From Vicinamibacteria bacterium (GTDB lineage: Bacteria; Acidobacteriota; Vicinamibacteria; Marinacidobacterales; Marinacidobacteraceae), in contig CAXXLQ010000004.1 in assembly GCA_963668695.2 (NCBI GenBank), positions 2,592,001-2,656,000 on the forward strand: a DNA stretch of 64,000 nt, given 5' to 3'. Both the position numbers and the translations under genes were made by a program. Below are positions 1 through 64,000 of the stretch, in pieces. Positions within the stretch are counted from its first letter, which is position 1, and each line of letters opens with the position of its first letter. The notes beneath the pieces are model-generated. The model worked only from the letters and a program-made list of their open reading frames with translations, searched no databases and was not told the DNA's origin.

Positions 1-638
1 GTTCCGGGGATTGGGAACCCGCTCGTGGTCGCGCCTCCTGGTGGTGAGGAACAGACCGATGGAAATCGCAGTCATGATTCCCAGGACAATCAGCACGGGC
101 GGCGTAACAGCCAGGACGTGGCGGGGCGCCACGATCGCCACCTCGATGAGAATCCGCCCGAAGGCGACTGCAGACGCCGTGGTGATGACGAACGCCGCCA
201 GCCGGGACACCGCCGGGTCTTCCGTGGTTCGCCTTGCGTAGGTGACGGTGGTGGCGGTGCTCGAGACCAGGCCTCCGAGAATGCCGCTGAGGCCCGCCCC
301 GATCACGACCCCAATGGTCATGTCCCCGAGCATCAGGTACGCCCCGAGCGCATAGAGCAGCAAGGCGGCGACCGTGGTCGTCTGACCGACATCGGACAAG
401 TGGTCGTGCTGTTCCAGATAGTCGGCAAGGGCAAAGAGGACCGCGATGGCGATCACGCCGGCCGCGACGGGCCAGGCCGCATCGAAGTGCCTGGCAATCA
501 GCCCGGACAACGCGCCAAACAGCGCAATCAGGGAGAAGGTGCGGATCCCGGCGATCCGGGTTGGAATCGCTCTCGCTGCAGCCCCACCAGCAGGCCCAGG
601 CCGAGCGCCACTCCCAACCTCGCGATATCACCGTACAT
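1..638 (-). pseudogene. MgtC/SapB (DUF4010-type) membrane protein, frameshifted, apparently internally deleted, runs off window edge
   Basis: Manual translation: MYGDIARLGVALGLGLLVGLQRER, shift near 560, then IAGIRTFSLIALFGAL...GQTTTVAALL...LSGILGGLVSSTATTVTYARR; these are MgtC/DUF4010 motifs. Confidence 0.7.
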
Positions 639-960
639 TGCAGTATCGCTCCGGCGCTCCGGTCCAATTCGGCTCGGCGACTACCGTATCCGTGGCCCCT
701 TCGGTAGATCGCAACCCGGATACTCGCCGGCGGACGCTGACGAGCGACCGGGGATCTCAGGTGACCCCCTCCGGGTCGGAGGCCACGGAGGAGGCGCCGA
801 CCACGAGTCCTGCCGCGGGAGTGCCGTCCCCGCCGCGCTGGCCGCGCGGATGGCCCGGCTCCAGGTCGCTTTCGGGTCCGGTGGTGGGGGCCGGCGCACC
901 CTGCGACTTTCACCGCCGGGCGGCCGGAACGCTAGGCTCGCGGGTCCGGACGGACCTTCG

Positions 961-2553
961 ATGCGCGAAATTGAGGCCAAGTTCCTGGCCCCCGGGGACC
1001 TGGGCAGATTGATTCCGGTCCTCTCGGAGCTGGGGTACCGCGCCCGAGCGCTTGATCCCCAGGAAATCGTTGATCGGTACCGCGACACCGCCGACTGGGA
1101 CATTTCGCAGGCCGGCTGGGCCTACCGCCGGCGGAAAGTGAACGGCGAGCAGATCGTGGCCCTGAAGCAACTGGGTTCGGAACGCGCCGTGGTGTGGATC
1201 CGGGTGGAATTCGAGCAGCGGGTCCCCGACCGGAAAGGCGACGACCGCCTCCTGCCCGCGGGGCCGGTCACCGACCGTCTCGGTCGGGTGGTGGGGAGGA
1301 AACCGACGCGGGAATTGTTCGAGGTTCGGAACCGGCGACTCCGGTACGGACTGACCCGCTGCGATGGGAGCGCGGTCTGCATTGAACTCGCCGTGGATCA
1401 CGTGGAGATCCGGGGGCGGCGCCGAACCCGTCGGGCGCCCGGCCGGCTCCGTTTCCGGGAGATCGAGTTCGAACTCCGAGACGGGCCCGAAAGCGCGCTG
1501 ATAGCGCTGGCAGAGCGGCTACCACGGAAGATCGAGCTGCTGCCGGCTCGCTGCAGTAAGTTCGAGCGGGGTCTTCAGACGATCGGTGTCCCGGACCCGC
1601 CCGACGCTACCCATCCGGCGCCACTGGGGCCCACGGATCGATGGGTTGACCTGGCCTTTGCGCACTTCCGCCGGCAAGCACGGGTTCTGCGGCGCGAGGA
1701 GCGTCGCGCCTGGGAGGGTCTGGACCCTGAAGGAGTGCACCAGATGCGCGTCGCCATGCGGCGCATCCGGGCTGCTTTGAAGGCCTTCGAGCCAGTCCTG
1801 CCGCCGCGCCGGGTACGGGGTCTGAACACCGAACTTCGTTGGGCCGGCCGGGCGCTGGGTGCGGTCCGTGACCTCGATGTCTATCACGAAGCGCTGAACC
1901 GCCACCTCAAGACGGTCTCGGCCGGCGAGGCTCGCCGACTGGCTCCGTATCGGATCTACCTGAATACTGTGGCGCAGCGCCGCCGGCGACGCCTGATCGC
2001 CACTCTGGGCAGTCGCCGGTTCCACCGGCTGCGGGAGCGTCTGGAGCGTTTCGCGGAGCGGGGGCCGTCGCAGGCGGCCACCCGTCGCTTCCGCGGGCTC
2101 TTGATCTCCGCTGCGGCGGGCCCGGCGGTGGAACGATGGCTGAAACGAGTGCTTCGCGGGGGCCGGGCCATCGACGGGAGCGCGACGGCGGAGCAGATGC
2201 ATGCCCTCCGAATCCAGAGCAAACAGCTTCGCTATCTGCTGGAGTTCGTCAGGATGCGGGGAGCGGCGGCGGGGGATCCGGCGCGGAGGCCGATCGAGGA
2301 GATAAAGAGGCTCCTGGACCTGATGGGCATCCATCAGGATGCAGTCGTCGCGGCGCGCCTGGCCCGGGGCTTTGCCGAAACCGTCGCCGCCGGCCCTGCG
2401 ACGCGGCCGCTGCTTGCGGCCCTCGAACGCCTGGCGCAGGTTCACGAGCAGCAACGGAGGAAACAGGAGGAACTCTTTTCGGAGGTTTGGAACCAGTTTG
2501 ACGAGGCGGTCTCGTCCGCCCGGCTGCCGGAGAGATTGCGCGCGGCGGGGTGA
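961..2553 (+). CDS. CYTH + CHAD domain protein (polyphosphate-related)
   Basis: N-terminal EIEAKF (ExExK) CYTH motif, EIEFEL, SKFERG; CHAD motifs EGVHQMRVAMRR, RDLDV, HALRIQSKQLRY, LMGIHQD; start taken at ATG 961. Confidence 0.9.
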   Translation: MREIEAKFLAPGDLGRLIPVLSELGYRARALDPQEIVDRYRDTADWDISQAGWAYRRRKVNGEQIVALKQLGSERAVVWIRVEFEQRVPDRKGDDRLLPAGPVTDRLGRVVGRKPTRELFEVRNRRLRYGLTRCDGSAVCIELAVDHVEIRGRRRTRRAPGRLRFREIEFELRDGPESALIALAERLPRKIELLPARCSKFERGLQTIGVPDPPDATHPAPLGPTDRWVDLAFAHFRRQARVLRREERRAWEGLDPEGVHQMRVAMRRIRAALKAFEPVLPPRRVRGLNTELRWAGRALGAVRDLDVYHEALNRHLKTVSAGEARRLAPYRIYLNTVAQRRRRRLIATLGSRRFHRLRERLERFAERGPSQAATRRFRGLLISAAAGPAVERWLKRVLRGGRAIDGSATAEQMHALRIQSKQLRYLLEFVRMRGAAAGDPARRPIEEIKRLLDLMGIHQDAVVAARLARGFAETVAAGPATRPLLAALERLAQVHEQQRRKQEELFSEVWNQFDEAVSSARLPERLRAAG

Positions 2554-2782
2554 GCTGCTGGTCGGGCGCCCGTACCCGCGCTGCCCGCTCACGGACGTCC
2601 CCGCTTCCGAGGCCCGGACGGCGGGATTCGCGCCCGCCGGGATCTCGCGTCACGGCCGCAGCGGGTACCTGCGGGTACATCGCCCGGACGCTGCGGTGCG
2701 GACCCACCACGAAGGCCGGAGGTCCCTCAAGTCCGGTCGTTCTCCTCGGTCCGTGCAGATCGAGTTACGGTAGTATGGTGTT

Positions 2783-3102
2783 ATGGCAATACAGAAGATG
2801 ACCTTCAGTCTCGACACCCTGACTGCGGCCCGCATCGGGGCGCTGTCCGAACAGCTTGGCAAGGCCAAGAGCGCGGTGGTTCGGGAGGCGGTGGCCCTCT
2901 ACAAGGAGCATTCCGACCGCGTCAGCGAGACGGAACGGGCGGAACGGGTCCGGGTATTTCGCGAGTTCCTTCAGCAGGTCCCCCGGCACCGTCGCACGAG
3001 GCCGCCAGGGCGGAACTTCGGGAAATCCAGCTTGCCCGCCGTAGCGGCGGACGGCGCACTTCGCCCGGTCATGATCGTCCTCGACACCTCCATCCTCATT
3101 GA
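2783..3102 (+). CDS. Ribbon-helix-helix (CopG-like) antitoxin, probable frameshift near 2980
   Basis: KMTFSLD...KSAVVREAV RHH pattern directly upstream of a PIN gene; an alternative frame after the C run gives HEAARAELREIQLARRSGGRR. Confidence 0.65.
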
Positions 3103-3457
3103 CGCCCTCACCGAGGCGCGTCCGCTGGCGGGCGCTCTGGAGAGGCTTCTCGACTCGGGCGAGCCGGGTCTCGGTGCCGACTCCCGTGCTCTACGAATGG
3201 CTGCGGGGCCCCAGGAAGCCGAGGGACTCGAGGTGCAGCGGTTTCTGTTCCCCGACGAACGGGCGATCGTCTTCGGCCCCGCCGAAGCCCGGGTCGCTGC
3301 CGACCTGTATCGGATCCTTCCCCGCGCGCGGGGCAGAGAAACGGAGTTCGCCATCGCCGCCTGTGCGCTGACCCAGGAAGGCCGTCTGTGGACTACCAAC
3401 GAGCAGGACTTCCGGGATATCCCCGGCCTATCGCTCTTCGACGGGACCGACCCGTAG
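3071..3457 (+). CDS. vapC: VapC/PIN-domain toxin with two compensating frameshifts
   Basis: MIVLDTSILID start, FAIAACAL, LWTTNEQDFRDIPGL; the conserved PTPVLYEWLRGP segment (3165-3220) lies in another frame. Confidence 0.75.
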   Translation: MIVLDTSILIDALTEARPLAGALERLLDSGEPGLGADSRALRMAAGPQEAEGLEVQRFLFPDERAIVFGPAEARVAADLYRILPRARGRETEFAIAACALTQEGRLWTTNEQDFRDIPGLSLFDGTDP

Positions 3458-3493
3458 CGGCGGCGGCCGGCCGACGTTACCCGTCGCCCTGCG

Positions 3494-4491
3494 TCAGGGC
3501 CTCGGCAAGTGCTTCTTCGGGAACATGGCGACCACGGTGTAGTTCGGATCCACCACGTTCCCGATGCGCGCCTTGCCGAGCTGCGACAGGAGTTGCAGCG
3601 CCTCCCAGCGGTCGAGCCCGTATTCCCCCTCGAGCCAGAGGATCATCTCCGTGTGGGCGATGCGGAAAGCGTCCATGAGCGGGCGCACGGAGCCCGCGAC
3701 CATGATGTATTCGTCGTTCTCGATCCGGGGCCAGGCGATGGACTTCCCCTTGATCACGTTGAACTCGAAAGTCACCTCGGCGGTGGTTTCGAGCCCGGTG
3801 CCGGTGATCTCCCCCTCGCCCTGCAGGGCGTGGACGTCGCCGAAATAGAAGTAGGCGCCCGGCTCGAACACCGGGAGGTACACGGTCACCCCCTCGCGAA
3901 TCTCCGGGGTGTCCATGTTGCCCCCGAAGTTGCCGGGAGCGGCGTTCCAGATCACTTCGCCCCGGTCCGGGGCCACGGCCATTCGCCCGAGCATGGGCGA
4001 AAGCTCCACGGTGACGGGATCCTTGCCGCTCGCCGGGAGCGCGAGGGTCCCGGTGTTCGCCTCGAGGTCCAGCTCCCATTCGAAGCGGCGCTGGGGTACC
4101 GGCTCGTGGAGCATCGCCGTCTGGGGTGTCATGGTGAGCGCTGCGAATCCGGGGAGGTCCCCGAATACGCCCGGTCGCGGTTGAGTTCGAGCCGGATGAC
4201 CCGGATGATCAGGGTGTCGCCGCGCTCCGAACCCTCGATGTAGATCGGCCCGACTTCCCCGGCCCGGTCCCGCTCCCCCTCGGGCAGGAACGCGCCGTTC
4301 ATGGTCTCGCTGATCAGCGTGTCCCCGGGAGCCAGCCGGACGACCGGCTCCCGGACCGCGAAGCTCTGGACGCCGCGCTCCGGGATATAGGTGTGGGTCT
4401 GTCCCTGCGCGGCCGCCGAGAACGGCGCCAGTAGCAGAACCGGTAGGACCGCTGCGAAACGGTGGGTCGGGGTCGGGGAAGCGGTACGCAT
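3494..4491 (-). CDS. Acetamidase/formamidase family protein, split by a 1-bp frameshift near 4150
   Basis: ORFs 4129..4491 (signal peptide, GPIYIEG) and 3494..4132 (GGNMD, GDVHALQGEGEITGTGLE) join if one C is added to the CCCC run. Confidence 0.85.
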
Positions 4492-4530
4492 GGCCCCGAT
4501 TCTACGGAGGAAGCCCGCTGGCCAGTCCCG

Positions 4531-4673
4531 TCAGCGCGCGAGCGAGAACGGGTGGATCCGCCAGAAGTGAGCCCGGTAGCTAAGGACGGTGAACTCGATC
4601 CGCTCCCCTGGGGGAGACCAGGCGGGCTGGGTCTTGCCGGTGGGGTCCGAAGTGATTTGTTCCGGATCTCCAC
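4531..4673 (-). repeat. Divergent duplicate of the last 143 bp of the TolB-like gene (6353..6495)
   Basis: Colinear, about 87% identical by manual alignment; encodes DPEQITSDPTGKTQPAWSP...YRAHFWRIHPFSLAR*. Confidence 0.9.
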
Positions 4674-5034
4674 AAGTAGACCCCCTTGGTAAGTCGGGAG
4701 AGCGTCCCGCTGGCATCTTTGAATCGGCCTTCTGCTCGTTGGCTGCGGGGGAGGCGTGGACGGCAAACCCATCCCACCCGCAGCCTCACCGGAACCGCCC
4801 GCCGTTCGGCAGCCGGAAGCGAAACGGTGCAGGTGCGAGGGGTCGAGGTTGTGGAGGTCGGCCCAGACTTCATTCGGTGGAGGTGGCTTCCCGTGGAGGG
4901 CGCGAGGGGCTATTAGGCCCGGACGGTGTATTCGAATACCACCCAGAGGTAGCGCCGCCGATGCCGGCGCTTGATTCCGCGCGAGGCATGGATTATCTTA
5001 CTTTCGTCTTACTCCACATCGCCGGAGGTTCACG

Positions 5035-5310
5035 ATGTCCGGGTTCCACCCTCCTACTACCACCCTTTCGACCAAGGGGCAGGTCATCCTGCCAAAACCA
5101 ATTCGCGAAGCGCTCGGTTGGGATGCGGGGGCGCGGCTGATCGTCGAGCGCACTCCCGAGGGCGTGTTGCTGAAACCCGTGTCGGGCTTCCCGGGGACCC
5201 ACCCCGACGACGTTTTTGGATGCCTCGACTTCGACGGCGCGCCGAAGTCGCTGGCGGAGATGGAAGCGGGGATTGTGGCGGAAGCCAGGCGGCGCCATGC
5301 GGACGGTTGA
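5035..5310 (+). CDS. AbrB/MazE/SpoVT-family antitoxin
   Basis: TTLSTKGQVILPKPIREALGWDAG motif; overlaps the downstream PIN gene. Confidence 0.9.
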   Translation: MSGFHPPTTTLSTKGQVILPKPIREALGWDAGARLIVERTPEGVLLKPVSGFPGTHPDDVFGCLDFDGAPKSLAEMEAGIVAEARRRHADG

Positions 5311-5683
5311 TACCAACGTTGTCGTCCGCTTTCTGACCGGCGATGACCCGGAGCAGGCGGCCCGCGCGAGGGATGTGTTCACCGCGGGGCCGGTCTTTGT
5401 GAGCACAACCGTCCTCCTCGAAAGCGACTGGGTGCTGCGCAGTGCCTACGGTTTCCCCCGAACCGAGGTTGCGGCGGCGCTGCGAGCCTTGGCGGGCCTC
5501 GCGGACGTAACGGTAGAGAATCCTGTCCTGCTTGCCGAAGCCCTGGACCGCACGGAGCGGGGGATGGATTTCGCCGACGCGCTTCACCTCGGCGCCGCGG
5601 TGCGGTGCGAATCAATGCTGACCTTCGACCAACGGTTCATCCAGGCTGCTGAAGGCGCCCCCGTCAGAGTCCGCGAGCCCTGA
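5297..5683 (+). CDS. vapC: VapC/PIN-domain toxin
   Basis: VDTNVVVRFL, VLLESDWVL, MDFADALHL, LTFD motifs. Confidence 0.9.
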   Translation: MRTVDTNVVVRFLTGDDPEQAARARDVFTAGPVFVSTTVLLESDWVLRSAYGFPRTEVAAALRALAGLADVTVENPVLLAEALDRTERGMDFADALHLGAAVRCESMLTFDQRFIQAAEGAPVRVREP

Positions 5684-5724
5684 ATCCGGGGGCGAGACCA
5701 GGTTCGCAACCGCGGGCACGGAGC

Positions 5725-5742
5725 CCCCACCGGGAGATCTGG
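5725..5742 (+). repeat. 18-bp dispersed repeat copy (1 mismatch)
   Basis: CCCCACCGGGAGATCTGG. Confidence 0.8.
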
Positions 5743-6246
5743 CGCCAATCCCCGGGGCAGCCCTCTCGGTGGCGCGCGGCACGCGGGAGCGCGAAAGTAG
5801 CGCCGATGACGTTGCGCCCCGTCAACGCGAATACCGCGCGCGCTCCTCAGCCGTGGGTGCGGGGTCTACCGTGGAGCGAGCGCGTCAACCTGAGCCGCCA
5901 AACGGCTCGTCCGGGACACAAATCCGAGTGATCCGGATCACCGTGAACCGTCTTGACCCGGAAAGGCTATTGGCCAACGCGAGCCGCTCCACGGCGCTCG
6001 AGGTGTACCTGAACGAGTCTGACCCGGGTCCCACGTGCCGGAACCGGCTCGTCGAGGTCTTGCGGTTCCGGATTCCCGTCCCGGAACCCTCCGGGTTCAC
6101 GACGTCCGCGCGCTGAACCGTTCAGAGGCGGGGGCGGCGCGGACCGCCGGAAATCCGATCCGCTCATCGGGGGCACGACGCTCGACCCCGGGAAAGGGGT
6201 CGTGAAGATCGTGTCGTCCCGCAGCGACGCTGCGCCTCCGCAGCCC

Positions 6247-6304
6247 TCAGCGCGCGAGTGAGAACGGGTGGATCCGCCAGAAGTGGGCCCGGTAGCTGAA
6301 CACG
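6247..6304 (-). repeat. Second, shorter duplicate of the TolB-like gene 3' end
   Basis: Encodes VFSYRAHFWRIHPFSLAR*; near-identical to 4531..4588. Confidence 0.85.
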
Positions 6305-6352
6305 GGGTTCTTCCGATCTTCTGCAATCGGTTCGTTGTCCGGGTAGGGAGGA

Positions 6353-8137
6353 TCAGCGCCGGAGCGAGAACGGGCGGATACGCCAGAAGTGGGCCCGGTA
6401 GCTGAAGACGGTGAACGCGATCCGGTCGCCGAGCGGTGACCACGCGGGCTGGGTCTTGTGGGTGGGGTCCGAAGTGATCTGTTCCGGATCTCCACCGCCG
6501 AGCGGCACCCGGAAGACCTGAAAGAAGCCGTCGCCGGCGCGGTCGATGTAGGCCGCCCACCGGCCGTCCGGCGAGACCCCGATCCCGGAATGGATCTGGT
6601 CCGACCCGAACTCGTGGAAGCGGGCCGGCTCGCCGCCGGCGCGCGGGACCGTCCAGAGGCTCTTCCTGCCCACTGCCTCGGCGGCTTCGAAGAGGAGGGT
6701 CTCGCCTGAATCCGCCCACTCGGCCTGGATTACGTCCTGGTCGAAACCCCCGAGAGGCACCTGTTGCTGGCGTGCGGTCACTTCGCCCGTCTCCTGGTCC
6801 ACGCCGATGACGTAGAGGCCGCCGTGCCGGGCGCCGGATTCGTCCCGCCGGTAGCTCGTGAAGACCACGAAACGGCCGTCGGGGGACCAGCGCGCCCACC
6901 CGGTTTCGTGACCGTCCAGGCTGATCTGCCGGGCTCCGCTCCCGTCCGCCGCCATGAGCCAGATGTCGTCCGATTCCTCGTGGGTGTGGAAGACGATCCA
7001 GCGCCCGTTCGGCGACCACTGCATGCCCTGATCTTCGGAGTACGACTGCCGCACGATGCGCTGCGGTTCCCGGTGCGGCGTCTCGACGCTCACCGGAACC
7101 GTGCCGAGGTGCTGGGCGATGTCCGGATAGTGGATGTCGTCCGTTACGTGCCGCCAGCTTCCGTAGGTGAAGGCGATCTCGCTGCCGTCCGGACTCCACG
7201 TGGGAGTCTCCGACTGGAACGCGGTCAGCGGTTCGGAGGGTCCGCCGTCCGCCGGGGCGGTCGCCAGGAAGACCCGGTAGTCCTGGCTCTTGAACACGAC
7301 CTCGCCGCCCGCGCCCGCCGAAGGGGAATAGGCGTCGCGCGCGAATCTGGTGAGCCGGGTGCGCCGGCCACCGCTGACGCGGCGCATCCAGAGGTCGAGG
7401 AAGCCGCCCTCGCCCGGAACCCCGTAGATCACCCACTCCCCGTCCGGCGAGAAGGCGATGCGTCCGAAGGCTTCCTGATCGTCGAAGAGCGGTTCGGGCG
7501 CGGAACAGGGCAGATGCAGGTGCTGGCGCTGTCCGGTGCGGACGAGGCACGCGATCTGTCCATCGGGCGACCAGGCCGGGAAGGACAGCTGGTCTCCGCG
7601 GGCTTGCGGCGCCGCGTTCCCGCCGGCGGCGTCGAGGACCCAGAGTTGCGAAACGCCGTCGGCCCGGGTCACCCCGGCGACTGCGGAGCCGTCCACGGAC
7701 CAGCTCAATTGGCCCAGCGCCCCGGTTGCCGGCGCGGCGTCCGCCGGGCGATCGGGCCACAGCGGACTCCGGCTGCCGTCGGCCCGGTCGTAGATCCACC
7801 ACTCCTGGCGGCTGTGGTCGAAGACGTTCTCGTGAACCAGCACCCGGCGGCTGTCCGGGAACCAGGTCAGGTAGCGGATGGACGCCGTGCCCGGGCCGAG
7901 ACGCTGCGCCGCCCCTCCCGCAGCCGGGGCGAAGCGGATCTGACCCCGCTCCAGCGATGCCAGCCAGTTCCCGTCCGGTGAAATGGCCCCGACCGGGTCG
8001 CGGTAGGCGACCGGACCGGCCTGATCCGCGGTGGCGAGATAGTGAAGCGGTGGGAGCGTTCCCCGCTCGGGACGGTCTCCGCCGCACGCGGCGATCAGGA
8101 GAAGGGTTGCGCAGCCGAGGTGAGGGATTCCAGGCAT
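6353..8137 (-). CDS. TolB-like / PD40 beta-propeller lipoprotein
   Basis: Lipobox LIAAC; many WSPDG/SPDG repeats. Confidence 0.85.
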   Translation of the reverse strand: MPGIPHLGCATLLLIAACGGDRPERGTLPPLHYLATADQAGPVAYRDPVGAISPDGNWLASLERGQIRFAPAAGGAAQRLGPGTASIRYLTWFPDSRRVLVHENVFDHSRQEWWIYDRADGSRSPLWPDRPADAAPATGALGQLSWSVDGSAVAGVTRADGVSQLWVLDAAGGNAAPQARGDQLSFPAWSPDGQIACLVRTGQRQHLHLPCSAPEPLFDDQEAFGRIAFSPDGEWVIYGVPGEGGFLDLWMRRVSGGRRTRLTRFARDAYSPSAGAGGEVVFKSQDYRVFLATAPADGGPSEPLTAFQSETPTWSPDGSEIAFTYGSWRHVTDDIHYPDIAQHLGTVPVSVETPHREPQRIVRQSYSEDQGMQWSPNGRWIVFHTHEESDDIWLMAADGSGARQISLDGHETGWARWSPDGRFVVFTSYRRDESGARHGGLYVIGVDQETGEVTARQQQVPLGGFDQDVIQAEWADSGETLLFEAAEAVGRKSLWTVPRAGGEPARFHEFGSDQIHSGIGVSPDGRWAAYIDRAGDGFFQVFRVPLGGGDPEQITSDPTHKTQPAWSPLGDRIAFTVFSYRAHFWRIRPFSLRR

Positions 8138-8174
8138 GCGGGGAATCCTATGGGGGGAGGGGGAAGAACTCTGC

Positions 8175-8410
8175 GCGCGCTTCTTCTCAAGGGGCGATGG
8201 GAGTTTCGCCCGCTACGCGGGCGATGCCGGTGTGAACACCGGCGCTCCCAGCCGCCGCGCGCTTCTTCTCGGGGGGCGATGGGAGTTTCGCGGCCTTTGG
8301 CCGCGATGCCGGTCTGAAGTCCGGCGCTCCTACCCCGCGCTTCTTCTCGGGGGGCGATGGGAGTTTCGCCCGCTACGTGGACGATGCCGGTGTGAACACC
8401 GGCGCTCCTA
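8175..8410. repeat. Three tandem ~80-bp units, each with a REP-like hairpin (GATGCCGGTGTGAACACCGGCGCTCC)
   Basis: Units start near 8175, 8257 and 8337 and share GCTTCTTCTC..GGGGCGATGGGAGTTTCGC; the last abuts the rpsT stop. Confidence 0.9.
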
Positions 8411-8668
8411 GCCCTTGGCTACCAGGCGGGAGAGGCGGGACTTGGTGCGGGCCGCGGCGTTTCTGTGAAGGACCCGGCGGCTCGCCATCCGATCCAACAG
8501 GGCGATGGTCTCCGGCAGCTTCTGCTGACTGGTTTCCTGATCGCCGGCGGCGACGGCGGCGCGGAGGCTCTTGATCGCGGTTCGCAGGCGGCTCCGATGG
8601 TGCCGAGTGCGGAGGCGCTGCTCCTCACTCTGGCGAACGCGTTTCTTCGCGGATTTGCTGTGGGCCAT
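8408..8668 (-). CDS. rpsT: 30S ribosomal protein S20
   Basis: MAHSKSAKKRVRQ...HRNAAARTKSRL. Confidence 0.97.
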   Translation of the reverse strand: MAHSKSAKKRVRQSEEQRLRTRHHRSRLRTAIKSLRAAVAAGDQETSQQKLPETIALLDRMASRRVLHRNAAARTKSRLSRLVAKG

Positions 8669-8831
8669 ACGTCTCCGAACCCTATGTTCTCGAAGTGAAG
8701 TGGTCGGGTTCCGGAGAACCCACCATCAGGGAACTCGCGTCAAATCGCAGTTCGACCGGGCATTGTACCATCGCGCGCCCGGCGAGCGCCCATCACTGGA
8801 GGTGAGGGATGCGCCCCCCGGAAAAGGGGTG

Positions 8832-10181
8832 ATGGCCGTGATTGGTTGGCTGGATCGTTTCTTCGAGATCGGAGCCCGCGGCAGCACCCCGGGGCGCGAA
8901 GTGTTGGCCGGTGCGACCACCTGGCTGACCCTCGCCTACATCGTGCTGGTCAATCCCATCGTGCTCGGGGCGGCGGGGATGGATACCGGCGCGGTCATGG
9001 TGGCCACCTGCGTCGGTGCGGCGCTCGCGACGGCGTCCGCCGGAGTGTTCGCGCGCTTGCCGGTCGCCCTCGCGCCGGGAATGGGCCTCAACTTCTTCTT
9101 CGCCTTCACGCTGTGCGGAACCGCCGCCACCGGGGGATTCGGGCTGAGCTGGCAGCAGGCGCTCGCCGCCACCTTCATCGCCGGCGTCCTCTTCCTGGCG
9201 AGTTCGCTGTTCAAGCTTCGTTCGAAGCTGATGGACGCCGTCCCGGAACCCTTGCGGCACGGGATCGTGGCCGGCATCGGGTTGATGATCGCGGTGATCG
9301 GGCTTCGCTGGGCCGGTCTGCTGGTCGCCACCCCGAACATCTACATCGGGCCCGGCGACCTCGGGGCGCGCCCCGTGCAAGTTGCCCTGGCGGGGCTCAT
9401 CGTCACCGCCATCCTCGTGATCCGGCGGGTACCCGGAGCGCTGCTCATCGGCGCCGGGGTATCGGGCGTTTTGAGCCTGGGGTTCGGGCTCACCCAGTTC
9501 ACCGGGGTGGTTTCGGTGCCCCCCTCGATCCTCCCGACGTTTCTTGCGCTGGACTTCGGGGGTCTCTTCGCGGCGCCCACCTGGATCCTTGCGGTGGTCG
9601 TGCTCCTGATCGTGGACATGTTCGACACGATGGGGACCCTGCTCGGCGTTACGAGCCGTGCCGGACTGATGGAGGATGGACGCGTTCCCCGAGCCGAAGC
9701 GGCTTTCGCGTCCGATGCCGGCGGCACGATGCTGGGCGGCCTGCTCGGCACCTCCACCATCACCACCTACATCGAAAGCGCCGCCGGTATTGCCGCGGGC
9801 GGCCGGACCGGACTCACCGCGCTAACGACGGCCGGTCTGCTGCTGTGCTCGATGTTCTTCCATCCGCTGCTGTCCGTGATCGGCGGGGTGCCTATCGGGG
9901 AGGGGATCACGCTCTATCCGGTGGCGGCGCCCATCCTGATCCTGATCGGCATCTTCATGATGCCGGAGGTCGCCAAGGTGCCCTGGGACCGTCCCCTGGC
10001 GGCGATCCCGGCGTTCTTCGTGGTGGTGGGAATGCCCCTGACCACCAGCATCACGAACGGGATCGGCGCGGGCTTCATCGCCTGGTCCGCTCTCCACCTG
10101 CTCTCGGGGAAGGGCCGGGACGTCTCCTTGGTGATCCACGCCCTGGCCGGGCTCTTCGTGCTTTTCTTCCTGCTCGAATAG
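8832..10181 (+). CDS. NCS2/AzgA-family purine permease
   Basis: EVLAGATTWLTLAYIVLVNP, LAPGMGLNFFF, DMFDTMGT, TTYIESAAGIAAGGRTGLT. Confidence 0.93.
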   Translation: MAVIGWLDRFFEIGARGSTPGREVLAGATTWLTLAYIVLVNPIVLGAAGMDTGAVMVATCVGAALATASAGVFARLPVALAPGMGLNFFFAFTLCGTAATGGFGLSWQQALAATFIAGVLFLASSLFKLRSKLMDAVPEPLRHGIVAGIGLMIAVIGLRWAGLLVATPNIYIGPGDLGARPVQVALAGLIVTAILVIRRVPGALLIGAGVSGVLSLGFGLTQFTGVVSVPPSILPTFLALDFGGLFAAPTWILAVVVLLIVDMFDTMGTLLGVTSRAGLMEDGRVPRAEAAFASDAGGTMLGGLLGTSTITTYIESAAGIAAGGRTGLTALTTAGLLLCSMFFHPLLSVIGGVPIGEGITLYPVAAPILILIGIFMMPEVAKVPWDRPLAAIPAFFVVVGMPLTTSITNGIGAGFIAWSALHLLSGKGRDVSLVIHALAGLFVLFFLLE

Positions 10182-10215
10182 CGAGGAGGGTTCCCGGCGA
10201 CAATCGTCGTTCGAA

Positions 10216-11205
10216 CTAACGCTCCGCTTTCCGGATGGCGCGGGCCTCCGGAGCGAGGTGAATGGCCCCGCCGAAGGTGCTGACGCTGATCTGCGGCCCG
10301 CCGTCCCCGTACCGGCCCTCGAGCCTTCGGCTGTCGCGCTCCGTCTCGAACTCCAGGTCATTCTGGATTTCGCCCGAATAGGTGGTGACCGCGACCGTGA
10401 ATCCAGGGACGGATCCGAGTCCCAGCAGGACCGCCCCCGAGTGGGTCTGGAACTCGTACCAGCCGTTGAGCTGAAGGACGCCGCTCACTCGGATGGGCGC
10501 CGTCAGGGTCATGAAGCTGGCACGGTGGGCCCGGACATCCGCAAGATTCAGACTCCCGCTTACGGTTTCCGCCCGCAGGTTGTGGGCTTCCAGATCCGTG
10601 ATCTCGATGGGCCCACTGACGCTGCGCAGGAGGAAGTCTCCGTCCGGAGTGGCGATCCCGGCAATCGTGATGGGCGCCGTGAAAGTGCGCACCTCCAAAG
10701 AGGCCCCATCCGGGAGCCAGACCTCCAGATCTACCGACACCGGGGGGATCCGCCTGGGTGGCCGGACCTCGGCGATGGGTGTGTCCTGTCTCCGCTCTTC
10801 CGAAGACCGGTCCGACCCGGACGAACCTCCCTGCTCTCCGCGCGGGCGGTTGGGTCCGATGTGAATCCGCCGTCCGCGGCGCCTCAAGTCCAGATTCACC
10901 TGGCGGAAGATGCGCGCTGCCTCCTCTGCCGGGAGTTCGGTTTCGAGTCGCTTTATCCCGATCACGCGGAGCATGCGGTCCTCACCTGGATCGGTTCCGT
11001 GCACCTCCACATGTCCGGCGAAGTTCATGATCGAAATCCGGGCGTCGCGCGGAATCTCCACCGCGTGTTCCACCCTTTCCGTCAGGGGCTGGGCCACCAC
11101 CAACTGGGAGCCGGCAAGAAAAACCACCGCCGCCGGTGCGGCGCGCCGGGAAAATCCTTGCCCGACCGGACGCCGCGGCGTCGGATTCGGGGAATGCATC
11201 ATCAC
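10216..11205 (-). CDS. DUF4097 beta-strand repeat (adhesin-like) exported protein
   Basis: Signal-like N-terminus; repeated SVSG/TVSG/THSG/TYSG motifs; GRYGDGGPQISVSTFGGAI C-terminus. Confidence 0.8.
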   Translation of the reverse strand: MMMHSPNPTPRRPVGQGFSRRAAPAAVVFLAGSQLVVAQPLTERVEHAVEIPRDARISIMNFAGHVEVHGTDPGEDRMLRVIGIKRLETELPAEEAARIFRQVNLDLRRRGRRIHIGPNRPRGEQGGSSGSDRSSEERRQDTPIAEVRPPRRIPPVSVDLEVWLPDGASLEVRTFTAPITIAGIATPDGDFLLRSVSGPIEITDLEAHNLRAETVSGSLNLADVRAHRASFMTLTAPIRVSGVLQLNGWYEFQTHSGAVLLGLGSVPGFTVAVTTYSGEIQNDLEFETERDSRRLEGRYGDGGPQISVSTFGGAIHLAPEARAIRKAER

Positions 11206-11390
11206 AAGTTGCTCCTTGGCTGGTTCTCTAGCTTGCTGCGCGGCACCTTTGCCGGATCAGGCGGTCCACTCTCCGCACTCTTGGCAGGCGGTGGAGAAAA
11301 GTCAGTCGGCGTCGGTCCGCGGCGCGGAGCGCCGCGGGGGAGGGGGGTGGGGAGGAGTATCCCTGACCCACGAAAAACAATGGCGCGGGC

Positions 11391-11408
11391 CCCCACCGGG
11401 AGAACTGG
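11391..11408 (+). repeat. 18-bp dispersed repeat copy (exact)
   Basis: CCCCACCGGGAGAACTGG. Confidence 0.9.
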
Positions 11409-11428
11409 CGCGCAGCGATGCGCGACAT

Positions 11429-11516
11429 CACCCCGTGGGGAAAGTGGAAAGACCGGCACATACGGCGCGTCTCTCGTCCCGGGGGCGGTGTGGGGTGCTT
11501 TTTCCACGGGGTGTTA
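11429..11516. mobile_element. Short MITE-like element, family 2
   Basis: Terminal inverted repeats CACCCCGTGG / CCACGGGGTG; 19-bp end shared with 30194..30212; abuts a TAA stop. Confidence 0.55.
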
Positions 11517-11957
11517 GTCGGTGTCGGGGCGTCCTCGTCCCGAAATGGCGTCAATCCGATCCTGGGCCGTTGCGCTGTCACCTCGTTCCATGTCCCGCAT
11601 GAGCATCAGGGTGTTGTGGAACAGATCCAGCTTCCGGCGCAGACTTTCAAACAGGGTCTCCTGGGCTTCTTCATCGTCGGGTGCGGCGGCCGCGCGCCGG
11701 CGACTGTCGGCGATGGCGGCGTCCAGCGCCTGCCGCTCCTGCTCCATGGCCGCGTGCAGGTCTCCGAATCCCTCGGAGTCCGTGGAGCGGAGCGCCGATT
11801 CCAGATCGCCGATCGCCTCTTCGTAGAGCGCTTCGGCTTCGGTGAGCGGATCGGCCACCTCGGCTGGAGCCGGTGTTTCCTCGGCCCACGGCCGCAGGAT
11901 CAGCAGGACTGCCGCGATCCCCAGAAGGGCTGGCCAGAGCCACCGTGCCGGCCGCAT
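11514..11957 (-). CDS. Membrane-anchored helical protein resembling the C-terminal part of putative anti-sigma factors found with DUF4097 genes
   Basis: N-terminal TM segment, then AEALYEEAI...LDAAIADSR...LFESLRRKLDL; family assignment from memory. Confidence 0.55.
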   Translation of the reverse strand: MRPARWLWPALLGIAAVLLILRPWAEETPAPAEVADPLTEAEALYEEAIGDLESALRSTDSEGFGDLHAAMEQERQALDAAIADSRRRAAAAPDDEEAQETLFESLRRKLDLFHNTLMLMRDMERGDSATAQDRIDAISGRGRPDTD

Positions 11958-12052
11958 GAGGAAACCTTAGCGCCGCAGGGATGCCGGCCGGCGGGCCGTC
12001 GACCCTCGGCCCGAGGGTTTGGGAAACACTCCCTTCTGATTACGCTCGACCC

Positions 12053-13768
12053 TTACCGGAGGTTCCGCAGCCACACCAGAATCCAGATGGCCACGGCGCC
12101 GGCAGCGGCGAACAGCACGGTCCAGCTTATGGAAGCCCGGAAGCTGAATCCGTCCGCCCGCCGGGTCGTGGCCCCCTGGGCCGCCAGAGCGCGAACGGCC
12201 CCGTCGAGCCGCGCCACCGCGCCGCCTCTGAGCGTGCGGGCGACGGGTCCGAAGCTCCCGAGAATCCGGGTAGTGGCCATGACCCCCGGGCCGAGGAGTT
12301 TCCGGTAGAACCAATCGGTATCGAGAGCGATGGTGGGAGACGGGGCGAGGTGGCGCCGGGCCAGAAAGAAGACGAAGCCGGTGGCCGCGAGCAGTTGTCC
12401 TGTCGAAACGACGTGGTCGAGCGTGTAGGGAACGTAGGAAGCGGCGAACGGGAGGCGGCTGTACAGGAGATCCGGGAACACCCCGTAGAGCACGCAGAGG
12501 CCGCCGGCGATTCCCATGGCCGCCAGCAGATTCGTCGGCAGGGGCCGGACGGCGACTCCGCGCCGCTCCCCGAAGAACGCGAACCACGGGAGTTTCAACC
12601 CGACGGAAAGGAATGTCCCGACGGCGGCGACCGTGAGCAGGAGTTCGGTCCACAGCAGGTGTTCTTCGCCGGCCGCGCTGACGATCATGGATTTGCTGAT
12701 GAAGCCGTTGAAGAGGGGGGCTCCCGAGATGGAAAGCGCGCCGACGGCGTACATGACCACAGCGAACCGCATCCCGCGAGCGATCCCTCCGAGATCGGAA
12801 AGGCGGCGCAATCCGGTGGCCTCGATGGCCGCTCCCGCCCCCATGAACAGCAGCGCCTTGTAGAGGATGTGAGAAAAGGCGTGCGATGCCGCGCCATTGA
12901 GCGCGAGTTGGGTGCCGATTCCCACCGCCGCCACCATGTAACCGACCTGACTCACGATGTGGTAGCCGAGCAGCCGGCGGATGTCGTTCTCGATGATCGC
13001 GAAGACGACGCCGTAGAGCGTCATCGCGACACCCAGTGGCACCAGGATCTCGGTTCCCGGGAAAAGGCGCAGCAGCGCGTAGACCGCGGTCTTGGTGGTG
13101 AAGGCCGAAAGGAATACGGAGGCCGAAGTAGAGGCCTCAGGGTAGGCGTCGGTCAGCCAGGCGTGGAGGGGCGGGATCGCGGCGTTGATCGCGACCGCGC
13201 CCAGGATCAGCCAGAACGGAGGCGAGCCGGAAACCAGCGCACCAAGCGAGGCGTCCCCTCCGCCGCCCAGATGGAGGGCGATCCCGACAAACATCAAGGC
13301 TCCGCCGGTGGCGTGGACCAGCAGGTACCGCAACCCCGCGCGCCGGGCGCGGGCCGTCCCTGCCTGCCAGATCAGCGCGAGGGACGCGAAGGCCATCGCC
13401 TCCCAGAAGATGAAGAAGGTGATCCAGTCCCCCGCCAGCACGGTGGCGATCGCGGAACCGGCGTAGAGCAGCGCCGCCGCCGTTTCGCCGGCGCCCATCC
13501 GGTGCGATCCGTAGAGAAACCCCAGCAGGGCCACGATCGCGAAGACCAGCGAGAAGAGGAGGCTCAGCTTGTCCGCGTGGAACCAGATGAGCCGGAATCC
13601 CGCAACGTTCGTCTCCAGAGTGCCTTCCACCCCGCGAAGGAGGGCCAGCAGCGCCCCGATCGCGACGATGATCCCCACCGGTAGTCCGGGGATGCGCCGC
13701 CGGTTGACGAATACGAAAAGGACCCCCAGGAAGAGCCAGAAAGCGGGATGCAGCAGCACCGCGCTCAC
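12053..13768 (-). CDS. mrpD: Mrp antiporter subunit D-like (NuoL/M/N family), third copy
   Basis: FFIFWEAM, PPLHAWLTDAYPEA, AFTTKTAVY, IVSQVGYM, HILYKALLFM; GTG start overlaps the upstream stop. Confidence 0.88.
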   Translation of the reverse strand: MSAVLLHPAFWLFLGVLFVFVNRRRIPGLPVGIIVAIGALLALLRGVEGTLETNVAGFRLIWFHADKLSLLFSLVFAIVALLGFLYGSHRMGAGETAAALLYAGSAIATVLAGDWITFFIFWEAMAFASLALIWQAGTARARRAGLRYLLVHATGGALMFVGIALHLGGGGDASLGALVSGSPPFWLILGAVAINAAIPPLHAWLTDAYPEASTSASVFLSAFTTKTAVYALLRLFPGTEILVPLGVAMTLYGVVFAIIENDIRRLLGYHIVSQVGYMVAAVGIGTQLALNGAASHAFSHILYKALLFMGAGAAIEATGLRRLSDLGGIARGMRFAVVMYAVGALSISGAPLFNGFISKSMIVSAAGEEHLLWTELLLTVAAVGTFLSVGLKLPWFAFFGERRGVAVRPLPTNLLAAMGIAGGLCVLYGVFPDLLYSRLPFAASYVPYTLDHVVSTGQLLAATGFVFFLARRHLAPSPTIALDTDWFYRKLLGPGVMATTRILGSFGPVARTLRGGAVARLDGAVRALAAQGATTRRADGFSFRASISWTVLFAAAGAVAIWILVWLRNLR

Positions 13769-14010
13769 GACCCGCGGCCTCCGTCGTAGTAGCTCTCGGG
13801 GCGGGTGAGAAACCGCTTCAGGATTCGGCGGGAGAACCAGACGAGCATTCCGGCGGCGAGCGTTCCCAGGACCAGATCGCCGAGCGGCAGACTGTTCCAC
13901 AAGCCCCCGTGATGTTCCGACCCGGCCCGGAACAGGAGCACATCGAGCCCCACGAGAGCAGCCGCGCCGACACCTACCGTCACCACCGCGATCGGTTGCC
14001 ACCTCCTCAT
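13765..14010 (-). CDS. Small two-TM membrane protein in the Mrp operon
   Basis: 81 aa, translationally coupled on both sides, ends with LTRPESYYD. Confidence 0.75.
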   Translation of the reverse strand: MRRWQPIAVVTVGVGAAALVGLDVLLFRAGSEHHGGLWNSLPLGDLVLGTLAAGMLVWFSRRILKRFLTRPESYYDGGRGS

Positions 14011-15524
14011 GGCGCAACTCCGCCGAGCCCCGTGAAGAACTCGGGAGCGCCGGCGGCGACACTCTGTGCGGCGGAGGTGGCGAGGAACCAGAAGCGGGCG
14101 CCGGCGTCGGGAGCCACCCCGAGCACGATGGCCGCCAGCGCAGCGAAGACCGGCGGCGCCACCAGCCATGCCGACGGTTCCCGGACGGGTCGGTCATCGC
14201 CGGTTTCGAAGACAGCGATCCGGAGGATGGGCAGGTAGTAGGAGAGGTTCAGCAGGCCGCTGACGACGAGTAGCACCACCACCCAGACCTGGTCGTCCGA
14301 AAGGGCGCCCAGGGCCAGGTTCCACTTGCTGATGAACCCCGGGAGCAGGGGGACTCCCGCCATGCCGAGCGCGCCGATCCCGAACGCGGCGAACGTCAGC
14401 GGCATCTTGCGGCCCAGCCCGGACAACTGGGAGATGTGTTCTCTGCCGGTGGCGGCATAGATCGAACCCGCACAGAAGAAGAGGGTGATCTTCAAGAACC
14501 CGTGGGCGACGATGTGGAACGCAGCTCCCGCGAGCGCGAGCGGCGTTCCGATCGCGCCCCCGAGAACGATGTAGCTGAGCTGGCCGATGGTCGAGTACGC
14601 GAGTCGACGCTTGAGATGGTCCTCGCCGAGGGCGCGTAGCGAGGCGAAGAGGATGGTGCCCGCGGCGAGCAGGGCGAGCGGCAGGCTGAGCCCCAGATCG
14701 TGCATCAGCTCGGGGCCGAAAACCCATCCCGTCAGCCGAAGCATTCCGAAAGCCCCGGCCTTCACGACCGCGACCGCGTGGAGCAGGGCGCTCACGGGAG
14801 TGGGCGCCACCATCGCGGCCGGCAGCCAGCCATGGAGCGGAAACACCGCAGCCTTCGCGCCGACGCCCACCAGGAGGAGCACGAACAGGAGGCGCAGGGC
14901 GCCGTCGGTGGCGGTTCCCGCGAGGAAGCCGCCCGGGGTGAACTGGGCGCCGGGGGCCAGCGTCCCCGCCCAGACGACGGCGCCCAGCAGCAGTTGACCC
15001 GCGATCAGCGTGTAGGCGAGGTAGGACCGGCCCGAACCGAGCACTCCGGAGGTTCGCTTGTGAATCACGAGGGGCCAGGTCGCGAGGGTGAGCACCTCGT
15101 AGCAGATCAGGAAGGTCACGAGGTTGGCGGCGAGCGCGACGCCCGCGGCCGCCGCCACGGCGGCTGCGAAGGCAGCGAAGTACCCCGTCTGGTGTTTGAG
15201 GCCGAGCGTTCGGAGATATCCCACCGAATAGCTCGAAGTGACGAGCCAGAGGATCGACGAAAGCGTCAGGAAAATGAGGCCCAACGGGTCGGCGCGGAAC
15301 TGCAGCGGCATACCCGGCAGCAGGGGCAGGGCCGGGCTCAGGTGGGCCGCGCCTCCGAAGGCGGCGGGGAGCATGGAAAGCGCGGCGCCGAGCTGTACGG
15401 CCCCCGCCAGGAAGGTCCACGCCTCGCGGAGCGCGGGGCGCCGTCCGCTGAGGAGAATCGGCAATACGACGGCCAGTCCCGCGCCGACCGCCAGGAGCGG
15501 GCGAAGGGAGACGATCTCAGTCAC
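14007..15524 (-). CDS. mrpD: Mrp antiporter subunit D-like, second copy
   Basis: PLHGWLPAAMVAPTPVSALLHAVAVVKAG, LKRRLAYSTIGQLSY. Confidence 0.9.
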   Translation of the reverse strand: MTEIVSLRPLLAVGAGLAVVLPILLSGRRPALREAWTFLAGAVQLGAALSMLPAAFGGAAHLSPALPLLPGMPLQFRADPLGLIFLTLSSILWLVTSSYSVGYLRTLGLKHQTGYFAAFAAAVAAAAGVALAANLVTFLICYEVLTLATWPLVIHKRTSGVLGSGRSYLAYTLIAGQLLLGAVVWAGTLAPGAQFTPGGFLAGTATDGALRLLFVLLLVGVGAKAAVFPLHGWLPAAMVAPTPVSALLHAVAVVKAGAFGMLRLTGWVFGPELMHDLGLSLPLALLAAGTILFASLRALGEDHLKRRLAYSTIGQLSYIVLGGAIGTPLALAGAAFHIVAHGFLKITLFFCAGSIYAATGREHISQLSGLGRKMPLTFAAFGIGALGMAGVPLLPGFISKWNLALGALSDDQVWVVVLLVVSGLLNLSYYLPILRIAVFETGDDRPVREPSAWLVAPPVFAALAAIVLGVAPDAGARFWFLATSAAQSVAAGAPEFFTGLGGVAP

Positions 15525-17085
15525 GGTGGACGGCGGAAGCGCGCGCGATGTCGGACGGCCAGTCGGGGAGAATGTGGCGCTCGAAGGGACGCGCGAAGAC
15601 CCCGGTGAGCAGGACCAGGACGGCGAGCCCGATCACGGGTAAAGACAGCGACCGGGGGAGGAGAGCGGGGGGCTTCCGGCCAGCGGCGGGCTTCCGGCCA
15701 GCGGGGGGTTCGCCGGAGGAAACGGAGTCAGGCGCATCCGCGGGCGCCCGGAACCACGCGGCCTCCAGAATGCGCAGGAAGTAGATGGTCGCCAGCAGGC
15801 TCGAAATGATGATGGCGGTAAAGGCCGCCACTCCCGCGGGTCCTCCCTGTCCGACCGACGCCGCGAGCAGGTAGTACTTCGAGAAGAATCCGGCAGTCGG
15901 CGGAATGCCGATCATGGAAAGCGCGGCTACCGTGAGAGCCGCCACCGTCCAGGGAGCGCGGGCGCCGAGTCCCGCCCACCGGTCGACGCCGTCCCCTCCG
16001 CACCGCGTGCGGATCCCGCCGGCGCCGAAGAAGAGGCATCCCTTGGCCAGTGCATGGGCCGTTATGTGGAAGAGGGCGCCGGTGATGGCGAGGGTGGATC
16101 CCATCCCCACTCCGATCAGGATCATTCCCATCGCGGAGATGCTGGACCAGGCCAGCATGCGGGTGACGGAACGTTGGGCGACGGCGAGGATCCCGCCGGC
16201 CAGGACTCCGAGAACTCCGAGCCAGACGAGGACGTCGAGCACCACCGCCCCCGCGGCGGTTCCGGCGAGGACTTCACCGAGCAGCCGGAGGAGCGCGTAG
16301 GCGCTCACCTTGGCCATGACCGCGGCGATGAACCCCGCCGCCGGCGTCGGCGCGTAGACGTAGGCGTCGGGCAGCCAGCCGTGGAGCGGGAACACGGCGG
16401 CCTTGATGGACAGCCCGACGGCGATCAGGACCACCGCCACGGTGAGGGCGGCGTCCGCTTCCACCGAGGGCAGCCGCGCCGCGAGGTCGTCCATGTTCAG
16501 GGTTCCGGTGAGCGCATAGAGGAAGCCGACCCCGAACAGATAGAGCGAACCGGCCGCGGTGCCGGCGAGCAGGTACCGGAAGGCGGCTACCGTGGCCCGG
16601 CCTCCGCCGGAGGCGACCAGCGTGTAGGCGGCGAGTGAAGAAATCTCCAGAAAGACGAAAAGGTTGAAAACGTCCCGGGTGACGACGATGCCGAGCAGGC
16701 CCCCGAGCAGCAGCAGCAAGGCGCCGCGCAGCAGACCCTCCCGAAGTGGAGTCGCCGTGGGTGTAGTCCCCTCCTGATCGGGGCCGAAGGTCTGCGCGAC
16801 CGCGGCGCAGCAGGCCATTCCCGCAACCAGCGCCGCGATCAGCGTGCTCAGGCCGTCAAACCACAGCTCGATGCCCCAGGGGCCGGGCCAGCCTCCCACC
16901 GCGTAGCGAATCGGTCCGCCAGCGGCCACGGACCAGAAGAGCCCCAGGGCCGCCCCGAAGATTGCGGCATGCATGCCGAGAGCCAACCCCCGGGTGCCGC
17001 GCCCGAGCAGGACCGCAACCAGGGGGACGAGAGCCGCTCCGGTCAGCGGGAGCGCGACCAACAGGCCCGGAAGAATGTCTCGCAC
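15517..17085 (-). CDS. mrpD: Mrp antiporter subunit D
   Basis: GGWPGPWGIEL, DVFNLFVFLEISSL, FPLHGWLPDAY, GIPPTAGFFSK. Confidence 0.92.
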   Translation of the reverse strand: MRDILPGLLVALPLTGAALVPLVAVLLGRGTRGLALGMHAAIFGAALGLFWSVAAGGPIRYAVGGWPGPWGIELWFDGLSTLIAALVAGMACCAAVAQTFGPDQEGTTPTATPLREGLLRGALLLLLGGLLGIVVTRDVFNLFVFLEISSLAAYTLVASGGGRATVAAFRYLLAGTAAGSLYLFGVGFLYALTGTLNMDDLAARLPSVEADAALTVAVVLIAVGLSIKAAVFPLHGWLPDAYVYAPTPAAGFIAAVMAKVSAYALLRLLGEVLAGTAAGAVVLDVLVWLGVLGVLAGGILAVAQRSVTRMLAWSSISAMGMILIGVGMGSTLAITGALFHITAHALAKGCLFFGAGGIRTRCGGDGVDRWAGLGARAPWTVAALTVAALSMIGIPPTAGFFSKYYLLAASVGQGGPAGVAAFTAIIISSLLATIYFLRILEAAWFRAPADAPDSVSSGEPPAGRKPAAGRKPPALLPRSLSLPVIGLAVLVLLTGVFARPFERHILPDWPSDIARASAVHRD

Positions 17086-17099
17086 CGGTTCCAGATCCG

Positions 17100-17444
17100 T
17101 TAGCGAAGCTTCTGGAGCAGGCGATGTTCGTCGAGGGTGCGGAACCGCCGCCGAATTCGTACCAGCAGGCCGAGCGCCAGGCCGGTGGTCGAAACCGAAA
17201 CTACGATGGCGGTGAGCATCAACGTGTGGGGCAGCGGGTTCATGAAGTCGGCGGCCGCCGGACTGCCGGCGCCGTCGAAGATCGGCACCGTCGCTCCGTC
17301 CTTGTATGCGAGGGAGACGAAGAAGACGATGACGGCTAGCTGCATCACGTTCATCGCGAGCAGTTTCCGGAGCAGGTTCGGCAGCAGCGCCATGCCGCCA
17401 AGTCCGATGGTGAACAGCGCGGCCGCAAAGGCGTACGTCGTCAT
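17100..17444 (-). CDS. mrpC: Mrp antiporter subunit C
   Basis: NPLPHTLMLTAIVV motif. Confidence 0.92.
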   Translation of the reverse strand: MTTYAFAAALFTIGLGGMALLPNLLRKLLAMNVMQLAVIVFFVSLAYKDGATVPIFDGAGSPAAADFMNPLPHTLMLTAIVVSVSTTGLALGLLVRIRRRFRTLDEHRLLQKLR

Positions 17445-17522
17445 CGGGCCGTCCGCTTCAGTATTTACGGGAAGGCCGGGCCGCGAGGCGGCCCCTCGAG
17501 CGCGGTTGCGGGTTGGGCGCGG

Positions 17523-18383
17523 TCATTCCGCCGGGCTCCGGCCGGGTGGGGCCCCGATTCCATCTTCCCGCATCCCGATGCTGATCGTGTCGAACAAGAT
17601 GGCGACCGTGCCGGCGACGGTGAGGAAGACGGCGGCTTCGACCCCGAGAGTGGCGAGTTTCCGCACGTGCGCGGGGTCGCCGCCGAGGGGGAGGGTTCCG
17701 TAATCCAGGAAGGAACCCCCGAACGCCATCGCCGCGAGGCCGATCCCGACGTACCCGAGGATCCCGGCGCACGCCAGGATCAGGGCGCCTCGCAGGCCGG
17801 GACCGAAAGCGGGAACTCCCGGGGCCTCACTTCGGGAGGCGTTCGGGGGTCCCCAGACGAGCCGCATCATGACGAGTCCGGAGCCGAACAGTACGCCGCC
17901 CTGAAAGCCGCCCCCAGGGCTGATATGGCCATGAACGAGCACATAGACGGCAAATACCAGGACGGCCGGGACCAGGATTCTGGCGGCCGCGTCCAGCAGG
18001 ACGCTCCCGAACGGATGCGACATCCCGGGCCCGGGAAGATCGGCGCGGTCCCGGGCGGCCCCGGCGAGGATCACCAGGCAGCCCAGGCCGGCCGCGAAGA
18101 TCACCGCGGTCTCACCGAGGGTGTCATAGCCGCGGTAGTCCGCCAGCACCGCCGTGACCATGTTGGCGGCCCCCGTCTCCTCGGCCGCTTTCTCGATGAA
18201 ACGGGGAGAGACGTGGGTTGCGGCGGGAGAGGCGGGATCCCCGAACCGCGGGATCTCCGCCATGGCCAGGACGAGGCCGACAAAGAGAGCCGGGAACGCG
18301 ACGGCGCCGAGCAGCAGCCGGATGCGAGCCGATCCGCCCGGCCGCTTCCCGTGGGCCGCGGCGGGCGTGGACCCGTCCATCAA
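17523..18383 (-). CDS. mrpB: Mrp antiporter subunit B
   Basis: NMVTAVLADYRGYDTLGE and HGHISPGGGFQGG motifs. Confidence 0.9.
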   Translation of the reverse strand: MMDGSTPAAAHGKRPGGSARIRLLLGAVAFPALFVGLVLAMAEIPRFGDPASPAATHVSPRFIEKAAEETGAANMVTAVLADYRGYDTLGETAVIFAAGLGCLVILAGAARDRADLPGPGMSHPFGSVLLDAAARILVPAVLVFAVYVLVHGHISPGGGFQGGVLFGSGLVMMRLVWGPPNASRSEAPGVPAFGPGLRGALILACAGILGYVGIGLAAMAFGGSFLDYGTLPLGGDPAHVRKLATLGVEAAVFLTVAGTVAILFDTISIGMREDGIGAPPGRSPAE

Positions 18384-18631
18384 TCGAACCTCCGGCTCGT
18401 TCGAAACGCGGTCGAGACGAACAAGATGGTGGTCAGCGCCCCACCGACGCAGGCTTCGGTGAACGCGACGTCCACGGCGCCCATGAGCGCGAACCAGGTG
18501 GCGGCCGAAAAACTGAAGACGCCGAAGAGCGCCGCGGCCGCCAGCAGGTCTCTCACGGCCAGGGCAGTGACCCCCGCGAGCAGCATCACCGCGAGCAGTC
18601 CGACGCTGATCAGGTGTCCCTCAGCCATCAT
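18380..18631 (-). CDS. DUF4040 / MrpB-related small subunit
   Basis: RDLLAAA...AVDVAFTEACVG. Confidence 0.85.
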   Translation of the reverse strand: MMAEGHLISVGLLAVMLLAGVTALAVRDLLAAAALFGVFSFSAATWFALMGAVDVAFTEACVGGALTTILFVSTAFRTSRRFD

Positions 18632-18969
18632 CGCTCTCCGGACGGATCTTCCGCTTCATCCGCGCCCCACACGGGAACGCCGCTCTTCCTGGCCGCCCGG
18701 GCGAGGGCGTGCGTTGCCGTCGGGTTGGCCACCGCTACCAGGATCAGGACGAGCGCCAGCTTGACCGCCACCGCGGGATCCCGCGCCAGCAGGGCGAGCC
18801 CCAGGAGGCTGAGCGAGAGTCCGGCGGTGTCGCATTTCCCGATGGCGTGCAGACGAGTGAAGAAGTCGGGAAGGCGGAGGATCCCGACGACGGCGGCCAG
18901 GGTAAAGAAGAGCCCGGCCGCGAGAAGGACGACCGCGAGCGCGTCGGTAAGGTTGAGCCAGGAGATCAC
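18628..18969 (-). CDS. mrpG: Mrp antiporter subunit G
   Basis: GILRLPDFFTRLHAIGKCDT, NPTATHALARAA. Confidence 0.93.
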   Translation of the reverse strand: MISWLNLTDALAVVLLAAGLFFTLAAVVGILRLPDFFTRLHAIGKCDTAGLSLSLLGLALLARDPAVAVKLALVLILVAVANPTATHALARAARKSGVPVWGADEAEDPSGER

Positions 18970-19232
18970 GGGCTGCTTGATCCTTCGAAGTACTTCGCGA
19001 GGACCAGGGCGCTGAGGAATCCGATCAACGCGTAGGCGAGGGCGATGTCCGTGAACATCTCGGGCCTCCCGGAGAGCTCGCCCGCGACCACCAGCAGGAT
19101 CAGGGTCTTGGTCCCGATCAGGGCGACACCGGAAAGCCGGTCCCAGAGTGTCGGGCCGCGGACGACCCGGAAGAGCGATCCGCCGATCGCAAGAAAAATG
19201 GCGCCCGCGAAAGCGGTCAGCAAGACGGACAT
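18966..19232 (-). CDS. mrpF: Mrp antiporter subunit F
   Basis: RVVRGPTLWDR, DIALAYALIGF; ATG overlaps the mrpE stop. Confidence 0.9.
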   Translation of the reverse strand: MSVLLTAFAGAIFLAIGGSLFRVVRGPTLWDRLSGVALIGTKTLILLVVAGELSGRPEMFTDIALAYALIGFLSALVLAKYFEGSSSP

Positions 19233-19777
19233 CAGCGCGCCGGAGGGTCGAACAGCGCCCGCACTCTTGCCGCCATCGGTCCGCCGTCCGTACCCAGGCT
19301 TCTCGCGGCCTCCGGGTCGATGGCGTGGACCTCCATCCCGTCGTCGTCGCAATCGATGGTCACGGTGCCGGGAGTCAGGGTGATGGAGTGGGCGAGGGTA
19401 AGGCGGGCGATGGGATGGGGCAGGTCATCCACAATCCGTACCACCCGGGGAGCGATGGGGAGCCGGGGATGCAGCACCAGTTTCGCAACCTCGATCGCCG
19501 ACCGGAAGATCTGCACCACCAGCCACATCCAATAGCCGAGGAAAAGGCGCCACCGGAGCGGAGCCCGCCCGAATTCGTCCGGTGGCATCGGCTGGGGAGG
19601 CACCCGGTAGAGCCTGGCGGTCGCGAGCGCGACCGCGACGGCGGTGATCAGCCCGAGCGAGAGATGGAAGGTGTCCAGTTTTCCCGAAAGCGCAACCCAG
19701 AAGCCGAACAGCAGGACGACCGCTACGACCACCGGTCGGGTCCCCACCGGGAGGACTGGGCGCCGCCGATCCGACAT
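19232..19777 (-). CDS. mrpE: Mrp antiporter subunit E
   Basis: FWVALSG, LAHSITLTPGTVTI, VHAID; the N-terminus carries an 18-bp repeat copy (PVLPVG). Confidence 0.92.
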   Translation of the reverse strand: MSDRRRPVLPVGTRPVVVAVVLLFGFWVALSGKLDTFHLSLGLITAVAVALATARLYRVPPQPMPPDEFGRAPLRWRLFLGYWMWLVVQIFRSAIEVAKLVLHPRLPIAPRVVRIVDDLPHPIARLTLAHSITLTPGTVTIDCDDDGMEVHAIDPEAARSLGTDGGPMAARVRALFDPPAR

Positions 19778-19780
19778 TCA

Positions 19781-19830
19781 GGGAGAACGCCGGTCTTCAG
19801 GCCCACACCGGGAGAACTGGCGGCATCGCC
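19781..19830. repeat. REP-like hairpin interrupted by an 18-bp repeat (19803..19820)
   Basis: CGCCGGTCTTCAG-[insert]-CGGCATCG compared with intact CGCCGGTCTTCAGACCGGCA at 40648. Confidence 0.75.
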
Positions 19831-19919
19831 CGCCGGAGGCGGGCGAAACGCGCAAAGTTGGCGCTCTCACGGTGCCTTCTTTGCCCCGCTGAACGCTCTC
19901 CAGTTTTGAGGAATACGGG

Positions 19920-20621
19920 TTACTTGTAGTAGTTGACCCCGATCATGGCCTGCTGTGTGCGGAAGGAAAAATCCTTCGAGGACCAGATGCGGTATTCCGC
20001 GCGCGCCGACAGGTAGGAGAACACATACACCTCGAAGCCGACTGCGACGTGGGCGGTCGGGGCGTACCCGGTGTGCTCCAAAGTGATCTCGTTGCCGACC
20101 GGGATCCGGATCCCGACGGATCCCGGCTGGTTTTCTCCGCCGGGGTCGGTGGTTTCGTAGATGAGGTCCTCTCGGAGTTCGTCGCGTCTCACGATTCCGC
20201 CTCCGGCGACGACGTACATCTGGAACGGCTGGCGCCGGCCGAGGTGGTACACGATGGATCCGTCGAGATGGTACCGATTCGTCCGGAACTGGTACACCGG
20301 TTCGGCAATCACGTCTTCGACCGGCTCGTCAGCGGCCGTGTAGCGCCGGTTGGAACGCCCGAAGAAGAAACCGGTGGCGAAGCTGATGTGATCGGTGGCT
20401 CGAAAGGCGGCTGCCCCCCCCAGTCCCGCGCCCCTCCCCGGACTCAACTCCGGACGCGCGAAGAACTGCAGCCCGGCGCCAGCGAAGAGTCGGAACTTGT
20501 GATCCTGACCTGCGGCCGGTGTTGCGGCAAGCAAGCCGACAGCCAAGGCGGCGGGTACGAAGGCAGCGAAGAGGCGGCCGCGCCTCGCAACCGGCGGGGG
20601 AGTGTCTTCCGGCGCGGTCAA
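19920..20621 (-). CDS. Outer-membrane beta-barrel (OmpA-like) protein
   Basis: Signal peptide, alternating beta-strands, RAEYR strand, terminal aromatic GVNYYK. Confidence 0.7.
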   Translation of the reverse strand: MTAPEDTPPPVARRGRLFAAFVPAALAVGLLAATPAAGQDHKFRLFAGAGLQFFARPELSPGRGAGLGGAAAFRATDHISFATGFFFGRSNRRYTAADEPVEDVIAEPVYQFRTNRYHLDGSIVYHLGRRQPFQMYVVAGGGIVRRDELREDLIYETTDPGGENQPGSVGIRIPVGNEITLEHTGYAPTAHVAVGFEVYVFSYLSARAEYRIWSSKDFSFRTQQAMIGVNYYK

Positions 20622-20842
20622 TGCGCGCGGAATGCTACTTCACATCGAGCGGTCCGGGAACGGGGGCACTTTGTTGGTCGAGCGTTCCCCGGACGGGGCC
20701 ACGGCGCCTTCGAGTTGGTACCGTGGTCTTGATTGCGTTCGGGCCCCGTCCGGGAACCGCCCGGCGCTGCGCGCCGGCAATCGAAACTTCCTTGCCCGCC
20801 TCTCGGCGGGCTTCGGCAAGTTCCGATTGGACGTTACTGATT

Positions 20843-20915
20843 GTGAAAGGGGGGCGAGCCCCCCTTTCACGCTTTCCCCCCGGACACGTGGGCAGCGAAC
20901 CGGAGGTTCGCTGCC
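20843..20915. other. Two perfect hairpins in the intergenic region
   Basis: GTGAAAGGGGGG-CGAG-CCCCCCTTTCAC (20843..20870) and GGCAGCGAACC-GGA-GGTTCGCTGCC (20891..20915). Confidence 0.8.
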
Positions 20916-21114
20916 ATGAGTTGTTGCTCGCTCGGTGAGACGCCGATCGTGGCTTTCCGCCGAGGGAGAAAAAGTGCGGTGCAAAGGGAGCGCTGGCCAG
21001 TTCTCGCGGTTGCGGGCCTCCAGACCGGCATCGCCTCCCGGATGCGGGCGAAACCGCGTACCACTGTTGTCCCTGACGGCACGCAGATGCACTCCCCTCG
21101 GCTACGCTGTTGCA

Positions 21115-22884
21115 ATGCCGGGCGAGGGCGGAAACACCCCAGGGGCGACGCTCGGGCGACGTACTCCGGAGACAGGCGAACTGCGGACGCCCGGCTCGGT
21201 TGACGAACGGCAGCTGGCGCGCCGCGCCGGCTCCGTGAGCCTCGGGGTTGTTTTCTCCCGCCTTACCGGCCTGGTCCGGGAGGGAACCCTCGCCTTCCTG
21301 TTCTCGACCCCGCTGCTCGACGCCTTCTACGCGGCGTACACCTTCCCGAACACCCTTCGGGAGATGCTCGCCGAGGGGGCTCTCTCGAAAGCGTTCGTTG
21401 CGACGTTCGCCGGCGTGGACCAGGGGGAAGGAAGAGAGGCCGCTCATCGGCTCTTCGGGCGGGTCTTCCGGGTCCTGCTGCCGGTCAGCCTCCTGGTCAC
21501 CGTTGTTGGTGTGGTGTTCGCTCCCCAACTGGTGGATTTCGTGTTCTCGCGGGGAGCGTTCGACGAACCGCTTCCCAAGTCCCTGCAGTTCGGTCTCGAA
21601 ACACCGAGGGAGTTGGCCGTCTGGCTCACCCGCGTGATGTTTCCTTTCATCGCCTGCGCGTCGATCGCCTCACTCTTCATGGGGGGGCTGCAGGCGCGGA
21701 ACTCGTTTTTCCTCCCGGCGGTGGCGTCCTCGTTCTTCAACGTCACCACCATCGTCTTCACAGCGCTGGGATTCCTTTCGGCTCCCCGGTTGGGACTTCA
21801 CCCGATGGCGGGGCTCGCGATTGGCGTGCCGGTCGGAGGACTCGTCCAACTGCTGGTGCAGTGGCGGTGGTTTCGCCGAGATGGCTATCGCGCGGTGGCC
21901 ACGGGGGGAATGCGAGCCACGGTCTCCGATCCGGCCTTTCGCCGGGTGTGCCGTCTCTTTGCGCCCGCAGCGGGCGCTGCCGGGACGCTGCAGATCAACG
22001 TCATCATTTCGAGGCACTTCGCTTCCGCCGGAACCTCCTGGCTCGCCTGGTTCATGATGGCATACCGCCTCGTACAGCTTCCCTCCGGGCTCATCGGAGT
22101 CGCCTTGTCGAGCGCCACCCTGCCGGCGCTTACCCGCGCCGCCGGCCGCGGTGACCCGGACGCTTTCGGTCGGGTACTCGGGCAATCCGGCCGCCTCATG
22201 CTGGTGTTGACGCTCGTTGCCGCCGCCGGCCTCGTCGGGATCGCAACGCCGTTCGTTGCGGTCATCTACCAGCGCGGAGCCTTCAGCGCCGGGGACGCCC
22301 AGCAGGTCGCCCGGGTGCTTTCGATCTTTGCGCTGGGCCTCCCCGCTTTTGGGGCGACCAAACTGCTGTCCGACGCGTTCTTCGCGCTTGGAAGCACGCG
22401 GCCGCCGTTCCTGGTCGCCGGTGTCGGCACCGTGGTCACCTGGATCGCGACCCGGAGTTTCGTGGTTGCCGCGGGTTTCGGTCATCTGGGCCTGCCGCTC
22501 GCGACCGTTTCGGTGGCCTGGTTCTCGGCGGGATTGCTGGCGGTTCTCCTGACTCCCAGGCTCGGCGCGGATCCATCCGGCCGGTCCCGGGCAAGAGCGG
22601 TGTTTTCGGAAGTGGCGGGAGCCGGCCTTCGCGCCCTGCCGGTCGCGGCCGCCACCGGCGGCACGGCATGGCTGCTTGCGCGGTTTGTCGGCGAACGCTT
22701 CGGAAGCGGCGGTTGGGGCGATGCCGCCACGACGCTGCTCGCCACCGCTGCCGGAGGCCTCGTCTTCTGGTTCTCCGTGCGGTTCTTCGCGCCGCGGGAA
22801 TGGGATCCGATCCGCGACGCGCTCCGGGCGCTCGGCGAGCGGTTCGGTTTCGGCGGCGGAGGGCGTGGGGGAGGCCATCCGTGA
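21115..22884 (+). CDS. murJ: Lipid II flippase MurJ
   Basis: SRLTGLVRE, DAFYAAYTFPNTLREMLAEGALS, AYRLVQLPSGLIGVA. Confidence 0.93.
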   Translation: MPGEGGNTPGATLGRRTPETGELRTPGSVDERQLARRAGSVSLGVVFSRLTGLVREGTLAFLFSTPLLDAFYAAYTFPNTLREMLAEGALSKAFVATFAGVDQGEGREAAHRLFGRVFRVLLPVSLLVTVVGVVFAPQLVDFVFSRGAFDEPLPKSLQFGLETPRELAVWLTRVMFPFIACASIASLFMGGLQARNSFFLPAVASSFFNVTTIVFTALGFLSAPRLGLHPMAGLAIGVPVGGLVQLLVQWRWFRRDGYRAVATGGMRATVSDPAFRRVCRLFAPAAGAAGTLQINVIISRHFASAGTSWLAWFMMAYRLVQLPSGLIGVALSSATLPALTRAAGRGDPDAFGRVLGQSGRLMLVLTLVAAAGLVGIATPFVAVIYQRGAFSAGDAQQVARVLSIFALGLPAFGATKLLSDAFFALGSTRPPFLVAGVGTVVTWIATRSFVVAAGFGHLGLPLATVSVAWFSAGLLAVLLTPRLGADPSGRSRARAVFSEVAGAGLRALPVAAATGGTAWLLARFVGERFGSGGWGDAATTLLATAAGGLVFWFSVRFFAPREWDPIRDALRALGERFGFGGGGRGGGHP

Positions 22885-23879
22885 GTTCCGGGGCGGGGAA
22901 ACTGCGTCCGGCGCCAACGGGCGCGGAAGATCGATCCGCACGGAATCGGGCTTCGCCGGCGGCGGGGGATCCGCGGGCGGAGGAGTTTCTGAACCACCTC
23001 CGGGTGGAGCGCCGGCTTTCGGAAAACACGCTCGACGCTTACCGCCGCGATCTCGGGAAGCTGAACGAGTTCGGCGCCGGCCGTGCGCTTGCCGAATTCG
23101 ACACCAGGGATCTGCAGCGCTTTCTCACCCATCTGCACCGCCGCGGCCTCTCCTTCCGGTCAATACAGCGGGTCACCTCCGCGATCCGTGGCGCGTACGC
23201 GTTCCTGATGGCCGGTGGGGCCATCGAGAAGGATCCCACCGAGGGAATTACCGTGGCGCGGGCCCTGCCGGGGCTCCCCCGCTATCTGTCACCCGACGAA
23301 GTGGAGCGACTGCTCGCTGCGCCCGATGACTCCCCGCTGGGTCTGCGCGACCGGGCAATGCTCGAGATGCTCTACGCGACCGGTCTTCGGGTGTCGGAAC
23401 TCGTAGGCCTACGGGTAATCGATGCGGTTTCCGCGCGCGGCGAGGGGCCGGGCTACGTCACCGTGATCGGCAAAGGGGACAAGGAGCGCATCGTTCCCTA
23501 CGGAGATGTCGCCGCCGCGAGCCTGGAATCGTGGATACGGGAGGGGCGGCCCCGCGTGCTGGGGAAGCGGGGTCGGGAGACCGGGTCGCCCTGGCTCTTC
23601 GTGACGGCTCGCGGCGGGGCGATGACCCGTCAGCGGTTCTGGCAGATCGTCAGGACTCGCGGCGAACAGGCGGGGATCCCGCGCCGCTTCTCACCTCACG
23701 TGCTGCGCCACTCGTTTGCGACGCATCTGCTCGAGCGCGGGGCCGACCTGCGGAGCCTGCAACAGATGCTTGGCCACGCCTCGATCACCACCACCCAGAT
23801 CTACACCCACGTCACCGAGGAGCGCCTGCGGCGGGTGTACGACGAGCACCATCCGCGCGCCCGGCGCGGCGATTCCTAG
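22881..23879 (+). CDS. xerD: Tyrosine recombinase XerD
   Basis: LYATGLRVSEL, GKGDKERIVP, MTRQRFWQIV, SPHVLRHSFATHLL...LGHASITTTQIYTHV. Confidence 0.92.
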   Translation: MSSGAGKLRPAPTGAEDRSARNRASPAAGDPRAEEFLNHLRVERRLSENTLDAYRRDLGKLNEFGAGRALAEFDTRDLQRFLTHLHRRGLSFRSIQRVTSAIRGAYAFLMAGGAIEKDPTEGITVARALPGLPRYLSPDEVERLLAAPDDSPLGLRDRAMLEMLYATGLRVSELVGLRVIDAVSARGEGPGYVTVIGKGDKERIVPYGDVAAASLESWIREGRPRVLGKRGRETGSPWLFVTARGGAMTRQRFWQIVRTRGEQAGIPRRFSPHVLRHSFATHLLERGADLRSLQQMLGHASITTTQIYTHVTEERLRRVYDEHHPRARRGDS

Positions 23880-24151
23880 TGGCCTGTCGATAAAGTGGCG
23901 GGAGCGCAGAGAGCGGCGAGGCCCAGTTCTCCCGGTGGGGCCAGTTCTCCCGGTGGGGGCCCGGCTGACAAGGCGCGCGAGGGAGGAGCCCCCACCGGGA
24001 GAACTGGCCCTGGTGTATTTCGACCGAAGCGTAACGATGAGCGAGGCGAAGCCCCAGTTCTCCCGGTGGGGGCGCGGTTCAGCCGGGATGCATCGCCGGT
24101 CGAGCCCCCACCGGGAGAACTGGGCCGCGTGACTTTGTCGACAGGCTGCTA
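23877..24151 (+). mobile_element. MITE family 1 copy carrying five 18-bp insertions
   Basis: Ends TAGTGGCCTGTCGATAAAGT / ACTTTGTCGACAGGCTGCTA; 18-mers at 23923, 23941, 23990, 24054, 24106; begins in the xerD stop. Confidence 0.85.
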
Positions 24152-24164
24152 AGGGCCCTTTCCG

Positions 24165-24770
24165 ATGCCCTTCGACGCTGGCGGAAAGAGGCAGTTCCCG
24201 GTGGGGCGTTTGTCGGAAGTGCAGGCGAAGGCGGTCGACCGGATGGCCGCGGATCTGCGCTCCGGCGCCGTGGTGGCCTTCCCCACCGAAACCTTCTATG
24301 CACTGGGCGCCGATCCACGCTCCGCTGAAGCGGTGTCCGAGGTATTCCGCCTCAAGGGTCGCCCGGGGGACCGCCGGCTGCCCTGGATCGCCGCGAGCCG
24401 GGCGCAGGTAGAAGGCGTCTGCCATCTGCCCGAAACGGCGGCCGCCTTCGCGGATCGCTACTGGCCTGGTCCCGTCACCCTGGTACTGCCGCTCCGTAGC
24501 CCTGGTGGGGAAGGGGTGGCGGTCCGGGTGAGTTCGCATCCGCTGGCGCGGGCGCTGGCTGAAGCCCTCGGCCATCCGGTGGTTTCGACGAGCGCCAATC
24601 CGAGCGGCCGGCCGCCGGCGGCTACCGCCTCCGAGGTCCGAGAGGCGTTCTCGGGCCAGAACGCGCAGAACCTCCGGATCCTGGATGGAGGACGGACCCC
24701 GGGCGGGGAACCCTCCGTCATCGTCGATCTGACGGGTGCGTCGCCCAGGATCCTGAGAGGAAGGCTCTAA
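24165..24770 (+). CDS. tsaC: L-threonylcarbamoyladenylate synthase (TsaC/YrdC/Sua5)
   Basis: VVAFPTETFYALG, KGRP, WPGPVT, STSANPSG. Confidence 0.92.
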   Translation: MPFDAGGKRQFPVGRLSEVQAKAVDRMAADLRSGAVVAFPTETFYALGADPRSAEAVSEVFRLKGRPGDRRLPWIAASRAQVEGVCHLPETAAAFADRYWPGPVTLVLPLRSPGGEGVAVRVSSHPLARALAEALGHPVVSTSANPSGRPPAATASEVREAFSGQNAQNLRILDGGRTPGGEPSVIVDLTGASPRILRGRL

Positions 24771-25025
24771 CAGCCTGTGGTGGAACCCGGGTGAGCGCCG
24801 AGAGCGGCCAGTTCTCCCGGTGGGGGCGAGGCCCAGTTCTCCCGGTGGGGGTCCGGCTGACAAGGCGCGTGAGGGAGGAGCCCCCACCGGGAGAACTGGC
24901 CCGAGTGTATTTCGACCGAAACGCAACGACGAGCGGCGCACAGCGGCGCGGTTCAGGCTGGATGGATCGCCGCTCGAGCCCCCACCGGGAGAACTGGGCC
25001 GCGTGGGTTTCACCACCGGCTGTTA
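24768..25025 (+). mobile_element. MITE family 1 copy carrying four 18-bp insertions
   Basis: Ends TAACAGCCTGTGGTGGAACCC / GGGTTTCACCACCGGCTGTTA; 18-mers at 24808, 24833, 24882, 24980; begins in the tsaC stop. Confidence 0.85.
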
Positions 25026-25044
25026 ACCCCGGCGCCAGGGCGAA

Positions 25045-25959
25045 TCATTCTCCTGAGGAGCCCTCGCTGGCTCCGAAGCGCCGGACGAAGTCCTTCTGCT
25101 CCGGCGTCAGATCCTTGGGGACCGCGATCCGGACGCGAACCACCAGATCGCCGTGTCCGCCGCCGGGGCGAGGCATTCCCCGGCCGGGAACCCGCAGTGC
25201 GCCGCCGCCGGACACTCCGGCCGGAATACGGATCCGTACCGGTTCGCCGAGCGTGGGGACCTCGATTTCTCCACCGAGCGCGGCCTCGGCAAAACGGACC
25301 GGGATCTCGACTTCGAGGTTGTCGCCTGCGCGCCGGAACCGTGGGTGATCCGCTACGCGAACCACCAGCATCGAGTCCCCGTCGGGAGTCCGGACTCTCA
25401 GCCGCGCGCCGTCCCGGACTCCGGGCGGGATGCGGACCCGGTATGACCCGTTCCTGCCGGTGCGGAGCTGCCGGAGCGCGCCGCGGTAGGCCTCCTCGAG
25501 GCTGATCTCGACGACCCCCGGCTGCCCGGCCGGATCGGCCGCCGGCCCCGGCGGCCGATACCGGGAAGAAGGCGGCCAACCCGGAGGCCGGCGCGCTCTG
25601 CCGTCGAGCGTGCCAAATGGGGAATCCGGGCCGAAGATATGGAGAAAAAAGCTCGAGAAGTCGCCAAATCCGCCCGGACCGGGCCGCGGTCCGCCCGCGG
25701 GTCCCGCGGTCCGGGCTCGGGCGTTTCGCCCCTGCTGGGCCCAATCAGGCCCCAACTGGTCGTACCGGCGCCGCCGGTCCGGATCGGAGAGCACCGCATA
25801 GGCCTCACCGATTTCCTTGAAGCGCTCGGAGGCCTCGCGGTCACCGGGATTCAGGTCGGGATGGTGTTTTCGTGCGAGTCGTCGGTAGGCCTGTTTGATC
25901 TGGGACTCGTCGGCCTGTTTCCCAACTCTCAAGACGGCGTAGTAGTCGCGGTACTTCAA
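25045..25959 (-). CDS. DnaJ-class (type II, CbpA-like) chaperone
   Basis: J-domain with HPD, G/F-rich region, C-terminal domain, no zinc finger. Confidence 0.92.
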   Translation of the reverse strand: MKYRDYYAVLRVGKQADESQIKQAYRRLARKHHPDLNPGDREASERFKEIGEAYAVLSDPDRRRRYDQLGPDWAQQGRNARARTAGPAGGPRPGPGGFGDFSSFFLHIFGPDSPFGTLDGRARRPPGWPPSSRYRPPGPAADPAGQPGVVEISLEEAYRGALRQLRTGRNGSYRVRIPPGVRDGARLRVRTPDGDSMLVVRVADHPRFRRAGDNLEVEIPVRFAEAALGGEIEVPTLGEPVRIRIPAGVSGGGALRVPGRGMPRPGGGHGDLVVRVRIAVPKDLTPEQKDFVRRFGASEGSSGE

Positions 25960-26003
25960 CGGAGATGGGTCCGGCGAACGGGCGTTGGCGCCGGGAGGAG
26001 CCG

Positions 26004-28490
<2,487 letters not shown>

Positions 28491-28609
28491 CGGAGCTTGC
28501 CTCCCTCGAATGCGTTCGGTATCCGGCCGTAGCCGAAACCCGGAGAGTACGGTCCGGTGTCCACCGGAACGTTCCATGATCCTAACACGGAGCACCCATT
28601 GTTGCGTGA

Positions 28610-28700
28610 TCCGTTATCAAGATCAAACCAAGTCATTGATAACACAGCGACTAATTCAGGCGGCACTACCGTTGAAATATGAGTAGAGTGACATCAGATT
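28610..28700 (-). promoter_or_regulatory. AT-rich lon upstream region with an inverted repeat
   Basis: GTTATCAA (28613..28620) N15 TTGATAAC (28636..28643) in an AT-rich stretch. Confidence 0.4.
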
Positions 28701-28704
28701 GTAA

Positions 28705-29163
28705 TTAGCCGAACGTTACTTCGTCCGGAAGCTCGTTCACATCGTCGGGCTGGATCGGAAAGTGCCGCGCCAGAAAGCCTCCGATGCGACGGACTCCGTG
28801 TTCGAGGCCGTCTCCGATGCCGTTTTCGCGGATGTGGCTCGTGATTTCAACTGCGATCTCGTTCCACGACTCTTCGCCGACTTCCTCGTTGATCGCCTGG
28901 TCGGCCACGATTTCGAATCGGCCGGATCGAACCGCCAGGAACAGCAGGACGCCGGAACCGTCCTTCGTGCGGTCCACCCCCAGCCGGAAGAACTCGCGGA
29001 TGGCGCGCCGGCGGGCGTTCTCGAGCGGCAGCAGCCGCGGGACGACGTGAACCCGCAACTCGCCCGACGTCTCGCGCTCGGCCGCTGCAATGGCGCTGGC
29101 GATGCGGTCGAGGTCTTCCTCGGACAAGTGGGCGCGGAGACGTTTGGGAACGCGCATGGTCAC
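28705..29163 (-). CDS. TPM domain protein
   Basis: AERETSGELRV, GVLLFLA, DDVNELPD. Confidence 0.9.
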   Translation of the reverse strand: MTMRVPKRLRAHLSEEDLDRIASAIAAAERETSGELRVHVVPRLLPLENARRRAIREFFRLGVDRTKDGSGVLLFLAVRSGRFEIVADQAINEEVGEESWNEIAVEITSHIRENGIGDGLEHGVRRIGGFLARHFPIQPDDVNELPDEVTFG

Positions 29164-30095
29164 CAGCTGCCGCTGGCTCCGCCTCCGCCGAAACCGCCGC
29201 CTCCACCTGAGAAGCCACCGAAACCACCCCCGAAACCGCCCCCGAATCCACCCCGGAATCCATGAGAAGCCCCCATGACGCCCCGGCGTCCCGGCATTCC
29301 CCCGTAGCCCCAGGCGCCGCCTCGGCCTGCGGTCGCGCGCGTGAAGGCCGTGGCTCCGAAGCCGGAAAGCAGACCGAGCGGCACCAGCCAGAACAGGGAA
29401 CCCACGCCGATCAGCAAGAACCCGAGCAGCGCCGCGATCCCGCCCCCGGCGGCGGCTGCCCCGGCCGGATGGAAGGCGTTCCCGATGTAGCCGAGGAGCT
29501 GCATCCCGAGCAGAATCCCCACGAGGACCAGCGTCGAGATCCCGCGTCGGGAGGTACGCCGGGCACCGGGATTCGCTCCGCTGCTGGCTCCTTGGTATTC
29601 GCCGGCGGCGGCCTGGGCCAGTGCCGCAGCGGTGGCGCTGAAACCGCCCGCGAAATCGCCCGCGGCGAATCGGGGGACGAGTTCGTCACGAATGATGCGC
29701 CCGGCCAGGCCGTCGGGAATCACCGACTCCAGACCGTAGCCGACCTCAATGCGCGCCCGCCGGTCCTCCCGGGAGACGACCACCAGGGCGCCGTTGTCGG
29801 TTTCGGACTGCCCGATGCCCCAGGCCTCGGCGAGGCGGAGGCTGAAGTCTTCTATTGCTCCGTCGATCCGCGGAACGGTGACCAGGACGAGTTGGACCGA
29901 GGTTTCGGCTTCCAGGCGGGCGAGAAGCTCTTCGAGCCGCGTCTCCTCCGCAGGGGAGAGGAACTCCGCCTCGTCTACGACCCGGCCCGCCTGCGCGGGG
30001 AGCGGCGTTTCCTGGGCGGCCACCCCCGCCGGGACTACGAGGCAGAACCCGGCGATGACCGGGAGGACCAGGAGGCGGTGGAAGAACCAAGGCAT
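29160..30095 (-). CDS. TPM domain (YgcG-like) membrane protein
   Basis: VVDEAEFLS, DNGALVVVS, RIEVGYGLE, Gly-rich GGGGASGSW tail. Confidence 0.9.
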   Translation of the reverse strand: MPWFFHRLLVLPVIAGFCLVVPAGVAAQETPLPAQAGRVVDEAEFLSPAEETRLEELLARLEAETSVQLVLVTVPRIDGAIEDFSLRLAEAWGIGQSETDNGALVVVSREDRRARIEVGYGLESVIPDGLAGRIIRDELVPRFAAGDFAGGFSATAAALAQAAAGEYQGASSGANPGARRTSRRGISTLVLVGILLGMQLLGYIGNAFHPAGAAAAGGGIAALLGFLLIGVGSLFWLVPLGLLSGFGATAFTRATAGRGGAWGYGGMPGRRGVMGASHGFRGGFGGGFGGGFGGFSGGGGGFGGGGASGSW

Positions 30096-30123
30096 TCGGA
30101 GTGGGTGGCGAGAGTCGGACCAA

Positions 30124-30218
30124 CCCGTGGGAAGACCATCCCGCGAGCGAACGGATTCCGAAGCTGGGGGTGTTTCGCGCGGGCGTGCCAGTCGGGGTGC
30201 TTTTTCCACGGGCGGTTA
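30124..30218. mobile_element. Short MITE-like element, family 2
   Basis: CCCGTGGGAAG ... GGGGTGCTTTTTCCACGGG; abuts the lemA TAA. Confidence 0.5.
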
Positions 30219-30833
30219 CCGGCTGAAGTCCACCTCGGGTGCGGTTTCGGCTCCCTCTTCGGCCTCGAAGTAGGCGGCGTCGGCGAAACCGGACCAACTC
30301 GCGATCATTCGGGTGAAGAAACCGCGCCGCCGCGTGTTGTATCCCTGGGCGGCTTCGTTGAAACGCCGCCGTTCGACGGCGATCCGGTTCTCGGTCCCCG
30401 CCAATTCATCCTGCAGGCTCAGGAAGTTCTGGTTGGCCTTGATGTCCGGATAGCGCTCGACGACGACCATGAGGCGGGAGAGCGCACCCGAGAGCGCCCC
30501 CTGCGCCGCCTCGAAGCGGGCGAGGGCCTGGGGGTTTTGGAGGTCGTTTGCCGAAACCTGGATGCTGGTGGCTCGGGACCTGGCCGCAATGACGGCTTCG
30601 AGGGTTTCTCGCTCGAAATCGGCCGCCCCCTGGACCGTGGCCACCAGGTTCGGCACGAGGTCGGCGCGCCGCTGGTACACGTTTTCCACCTGCGACCACC
30701 CGGCTTTCACCGCCTCGTCGAGTGTGACCAGACCGTTGTATGTCGAGCGAAATGCAAAGAAGAGGACGACGGCTCCGAGCAAGAGTGCGGCGAGCACGCC
30801 GCCGCAGCCGAGGAGAACGAGTTTTTTCTTCAT
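30216..30833 (-). CDS. lemA: LemA family protein
   Basis: WSQVENVYQRRADLVPNLV, ERYPDIKANQNF, GTENRIAVERRRFN. Confidence 0.96.
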   Translation of the reverse strand: MKKKLVLLGCGGVLAALLLGAVVLFFAFRSTYNGLVTLDEAVKAGWSQVENVYQRRADLVPNLVATVQGAADFERETLEAVIAARSRATSIQVSANDLQNPQALARFEAAQGALSGALSRLMVVVERYPDIKANQNFLSLQDELAGTENRIAVERRRFNEAAQGYNTRRRGFFTRMIASWSGFADAAYFEAEEGAETAPEVDFSR

Positions 30834-30959
30834 TGAGCGGTTGGATCGGAGTTGAAAAAGGCGTCTGAAAAACAGTCGCCCACGCCCGGAAGCATAGGAG
30901 AGGGGAAGTGGATGTGCGTGGGTCCGGCCGGGGCCGGCCGGGGGCGGTGGCCCGATCTG

Positions 30960-33296
30960 CTAGCGATCGTAGCCAGCGACGGGTTCCGTACCCGGAAGGA
31001 AGGCTTCCATGATCGTGTTGGGCCCCCCCTCGGACGGCTGTCCGCTTTCGAGATCCACCGGAACGAGCGCCACTGTGGGTGGCGCCCGGAAGCCGTGCCG
31101 TGGAGGGTCGGGGCGCCCGGTTTCCATGAAACGGATCCAGGCAGGCAGCGCTACCCGGGCGCCGCTTTCGCGTTCTCCCAGCGTCTCGTTTCCGTCGTTG
31201 CCGATCCAGACAGCCGCGGCAATCTCGGGGTCGAAGCCGATGAACCAGGCATCCGTGAACTCGTTCGTGGTGCCGGTCTTGCCGGCGACCGGTCGGCCGA
31301 GCCTGCGTGCTCCTACGGCGGTGCCGCGCGCCACCACGCCCTCGAGCAGGTGGGTGATGACGTACGCAAGATCCGCGGGAATGACCGACGCGGTCTCGGG
31401 ATAGAAGCGCTCCAGCTCCCGCCCGTCGCGGTCCGTGATTCGCGAGACGAAGAACGGCTCCATCCGGACGCCCTGATTGGGAAACGCGCTGTACGCGGAA
31501 ACCATCTCCAGGAGAGTGACGCCGCTCGAGCCGAGGGTGATCGAGAGCACCGGGAGGAGTTCCCCGCGGATCCCCAGCCGGCGCGCGAGCGCGACGACGC
31601 TTTCGGGGCCGATGTCGTGAACCATCCGCACCGCCGGCACGTTGCGCGAACCCTCGAAGGCCTTCCGCATCGTGATCCAGCCGAGGTGTTGGCCGTCGTA
31701 GTTCTGGGGTTCGTAAGGCTCGTCGCTGACCGGATCGATCCAGGTGAAGGGCTCGTCCAGAAGGAGTGAAGTGGGAGCGAGCCGCCCGGTAGCGAGGGCC
31801 GCTCCATAGGCGAACGGCTTGAACGACGACCCTGGCTGCCGGCGCGCCTGGATCGCCCGGTTGAACTCGCTGCGCTCGAAGTCAAACCCGCCGACCACGG
31901 CCCGGATGGCTCCGATCTCGATGTCCAGGGCCAGGAAGGCCCCTTCGGCCAGCGGCTCCTGTTCCAGCCTGACGACGAGGGGCCTTTCCAGGTTGAGGCG
32001 CCCCTCCGTGGACGCTTCGGCGGTCTCCTCCCCCGGTTCGGGTTCGTTGGCCAGAATGCGGAAATCGCCGACATCGCCTACCCGGAAGAGCTGTTTGGCG
32101 GTCTGGAAGGTCCACAGGAGTGAGTCGGCGTCCACCCGGGCCCGGTAGTCGGCGATCCGGATCTCCGGCTCCGGCCCGGCTGCGGTCACCACTCCCCGCA
32201 CCACCGATCCCATGGCGAGCGGGGCGGTCCAGGAGTCGTCCTCGTATTCAGTGGGCTCGACTCCCTCGTCGACGACGTTTCTGGCGAACCCCCGGAATCC
32301 CTGCCGCTTGTCGTGGGCGCGCAGCGCCAGCTCCACCGACTCGGTGGCCTCTCGCTGCATTCGGCTGTCGAGCGTCGTGTAAACCCGAAGTCCCCCCCGG
32401 TAGGTCCTCGAGTCTCCGTAGTGGTCCCGCAGATAGCCGCGCACCATCTCCATGAAGTGAGGGGCGAAGCGATCCCTGCCGCGGGAGCGGAGCCGGACAG
32501 GTTGTTCCCGTGCTGCCTGCGCCTCGTCCGAAGAAAGGAAGTCCTCGGCGACCATTCGTTCCAACACGATATCCCGCCGCCGTTCGGCCGCCGGGAGACT
32601 CCGGAACGGGTTGAAGCGGGCGGGGTTCGGGGCGATGCCGACCAGCATGGCCGCCTCTCCGACGGAGAGGTCCGGACTGCTCTTGCCCAGATAGAACTGG
32701 GCCGCCGCCTCGACACCATGGTTCCCGTAACCGAGGAACACCTGGTTGGCGTAGAAGGTGAGGATCTCCTCCTTGCGGTATGCCCGTTCGATCCAAAAGG
32801 CCGTGATCGCTTCCTTGATCTTGCGCTCGAGCGTTTCTTCCCGGTTCAGGAACAGCTCGCGCGCCACCTGCTGCGTGATCGTGCTCGCCCCGGAGACGAT
32901 GCGGCCGGTTCGGTAGTTGTCCCAGAGCGCCCTCGCGATTCCGATGGGATCGAAACCGAAGTGACGCCAGAAACGCTGATCCTCGGACGCCACCAGGGCG
33001 TCCCGAAGGTGCTGGGGCAGTTCCTCGTAACCCATCTCGATGCGGCGCTCGACGGCGAACTGCCCGATTTCGACTCCGCTCTCGTCATACACGATGGTGG
33101 TTGCGCTTGCTTCGTACCCCTCGAGTTCTTCGATCAGGGGGATGTCGCTCTGATACGCAGCCAACAGCCCGAGCATGGCGCCCCCGATCGCGCTTGCGGT
33201 GAACAGCAGGCCCACCACGACGATGCGGGCGAACTGGCGGCCCGCCGCCGGACGGCGTAGCGCTGATGGAGAACGGGGCATTTCAGGAACCGACAA
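30960..33296 (-). CDS. Penicillin-binding protein 1A (class A PBP)
   Basis: EDQRFWRHFG, GASTITQQ, RKIKE; transpeptidase SSFK, SRN, KTGT. Confidence 0.95.
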   Translation of the reverse strand: MSVPEMPRSPSALRRPAAGRQFARIVVVGLLFTASAIGGAMLGLLAAYQSDIPLIEELEGYEASATTIVYDESGVEIGQFAVERRIEMGYEELPQHLRDALVASEDQRFWRHFGFDPIGIARALWDNYRTGRIVSGASTITQQVARELFLNREETLERKIKEAITAFWIERAYRKEEILTFYANQVFLGYGNHGVEAAAQFYLGKSSPDLSVGEAAMLVGIAPNPARFNPFRSLPAAERRRDIVLERMVAEDFLSSDEAQAAREQPVRLRSRGRDRFAPHFMEMVRGYLRDHYGDSRTYRGGLRVYTTLDSRMQREATESVELALRAHDKRQGFRGFARNVVDEGVEPTEYEDDSWTAPLAMGSVVRGVVTAAGPEPEIRIADYRARVDADSLLWTFQTAKQLFRVGDVGDFRILANEPEPGEETAEASTEGRLNLERPLVVRLEQEPLAEGAFLALDIEIGAIRAVVGGFDFERSEFNRAIQARRQPGSSFKPFAYGAALATGRLAPTSLLLDEPFTWIDPVSDEPYEPQNYDGQHLGWITMRKAFEGSRNVPAVRMVHDIGPESVVALARRLGIRGELLPVLSITLGSSGVTLLEMVSAYSAFPNQGVRMEPFFVSRITDRDGRELERFYPETASVIPADLAYVITHLLEGVVARGTAVGARRLGRPVAGKTGTTNEFTDAWFIGFDPEIAAAVWIGNDGNETLGERESGARVALPAWIRFMETGRPDPPRHGFRAPPTVALVPVDLESGQPSEGGPNTIMEAFLPGTEPVAGYDR

Positions 33297-34209
33297 GGTC
33301 GTTCAACGCCGGCCCGATCGCGGGATGTCCGAACTGGAAGCCGGCAGCGAGCAGACGCCCGGGCATCACTCGCTGGCCGGAGAGCAGCAGCGCGTCGGCC
33401 ATCTCCCCGAAGGCCAATCGCATCGCCAGTCCCGGAGCCGGAAAGATGGTCGGTCTCCGGAGGGCCTTCCCCAGCGCCTTGGTGAAGGCGGCATTCGTGA
33501 CCGGGTTGGGAGACGTGAGGTTGTACGTCGATTCGAGAGACCCGGCGGGAGCCTCGAGGAGGTGGGCGATCGCGGCTGCCACGTCGGCAAGGTGGATCCA
33601 CGGCATCCACTGGCGTCCGCTCCCGAGCCGGCCGCCCACTCCCAGCCGGAACGGAGGAAGCATGGTGGCCAGAGCGCCCCCCTGCGGGGAGAGCACGACC
33701 CCGATTCGGAGGGAGGCGGTCTCGATTCCGCAGTCCCGGGCGGCGCCGGCGGCGGCCTCCCACTCCCTGCACACTTCGGCCAGGAAGTCGTGTCCGGAGG
33801 CGGCGTCTTCGACAAGCTCTTCGTCGCCGCGCGCCCCGTAGTAGCCGACGGCGGAGGCGGCGAGCAGTCGCGAGGGCCCATTCCGGGAGGCGCCCAGGGC
33901 CGCGACCAGGGCTTTCGTGCCTTCGACCCGGCTCTCGCGAATGGCGCGCTTCCGGGCGGTCGTCCAGCGTTTTCCGACCGGCTCTCCGGCAAGGTGGACC
34001 AGGGCGTCGAGCCCTTCCAGAACACCGGCCGGGTCGGCGTTGGTTCCGTCACCGCGAGGGTTCCAGCGGGCGGATCGGACTCCGGGCGGGAACCCCGTGA
34101 GCGCACCTTCGCGCCGGGTGAGCGCCACCACTTCGTGGCCCCGTCCGGCAAGTTCCGAAGCGAGCGCGCGGCCGATCAGGCCCGTCGCTCCCGTGATTCC
34201 AGTCCGCAT
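33283..34209 (-). CDS. TIGR01777-family NAD-dependent epimerase
   Basis: ITGATGLIG, HLAGE, ASAVGYYG, GSGRQWMPWIH. Confidence 0.93.
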   Translation of the reverse strand: MRTGITGATGLIGRALASELAGRGHEVVALTRREGALTGFPPGVRSARWNPRGDGTNADPAGVLEGLDALVHLAGEPVGKRWTTARKRAIRESRVEGTKALVAALGASRNGPSRLLAASAVGYYGARGDEELVEDAASGHDFLAEVCREWEAAAGAARDCGIETASLRIGVVLSPQGGALATMLPPFRLGVGGRLGSGRQWMPWIHLADVAAAIAHLLEAPAGSLESTYNLTSPNPVTNAAFTKALGKALRRPTIFPAPGLAMRLAFGEMADALLLSGQRVMPGRLLAAGFQFGHPAIGPALNDLVGS

Positions 34210-34329
34210 CCGAAGGCCAATTGCTCGGCGGCGATTCTAGCCCGCGGCCTCCCGGCCCCCCGACGTTTGAAGGCGGGTCGCACACGAGGGGACAATGAAT
34301 GGGACAATGGTCTGTCCGGGAGGCCTGTG

Positions 34330-36387
34330 ATGCTCCGTTTTCGTTTTCTCTTCGCTCTTTCCCTCGCCCTGTTGGTCGCTTCCGTCGTCACCGCGCAGGA
34401 CAAACGGCCCATGACGATCGTCGAACTGATCGACTTGCCGTCGGTGGGGAGCCCCCGCCTGTCTCCCGACGGGACCCAACTGCTCTACACCCGGAGCGGT
34501 ACCGACTGGAAGAAGAACGGCCGGACGACCCACATCCATCGGATCAACGCCGACGGAAGCGGCGAGGTTCAGCTCACCAACGGTGAGGAAGGGGAGTCCA
34601 GCCCTCGCTGGTCGCCCGACGGAATGCGCGTCGCGTTTCTCGCAAAGCGCGGCGAGGACTCCGAAACGCAGATCTACGGGATGCGCAACAGCGGCGGCGA
34701 GGCGTCCCCGCTGACCGAGCACGACAGCTCGGTGCGGTCGTTCCAGTTCTCTCCCGACGGCCGGCACATCTACTTCACGGCCCCGGACGCCAAGACGCCC
34801 GAGGAAAAGAAGAAGGACAAACTCAAGGACGACGTGTTCGCATTCGACGAGGACTACAAGCAGCACCATCTCTTCCGGGTTGCCCCCGACGGGGCAGGGC
34901 CGCAGCAGGCGGAACGGATCACCGAGGGCGACTATTCGGTGATCGGCTTCCGGCTTTCGGACGACGGCATGCGCGTCGCGCACCACCGGTCCCTCAGCCC
35001 GCTGGTTGACAACCGGGACGAGGGGGAGGTCTGGATCATGGACGTGGACGGCGGGAACGCCGTGCAGTTGACGGATAACACCGTCAGCGAATTCGGCGCC
35101 CAGCTCTCTCCCGATGGCACGCAGCTCATGTTCCTCTCCGATTCGAGCGCCGACTTCGAGACCTATTTCAACGACAACATCTTCGTGATGCCGGCTGCCG
35201 GGGGAGCGCACCGGGTGCTCTACGAGGACATGACCCACGAGGTCAACAGCGCCCGCTGGGCGCCCGACGGCTCGATCTATTTCACCGCCAACACCGGGGT
35301 CCGTACCGAACTCTTCCACGGCACGATGGAGGACGCCGCGCCCACGGCGCTCACCGCCGGCGACCATTCGCTCTCGGGATGGAACTTCCAATCCTCAGCC
35401 GGACAGCACGTCTTCGGGATCAGCAACCGCGAAAACAACGGCGACCTCCACCTCCTGCCGGCGAACGGCGGGGATCCGGTGAAGGTCACGAGCGTCTTCG
35501 ACTATCTGGCCGAGACCTTCGAGCTGCCCGTGCAGGAGGCGATCCGCTGGAAGGGCGAGGACGGGGTGGAAGTCGAAGGACTCCTCTATTACCCGCTCGA
35601 CTACCAGGAAGGGCAGCGCTATCCGCTGATCGTCCAGACCCACGGCGGGCCGGCGGCCTCCGACAAGTTCTCGTTCGGCCGCTGGAGCAGCTATGTCCAG
35701 GTGGCGACGGCTCGCGGTTGGGCGGTCTTCAAGCCCAACTACCGGGGAAGCACCGGTTACGGCGACGACGTTCTCAGGGACATGGTGGGCCACTACTTCA
35801 ACCAGTCCCACCTCGACGTGATGACCGGGGTGGATCACCTGATCGAGCTCGGGATCGCCGACGGGGACCGGATGGCCAAGATGGGCTGGAGCGGCGGCGG
35901 TCACATGACCAACAAGATCATCACCCACACCGACCGCTTCAAGGCGGCGGCGTCAGGCGCCGGAGCGGTGAACTGGATCTCGATGTACGGGACGAGTGAC
36001 GTGCGGATCTACCGGACCCCGTGGTTCGGCGGTACCCCCTGGCAGGAGGACGCGCCGATCGACACCTATTGGGGACACTCGCCGCTGAAGGACATCTACA
36101 AGGTGACCACCCCCACGATCGTGCTCGTCGGCGAGAACGACGTCCGGGTGCCGCCGAACCAGTCGGTGGAGCTCTACCGGGCGCTGAGAACGAACGGAGT
36201 GGACACGCACCTCTACATCGCGCCGCGGGAGCCGCATGGCTGGCAGGAGCTCCGTCACGAGCTCTTCAAGGTGAACATCGAGCTCGATTGGTTCGAGCGT
36301 CACGTGCGAGGCATCGAGTACGAGTGGGAGACGGCCCCCGGCGACGACGAAGAGGAGATGACCACCACGGACGAAGAAAGTCCCTGA
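34330..36387 (+). CDS. S9 family peptidase, exported (copy 1)
   Basis: Signal peptide, beta-propeller, HGGP, NYRGSTGYG, GWSGGG, DVRVP, EPHG. Confidence 0.95.
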   Translation: MLRFRFLFALSLALLVASVVTAQDKRPMTIVELIDLPSVGSPRLSPDGTQLLYTRSGTDWKKNGRTTHIHRINADGSGEVQLTNGEEGESSPRWSPDGMRVAFLAKRGEDSETQIYGMRNSGGEASPLTEHDSSVRSFQFSPDGRHIYFTAPDAKTPEEKKKDKLKDDVFAFDEDYKQHHLFRVAPDGAGPQQAERITEGDYSVIGFRLSDDGMRVAHHRSLSPLVDNRDEGEVWIMDVDGGNAVQLTDNTVSEFGAQLSPDGTQLMFLSDSSADFETYFNDNIFVMPAAGGAHRVLYEDMTHEVNSARWAPDGSIYFTANTGVRTELFHGTMEDAAPTALTAGDHSLSGWNFQSSAGQHVFGISNRENNGDLHLLPANGGDPVKVTSVFDYLAETFELPVQEAIRWKGEDGVEVEGLLYYPLDYQEGQRYPLIVQTHGGPAASDKFSFGRWSSYVQVATARGWAVFKPNYRGSTGYGDDVLRDMVGHYFNQSHLDVMTGVDHLIELGIADGDRMAKMGWSGGGHMTNKIITHTDRFKAAASGAGAVNWISMYGTSDVRIYRTPWFGGTPWQEDAPIDTYWGHSPLKDIYKVTTPTIVLVGENDVRVPPNQSVELYRALRTNGVDTHLYIAPREPHGWQELRHELFKVNIELDWFERHVRGIEYEWETAPGDDEEEMTTTDEESP

Positions 36388-36424
36388 GCCGGACTCCATC
36401 TCCATCCCTTCGAGCAGGAGTTCG

Positions 36425-38515
36425 GTGAAGGATTCCCCCTCGTCCTGTTTGTCGTCTTGTTTGCGGCTGGCGGCTGTCAGCCTGGTCGGGCTCGCCGCCG
36501 CCGCGCCGTTCGCGTCGGCGCAACAAAAGCGGCCGATGACCATCGTGGAGTTCGTCGAGGTCCCTCGGGTGGGGAGCCCGCGGCTGTCGCCGGACGGAAC
36601 ACAACTCCTCTACACCCGGACCGATGCCGACTGGAAGGAGAACGGCCGCACCACCCACATCCGCCGCATCGGGACCGACGGCACCGGCGACCTGCGGCTG
36701 ACGAACGGCGAGCGGGGCGAGTCGAGTCCCCGCTGGTCCCCTGACGGAGCGTGGGTGGCGTTTCTGGCGCAGCGGGGCGGGAGCCCCTCCGCCCAGATCC
36801 ACCGGATGCGCACCTCGGGCGGGGAGGCGGTTCCGCTGACCGAGCACGAGACTTCGGTGCAGTCGTTCACCTTCTCGCCCGCTGGGGACACCATCTATTT
36901 CATCGCCGCCGACCCCAAGACCCTCGACGAAAAAGAGAAGGACGAACTCCGGGACGATGTCTTCGCCTTCGACGAGAACTACCGGCAGCGTCATCTCTTC
37001 CGGGTGCCGACGGACGGCGACGGGCCGCGGGCGGCCGAGCGGATCACCGAGGGTGACTACTCGGTGGTGGAGTACCGGCTTTCCGACGACGGGAAGCGGA
37101 TCGCCCACTCGCGGGCGCCCACGCCGCTTTTCGACAACCGCGACGAGGGTGAGGTCTGGATCATGGACGTGGATGGTGGGAACGCCGTGCAACTGACCAC
37201 GAACACGGTCAGCGAGCGCGGGGCGCAGGTTTCCCCGGACGGCGGCCGGGTGCTGTTCCTTTCCGAATCGAGCGCCGATTTCGAGACCTATTTCAACACC
37301 AACATCTTTGTCGTGCCGGCCGGCGGAGGAGCGCACCGCCTTCTCTACGAGGACATGGCGCACGAGGTGACCGGCGCGCGGTGGGCGCCCGACGGCTCGA
37401 TCTACTTCATCGCCAACACGGGCGTTCGCACCCAGCTCTTCCACGCCCGGGTGGACGACGAAACGCCCGTGGCGCTCACCGGCGGGGACCAATCCCTGGT
37501 GGGATGGAACTACCACGCGCCCACCGCGCAGCACGTGTTCGGGATCAGCAGGCGCGACGACCGTGGCGACGTTCACCTCCTGGCGGCAGCGGGCGGGGAC
37601 CCGGTGAAGGTCACGAGCGTCTTCGACTACCCGGGCGAGACCTTCGAACTCCCGATCCAGGAAGCGATCCGCTGGAGGGGGGAGGACGGCGTGGAAGTCG
37701 AGGGCCTTCTCTACTACCCGCTCGACTACCGGGAGGGAGCGCGGTATCCGCTCGTCGTGCAGACCCACGGGGGACCCGCGGCTTCCGACAAGTTCTCCTT
37801 CGACTACTGGTCGAACTACACGCAGATTCTGGCCGCCCGGGGCTATCTGGTCTTCAAGCCCAACTACCGGGGGAGCACCGGCTACGGCGACGACTTTCTC
37901 AGGGACATGGTGGGGCACTACTTCCACCAGGCCCATCTGGACGTAATGACCGGGGTGGACCACCTCATCGAGATCGGGATTGCCGACGGCGACCGGATGG
38001 CCAAGATGGGCTGGAGCGGCGGCGGTCATATGACGAACAAGATCATCACCCACACCGATCGCTTCAGAGCGGCGGCCTCGGGCGCCGGGGCGGTGAACTG
38101 GATCTCGATGTACGGCCAGAGCGATGTCCGCACCTATCGGACACCGTGGTTCGGCGGAACGCCGTGGCAGCAGGACGCCCCGATCGATACCTACTGGGGG
38201 CACTCACCGCTCAAGGACATTTACCAGGTGACCACGCCCACCATCGTGCTGGTCGGAGAAAACGATGTCCGGGTTCCGCCGCCCCAATCGGTGGAGCTCT
38301 ACCGGGCGCTCAAGACCAACGGGGTGGACACCCACCTCTACATCGCGCCACGGGAACCGCACGGCTGGCGGGAACTGCGCCACGCGCTCTTCAAGGTCAA
38401 CGTGGAGATCGACTGGTTCGAGCGCCATGTCCGCGGAATCGAGTACCAGTGGGAAACGGCCCCGGATAATTACGAGCCCGAGACGGCCGCCACCACGGAC
38501 GGCCAAAACCCGTAG
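36425..38515 (+). CDS. S9 family peptidase, exported (copy 2)
   Basis: Same motifs; colinear paralogue. Confidence 0.95.
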   Translation: MKDSPSSCLSSCLRLAAVSLVGLAAAAPFASAQQKRPMTIVEFVEVPRVGSPRLSPDGTQLLYTRTDADWKENGRTTHIRRIGTDGTGDLRLTNGERGESSPRWSPDGAWVAFLAQRGGSPSAQIHRMRTSGGEAVPLTEHETSVQSFTFSPAGDTIYFIAADPKTLDEKEKDELRDDVFAFDENYRQRHLFRVPTDGDGPRAAERITEGDYSVVEYRLSDDGKRIAHSRAPTPLFDNRDEGEVWIMDVDGGNAVQLTTNTVSERGAQVSPDGGRVLFLSESSADFETYFNTNIFVVPAGGGAHRLLYEDMAHEVTGARWAPDGSIYFIANTGVRTQLFHARVDDETPVALTGGDQSLVGWNYHAPTAQHVFGISRRDDRGDVHLLAAAGGDPVKVTSVFDYPGETFELPIQEAIRWRGEDGVEVEGLLYYPLDYREGARYPLVVQTHGGPAASDKFSFDYWSNYTQILAARGYLVFKPNYRGSTGYGDDFLRDMVGHYFHQAHLDVMTGVDHLIEIGIADGDRMAKMGWSGGGHMTNKIITHTDRFRAAASGAGAVNWISMYGQSDVRTYRTPWFGGTPWQQDAPIDTYWGHSPLKDIYQVTTPTIVLVGENDVRVPPPQSVELYRALKTNGVDTHLYIAPREPHGWRELRHALFKVNVEIDWFERHVRGIEYQWETAPDNYEPETAATTDGQNP

Positions 38516-38544
38516 CCCGCACAGCGCGCCGCAGGAGAACCTTC

Positions 38545-40620
38545 ATGACGTATTCCCTTTTGCTTCGTTTGGGCTTTCTCGCTGCCGGGTTGGCGGCGAT
38601 GGCCGCCGCGGCCCCCAGCGCATCGGCTCAGGGAAAGCGGCCGATGACGATCGTCGACTTGATCGATGTCCCGCGGGTGGGCAGTCCACGCCTGTCCCCC
38701 GATGGGACCGAACTGCTCTACACCCGCTCGGACACCGATTGGAAACACAACGGCCGGACCACTCACATCCACCGGATAGCTACCGATGGCAGCGGGGACG
38801 TTCGGCTCACGGGCGGAGAGCGCGGAGAGTCCAGCCCGCGCTGGTCTCCCGACGGGGCCTGGATCGCGTTCCTGGCCCGGCGGGGGGAGAGTCCGTTTAC
38901 GCAGATCCACCGGATGTCCAACCGCGGAGGAGAAGCGACACCGCTCACCGAGCACGAAAGCTCGGTGCAGTCGTACGCCTTCTCACCGGACGGGGAGCAC
39001 ATCTACTTCATCGCTCCCGACCCCAAGACCCCCGAGGAAAAGGAGCAGGACGACCTCCGGGACGACATGTTCGCCTTCGACGAGGATTACAAGCAGCGGC
39101 ACCTGTTCCGCGTCCCCACTTCCGGGGAAGGCCCCCGGGATGCGGAACGAATCACCTCGGGCGACTTCTCGGTGCTGGAATTCCGGCTCTCCGGTGACGG
39201 GTCGCGGATCGCCCATTCGCGGGCGCCGACCCCGCTTCTCGACAACCGCGACGAGGGCGAGGTCTGGGTCATGGACACAGGTGGCGGAAACGCCCTCCAG
39301 TTGACCGACAACACGGTGATCGAGAGCGGCGCCCAGCTTTCTCCCGACGGCTCCCAGGTCCTCTTCGTGTCGGCGTCGAGCGCCGACTTCGAGACCTACT
39401 TCAACCGGAATGTCTTCCTGATTCCGGCCGCCGGCGGCCCGCACCGGGTCCTCTACGCGGACTGGCCGCACGAGGCGAACGGAGCCACCTGGGCCCCGGA
39501 CGGTTCGATCTACTTCATCGGCAACACCGGCGTGCGCAGCCAGCTCTTCCACGCCGCGGTGGATGACAACGCGCCCCGGGCGCTCACCGATGGCGACCAC
39601 TCGCTCACGGGATGGAACTTTGCGGCCGCCGCCGGTCAGCACGTCTTCGGGATCAGCAACCGCGAGAACAACGGGGACATCCATCTGCTCCCCGCCGCGG
39701 GAGGCGACCCGGTGAAGGTCACGAGCGTCTTCGACACCCTGGACGAGACCTTCGAGCTGCCGATCCAGGAAGCGGTCCGCTGGCAGGGGGAAGACGGTGT
39801 GGAGGTCGAGGGACTCCTCTACTACCCGCTCGACTACCAGGAGGGACAGCGCTATCCGCTCGTCGTGCAGACCCACGGCGGGCCGCGTTCCTCGGACAAG
39901 TTCTCCTTCGGCCGCTGGGGCAGCTACGTCCCGGTACTTACGGCTCGCGGTTACGCGGTCTTCAAGCCCAACTACCGAGGCAGCACCGGCTACGGTGACG
40001 ATTTCCTCCGGGACATGGTGGGGCACTACTTCAACCAGGCCCATCTGGACGTCATGGCCGGTGTGGACTACCTGATCGAGCGCGGAATCGCCGACGGGGA
40101 CCGGATGGCCAAGATGGGCTGGAGCGCCGGCGGGCACATGACCAACAAGATCATCACCCATACCGGCCGCTTCAAGGCGGCGTCCTCGGGCGCCGGCGCG
40201 GTGAACTGGATCTCCATGTACGGGCAGAGCGACGTGCGCCATCCGCGCACCCCCTGGTTCGGCGGGACTCCCTGGGAGGAGGACGCTCCGATCGACGCCT
40301 ACTGGGGGAATTCGCCGCTCAAGGACATCTACAAGGTCACGACGCCCACCATCGTGATCGTCGGCGAGAACGACGTGCGTGTGCCGATGCCGCAGTCGGT
40401 GGAGCTTTACCGGGCGCTCCGGACGAACGGGGTGGACACTCACCTGTACGTCGCGCCACGGGAGCCGCATGGCTTACGGGAACTCCGCCACCAGCTCTTC
40501 AAGGTCAACGTGGAGATCGACTGGTTCGAGCGACACGTCCGCGGGATGGAGTACGAGTGGGAGACGGCCCCCGGCGAGGACGAGGAGAAAAAGGCGGCCA
40601 CCGACGGCGAGCAGCAGTGA
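38545..40620 (+). CDS. S9 family peptidase, exported (copy 3)
   Basis: Same motifs with GWSAGG. Confidence 0.95.
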   Translation: MTYSLLLRLGFLAAGLAAMAAAAPSASAQGKRPMTIVDLIDVPRVGSPRLSPDGTELLYTRSDTDWKHNGRTTHIHRIATDGSGDVRLTGGERGESSPRWSPDGAWIAFLARRGESPFTQIHRMSNRGGEATPLTEHESSVQSYAFSPDGEHIYFIAPDPKTPEEKEQDDLRDDMFAFDEDYKQRHLFRVPTSGEGPRDAERITSGDFSVLEFRLSGDGSRIAHSRAPTPLLDNRDEGEVWVMDTGGGNALQLTDNTVIESGAQLSPDGSQVLFVSASSADFETYFNRNVFLIPAAGGPHRVLYADWPHEANGATWAPDGSIYFIGNTGVRSQLFHAAVDDNAPRALTDGDHSLTGWNFAAAAGQHVFGISNRENNGDIHLLPAAGGDPVKVTSVFDTLDETFELPIQEAVRWQGEDGVEVEGLLYYPLDYQEGQRYPLVVQTHGGPRSSDKFSFGRWGSYVPVLTARGYAVFKPNYRGSTGYGDDFLRDMVGHYFNQAHLDVMAGVDYLIERGIADGDRMAKMGWSAGGHMTNKIITHTGRFKAASSGAGAVNWISMYGQSDVRHPRTPWFGGTPWEEDAPIDAYWGNSPLKDIYKVTTPTIVIVGENDVRVPMPQSVELYRALRTNGVDTHLYVAPREPHGLRELRHQLFKVNVEIDWFERHVRGMEYEWETAPGEDEEKKAATDGEQQ

Positions 40621-40642
40621 GCGCCGGGGATCGCGCCGGCTC

Positions 40643-40690
40643 GGGAACGCCGGTCTTCAGACCGGCACCGCCGCCCGCAGGGCGGCGAGA
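40643..40690. repeat. REP-like hairpin (intact reference copy)
   Basis: GGGAACGCCGGTCTTCAGACCGGCA followed by CCGCCCGCAGGGCGG. Confidence 0.7.
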
Positions 40691-40727
40691 CGCGAAGAGG
40701 CAACTCCGTTTGTGGCGCCCACTCGGT

Positions 40728-40912
40728 TAACAGCCTGTGGATAAAGTGGCGTGAGCGCCGAGAGCGGTGAGGCGCCCGGCTGACAAGGCGCGCGAGGGAG
40801 GAATACCGGGTGTATTTCGACCGAAGCGCAACGATGAACGACGCGAAGCGGAGTGTTTCAGCCGGGATGGATCGCCGCTCGAACGCCGCGAGACTTTGTC
40901 CACAGGCTGTTA
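40728..40912 (+). mobile_element. MITE family 1, empty 185-bp copy
   Basis: TTAACAGCCTGTGGATAAAGT / ACTTTGTCCACAGGCTGTTAA (20 of 21 inverted match); no ORF and no 18-mer. Confidence 0.9.
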
Positions 40913-40919
40913 AGACGCG

Positions 40920-41666
40920 ATGTGTGGACGCTTCACCCAGTCATCCTCCTGGGAGGAGACCGCCGAACTCTTCGACCTCGAAGAGATTCCGGAGGATCTG
41001 CCCCCCCGCTACAACGTGGCGCCCACGCAGCTCGCGGCGGTAGTACGGAACGAGGGAGTCCGCCGCCTCCGGATGCTCCGCTGGGGGCTGATCCCGAGCG
41101 GAGCCCGGGATCCGTCGATCGGGAATCGGCTCATCAACGCCCGCGCCGAGACGGCCGGTAGTCGGCCTTCCTTCCGGGCGGCCTTCGCTGCCAGGAGGTG
41201 CCTCGTCCCGGTGGACGGTTTCTTCGAGTGGGAGCGTCTTGGGCGGCGCCGGCAACCCTGGCTCTTCCGCATGCGCGAGCCCGGCCCGTTCGCACTCGCC
41301 GGCCTCTTCGAGCGGTGGCGTGCGCCGCCGGCAATCCTCGCCGGTCAAACGTCCGGGATCGGTCGGCCGGAAATCCTGGAGACCTTCACCATCCTCACGA
41401 CGGACGCGAACGACGTCGTGGGCCCAATCCACGATCGGATGCCCGTCATCCTGCACCCCGACACATTTGATCGGTGGCTCACGGGAGGCGAGGTGCCTCT
41501 CGGGCCCTATCCGTCCGCCGCGATGGCGGCCTTCCGGGTCAGTTCCCTGGTGAACAATCCCGCGCACGACGACCCGCGTTGTATCGAGCCGCTCGGGGCG
41601 CGAGCTGAGAGCGGAACGGCCCGATCGGGGGGCAACTCGCCACCCAGCCTCTTCGGCGCCGGCTGA
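40920..41666 (+). CDS. yedK: SOS response-associated peptidase (SRAP/YedK/HMCES)
   Basis: N-terminal MCGRF, RYNVAPT, INARAET, GFFEW, HDRMPVIL. Confidence 0.95.
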   Translation: MCGRFTQSSSWEETAELFDLEEIPEDLPPRYNVAPTQLAAVVRNEGVRRLRMLRWGLIPSGARDPSIGNRLINARAETAGSRPSFRAAFAARRCLVPVDGFFEWERLGRRRQPWLFRMREPGPFALAGLFERWRAPPAILAGQTSGIGRPEILETFTILTTDANDVVGPIHDRMPVILHPDTFDRWLTGGEVPLGPYPSAAMAAFRVSSLVNNPAHDDPRCIEPLGARAESGTARSGGNSPPSLFGAG

Positions 41667-41729
41667 CGGACGGACTGCGGCTCCACCCGGATGCCCCGGC
41701 GGGGCGGGGTCCGGACTCCGGCCGGGCCC

Positions 41730-42842
41730 TCAGGGCTCCGGAGTGTGTTCCAGCGCCGCCTCGGCGAGGCGCCGGGCGGCTTCGGCGAGACCTTCGGCGT
41801 TTTGGACGTTCGAGAACACGGCGACTGCCGCTCCCCGTTCGGGAAGGCGGAGCAGACGCGTGGAGCCGCCGGTAGCGCCTCCCGAGTGGGCGACCCAGGT
41901 GCCCATCTCATCGGTGGAGATCCGCCAGCCCAGCGCGTACTCACTCATGGTCCCATCGGCGAGCTGATACGGCGTCGTCATCCGGGCATGGACATCGGCC
42001 GGGAGGATCGTCTCGGCATCGAGCGCGAGCGCGAAGCGGACGAGATCGGGGGCCGTGGAGATCATTCCGCCGCCGGCCCACTTGATGGAGAGATCCGCGA
42101 ACGGAGCGTTCAGAACGCCGGCGGCGTCCTCCCGCTTCACGTACTGGCGCACCCGACTCGGGACGATGTCACCCTGGTGCTCCAGGTACGTGACCTCCAT
42201 CCCCGCCGGTCCCCAGACGTTTTCCTGCAGGTAGTCGTCGAAGCTCTGTCCCGACACGTTCTCGACGATGCCGGCCACGATGTTCCAGGCGTAGGAGGAA
42301 TAGCTGTATTGCGTCCCGGGCTCGAAGACGAGCGGGTCGTCCTTGAAGATCTCGATGGCGGCCTCGATCGTGTCGAAATGGTCCTTCATGTCCATCTCGC
42401 CCGGGTTGTAGTGGCGGATGCCCGAGGTGTGCGTCATCAGATGGCGGACCGTGATCGGAAACTCCTTCTCGGGAAAGGCCGGGAAGTAGGTCTGAACCTC
42501 GGCGTCGAGGTCGACGGCGCCCTGGTCCACGAGCTGCATCATCGCGGTACCGGCGACGGGCTTCGAAACGGAAGCGATGCGGTACACGCTGTCCGCGGTT
42601 GCCGGCACCCCGTTCTCGACGTCGGCGAGTCCCGACGCGCCGCTCCAGATCAACTCTCCGTTCACTGCCACCGCGGCGGAGAGGCCGGGGCTGCCGGCGG
42701 TGTCCCGGGCTTCCGCCACGATCGCCATGAACGTCTCATCGAGCGTCGGCGCCGGTTCGGATCCGGCGCAGCCGGTGAGCAGCGCGAGGAGCAGAGCGGC
42801 CGGTGGCCACGGGTTCATATTCGGTAAAGCCGGGCGGTTCAT
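41730..42842 (-). CDS. Serine hydrolase (beta-lactamase family) lipoprotein
   Basis: Lipobox LLTGC, SVSK, LMTHTSG, YSYSS, HSGG. Confidence 0.9.
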   Translation of the reverse strand: MNRPALPNMNPWPPAALLLALLTGCAGSEPAPTLDETFMAIVAEARDTAGSPGLSAAVAVNGELIWSGASGLADVENGVPATADSVYRIASVSKPVAGTAMMQLVDQGAVDLDAEVQTYFPAFPEKEFPITVRHLMTHTSGIRHYNPGEMDMKDHFDTIEAAIEIFKDDPLVFEPGTQYSYSSYAWNIVAGIVENVSGQSFDDYLQENVWGPAGMEVTYLEHQGDIVPSRVRQYVKREDAAGVLNAPFADLSIKWAGGGMISTAPDLVRFALALDAETILPADVHARMTTPYQLADGTMSEYALGWRISTDEMGTWVAHSGGATGGSTRLLRLPERGAAVAVFSNVQNAEGLAEAARRLAEAALEHTPEP

Positions 42843-44056
42843 TGCTGTGCTCCTGGTGGGTTGTCGTCGGCGGTCAGGTGGGCGGTGACTTCCTCCCACA
42901 CCCGCTCGAAGTTGGCGCCGAGGATCCCCTCGACTTCATCACTGTCGAAACCGGCCTCGGCGAGCGCCTCGGCAATCGCTTCGAAGTTGGCTTCCTCGCC
43001 GAATCCTTCGCTGTAGGCGGACATCCCCCTCAGATCGCTCCCGATTCCCGCTGCGTCCATCCCCCCGAGGTCCGTAACGTAACGGATGTGCCGGGCCATG
43101 TCGGCGACGGTCGGGAGGAGACTCCCGTTCGGCCAGATCCCGATCACGCCTCCCGCCGCGGCGATCGCCTGGATTTCGGGATCGCGCAGGTTCCGGTCGG
43201 CCTCGCCGAGGGCAAACGCTCCGGTATGGCTGAAGATGACCGGAGCCCGGGAGAGCTCCAGCGTGTCCCGGATGGTCTCGGGATTCGCATGGGCGAGGTC
43301 AATGACGATGCCGAGCCGGTTGCACTCGCGAACCACCTCGCGCCCGAACTCGGTAAGCCCGCCGGGGGTGTAGGGCCACGTCTGGATGTGGCCCAGCCCG
43401 TTCGGCCGGAAATGCACGAGCTGCACCAGGGCGAGCCCCATTTCGTGGAGCTGGTGGAGCCGCCCGATCGCTCCCTCGAGCGAGTCCGCCCCTTCGAGCG
43501 CCGGAAGAATGCCGAGCACTCCCTCGGCGCGCGCCTTTCGGGCCTCGGCCGGGGTTCGCACGAAGACCGCGCGGCCCTCCGCCGCCGTGCGCGTCAACCG
43601 TTCGAAGCGGTCGAGGGTGTATTCCCAGGGTTCTGCGGGATCCGGGCGCCGGTTTCCGCTTTCGATCCGGGTTCCGTCGCGGAGCACGTAGCCGCCCCGG
43701 TACGGGGTGTCGGTGCTGATGGTGGCCACCACCGCGTCCATGCCCCGGTCGAGGTAGCGGGCGATCTCTTCGTCGCTGATCCGCGGCACGTTGGCGCGGT
43801 GGAACCGGGAGGGATGGGAGTGGAGGTCGATCCGGAGCGTTTCTTCACTCTGCCGGACCGTTTCTTCACTCTGCCGGACCGTTTCTTCACTCTGCCGGAC
43901 CGTTTCTTCACTCTGCCGGACCGTTTCTTCACTCTGCCGGACCGGGGCGCTCTCTCCCGGAGAGGTAGCGGCCGCCTCGGGTAGAGCTGTCCCAAAAGCG
44001 ACTCCCGGCGCCAGGGATACCAGGAAGCAAACGGCCGGCGGAAGCGAGCGCTTCAT
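42839..44056 (-). CDS. Membrane dipeptidase (peptidase M19)
   Basis: IDLHSH, LEGAD, IDLAHAN, SHTG, RNLRD, GIGSD. Confidence 0.9.
   Translation of the reverse strand: MKRSLPPAVCFLVSLAPGVAFGTALPEAAATSPGESAPVRQSEETVRQSEETVRQSEETVRQSEETVRQSEETLRIDLHSHPSRFHRANVPRISDEEIARYLDRGMDAVVATISTDTPYRGGYVLRDGTRIESGNRRPDPAEPWEYTLDRFERLTRTAAEGRAVFVRTPAEARKARAEGVLGILPALEGADSLEGAIGRLHQLHEMGLALVQLVHFRPNGLGHIQTWPYTPGGLTEFGREVVRECNRLGIVIDLAHANPETIRDTLELSRAPVIFSHTGAFALGEADRNLRDPEIQAIAAAGGVIGIWPNGSLLPTVADMARHIRYVTDLGGMDAAGIGSDLRGMSAYSEGFGEEANFEAIAEALAEAGFDSDEVEGILGANFERVWEEVTAHLTADDNPPGAQQ
43838..43942 (-). repeat. Perfect 21-bp x5 coding tandem repeat (VRQSEET)
   Basis: CGTTTCTTCACTCTGCCGGAC five times. Confidence 0.97.
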
Positions 44057-44159
44057 CCGATGACGTCCCGGCTCAGTTGGCGGCCTGTGACGAAGAGTCG
44101 CGCCCAGCATCGGATTGCGGCGCGGAGCGCCGCGGGGTCGGGTTTCCCTTCCCCACGGG

Positions 44160-45551
44160 CTATTGCTGCTGTTCGTCGGTCGTCTCCGACGGCAGCACCA
44201 CCCGGCCGACCCCGTCACGGATCTCGAGCTGCGTGCCGTAGGGCTCGGAGAGACGCACCACATCCTGAAGGATCTTGTCGGCGAGCGCTCCCTCGGCCAT
44301 CATCGGGCGGCCGCGAACGTGGCGCGGTTTGCCGTGATTCAGCGTGATCGGATGCAGCGTCAACTCCACCAATTGCCCACCGCTCCACTCGGGCACCGCG
44401 ATGACCGCCTCCCAGATCTCGGGGAGGGCCGGGAAGCCGGTGGTGTCGTTGTTGTAGCGCGCCTCGTTGAAGTCGGCGAGCCCGTCGGTCTCGCCAAGCC
44501 CGACCCCCGAGTAGTTCTCATAGGGCAGGCGCTGCAGCGTTTCGTTCTGGAACAGGAAGTCGCCGAGGCTGTAGAGGATCGGCGCTCCCTGGTAGATCTC
44601 GATCGCGCGCAGCGCGTGGGGTCCGTGCCCCACAAAGACCGAGGCTCCCGCATCCACCATCGCCCGGGCGAAGGTGACGAGGAACTGGGCGGGCACGAAG
44701 CGGCTGTCGGGGCCCGGCGCGCCCTCGTGGGCGTGGATGGTCACGATGACGTAGTCCGCCTGTCGGCTCGCGTTGTTCACCACCATGGCGATCTCCGCCA
44801 GATCCTCGGGATGCGGCTCGGTACGGACTCCCGGGGCATCCGCCAGTTCGAAGCGGTTGCGCAGGAAGTTCAGGCTCGTCCCCTCCGCGGGCGGGTTCAT
44901 CTTGAGGTCGCGCATGGTGGCGCGGATGCCCTCGAGCTGGTCCTTCGTGACCTCGTAGGTCCTGATGTGGCGCAGCGGATTCAATCCCGGCCGGGGCGGC
45001 ATGTCGTCGCGCGACTTGCCGGCCATCGCGTGGTTGGGGAAGGACGAGGAGAGCGAAATCAGCGCCACCCGGCCGTCCTTGGTCTCAACGAACTTGGCTT
45101 CGCGGGCCTCGGCGAGGCTTTGCCCCACTCCGGCAGCGACGATTCCGGCTTCCCTGATGTATTTTTCGGTCAGCAGCATGGCCGGCGGACCGAAATCTCC
45201 GGAGTGGTTGTTGGCCAGCGACCCCAGGTCGAACCCGGCCCACACGAATTCCTGCACGAGTTCGGGCTGGGCGCGCATGTAGGTGCCGCCGCTCGAACTC
45301 ATCGGGTAGGACTCGTAGTCGTGGAACAGCATTTCCACGTTGGTGAAGGCGAGGTCGGCATCCCGCAACAGGTCGATCATCCGGAGGAACTGGGGCTCCT
45401 CGTACACGCTCATCTTGCGGGTAATGATCGAATCGCCGGTGAGGGCCAGGGTGAAGCGGCTCTGTGCGAGGGCCTCGGCCGCGAGTCCAGCGGTCAGCGC
45501 CCCGGCGACGACGACGGCGAGAAAACGGGATTTCTTTGTTCTGTTGACCAT
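44160..45551 (-). CDS. CapA/PgsA family metallophosphoesterase-like protein
   Basis: LTGD, NVE, ANNHSGD, HAHE, GHGPH, YSLGDF. Confidence 0.9.
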   Translation of the reverse strand: MVNRTKKSRFLAVVVAGALTAGLAAEALAQSRFTLALTGDSIITRKMSVYEEPQFLRMIDLLRDADLAFTNVEMLFHDYESYPMSSSGGTYMRAQPELVQEFVWAGFDLGSLANNHSGDFGPPAMLLTEKYIREAGIVAAGVGQSLAEAREAKFVETKDGRVALISLSSSFPNHAMAGKSRDDMPPRPGLNPLRHIRTYEVTKDQLEGIRATMRDLKMNPPAEGTSLNFLRNRFELADAPGVRTEPHPEDLAEIAMVVNNASRQADYVIVTIHAHEGAPGPDSRFVPAQFLVTFARAMVDAGASVFVGHGPHALRAIEIYQGAPILYSLGDFLFQNETLQRLPYENYSGVGLGETDGLADFNEARYNNDTTGFPALPEIWEAVIAVPEWSGGQLVELTLHPITLNHGKPRHVRGRPMMAEGALADKILQDVVRLSEPYGTQLEIRDGVGRVVLPSETTDEQQQ

Positions 45552-45606
45552 GGACAGGGTCCTCCGCGGAAAACCCGAGTGTATGGCACCCGGGAACAAC
45601 GGGCCA

Positions 45607-45666
45607 GGAGCGCCGGCCAGTTCTCCCCCAGTTCTCCCCCGGTGGGGGCCTTCAGACCGGCATCGC
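45607..45666. repeat. REP-like hairpin interrupted by a stuttered 18-bp repeat
   Basis: GGAGCGCCGG-CCAGTTCTCC-CCCAGTTCTCCCCCGGTGGGGG-CCTTCAGACCGGCATCG. Confidence 0.75.
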
Positions 45667-45751
45667 CCCGCCTAGCGGGGCAAGACTCACGGTGCTGTTC
45701 GCGGTGATGACGCCACCGGGCAAGGAAAGCTGACCTCCCGGTCGCCGTTGG

Positions 45752-47203
45752 TCAGCGCCGGTAATCGAGCGGCGGCGGCCGGTCGCCCAGCAGCGGCTTG
45801 TACACGAAATCCGGTCCCCGCGCGGCGTTCAACTCGGCGAGCGCCGCGGTCAGGTAGGACGGATCCTGAAAGAGGTCGGCGCCGGTGCGCGCGAGCACCT
45901 GGGCGGCAAGATGCATGCCCTTCAGGCCGATGCTCGTTCCGCCGCAGGCGACCGCCTGCCAACTGTGCGCCGGCGTTCCCGGTACCCAGGTGGCAGTGCG
46001 GAACTGCGCGGTGGGAACCACCCAGCTCACGTCGGCCACGTCGGTCGAACCGCCCGCCGGCGTTCTCGCCCAGTCCATGACCTCCTCCTGGGAGCCGATC
46101 GGACGCGGTTGCTGCAGGTGCTTCTGGATTTCCTCGGCGAAAGCCCGCTCCTCGTCGGTGTAAGTGAAGCCGCCGACCGCCTTCATGTTCTTGAAGAGGA
46201 GCCGCCCGAGGTGCTCGTTCGGAAGGATGTTGTAGATCCCGTGGATCATCTCGTGCTCGACTTCGGTCTCGGTGCCGAGCGCCGCCGCGTCGGCGGTCTT
46301 CAGAATCCGCTCCCAGTTGGCGCGGGCCGTTTCCACCGAGGGATGGCGGTTGTAGTAATAGACCTCGGCGAAGTTGGGGACCACATTCGGGGCTTCGCCC
46401 CCCCGGGTGATCACGTAGTGGATCCGGCTGCGCTCATTGACGTGCTCGCGCATCATGTTCACCATGAAGTTCATGGCCTCCACCGCGTCGAGCGCCGATC
46501 GGCCCTGGTCCGGAGCTCCCGCCGCATGGGCGGAGACGCCCCGGAACCGGAACTTGGCCGACAGGTTGGCGAGCGAATCGCCCGGGCTCGCGTCGTTCCG
46601 GTCCCCGGGATGCCAGGCAAGCACGGCGTCCACGTCGGCAAAAAGACCCTCCCGGACCATGTACACCTTGCCGGCGCCGCCCTCTTCAGCGGGGGTGCCG
46701 TAGACGCGGATCCTTCCGGGCGTTCCCGACCGTTCGAGCCAGTCCCGGATTGCGAGTCCCGCGGCCACCGAGGCCGTCCCGAACAGGTGGTGACCGCAGG
46801 CATGCCCGGCGCCCACGCCTTCGCGCTCCATGGGTTCCGGGACGGCCGCCTGGCTCACGCCCGGCAGGGCGTCGAACTCGGCGAGGATGCCGATCACCGG
46901 GCTTCCCGATCCCCACTCGGCGACGAACCCGGTGGGCATCCCGGCGACCCCCGCTTCCACCGAGAAACCGCCGGCGGTGAGCTGTTCCTGGAGGAGGGTT
47001 GAACTCTGTTCCTCCTGGTAGCCCACTTCGGCCCAGTCCCAGATGCGAAGCGCCACCTCCTCGAAATCGGTGCGCTGGGCGTTCAGGAACCGGGAGACGA
47101 CGGCAGCGGCGTCCCCGCTCTGGGCGGCGGACAGCATCGGCAGGGAAAACACGGAAAACAGGACCAGGTTCAGCACACGGGCAACTCGCATCGGAACTCG
47201 CAT
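45752..47203 (-). CDS. M20 amidohydrolase (AbgB-like)
   Basis: EFDALPG, GHACGHH, GTPAEEGG, WHPG, GSTDVADVSW, PAHSWQ. Confidence 0.93.
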   Translation of the reverse strand: MRVPMRVARVLNLVLFSVFSLPMLSAAQSGDAAAVVSRFLNAQRTDFEEVALRIWDWAEVGYQEEQSSTLLQEQLTAGGFSVEAGVAGMPTGFVAEWGSGSPVIGILAEFDALPGVSQAAVPEPMEREGVGAGHACGHHLFGTASVAAGLAIRDWLERSGTPGRIRVYGTPAEEGGAGKVYMVREGLFADVDAVLAWHPGDRNDASPGDSLANLSAKFRFRGVSAHAAGAPDQGRSALDAVEAMNFMVNMMREHVNERSRIHYVITRGGEAPNVVPNFAEVYYYNRHPSVETARANWERILKTADAAALGTETEVEHEMIHGIYNILPNEHLGRLLFKNMKAVGGFTYTDEERAFAEEIQKHLQQPRPIGSQEEVMDWARTPAGGSTDVADVSWVVPTAQFRTATWVPGTPAHSWQAVACGGTSIGLKGMHLAAQVLARTGADLFQDPSYLTAALAELNAARGPDFVYKPLLGDRPPPLDYRR

Positions 47204-47316
47204 TGGGGGGCCTCCTCGGTCGGCGGGTGGGGTCTCGGAGCGGCTTTCGAGTGTACCCGGCTGCGGCGGCATTTCCGTTCTGTCGTAAGACTGGATCGGC
47301 GCGTTACAGTGGGCGC

Positions 47317-48300
47317 ATGACGATTGGAAAGACCCGATCAGCCTTGATGGTGGTTCTCATGCTGCTGTTCGCCGCCGTAGGGCAGGGTGATGACGTTGGT
47401 GCGAAGAACGGCACGCCGGCCGACGCAGAAGAGGCGAAGGAGGACATCAGGGAGCAACTCTCCGATTCCCTGGCAACGGACGCGACGACCGGGCTGCGGG
47501 GCGCGCTGGGGTTCTCGGTGGCCCCCGCGCAGAGCAACTACGGATCGTCCGGGATGCGGATCGAACTGTTCGGGCGCGTGGGTCTGCCGTTGCTCAACGT
47601 CTCGGCGGAGGACTCGGTCGGCTTCATGGGTGACCTGCCGGCTGGCGTGGAGGGCGGCGGGGGCACCATTTCCGCCTCCAGGCTCAGTTCGGAATTCGGT
47701 TGGGGCGTGGGAGCTCGCCTCATGTCGGGGAACTGGGGAATCGAAGGGAGCTACAACATCTTCGAGAGTCTCGATCTCACGCCGTCCTGGCTCGTCGCGG
47801 ATTCGAATGGAGCGACAGCGGAAGAAGCCGCACAGTTCGGCCAGCCGCTGGTGCCATCCCAGGCCCGACTGGTCCTCGGACAGGCCATCCGGGTCTTCCA
47901 GCTTGGGGGCGGCGCGGAGCTTTCCCTGGGGGTCGGCGCAGGGTGGCTCCAGGCGACCGATTCGGGAACGGATCTGCTGCTCTCCGGCGGGCCGTCCCAG
48001 TTCCCGTCGGAGGACCTCCCCATTCTGCCCGCCTTCGTTCCCGAGGTCGAATTCACCGCCGACCGGAAATCCGTGGTCTATGCCGGCTCGTTGGGAGTCG
48101 CGTTCCGTTTCGGCCGAATCATGCTTCGTCCCCGGGTTGACGTGGTGGTGTCCCGAGCCCTGACCACCGACCTGGCGATTGGGTTCGGGGACCTCGAGGA
48201 GTTGGGAGCGGAGGGGTTGGGTGAAGTCGGATTCCACTACGGCACGAGCGTGAAGCCGACCATCTTCCTCTTTTTGTTGGACATCGGCCTCGGGAACTGA
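47317..48300 (+). CDS. Exported hypothetical protein, probable outer-membrane beta-barrel
   Basis: Signal peptide, beta-strand pattern; paralogous to 48359..49237. Confidence 0.65.
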   Translation: MTIGKTRSALMVVLMLLFAAVGQGDDVGAKNGTPADAEEAKEDIREQLSDSLATDATTGLRGALGFSVAPAQSNYGSSGMRIELFGRVGLPLLNVSAEDSVGFMGDLPAGVEGGGGTISASRLSSEFGWGVGARLMSGNWGIEGSYNIFESLDLTPSWLVADSNGATAEEAAQFGQPLVPSQARLVLGQAIRVFQLGGGAELSLGVGAGWLQATDSGTDLLLSGGPSQFPSEDLPILPAFVPEVEFTADRKSVVYAGSLGVAFRFGRIMLRPRVDVVVSRALTTDLAIGFGDLEELGAEGLGEVGFHYGTSVKPTIFLFLLDIGLGN

Positions 48301-48358
48301 CCGGGGCGAGGGAGACGCCGCGGACCGCCGCAGCCTCCAGGCCGGCATTGGAGGAACC

Positions 48359-49237
48359 ATGCTTCGTCTGGCGATCCTGACCACCCTCCTGGCAATGATC
48401 CAGGCTGCTCCCGTCGGCGGTACCGAGGAGCCGAAACGGCGCCTACCCGATGTCCAGCCGGGCGAACCCACCGAGCCGCCCCGTTCATCGGATGGGGACA
48501 GTTCCTGGGAGATCCAGTTCGCCGGCCACGGTGGGCTTGCCGGGCTGATCTCGCGTGGAGAGGTCAGGCTTCTGATAGCGAGTGCCGCGAGCCCGGTCGA
48601 CGAGACCGTGGGCTACTCCCGCGAGGGGAGCTGGGGCGCCGGCCTGCGGGTGATTCGGGGAGGGTGGGGCCTCGAGGTCCAGCATCACCGCGTTGCCGGA
48701 CGGGGCTTCATGCCGGCCGCGATGGTGCGCGAAACCAATTGGCGCGGCGCGCAGGAACTGGCACTCACGGACTCAGCAAACGACCTCTTGAGCGCGTTTG
48801 CCGTCCGGGAGTTCTCCCTCCGCGATGAGCGGGTCAGGTTCTATCTGGCCGCGGGCGCCGGGTACCTGCTGATGGGAGGGGATTCCGGCCGGCTGGCGGT
48901 GAACGACATCCCGCCCGGGATTTCCGGAGCCTACGACTTCGGCGGGGAGTCCTCCGACGCCTCTATCGAGGTGGTCGGGGGTGACTTCCGCGCAGACCGC
49001 GGTGTCGCGATCTTCGGCGGTTCGCTGGGCCTCACTCTGAGGATGGGACGGATGTTCCTGCGCCCGCGGCTTGATGCGTTCGTCGGGCGGGCGCGGGATA
49101 CCGAGGAGAGTTGGGACATGCGGTTCACCTTCCCCGAGCGCGAGGTACCTGGCGGGGACACGATGACGCTCCACACCAGCGTTCGACCGAGGTTCCTGTT
49201 CTTCAGCGTGGATGTCGGCTGGTCGGTGGGAAGGTAG
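48359..49237 (+). CDS. Exported hypothetical protein, probable outer-membrane beta-barrel
   Basis: Shares WG.G.R, GSLG...R.GR..LRPR.D and TSV.P motifs with the upstream gene. Confidence 0.65.
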   Translation: MLRLAILTTLLAMIQAAPVGGTEEPKRRLPDVQPGEPTEPPRSSDGDSSWEIQFAGHGGLAGLISRGEVRLLIASAASPVDETVGYSREGSWGAGLRVIRGGWGLEVQHHRVAGRGFMPAAMVRETNWRGAQELALTDSANDLLSAFAVREFSLRDERVRFYLAAGAGYLLMGGDSGRLAVNDIPPGISGAYDFGGESSDASIEVVGGDFRADRGVAIFGGSLGLTLRMGRMFLRPRLDAFVGRARDTEESWDMRFTFPEREVPGGDTMTLHTSVRPRFLFFSVDVGWSVGR

Positions 49238-49247
49238 CGAAATAGGG

Positions 49248-50336
49248 GTGCCCCGCAAGAGGCGGGTGATTTCCGCGCGGCTCCTTTCGTATGCCGCTGT
49301 GGTCGCTTTGGTCGCGTCGCCTCTGCAGGCGTACCTCTTCTTCTCCGACACCGGCCGGCTGTGGGTGATGTCTTCGGAGCGGGCTGTCCGGTGGGAAAGA
49401 GACGCGTTTCCGCTGCGATTCCGCATTCTGGATACGGGCAACCTCCCCGAGTACGGGAACCTGACCCGCGAGAAATGGCGTGAGATCGTCCGAGCGGGAT
49501 TCGGCGCCTGGACCGCTGTCGAGACGGCGGACATCGGCATCGTTCTCGAAGACCTCCACATTGCTTCCATCCGGTCCGACGGGTCGGACAGGATCAACAC
49601 CATCGGGTTCGAGGTCGCTGAGGACCGCGGCTACCCGGCGTCCGCACTTTGGATTTACAGGGATGGCCGGATGCTCGAATGCGACATCCATCTTGATCCG
49701 ACGATCTTCGACAACTGGCCGCGAGATGATCCAGCGGTGCAGGAGTGGGCGGCTTACTTTCTCGAGGAGGTGGTCGCGCACGAGATGGGACACTGTCTAG
49801 GTCTGACTCACGCACCTGCAAACCCCGTTTGGCTCGGGCAAAGCGCAAACTCGGCGAACTGGCCTCCGGGTTTCCTTCCCGAGACGCTCGCCGGTCTTTC
49901 CTCCGACCCGCAGATGTCCATTGCCGCCAGCTACGGCGTCCCCCGACTGATGCCTGACGATCGGATCGGGGTGTCTCTCCTGTATCCGGCGCCCGGGTTC
50001 CTCGAGGAGCGCGGCTCCATCGGCGGGCGCGTCGCGTTTGCTGATGGTACGCCGGCAGCTTTTGTGTATGTCCAGGCGGTGGACTATGCCGCCGGGACGG
50101 CGGTCTTCGGTCCGGGCGCCTTCGCCGACGAACGGGGCCAGTTCCGAGTCGAGGGACTACCCCCCGGGCCGGTTCATCTCTGGGTGCGCCCGACCCGATT
50201 CTTCCCGGAGCAACCCGCCTTTCAGGATGCCGGAACGGCGGACATCCTGGACGAACACCGGTGGTTTTCCGTCCGGGCCGGGGTCGTGACCATCGTGCCG
50301 GAAATCACGGTGACCGCCGGCCGGAGCCCTCCATGA
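49248..50336 (+). CDS. Matrixin-like (metzincin) metalloprotease with a C-terminal carboxypeptidase-regulatory-like domain
   Basis: ECDIHL, HEMGHCLGLTH, Met-turn PQMS, DDRIGVSLLY, G.FRVEGLPPG. Confidence 0.85.
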   Translation: MPRKRRVISARLLSYAAVVALVASPLQAYLFFSDTGRLWVMSSERAVRWERDAFPLRFRILDTGNLPEYGNLTREKWREIVRAGFGAWTAVETADIGIVLEDLHIASIRSDGSDRINTIGFEVAEDRGYPASALWIYRDGRMLECDIHLDPTIFDNWPRDDPAVQEWAAYFLEEVVAHEMGHCLGLTHAPANPVWLGQSANSANWPPGFLPETLAGLSSDPQMSIAASYGVPRLMPDDRIGVSLLYPAPGFLEERGSIGGRVAFADGTPAAFVYVQAVDYAAGTAVFGPGAFADERGQFRVEGLPPGPVHLWVRPTRFFPEQPAFQDAGTADILDEHRWFSVRAGVVTIVPEITVTAGRSPP

Positions 50337-51283
50337 GGACAGCGCCGGCGCTGGCGTTGCTGGGGTTCCTGCTGGCCACTGCCGGATGCGGCTCCCCGAC
50401 GGCCCCGCCCGGTCGCTGGATTCCAGAGCCGTCACCGCCGCCGCCAGAGCGCTTCCTTGTACGGCTCGATGGAGTGTTCTATGCGCCTGGGTCGGTGATC
50501 GAATTGAGTCCCGGCAACCCGATCGAGATCGAGGTACTCGTTTATCCGAACACGAGTTTCCCGTTGGAAGGGCCCACTCCGAACTGGGCCGGCTTCGTCG
50601 TGGAGACCGACGCGCCGGCGGAGAGGCTCTTGATTCGCCGGTCGATTGCGTGGCGAGAGGTCTATGAGCGAGAGGACCCGGAGACGGGCGACCCGACGCA
50701 GGTAGGCGTAGCCGTCGGGATAATCCGCCTCGAAGCTCTCGAGTCAGGTGAAACCACGGATCCCGGAGAAGTCCACGAAGTCCGGATCGGCGCCCCGGCC
50801 GGCGGTTTCCCGGGCCCGCCCGAGATCGAGGTGGATACCACCCCGCTGCGGTTCCGGGTGGTCGCGCCGAGCCCCGCGATCTCGTGCGACGAACTGACCC
50901 TGACGGCTGCACCGGACCACCGATCAGGCGAGCCCGGAGGTTTCTTCCGGCGTCTGTTCGAGGACGCCGGGGAGTTCAATTCCGGAAGATTCACGCTCCG
51001 GGCGCCCGGCTTCGGGGCCGGGCTGCGTCTTGTCGCTCCTTACCGGTTCCGGGGTGGCGAGTTAACGGACACCGAGTGGGATCCCTCGGCGCAGCGGAAG
51101 ACGGACGAGATCGGATTTCCCTTCCTCTTCGCGGCGGGAATGAATCTGCGAGCGGTGGAAGGCGGCTTCGAGCAGACGTTCGAGCTCGGATGGTTCGACG
51201 AGCTGGAACTCGCAGCGCACGCGCCCGGGTGTGAACCCCGCCGCCTCCGCTGCGACACGCGCGGAAGCTGTTTCATGGACTGA
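50333..51283 (+). CDS. Hypothetical lipoprotein
   Basis: LLATAGC lipobox, Pro-rich linker, Cys-containing C-terminus; coupled to the protease stop. Confidence 0.75.
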   Translation: MRTAPALALLGFLLATAGCGSPTAPPGRWIPEPSPPPPERFLVRLDGVFYAPGSVIELSPGNPIEIEVLVYPNTSFPLEGPTPNWAGFVVETDAPAERLLIRRSIAWREVYEREDPETGDPTQVGVAVGIIRLEALESGETTDPGEVHEVRIGAPAGGFPGPPEIEVDTTPLRFRVVAPSPAISCDELTLTAAPDHRSGEPGGFFRRLFEDAGEFNSGRFTLRAPGFGAGLRLVAPYRFRGGELTDTEWDPSAQRKTDEIGFPFLFAAGMNLRAVEGGFEQTFELGWFDELELAAHAPGCEPRRLRCDTRGSCFMD

Positions 51284-51313
51284 CGCCTCGCAAGAGGCGG
51301 CGCCCAGCGGCGG

Positions 51314-51352
51314 AAAATAGAAAAGGCGCCGGCCCATGAGGGCCGGCGCCTT
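51314..51352 (-). terminator. Rho-independent terminator of the TonB receptor gene
   Basis: 13-bp stem AAGGCGCCGGCCC-ATGA-GGGCCGGCGCCTT with a T-rich tail on the minus strand. Confidence 0.85.
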
Positions 51353-51372
51353 GAAGGTGCTTGAGGGTGTGC

Positions 51373-54300
51373 CTAGAAGCGGAGGGTCGTCCGGAAGAGG
51401 AACGTCCGGGCGTTCTGCCGGCTCCTGAGCTGGAGGAAGTTCGGACTGTAGGTCCGGTTCGCCGAGCTGTAGGTGTACTGGTTGTGGTGGTAGGCGTCCA
51501 TCAGGTTGAAGATCTGCGCCGTCACCTCGAGCGAAGCCGGGCCGAAGTCGATGATCTTGCCAGCGGACAGACCTACCGTATGAACGGTCGGGGCCTGCAC
51601 CTGAAGGTCGCCGCGGGTGGCGGCTACGAAGCGGAAGCGCGTGGACAGCGGGTTCGTCCTGCCGTTGTTCGCGCTACCGGGACCGTACTGGGTGACCCTG
51701 GGATCGCTCGAGCTAAGCCGGTTGGTGACCGGGCCGGACCACGGACCAGCGTTGGCTGTGTAACTGATCCCGGCGGTGACGTCCCACGGCAGCAGATATG
51801 TCAGACCGCCGCGGACGGAGAACTGCCGCCAGGTGGGCGAGTAGGAACTCGTCGGCAGCGAGTTGTGCTCGTTGTTCCCGCGCGGCATGTTCAGCGCCTT
51901 GTTGTTCCCGAACGCCTCGGGCGAGATGTAGCGCGCCGGGTCGTTCGGATTCCAGTCGCCGGCGTAGTGCTGCCACTGCCGGTTGATGTTCAGCGTCGCC
52001 GACATGCGCTCGGTCCGCCGGGTGGTGGTGATCTCGAGGGCGGTATAGACCAGCTGGGACCAGGTGTTGTTCGTCTGCTGGTTGATGGTGCCCTGCGCGA
52101 TATCCACCTTGCCGAACTGGAACTCGCCGAGCGGCGGAACCGCGGGGGAGGCCGACGGGTAGTAACCGTTCTGCTCCAGGAAGGCGTAGTTGTGGTTGTA
52201 GCGCCGATGCACGACGGCGGCGTCCACTGCGAATTGTCCACCGAACTGGCGGCGCAAGCCTCCGATGAGTTCCTGCACGAACGGCTGTCCGACATCCGGG
52301 TCGAAGAGGACCTCGGGATTGAGATTGGATCGCGGCGGGCTGTACACGTTGTGGTCAGGGACCCCGTCGCCGTCGTGGTCGTACTCGGTGTACGAACCGA
52401 TGGTGGCCCCGGAGTGGCTTGAGGTGATGTTGTCGCGGCCGTTCATCTGCTCGTGGACCCGACCGACGCTGCCCCGGAGAACGGTGCGGCCGTCCTCGGT
52501 GAGCATGTAGGAGAACCCGAAGCGAGGTCCGAGGGCGAGCGTGTCCATCCGGTCGTGGTTCAGGATGCCGTCGTGGCGCTTTACGAAGTCGGCGCGGAGG
52601 CCGAGGTTCAGCGTGAGGCGGTCAATCGGCTTCCAGGCATCCTGGAGGTAGAACGCGATGTCGCTGTCCTGGGCGTCGCGGGTCTGGAGTTGACTGGCGG
52701 CGCTGGTCTGGTCACCGTTGCGGCTGCGGCTGTACCAGACGGTGCCGACCGCCTGGGACAGGTTGTTCCGCGTCACGATGTTGCCGTTTGCATCCACCGG
52801 CGTGTGCCTCTCCGAGTTCCAGCCGGTTGAGTCCGCATACACCGTGTACTGCGGGTACCGGTTCAAGGGAGCCGCATAGACGCCGAATCCGATCTCGTGC
52901 GAGCCGGCCGCGTCCTCAACGTAGCGGGTGATGTCACCCCGGAGCAGCAGGAGTCGTGTCGGACGGGTCGTTCCGCCCCCGGTACCCAACGCTGCGAGGC
53001 GGCCGCCGTCCCCGGTCGTTCCGCTGTCGTTCACGGTGAATCCGCTGTGGATCTCGACGGAGAGCGGGAGGTCGCCGAACTGCGGCTGCGACGGACGGTC
53101 CACTTCCGCCGCTTTGTTGTTCCAGGAAACGAGGAACTGCCCGGTGGTGTTCGTCCCGAAGACGGAGGTGAGCTTGGCGCCGAGGAGGTCGCCGCCCGTC
53201 TTTACCACGAACCGCGGCGCGAGGTCGTATTCGCGGTTCGACGTGTTTTGCAACTGGTCGCGCTGGTAGTAGGTGGAGAGTTCGTGATTCGGGTTCAACT
53301 GCGCCGTCAGCTTGAGGTAGGGCTGGTGGCTCTTCGTGGTGTTCGGGAACTCGCTGTAGGTGGGTGTCGTACCCAGTCCTCCGCCGAGCGGAAGTCCGGA
53401 AAGATCCCTCAGGAACCCGACATCCAGAGCCGAGCGGCTGATGCGGGCGGCGAGGTCCGCGACGCGATAGGTGGCGAAGAACCAGGCCCTGTCCTGCATG
53501 ATCGGGCCGCCGATGGAGAAGTCAGCCTGCTTCACCAGGTGCGCGGTCGGAGTGCCGGCGCCGGCGTTCGTCTCGGCGGGCGGGTCATATGCACCCAAGG
53601 CCGCAAAGTTCGACTTCTCCGAGGCGAAGGGGTCAAAGCCCTGGGAAGCTGGTTGTCGCCGAAGAAACCCTCGAGGCCGTCCTCGTTGCCGGTGCCCCAG
53701 TCGTACTCCTGGTGGTCGTAGGCGGCGGACATCGAGAGGTCGTTACCACCGCTCTTCGTGACGATGTTGATGATCAACCCCGTCCCCATCGGATCCTTCG
53801 CCTCGGCGCCCCCGGTCTTGACCGAAGCGTCCTCGATCATGTCCGCACCCATGCCGACGTAGGTGATCTGGGCGTCGTTGTAGCCGGCGGCGGCCATGCC
53901 CTCGATCTGGATCACATGGGCAAAGTGCTCGGTCGCGTGACCGAAATACACCATCCGGCCGGAACCATCATCGAATGGCCGAGCGTTCACGCCGGGAGTC
54001 ATCTCGAGGAAGTCGCTCCAGTTGCCGCGGGCCTGGATGGGCAGCTCGCGCTGGAATTCGCCCTCGATCGTAAGAATGTTGCCGGCCCGGGCGATTTCGA
54101 GCATCGGCGTTTCCGCCGTGACCGTGATCGTCTCCTCCACGCCGCTGATGGCCAACACGACATCGACCCCGATGTTGGTGCTGGCGCGGACCAGGATGCC
54201 TTCCTGCCGGGAGGTGGCGAAGCCGGACAGGGAGGCTTCCAGCACATAGTCGCCCGGAGGCAGGTTCAGCAGCCGATAGGTCCCCGAGCCGTCGGAGACG

Positions 54301-54476
54301 GCGGTGGCCGCGCTGATCAGAGCGGGGCTCGTCGCAGTGATCGTGACTCCAGGAAGCACGGCGGCCGAGTCGTCGGTGACCGTGCCGCGGATGCTGGAAT
54401 CGCCGCCCTGTCCGAACGCGAGTGCCGGAAGGGCGAGGGACGCCGCAAGAAGCAGCGCGAAAGTGGACTTCCGCAT
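51373..54476 (-). CDS. TonB-dependent receptor with an N-terminal carboxypeptidase-regulatory-like domain, 1-bp frameshift near 53643
   Basis: ORFs 53532..54476 (GTVTD, LPGVT, NIVTKSGGN) and 51373..53598 (GGPIMQDRAWFF, YLQDAWK, terminal F) join if one C is added. Confidence 0.88.
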
Positions 54477-54722
54477 GGTTCCTCCTATATGAGGTGTCTG
54501 AGATTTGTTGGGACGCGGCCCGAGTACGCTCGGATTCCGCGGGATGAACAGCCTGAAAGAGGCAACGATTATGCCATGCTTCGGGGTCTGAAGGAACCAC
54601 CTATCTAACGGTTCGACTTTTGTTTGGTTTACGCACCGAAGTGCGAATGCGTCGCCGGGCTTCGGTGTCCAATCAACCGAACGAACGGGTTGGAATCTTG
54701 GAGAGGCCGCTCGCCGGATCGT

Positions 54723-56819
54723 TCAATTTCGGCCGGGAGACGGTCCGGAGCGCAGGGCCGCCAGCAGTTCGCGGACATCCGGCTGCTCGGGAAAGAGGGT
54801 GAGCGACTGCTCGAGATAGGGAATGGCGCGTGCGTTTTCTCCGGTCGCCGCGAGCGACCACGCCAGCGCGTTCAGGAGAGCCGGGTCGGCGGCCTGGAGG
54901 GCCAGGGAACGCTCATAAAGCTCCGCCGCCCGGGGGTGGTTCCCGGACTCGCGATGGGCGTCGCCCAATACCCGCAGGACCATCGCGTTCTCGGGAGCCT
55001 GGGCGAGCGCCGGCTCGAGGAGTCGCACCGCGGCGCGCGGATCGCCGTCGTCGAGCGCGAACCTGCCGAGGGCGAGCCGCACGCGCCCGAGATTCGGGTT
55101 TTCGGCGAGCGCTGCCTCGAACATCGCGCGGCCGCGCTCGTGGTCTCCTACGCGGAGCCACTGTTCGCCGAGGGCTGCGGAGACGGCTCCCGGAGACTTG
55201 GTGTCCGGGGAATCGCTGAGACCCCAGGGAACCGCGACCCGGCTGCGCGCATTCAAATCGAAAGTCACCATCCTGGGGTTGTCGTCCGCGCTCACCGAAA
55301 GCACGTAGCGACCCGAGTCCCATGCGGTCGTTGGCGGCTGCCAGGTGGCGAGACCGTCCTGCACCGCGACCTCCTCTTCCAGAACGGCCGACTCCATGGC
55401 CACCGATTCGTCGGATGCGTCCCACGGAATAACCCGGAACACCACGCTCTCATGCCCGATTGCCGACGCCACCGCCCGGATCGGGCTTCCGACGGACACT
55501 ACGCCGCGCCCGTTGGGGACCAGTTGGGCACCATCCGTCAGCCAGGCGCGCAGGTGGTCGCCTTCAACCGGCTGCGGCGGCGTGTGAATCAGCCAGGGGC
55601 GCGAGAGCGAGGGCTCACTTTCTGGAACGCTGAGTTCGTCCTCGAACACGGTGTACTCGGTCCGTGCGTCGTTCTTGAAGATGATCCGGAACCGGAAATC
55701 GCCGGGAATCAGCGGGAACACGCCGCGGTAGGCGAACGGACGGGCGCCGATGTCCTGAAGCTGGCTCTCGGTCAGCCGCAGGAAGGGGGTGACCACGAAG
55801 TCGTGAACGACCTCGCCCTCGGGCGTGGTGACCTCTCCGGTGACCTCGAACCGGGTGAAATACTCGTTGCCGTCCTCTTGCTTGGCGAGCGTGAAGTGCT
55901 GCGGCTCGATCTCAAGGGCGTAGTGCACGAACCAGAACCCTGACGCCGGGCCGGGCAATACGCGGGCGAGCCCGGCGCTCGGGACGAAGTTGAAGAGGTA
56001 GTCGCTCTCGACCAGCCCGCGGCCCGCTTCGGCTCCCGTCACCCAACCGGTGTCCAGCAGTCGGTACGGGGCGCGATTGATGTCTGAGAGGATGGTCTGA
56101 GTCTGGAGGATTTCCATGTCCGGCTGGAGCAGGCTCGCGGCCACCCCGCGGTCCGCCCGCATCGTGATGCTCGCGTGGGCGAGCTGCGGCGAAATCTCCT
56201 GCAGGGTCTCGAACGCCTCTGCCCGGGAGTCCCCGATCGTGAAGGATTGGGCCGGCAGGAGTTCTTCCGGCTGGTGGATGACGTGGTTGAACTGGATGAA
56301 GGGTCCGGCGTTGTATTGGCGGAAGAAGAGGATGTAGAGGGGCGGGAGCAGTTGCTCGTCCCGCGCCAGGTAGAACCAGAGTTCCACCGGATAGAGCCCT
56401 GGCAAGGAGGCGAAGCTCTCCCGCTCCTCCGGCTCCCCGAGCTGGATGTACATGCGCCCCCGATCGGTCATCCAGCCGGGGACTGCTGCTTCACGGCCGA
56501 GGTAGGTGTTGGCGTACTCGATGCGTTCGTAATGTTCGGTTCGGTACTCGTTCTCCGGAGTCAGCGGTTCGGGGTCACGGCGCTGCCAGAAGGCTGCGAT
56601 GAACGCCTCGCGTTCGGCCCCCGACTGGAGCCTCTCGAAGGCGTCCTTCTCTCGGTCGCTGATGATGTAGACGACGTCGTATTCGAGCCACTTCTGGTGT
56701 TCGTCGGAGAGCGGGAAGCGGTCCTGCCCGGCGGCGGTCAGGGGGACGGCGAGGAGGACGGCGAGGAGGAAGGCCGTGAGCAGCATCGGCGGGAGGCCTC
56801 GCGGGAAGGACTGGGTCAT
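54723..56819 (-). CDS. GWxTD domain protein with C-terminal TPR repeats
   Basis: WLEYDVVYII, FWQRRDP, GWMTDRGRMYIQLGEP; TPR-like helices. Confidence 0.92.
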   Translation of the reverse strand: MTQSFPRGLPPMLLTAFLLAVLLAVPLTAAGQDRFPLSDEHQKWLEYDVVYIISDREKDAFERLQSGAEREAFIAAFWQRRDPEPLTPENEYRTEHYERIEYANTYLGREAAVPGWMTDRGRMYIQLGEPEERESFASLPGLYPVELWFYLARDEQLLPPLYILFFRQYNAGPFIQFNHVIHQPEELLPAQSFTIGDSRAEAFETLQEISPQLAHASITMRADRGVAASLLQPDMEILQTQTILSDINRAPYRLLDTGWVTGAEAGRGLVESDYLFNFVPSAGLARVLPGPASGFWFVHYALEIEPQHFTLAKQEDGNEYFTRFEVTGEVTTPEGEVVHDFVVTPFLRLTESQLQDIGARPFAYRGVFPLIPGDFRFRIIFKNDARTEYTVFEDELSVPESEPSLSRPWLIHTPPQPVEGDHLRAWLTDGAQLVPNGRGVVSVGSPIRAVASAIGHESVVFRVIPWDASDESVAMESAVLEEEVAVQDGLATWQPPTTAWDSGRYVLSVSADDNPRMVTFDLNARSRVAVPWGLSDSPDTKSPGAVSAALGEQWLRVGDHERGRAMFEAALAENPNLGRVRLALGRFALDDGDPRAAVRLLEPALAQAPENAMVLRVLGDAHRESGNHPRAAELYERSLALQAADPALLNALAWSLAATGENARAIPYLEQSLTLFPEQPDVRELLAALRSGPSPGRN

Positions 56820-56893
56820 GGGATTCCGTTCATTCTGACCTGAAACGGCGATGGGTGCCTCGGGCGGGCAGGACGGTTCCCACTGATCCGGCG

Positions 56894-57283
56894 TCAGTCG
56901 TCCCACAAACTCTCCACGTCCGGACAGCGGCGAAGTCGGGTGTCCGCGGTGACGAGACGCAGGCCGAACACCTTGGCGGTGGCGACGATGAAGCGGTCGG
57001 CCGGATCCTCATGGTCCAGGCGAAGCTGCCGGCTGGCGGCCGCGACCTCAAAGGTGAGGGGTACCTCCCGGACGGTTCGCGCCGCCTCCCGGAGCCAGGT
57101 TCGGGGGTTGGGGGACAGTGTGATGCGACCCCGTTCGGCAAGGAGGATGACTTCCCAGAGGCTGATCGGCGACAGCCGAGGAGGTTCGGACGCCATCTCG
57201 AGTTCCGTTCTGACGGACGTCGGCAGCCGCTCCGGCTCGTTGATGCCCCAAAGCCAGACGTGGGTATCGAGGAGGAACGGCAC
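56894..57283 (-). CDS. vapC: VapC/PIN-domain toxin
   Basis: LLDTHVWLW, SPISLWE, HEDPADRFIVATA, LVTAD. Confidence 0.92.
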   Translation of the reverse strand: MPFLLDTHVWLWGINEPERLPTSVRTELEMASEPPRLSPISLWEVILLAERGRITLSPNPRTWLREAARTVREVPLTFEVAAASRQLRLDHEDPADRFIVATAKVFGLRLVTADTRLRRCPDVESLWDD

Positions 57284-57284
57284 T

Positions 57285-57488
57285 TAGCAGCCGGCAGACA
57301 ACGTCACGCGGTGTTCGACCGGCGATGCATCCCGGCTGAACCGCGCCGCTTCGCGTCGCTCATCGTTGCGCTCCGGTCGAAAGACACGGGGTATTCCTCC
57401 CTTGCGCGCCTTGTCAGCCGGGCGCCTCACCGGCCAGTTCTCCCGGTGGGGGCCTCGGCACTCGCGCCACCTTGTCCACCGGCTACTA
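57285..57488 (-). mobile_element. MITE family 1 copy between antitoxin and toxin, one 18-bp insertion at 57434
   Basis: Reverse-orientation match to 40728..40912; TA at both ends. Confidence 0.88.
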
Positions 57489-57722
57489 GCTGAGGGCTTC
57501 CCAGTCGGACGGCTCGGATACCGGCGCAACGATGTCGCCGTGGATCGTGACCGAGCCTTTCATGGAGCCGAGCCAGCTCCCGGCGGGGTTTGGGGCTGGA
57601 GGGACGATCCTGGCGATCGGTTTGCCGCGGCGCGTGACCAGAACGGGTTCCCGGGTTTGTGCAACCCGATCCAGCACGGCCAGGCAGGTGGCCTTGAACT
57701 TTGAAATCTGTATGCGCTCCAT
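57486..57722 (-). CDS. Phd/YefM-family antitoxin
   Basis: ISKFKATCLAVLDRV...PVLVTRRGKPIARIVP. Confidence 0.92.
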   Translation of the reverse strand: MERIQISKFKATCLAVLDRVAQTREPVLVTRRGKPIARIVPPAPNPAGSWLGSMKGSVTIHGDIVAPVSEPSDWEALS

Positions 57723-57745
57723 GGACCAATCTTACTATGGTCCAT
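57721..57745. promoter_or_regulatory. Putative TA autoregulatory operator
   Basis: ATGGACCA-N9-TGGTCCAT inverted repeat overlapping the antitoxin start. Confidence 0.6.
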
Positions 57746-57830
57746 TCCTATGGTCACTTCGAGTTCCCGTTTCGCCGCTGATCCAGCGCGCGTTGGCAGT
57801 GTCATCGGCGCTGGTTTCGCGCTCCCGCGC

Positions 57831-57873
57831 GATGCCGGCCAGAGGCCGGCCCAGTTCTCCCGGTGGGGGCTCC
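57831..57873. repeat. REP-like hairpin with an 18-bp insertion (57851..57868)
   Basis: GATGCCGGCCAGAGGCCGGC-[CCAGTTCTCCCGGTGGGG]-GCTCC. Confidence 0.85.
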
Positions 57874-57958
57874 AAGCCGTCCCCGCGCCTCTTCGCAGTT
57901 GGCGATGCGCGATCTCGCTGCGCGTGGCGCAGCGGTGCCGGATGGGGTCGGCTTGGCG

Positions 57959-60565
57959 CTACAACTCCGCAAGCGCCTCGCGGAGGGCTCTGGCGGCGTC
58001 CGCGACGGCTTCCCCGTCATCCCCGTCCAGCGTGATGCGAGTCCCCTCGGAACCGGGGTACGAGCCGATCTCGACTGTCGGATAGGCCGCAACCAGGCGG
58101 TCAAGAAGGGGGATCAGCTCCTCTTCGGGGCGCGGAACCAGTTCCTCGTCGGCGAAGTACCGAGGTCCTTCGGGAAGACACTCGGCGAGGATCCCGAGCT
58201 TCTTTTCGAAGACGGGTGGCAGGCCCGGGAGGATCCAGACGTTCCGCATGACGACCACCGGCCAGGCGCCGCTTTGTCCTTCGCGGAGCTCGCATCCCTC
58301 CGGAACGCGGGCGAGATCGCGGTGGGTGGTTTCGAGGCCGCGCTGCCTCAGCGTGTCGAGAAAGCGGGGGTGATGGATCACCCCGGTTCCGAACGCGCGG
58401 GCGACGCCCTCCATGGTGACATCGTCGTGCGTGGCGCCTACACCTCCGGAAGTGAACACGAGATCGTGACCCGCGGCGAGTGCGGCCGTCTCCGCGGCGA
58501 TGACTTCCGGTTCGTCGGGAATCGTCAACACCCGCTGCAGAGCCACCCCCTTTTCCCGAAGCAGGCGGGCGAGGAGGCGGGTGTTCGTGTCGGTCACTTT
58601 CCCGGAGAGGATTTCGTTGCCGATCACCAGGAAGGCGGCGGTCCTTCTCCGCGGCGCCCGAGGGGATCCCTCCGGCGGGGGGCGATCCGTCGCTGCGGGG
58701 TCCGGGTCCTCCGGAAGGGAGTCCCGCACGGCGGCGAGAAAGCGGGCGCCGTACTTCTCGATCTTCGCCGGGCCGACTCCGCGCAGGCGCGCGAACTCCG
58801 CCGCGGAGGGCGGCCTGCGGGCGGCCATTTCGTGGAGGGTGGCGTTCGAGAACACCATGAAGGCCGGAAGCCCTTCCTCCCGTGCGATAGCGAGGCGCAG
58901 CGCCCGCAGCTTCTCGATGAGAGCCGGGTCGGGAGCGGGCGCTTCGCCGTCGGCCGCTGCGGAGTCGCGGGACTCTTGGTCCGGGGGCGCCGCCTTCGGA
59001 CGGGTCAGGGTGAGGGACTCCCGGTTCCGGAGAAACGCCCACCCCGCGGGGGTCAGGGACATGGTTGGGAACCCGCTGTCGCCGGCGCGGCGGAGCAGGT
59101 CCCGGGCGACGAGCTTGTCCGCGGTGTCCCGCAAATCCTCCTCCCGATGATCGCGTGCGATGCCGTGGACGCTCAGCCGGTCGTGCCCGAGGTCCAGAAC
59201 CCGCTTCGCCCGCGAGCCGCGCAGCACCGCCACGACGTGGGCCATGCCGAAACGCTGTCCGGTGCGGACCACCCCGGAGAGGATCTTCTGGGTGATCTCG
59301 GTGGCGTCGTACTCCTCGATCTCGCCGCCGGTTCCGGGTCCCAGGCAGTTGTCGCAGCCCCCGCAGTTCTCCAATTCCTCAAGCGAGGCGTCCGAGAAGT
59401 AGTCGAGCAGGTAGCGTCGCCGGCAGGAGGTGAGTTCGCAGTAGGCGATCATCTGGGCGAGCCTTTCCTGCGCGCGCTGGCGTTCGGCGGGATCTTCGAT
59501 CTCGTGGATGAACCGCTGCTGGGCGGCCCGATCGGCGACGCTGAAGAACAGGACACATTCGCTCGAAAGGCCGTCGCGTCCGGCGCGCCCGGTCTCCTGG
59601 TAGTAGCCCTCCACCGACTTCGGGAGGTTGTAGTGCGCAACGAGGCGCAGGTCGGGCATGTCAATCCCCATCCCGAACGCGATCGTGGCCGCCACGATCA
59701 ACGCCTCCTTGCTGGCGAACCGGTCCTGCGCCGACCGGCGCTCCTCGTGGTCGAGTCCGGCGTGGTAGGCCAGAGCGCGGAAACCCAGCGCGCGGAGCCG
59801 CTCGGCCACCGATTCCGTTTCCCTCCGCGAGAGGCAGTACACGATGGCGGACTCCCCCTCGTGTTCCCGCAGGAGTCCGACGAGAAGGTCGAAGGAACGC
59901 CGTTTGGGTCGCACCCGGTAGTTGAGGTTGGGACGATTGAAGCTCCCCACGAAGAACTCGGGGTCCTCCATCCGGAGTTCGGAGGCGATTTCCCGGCGGA
60001 CCCGCTCAGTGGCGGTCGCGGTGAGCGCCAGAAAGGGGGCCGCCGGGAAGCGGTCGCGCAGCGCTCCCAGGTTCCGGTAGTCAGGCCGGAACTCATGACC
60101 CCACTGGGAGATGCAGTGGGCCTCGTCCACCGCCACCAGCGCCACCCGGATCCGTTCGAGGAACCGCCCGAAGCCCGCGGAGGCGAGACGCTCCGGCGCT
60201 ACGTAGAGCAGCTTTACCTTGCCGGCTTGCGCCTCCTCCCGGACGAGCCGCGCCTCTTCGGAGGTGAGCGAACTGTTGAGGGAGCGGGCGGCGATCCCCC
60301 GCGCCCGGAGCGCATCCACCTGGTCCTTCATCAGGGCGATCAGGGGCGAAATGACCAGGGTGACGCCGTCGAGGGCGAGCGCCGGAAGTTGGTAGCAAAG
60401 CGATTTGCCCCCGCCAGTGGGCATCAGCACCACCGTGTCCCGCCCGGCCAGGACGCTGGTGATCGCCGGTTCCTGCAGCGGTCGGAAGCTCTGGTAGCCG
60501 AAGTGTTCCTTCAGCAGGGAAAGCGGAGTGGGCTTCGCCGACCCGGCCTCTGGTGCGCTCTGCAT
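57959..60565 (-). CDS. recQ: RecQ helicase fused to a C-terminal COG1058/CinA-like (molybdopterin-binding fold) domain
   Basis: MPTGGGKS, DEAHCISQWGHEFRPDY, QETGRAGRDG, Zn-binding CRR..CGGCDNC, RQC, HRDC; then IGNEILSGKVTDTN, TSGGVGATHDDVT, LPGLP. Confidence 0.9.
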   Translation of the reverse strand: MQSAPEAGSAKPTPLSLLKEHFGYQSFRPLQEPAITSVLAGRDTVVLMPTGGGKSLCYQLPALALDGVTLVISPLIALMKDQVDALRARGIAARSLNSSLTSEEARLVREEAQAGKVKLLYVAPERLASAGFGRFLERIRVALVAVDEAHCISQWGHEFRPDYRNLGALRDRFPAAPFLALTATATERVRREIASELRMEDPEFFVGSFNRPNLNYRVRPKRRSFDLLVGLLREHEGESAIVYCLSRRETESVAERLRALGFRALAYHAGLDHEERRSAQDRFASKEALIVAATIAFGMGIDMPDLRLVAHYNLPKSVEGYYQETGRAGRDGLSSECVLFFSVADRAAQQRFIHEIEDPAERQRAQERLAQMIAYCELTSCRRRYLLDYFSDASLEELENCGGCDNCLGPGTGGEIEEYDATEITQKILSGVVRTGQRFGMAHVVAVLRGSRAKRVLDLGHDRLSVHGIARDHREEDLRDTADKLVARDLLRRAGDSGFPTMSLTPAGWAFLRNRESLTLTRPKAAPPDQESRDSAAADGEAPAPDPALIEKLRALRLAIAREEGLPAFMVFSNATLHEMAARRPPSAAEFARLRGVGPAKIEKYGARFLAAVRDSLPEDPDPAATDRPPPEGSPRAPRRRTAAFLVIGNEILSGKVTDTNTRLLARLLREKGVALQRVLTIPDEPEVIAAETAALAAGHDLVFTSGGVGATHDDVTMEGVARAFGTGVIHHPRFLDTLRQRGLETTHRDLARVPEGCELREGQSGAWPVVVMRNVWILPGLPPVFEKKLGILAECLPEGPRYFADEELVPRPEEELIPLLDRLVAAYPTVEIGSYPGSEGTRITLDGDDGEAVADAARALREALAEL

Positions 60566-60699
60566 TCGGCACCCGGCAGCCTACCCGACCGCGCTCGGCG
60601 GATGGCCGAGCGGCGGTTTGGAGTGCCTTCGTTGTGGTGTCCAGCAGGCGCGGCCCATCCCGTCCCGGAACCGGGGGCATGCCGCCGTGTGGTGGGAGC

Positions 60700-61837
60700 G
60701 GCTCACTCTTCAGGAGGTGTCCCTCGCCGGGTTCGTCCGGAGCGTGGGACATCGCGAACCACCGGCGCTCGACAGGATCCTGATCGCGCGGGCGCGGCAG
60801 TGCCCGCTGGTCCTGCTGCTGGACGAGGCGCATACGCTCGACCTCGGGCGGGTTTAGCAGCCGGTGATGAAACCCACGCGGCCCAGTTCTCCCGGTGGGG
60901 GCTCGGCCGGCGATCCATCCCGGCCAAACAACCGGTGATGAAACCCACGCGGCCCAGTTCTCCCGGTGGGGGCTCGGCCGGCGATCCATCCCGGCCAAAC
61001 AACCGGTGATGAAACCCTCGCGGCACCAGTTCTCCCGGTGGGGGCTCACGTGGGTTCCATCCATCCCGGCTGAACCGCGTCGCTGCGCGCCGCTCATCGT
61101 TGCGTTTCGGTTGGAATACACGCGGTATTCCTCCCTCACGCGCCTTGTCAGCCGGGCCCCCACCGGGAGGACTGGCCCCACCGGGAGAACTGGGCCTCGC
61201 CCCCACCGGGAGAACTGGCCGACCTCGGCGCTCACGTGGGTTCCACCACCGGCTGTTCACCGCGTCGCTTCGCGCCGCTCATCGTTGCGTTTCGGTCGGA
61301 ATACACGCGGTATTCCTCCCTCACGCGCCTTGTCAGCCGGGCCCCCACCGGGAGAACTGGGCCTCGCCCCCACCGGGAGAACTGGGCCTCGCCCCCACCG
61401 GGAGAACTGGCCGACCTCGGCGCTCACGTGGGTTCCACCACCGGCTGTTCACCGCGTCGCTGCGCGCCGCTCATCGTTGCGTTTCGGTCGGAATACACGC
61501 GGTATTCCTCCCTCACGCGCCTTGTCAGCCGGGCCCCCACCGGGAGGACTGGCCCCACCGGGAGAACTGGGCCTCGCCCCCACCGGGAGAACTGGCCAGC
61601 CTCGGCGCTCACGTGGGTTCCACCACCGGCTGCTAGCTGAACGCGAGCCAAATGGTGGGACGTGACCTTCCCTTCCTGCTCGTGCTCGCCGGGACGCCCA
61701 ACCTGGAGACGCACCTGAACCGGTTGGGCGCCTCGTGCTGGAGTCGCGCCGAACGCCCGCGTATCGGGACGCTGGATGGGAACGCCACCGCCCTGGCTTT
61801 CCGGGAGCCGTTCCGGCCCGTAGCCGCCGTCCTCTGA
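60700..61837 (+). pseudogene. AAA/ATP-binding protein fragment interrupted by a composite repeat
   Basis: PLVLLLDEAHTLDLGRV (Walker B) before the insert; LNASQMVGRDLPFLLVLAGTPNL continues in frame after it; no Walker A seen. Confidence 0.7.
60855..61635 (-). mobile_element. Composite tandem MITE family 1 array with twelve 18-bp repeats
   Basis: TA-flanked; 71-bp tandem units at the left and three ~185-192-bp units; 18-mers at 60883, 60954, 61026, 61158, 61176, 61201, 61343, 61368, 61393, 61535, 61553, 61578. Confidence 0.88.
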
Positions 61838-61844
61838 ACGGCGT

Positions 61845-62684
61845 TCAGGGTTCGCTTACCAGGTATGCAATCCAGGTTTCGTCGGCGGAGCCTTCGGTGA
61901 CCTCGTCGAACTCCCCGTTGCCGTCACCGTTTTCGTCGGCCCCTTCCCAGAGCACGACGGTTTTCGAGAACCCCGCCTCCGCCAGGAGTTCATGGAGCTC
62001 GGGAAGCGACCAGAAACGCCACTGGTAGCGGAAGGCGTTTCTCAGCCGGCTCCCATCCGGAAACTCGTAGTGGATCGCGCACCGCATGCGTCCGCTGATG
62101 GGGTCGAAGGCCACCTGGTCCCAGATGAAGTCGAATCCGTCCTCTTCGCGCGCGTACTCCTTTTCTTCGTGGCAATCCGAACCACCGTAGGCGTCGATAA
62201 AGAAGAGTCCGTCGGAGTTGAGAGTTCTTCGGACGCGCTCGAAGTAGTCCCGCACCAGGTCCCGCGTCTCGAAGATCCAGTAGCTGAAGTTCATCGCGGC
62301 GATCAGATCCACCCGGGGCTCGGTGACATCCAGGACGTCGCTTTCGACCAGGTCGATCCGCCCTTGTTCCGAGCGGCTCAGTTTCGCGATGTTGTTTTCG
62401 CGGCCCCAGGCGAGCGGGTCCGGATCGAGATCCACCCCGATCGCCCGGCTTTCGGGATGCCGTACGACAAATTCGCAGGAGAGGGCGGCGGTGCCGCAAA
62501 AATCCTCGCGGAAGGAGAGCGCCCGGCGAGCGCGACGGCGGTGAAATTCGTCATCCAGGAAAGCGGCGTCGGCCGGCGCGTCCTGAACCGAATTCTGGTA
62601 GAGCAGATAGCGGTCCGCCCGGTCGGCCATCGACGGACGGCGCCTGCCGCCCCGGCTCGGGCTTCGACTCACGCGACGACTCAT
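61845..62684 (-). CDS. Class I SAM-dependent methyltransferase
   Basis: LYQNSVQ, REDFCGTA, GVDLD, AMNFSYWIF, F.YQWRFWSLPEL. Confidence 0.9.
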   Translation of the reverse strand: MSRRVSRSPSRGGRRRPSMADRADRYLLYQNSVQDAPADAAFLDDEFHRRRARRALSFREDFCGTAALSCEFVVRHPESRAIGVDLDPDPLAWGRENNIAKLSRSEQGRIDLVESDVLDVTEPRVDLIAAMNFSYWIFETRDLVRDYFERVRRTLNSDGLFFIDAYGGSDCHEEKEYAREEDGFDFIWDQVAFDPISGRMRCAIHYEFPDGSRLRNAFRYQWRFWSLPELHELLAEAGFSKTVVLWEGADENGDGNGEFDEVTEGSADETWIAYLVSEP

Positions 62685-62696
62685 GCGGCGAGACCG

Positions 62697-62881
62697 TAAC
62701 AGCCGGTGGTGGAACCCGGGTGAGCGCCGAGGCCGGTGAGGCGCCCGGCTGACAAGGCGCGTGAGGGAGGAATACCGGGTGTATTTCGACCGAAACGCAA
62801 CGCAGAGCGCCGCAAGGCGGCGCGGTTCAGGCGGGATGGATCGCCGCTCGAACGCCGCCTGGGTTTCCCCACAGGCTGTTA
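62697..62881 (+). mobile_element. MITE family 1, empty 185-bp copy
   Basis: TAACAGCCGGTGGTGGAACCC / GGGTTTCCCCACAGGCTGTTA; colinear with 40728..40912. Confidence 0.88.
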
Positions 62882-62951
62882 AGGGTTACCCCGGAACGAA
62901 CGTCAGGAGGTGTGATTCAGGGTCATCGGGGGGCTACTCCCCGGCTCTTCG

Positions 62952-63350
62952 TCAGTGCAGCGTGACCGGTTCACTCAACGTGAACTCCGCGATCTCGACC
63001 TTGAAGCGGTCCCCTCCGGGGATCTCCATCAGGTAGGAGCCTCGCATCGAGCCGAAGGGTGCGCGCAGTGGACACCATGAGGAGTAGTGAAAGGACTCGC
63101 CCGGGACGAGATAGGGGCGAGCCCCGACCACTCCGGGACCTCGCACCTCTTCGAGCTGTCCTTCGCCGTGCTCGATGACCCAGTGACGACTCAGGAGTTG
63201 CACCAATTCCTGTGACTCGTTGGTGATGGCGACGTCGTACCGAAACAGCCACGCCGGGTCCGGCTCGGGGCGCCGGTCGGCGAAACGCGCTTCCACATCC
63301 ACTCGAATTCCCCGGGTTATGGAGGAAGAAGTGAAGACCTCCTGGCGCAC
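62952..63350 (-). CDS. apaG: ApaG protein
   Basis: QLLSRHWVI, EVRGPGVVG, GSMRGSY. Confidence 0.95.
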   Translation of the reverse strand: MRQEVFTSSSITRGIRVDVEARFADRRPEPDPAWLFRYDVAITNESQELVQLLSRHWVIEHGEGQLEEVRGPGVVGARPYLVPGESFHYSSWCPLRAPFGSMRGSYLMEIPGGDRFKVEIAEFTLSEPVTLH

Positions 63351-63487
63351 GGATTTGATCGTAGCACGCGGTCAGCCAGCCCGTGGGCGGAGTCGCGTGC
63401 GCACCGAGGTCCCACGGGAAGAGTCGGAATTCGCCAGTTGAGCATCCCCCGAGAGAACCGGGCCGCGCGGTTTTGTCCAGGCGCTGG

Positions 63488-63970
63488 TAGCAGCCGGTGG
63501 TGGAACCCGGGTGAGCGCCGAGGCGGGCGAGACGCCCGGCTGACCAGGCGCGTGAGGGAGGAGCCCCCACCGGGAGAACTGGCCCGGGTGTATTTCGACC
63601 GAAACGCAACACAGAACGGAGCGCAGCGGAGTGGGTAACAGCCGGTGGTGGAACCCGGGTGAGTGCCGGGTCCGGCGAGGCGCCCGGCTGACCAGGCGCG
63701 TGAGGGAGGAGCCCCCACCGGGAGAACTGGGCCGCGCGGGTTTCATTACCGGCTGTTTGGCCGGGATGGATCGCCGGCCGAGCCCCCACCGGGAGAACTG
63801 GGCCGCGCGGGTTTCATTACCGGCTGTTTGGCCGGGATGGATCGCCGGCCGAGCCCCCACCGGGAGAACTGGGCCGCTTGGGTTCCACTACCGGCTGTTT
63901 GGCCGGGATGGATCGCCGGCCGAGCCCCCACCGGGAGAACTGGGCCGCCTGGGTTTCGCCACCGGTTGGT
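63488..63970 (+). mobile_element. Composite MITE family 1 array with 71-bp tandem units and five 18-bp repeats
   Basis: MITE left ends at 63488 and 63636; 18-mers at 63565, 63713, 63784, 63855, 63926. Confidence 0.88.
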
Positions 63971-64000
63971 CGGGCTAGGGTTCGCACCGTGAGCGCTTCT

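Follow-up and report, generated by a model that had tools for sequence, protein, structure and literature searches.

The DNA analysed here, a stretch of 64 kb (64,000 nucleotides; hereafter the window), carries on both strands an 18-nt unit, CCCCACCGGGAGAACTGG, with 32 matches at up to two mismatches (27 exact and five with one mismatch), where 100 shuffles gave an expectation of 0.04. The original prediction had put the number at about 34; the presence of both orientations was correct and the count was corrected to 32. A solo unit with one mismatch (GAGATCTGG) is located outside any MITE at 5725..5742 (+), and a small hairpin (GCGCG/CGCGC) holds a solo exact unit in its loop at 11391..11408 (+), in a context that has a second copy elsewhere in the genome. 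At the orthologous position, the related genome G004 reads GCGCG-AAT-CGCGC without a unit, and G001 carries the unit. A gene of the MnhE family encoded on the reverse strand (Pfam MNHE, E=4.7e-32; window:19234-19777:-) contains in its N-terminal coding region an A13G variant of the unit (19742..19759, +), which is read there as PVLPVG; at this site a 12-nt internal duplication was found in G004 and in run X8. Another unit with one mismatch lies in a REP2-type hairpin at 19803..19820 (+), and its G004 orthologue is empty and shorter by exactly 18 nt, in agreement with the +18 step proposed for this hairpin. A further solo exact unit, at 57851..57868 (-), adjoins a REP-type hairpin (GCCGGCC..GGCCGGC).

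A MITE of 179 bp, flanked by TTAA, is a second host. Two empty copies, one with TTAA on both sides (40731..40909, +) and one that served as the reference element (62700..62878, +), both measure 179 bp and have the sequence described previously. When the sequences are read side by side, a CCACCGG core is seen in both the unit and the MITE terminus. Five units (23923-, 23941-, 23990+, 24054- and 24106+) are present in the MITE copy at 23880..24157 (+), which is entirely absent from the orthologous site in G004 and G001. The TTAA-flanked MITE at 24771..25022 (+) holds four, at MITE sites 36-, 43-, 74+ and 154+ (24808, 24833, 24882 and 24980); at this locus G004 has a MITE with the site-36 unit only, G001 an inverted MITE with one unit, and G008 no MITE. 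Within a MITE fragment, a unit occupies site 36 (+19) at 57434..57451 (-). The composite array at 60860..61640, without a single strand, starts with three 71-nt repeats made of the MITE right end plus a unit (60883-, 60954- and 61026-) and continues with three MITE bodies bearing three units each at 18- or 25-nt spacing (61158...61578, +). Finally, the segment 63491..63943 (+) consists of two partial MITEs, each holding a unit at site 74 (63565 and 63713), followed by an array of 71-nt period, MITE right end plus unit at 63784, 63855 and 63926, that reaches the window end. The filled MITEs at 23880, 24771 and 63491 have their units at the positions named in the original prediction.

Throughout the 4.1-Mb genome (G000), whose assembly is only 91.7% complete, we counted 1,288 exact copies of the 18-mer and 1,631 at up to two mismatches, compared to a Markov-3 expectation for exact copies of about 0.001 (0.0009) per strand. 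The exact copies are split 640 vs 648 between the strands. Genome-wide, 21% of 16-mers are repeated, to which the units and their hosts contribute. A G at -2 and a C at -1 are found in 87% of cases each (n=1,287 exact copies), so that the preceding GC is real, and the 20-mer GC+CCCCACCGGGAGAACTGG effectively behaves as the unit, with a core of 18 nt. Head-to-tail doubles are present in the window and number 140 across the genome, together with two triples, one run of four and one run of five. The unit is far below coding size, and direct reading confirmed that all six frames are free of stops; the PHRENW frame is the one used in an AcrB-family gene described below. Neither terminal inverted repeats nor a target-site duplication is present for the unit, as had been claimed, which distinguishes it from MITEs and transposons; its 179-bp host has both. 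At least one repeated flank was found for 1,592 of the 1,631 copies (about 97%), and greedy clustering sorted the flanks into 82 contexts, 30 of them with at least three members.

Within the MITE, the unit is found at about six or more fixed sites, each with a fixed orientation, minus at left-end sites and plus at right-end sites. MITE lengths across the genome are 179, 197, 215, 233 and 251 nt, or 198, 216, 234 and 252 nt with a site-36 unit, and the predicted +18 and +19 steps match this ladder of 179+18n, with +19 for site 36. Once the units were cut out, 69 of 126 elements returned to 179-180 nt, and 27 occupancy patterns were observed among 72 MITE elements. Pairs of -+ units at 49 nt occur 148 times; single unpaired units are also common. 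The A13G variant was located at MITE sites 43 and 36 in 127 of its 156 occurrences and in only 2 of 309 site-74 units, delA at site 36 in 14 of 16, and G18C in REP2 in 21 of 26, while flank substitutions are fixed per MITE site. Given such strongly site-specific variants, we regard only a minority of the ~1,600 copies as independent. Entry into other repeats, as originally proposed, stands. That the unit is an entity of its own follows from its presence at six or more MITE sites, in at least two REP families and in one gene, and from the decoupling of unit and MITE copy numbers between genomes.

In folding predictions, the unit alone does not fold (-3.4 kcal/mol, z=+0.78, matched by 163 of 200 shuffles), consistent with its description as non-palindromic. 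Inverted unit pairs, on the other hand, zip the host MITE into long perfect stems: the 43-/74+ pair reaches -29.5 kcal/mol (z=-6.2) and the four-unit MITE at 24771..25022 reaches -94.9 kcal/mol (z=-10), compared to -50.4 kcal/mol (z=-3.2) for the empty MITE at 62700..62878. All hosts are hairpin-forming, as predicted; a statistical preference for such targets was not convincing, since 19.5% of the 82 contexts vs 13.7% of random junctions were hairpins in a narrow test, a difference that was not significant.

Empty orthologous sites were found in relatives. In G000 and G001, an AcrB-family gene (Pfam E=6.6e-241) has an exact unit inserted in its reading frame, where GC and the unit take the place of the central CG of CCCGCGCGGG; in six further genomes from the genus the gene is shorter by exactly 18 nt at this site. 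This copy, which lies in single-copy coding DNA, is a polarised gain and the only one polarised in unique DNA, gain and loss at MITE and REP sites being mostly indistinguishable. Across 302 kb aligned between G000 and G004, we counted 56 gaps of 15-40 nt, of which 17 bear units, 10 absent in G004 and seven absent in G000, and units account for 11 of the 14 gaps that measure exactly 18 nt. Clean filled and empty examples occur inside otherwise near-identical MITEs and REPs. At orthologous pairs, 1-3 target bases are replaced (1-2 in the AcrB-family gene) and none is duplicated, as had been proposed. At one locus the unit was apparently lost in G000, since G001 and G004 share the delA variant there. 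Besides the indel, substitutions separate filled from empty alleles, and therefore neither derives from the other in a single clean step; the linked substitutions fit allele copying as well as an insertion mechanism.

Of 41 related genomes, 21 carry the exact 18-mer; they represent 5 of 16 genera, all five from one family, in which two further genera lack it. Within the genus, copy number ranges about 100-fold, from 15 to 1,288. MITE cores and units number 642 and 1,288 in G000, 104 and 15 in G010, 22 and 220 in G018, and 52 and 1 in G020, the last being a single exact copy without any other in its genome. G004 has 631 units and G019 has 36. In G018, which belongs to a different genus, the same 18-mer resides in another REP family and at other MITE sites. 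In 20 shared orthologous units we found 7 mismatches in 360 positions, compared to 179 in 1,575 in the flanking 60 nt on either side, so that the units are about 6-fold more conserved, an estimate biased towards conservation because any aligned unit that was gapped or had over 6 mismatches was left out.

The window had been said to encode no candidate enzyme, and none was found in the genome either: neither an RVT_1 (reverse transcriptase) domain nor an autonomous element bounded by MITE ends was detected in the 91.7% complete G000 assembly. Since RVT_1 is lacking there, an RT-templated write-in is without support, and of the proposed write-in mechanism it is the gene-conversion-like copying between filled repeats that persists.

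We consider, with a probability of about 0.5, that the unit is an SDR-like non-coding micro-element that is rarely inserted de novo and is amplified by its host repeats. The boundaries of the unit are sharp and identical across the many unrelated contexts that it has entered, and the net change is +18 or +19; the unit is near-invariant while its surroundings diverge, and its occupancy of orthologous host repeats in sister species differs in both directions. De novo insertions might amount to only tens of events, most of the ~1,600 copies would stem from multiplication of filled MITE and REP copies, and filled and empty alleles might be exchanged between paralogous hosts by short-patch, gene-conversion-like copying. 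The sharp ends and the invariance across genera would imply that a protein or nucleic acid acts in trans, recognising or templating the unit in a sequence-specific manner, probably at GC-rich, hairpin-prone DNA; such a factor is no recognisable reverse transcriptase or RAYT in G000.

A stronger version, which we hold only tentatively, is a dedicated integration system, guided by protein or nucleic acid, that would target GC-rich hairpins and palindromes and place a fixed 20-nt cassette in their loops or centres, removing 1-3 bases without target duplication. If true, its recognition requirement would account for the invariance of the 18-mer across genera, and DNA would be mobile at a size below that of every transposable element known so far, in a mode that cyanobacterial SDRs would in principle share.

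Clearly less probable than our main reading is the absence of any dedicated mobility: a few accidents, for example template switching at stalled forks or hairpins, followed by MITE and REP proliferation and ectopic gene conversion, with conversion biased to intact filled alleles keeping the unit uniform. The site-specific unit variants and flank changes, the ~97% of copies (1,592/1,631) in repeated contexts, the substitutions that separate filled from empty alleles, the occupancy changes in both directions and the one apparent precise loss, which gives back the canonical empty allele, are all compatible with this. However, template switching should leave ragged ends, and the AcrB-family gene and other contexts, with no donor flanking homology, show the same sharp 18-20-nt ends. 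Moreover, the single copy in G020 has no donor for conversion, and the unit resides in different host repeats in G018.

RAYTs cleave and rejoin REP single strands, and the unit could be a by-product or satellite of a REP-RAYT system whose Y1 HUH transposase transfers 18-20 nt from one cleavage site to another, with fossil copies kept where the RAYT is missing. This we find unlikely. Low-copy genomes do carry the unit mostly in REP2 hairpins (about 10 of 15 copies in G010, by eye), base pairing links its 3' half to the 5' arm of REP2, in G018 it is found within or next to another REP hairpin, and REP2 arrays flank the RAYT-like genes of G001 and G010. Those arrays, however, contain no units (loci L170 and L174). 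Y1_Tnp gave no match in G000 (1,288 copies), either by HMM or by tblastn with queries including sister RAYTs, nor in G004 (631), G018 (220) or G019 (36), whereas G010, with one RAYT, has only 15 units. Occupancy of orthologous sites differs between G000 and G001 though G000 lacks the enzyme, and the unit forms no hairpin.

Still less probable is a functional DNA motif that selection or molecular drive maintains and that has spread by function instead of transposition; it might bind a regulatory, nucleoid or transposition protein, or act like an uptake signal. The ~6-fold conservation over flanks, the exact sequence kept across 5 genera, equal strand use (640 vs 648), frequent inverted pairs, the minus-left, plus-right orientation expected of subterminal binding sites and the CCACCGG core shared with the MITE terminus would suit it. 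Nevertheless, a ~100-fold copy range within the genus and zero copies in two family genera would be unexpected of a host function or uptake signal, the copies lie almost entirely within selfish repeats, and the writing of an identical 18-mer into new places is left unexplained. An assembly or adapter artefact was rejected and is hardly credible, as contigs built from the short reads of two DNA runs (X1 and X2), each from a different study, span 17716-19850 with 1-2 differing letters and include the units at 19742 and 19803, the unit occurs in 21 separately assembled genomes, and the in-frame, codon-level AcrB insertion is common to two assemblies.

The SDR1-8 sequences of Nostocaceae cyanobacteria, which Elhai and colleagues reportedly described in 2008, are said to be ~21-27 nt long without target-site duplication, to be dispersed in hundreds to thousands of copies in both orientations, in tandem or nested in repeats and MITEs, and to have been viewed as possibly mobile. 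We know of no enzyme that goes with them. The comparison, already drawn in the original prediction, is apt: our unit is likewise below coding size, dispersed in both orientations, nested in repeats and MITEs, and tandem, with no enzyme found; it is inserted within MITE sites, REP2 and the AcrB-family gene with empty orthologues, and it replaces 1-3 bases without target-site duplication. With an 18-nt core, or 20 nt with GC, it is just below the SDR range, and it resides in another phylum and an unrelated set of host repeats, the likeness drawn here being one of description. It adds a polarised in-frame gene gain, quantified orthologous filled and empty sites, cross-genus invariance and evidence of mostly host-mediated spread. 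We read it as a variant of SDR-like repeats that are already described but unexplained.

Other systems share single traits with the unit. E. coli BIMEs and pneumococcal BOX elements, with their variable boxB number, are modular mosaic repeats, and here too a variable number of a short module in a host element yields a length ladder; however, the unit occupies six or more separate fixed-orientation sites, other repeat families and a gene. Rickettsia palindromic elements, ~100-150 bp, are found in frame within genes, as is our stop-free repeat, tolerated in a cytoplasmic-side loop of AcrB after a DD-containing helix, but the unit adds only 6 codons, in the one clear intragenic case examined. DUS/USS of Neisseriaceae and Pasteurellaceae are exact short motifs with ~10^3 copies, equal on both strands and often in inverted pairs. 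The unit resembles them in number, strand balance, inverted pairs and conservation across the family, but not in a roughly even, high density across related genomes with many copies in genes: it ranges from 15 to 1,288 copies within a genus, almost all in MITEs and REPs, and arises by insertion rather than point mutation. REP/REPIN sequences associated with RAYTs (Y1 HUH; Bertels and Rainey 2011, PMC3116915) are, like the unit, short GC-rich intergenic repeats whose inverted doublets form long hairpins. The genus also has a true REP family, REP2, which flanks RAYT-like genes and is among the hosts of the unit. The unit differs from REPs in being non-palindromic, missing from RAYT-flanking arrays and abundant in genomes without detectable RAYT. 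BIME/PU are mentioned in PMC2884548, and SDRs are cited in PMC3116915, PMC2884548 and PMC5861425, the last a 2018 paper according to which no SDR-like repeat had been found among HIP1-enriched genomes of cyanobacteria beyond a single cyanobacterial family.

The mobility of ~20-nt sequences has been an open question since the cyanobacterial SDRs, and the acidobacterial unit provides an independent, unusually tractable case in another phylum. The family offers many long-read genomes with 0 to ~1,300 copies, clean filled and empty sites and one dated in-frame gain in a conserved gene, and therefore gene-repeat co-occurrence analysis and gain/loss mapping are feasible. It also calls for caution, since an apparent burst of micro-insertion is largely hitch-hiking on MITEs and REPs together with allele copying. 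For the bacterium itself, the unit reshapes the genome that hosts it and can add six residues to an AcrB-family transporter.

The 18-mer named in the original prediction, CCCCACCGGGAGAACTGG, was recovered in 32 copies at no more than two mismatches on both strands of the window (27 exact, 5 with one mismatch), against an expectation of 0.04 from dinucleotide-preserving shuffles. The excess extends to the whole source genome, G000 (4.095 Mb in 4 contigs, 67% G+C), in which the window corresponds to G000:C4:2592001-2656000. Here 1,288 exact units were counted (640 forward, 648 reverse), against 0.0009 per strand under a third-order Markov model; a further 278 copies carry one mismatch, 65 two and 48 three. 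The unit is extended by its flanks, positions -2 and -1 being G and C in 87% of copies each and +2 being C in 92%. No strand or replichore bias of the unit was found in G000 in 200-kb bins, and a role as a KOPS- or Chi-like motif was rejected on this ground. Among the loci listed for the 20-mer (GC plus unit), 79 of 80 lie in MAGs assigned to Acidobacteriota, Vicinamibacteria, 'Ca. Marinacidobacterium', and the remaining one is a 6-kb contig labelled Gammaproteobacteria. The exact 18-mer is present in 21 of the 41 related genomes searched; it occurs in G000, in all 15 other searched genomes of its genus and in four more genera belonging to its family. Searches of two other genera in that family and of 16 genomes from two sister families found none, and the reversed sequence, used as a control, gave 0 hits. 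Viral contigs yielded 0 exact 20-mer matches, no Rfam family reached the gathering score anywhere in the window, and no description of the 18-nt unit was found in literature searches.

The unit is not an assembly artefact, because short-read contigs from two DNA runs of two studies (X1 and X2) cover positions 17716-19850 of the window with only 1-2 letters differing, a stretch that includes the units at 19742 and 19803. The contig of a further run, X8, omits the REP region at 19803; it comes from a more divergent strain and was excluded from the evidence. Contigs of a metatranscriptome (one run) cover parts of the MITE that hosts the unit, although such contigs neither show transcription nor exclude DNA. 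G000 also contains duplicates at 99-100% identity, between contigs C1 and C4 (C1:39658-40278 and C4:394138-394758) and within a contig (C4:107691-109190 and C4:3881708-3883208). Redundancy of the assembly or the presence of a second strain is the probable cause, contamination being estimated at 9.3%, and copy counts are slightly too high as a result. With 21% of all its 16-mers present more than once, G000 has an exceptional repeat content for a bacterium of 4 Mb; it holds 642 MITE cores and hundreds of copies of the REP-type hairpin GCCGGTC-TGAA-GACCGGC (REP2), the second host of the unit.

Most copies are housed in the MITE, a 179-bp element that ends in CAGCC...GGCTG with TTAA on both sides. 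The lengths of 126 paired MITEs form a ladder of 18, with 16 elements of 179 nt, 11 of 197, 14 of 215/216, 14 of 233/234, 11 of 251/252 and others of 268-270 and up, and after excision of the units in silico 69 of the 126 return to 179-180 nt. Both the sites and the orientation at each are fixed, namely 36(-), 43(-, often doubled), 74(+), 120(-), 154(+) and 167(+), plus rarer ones; the unit at site 36 lengthens the MITE by 19 nt. Occupancy is combinatorial, 27 patterns being seen in 72 elements, 18 of them empty. The A13G variant of the unit is concentrated at site 43 (84 copies) and at site 36 or its 25-nt repeat (43 copies), and is seen in just 2 of the 309 site-74 units and 1 of the 333 site-154 units, while a one-base deletion falls at site 36 in 14 of 16 cases and G18C in REP2 in 21 of 26. 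Substitutions in the flanks are likewise constant for each MITE site (at 74, AT to GC and A to C), and at site 43 GTCCGG follows single units and GCCCGG doubles. These site-tied variants and constant flank changes argue that the copies at a given site are related to each other, and were not each taken from one master.

Several further features of these repeats were observed. Arrays with a period of 71 nt (window 60883-61043 and 63713-63943) consist of the right end of the MITE (53 nt) plus one unit, and a spacing of 71 between units occurs 109 times genome-wide. The inner hairpin of the MITE (positions ~105-125, e.g. window 62805-62825) takes the forms GCGCCGC..GCGGCGC, CCCCGC..GCGGGG and ACGGAGC..GCGGAGT; paired changes leave the stem intact, which suggests that structure rather than sequence is kept. 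A core CCACCGG is common to the MITE terminus (..CCACCACCGGCTG on the right; termini at window 62700-62721 and 62857-62878) and the unit (CCCCACCGG...), which may reflect a shared binding protein or chance in GC-rich DNA. Parts of the unit also duplicate in tandem: at locus L207 of G018, a genome of a different genus, a 13-nt sub-unit, CCGGGAGAACTGG, follows a full unit three times, and the copy in the MnhE gene (window 19753) has a 12-nt internal duplication in the related genome G004 and in X8.

Filled and empty orthologous sites were compared in 400-kb stretches of G001 (~95% identical) and of G004 (~90% identical) that are syntenic to the region of the window, and empty sites, on which the idea of insertion depended, were present at MITE, REP2 and hairpin loci. 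The MITE at window 24771 carries units at 36, 43, 74 and 154 in G000, and the same MITE in G004 is filled at site 36 alone; its orthologue in G001 is inverted with one unit, and in the related genome G008 there is no MITE. At this TTAA site (window 24767-25026, orthologues L103-L105) the MITE thus has the same orientation in G000 and G004, the opposite one in G001, and is missing in G008, a sign of fast turnover or inversion of the MITE at this one site. An otherwise identical 198-bp MITE has the site-36 unit in G001 and G004 and none in G000, and a reciprocal difference at two sites separates G000 from G001 in another MITE, whose backbone has 4 substitutions in 298 nt. The REP2 site at window 19803 is filled in G000 and empty in G004, the hairpin site at 11391 is empty in G004 and filled in G001 and G000, and in both cases the difference is exactly the unit. 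In the alignment of G000 with G004 (27,752 mismatches over 302,367 aligned positions), 17 of 56 gaps of 15-40 nt carry the unit (10 absent in G004, 7 absent in G000), an under-count, since alignments (at least 1.5 kb) often end at MITEs; among gaps of exactly 18 nt the share is 11 of 14. The other 15-40-nt gaps were, by eye, mostly tandem duplications of neighbouring sequence. The absence of target duplication and the overwriting of 1-3 bases, both proposed from the window, held as the same rule across sites, the 20-mer replacing 1-3 bases for a net gain of 18 or 19.

The unit is an entity of its own, and its number does not track that of MITEs across genomes: MITE cores and units number 104 and 15 in G010, 52 and 1 in G020, 28 and 87 in G014, 22 and 220 in G018, 434 and 631 in G004, and 642 and 1,288 in G000. 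Of the 15 units of G010, inspection by eye places about 10 in REP2 hairpins; MITEs hold two. In G018 the identical 18-mer stands beside or inside another REP hairpin, GCCGGACT..AGTCCGGC, and also at MITE sites unused in G000. The 13-nt arm motif of REP2 has 535 matches in G000, some of them chance matches in genes, and in 102 the unit follows. Further small hairpins and two genes also contain it, and greedy clustering of the flanks gave 82 context clusters, 30 with at least three members; flank uniqueness was gauged by 16-mer counting, 13-mer counting being too unspecific.

Stop-to-stop frames with coding-like GC3 contain 96 units, mostly at the 5' edge, where the frame extends into the stop-poor MITE; the cases examined were AcrB and MnhE. 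An AcrB/AcrD/AcrF-family transporter gene (Pfam E=6.6e-241) outside the window, at G000:C4:393139-396336, carries an exact unit in frame (PHRENW) directly after a DD-containing helix. The unit is present in G000 and G001, and exactly 18 nt are missing there in G004, G006, G008, G009, G010 and G013. The empty junction reads GAGCCCG-CG-CGGGATG and the filled one GAGCCCG-GC+unit-CGGGATG; the exchange hits the middle of a 10-bp palindrome and duplicates nothing. On this distribution the AcrB unit is a polarised gain. In MnhE (window 19234-19777, reverse strand) an A13G variant lies near the N-terminus.

Several targets fit the preference for GC-rich hairpins that had been proposed, being loops or palindrome centres (AcrB CCCG-CG-CGGG, GCGCG-AAT-CGCGC, MITE site 43 with GGC^GCC, and the loop of REP2), but a narrow test was not convincing: a perfect stem of at least 4 bp closing no more than 4 nt from the junction, a criterion that misses larger loops such as REP2, was found in 19.5% of the 82 context clusters versus 13.7% of 20,000 random junctions and 11.0% of 328 displaced junctions. 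The unit alone has a predicted folding energy of -3.4 kcal/mol (z +0.78), the 43-/74+ pair -29.5 (z -6.2), the empty MITE -50.4 (z -3.2) and a MITE with four units -94.9 (z -10). In the predicted four-unit fold 36- pairs with 154+ and 43- with 74+, and in that of REP2 the 3' half of the unit pairs with the 5' arm of the hairpin. Site 74 tends to be filled when 36 or 43 is (odds ratio 4.8, p=0.004), although the MITE copies are not mutually independent.

In 20 shared orthologous units 7 mismatches were counted over 360 positions, compared with 179 over 1,575 in the ±60-nt flanks. Units that aligned with gaps or at >6 mismatches had been removed before counting, which biases toward conservation. 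Allowing for the choice of near-consensus copies in G000, about 20 changes were expected from the other lineage alone (Poisson P(≤7) ~8e-4). This low divergence, together with the identity across genera, argues for a sequence-specific constraint on the unit, which may be selection, biased conversion or re-templating. As for its spread, filled host repeats probably multiplied and carried their units along, and filled and empty alleles are probably copied between paralogous hosts, which also accounts for units gained or lost in place where MITEs are orthologous. Insertion de novo then has to be invoked just for the founding copy in each context.

The search for an enzyme concerned reverse transcriptases, RAYTs and an autonomous parent of the MITE. 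The suggestion of a reverse transcriptase beside a master copy was not borne out, and the enzyme was rejected, since no RVT_1 domain was found in G000, an assembly 91.7% complete in which absence is not proven. RAYT was rejected too: no Y1_Tnp was found in this same assembly by HMM or by tblastn with RAYT-like proteins of sister genomes, nor was there a match in G004, G018 and G019 despite their 631, 220 and 36 units, and G010 has one match and 15 units. RAYT-like Y1 transposase genes with the HVH motif ...PNHVHVL... lie at loci L169-L174 of G001, G008, G010 and G014, and appear to have been lost from G000 and G004. In G001 and G010 they have REP2 arrays on both sides (9-20 hairpins, ~80-110-nt spacing) in the classical REP-RAYT arrangement, and these arrays contain no unit. 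Five TIR pairs lie 0.7-4 kb apart in G000, and no autonomous element with MITE ends was found among the three examined: two are a duplicated 2.1-kb stretch with two separate MITEs around ordinary sequence and no Pfam hit, and the third encloses an amidase gene.

As a REP/REPIN, a MITE, a retro-templated insert or an uptake sequence, the unit fails the defining tests of each. Its closest precedent is the small dispersed repeats (SDRs) of Nostocaceae, reportedly described by Elhai et al. in 2008. SDRs are cited in PMC3116915, PMC2884548 and PMC5861425. We rate the unit as belonging to a known but unexplained, SDR-like kind. It behaves like an SDR in being tiny, nested in other repeats and without target duplication, the mechanism of both being unexplained. 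The unit lends itself to a search for the responsible factor by comparative genomics.
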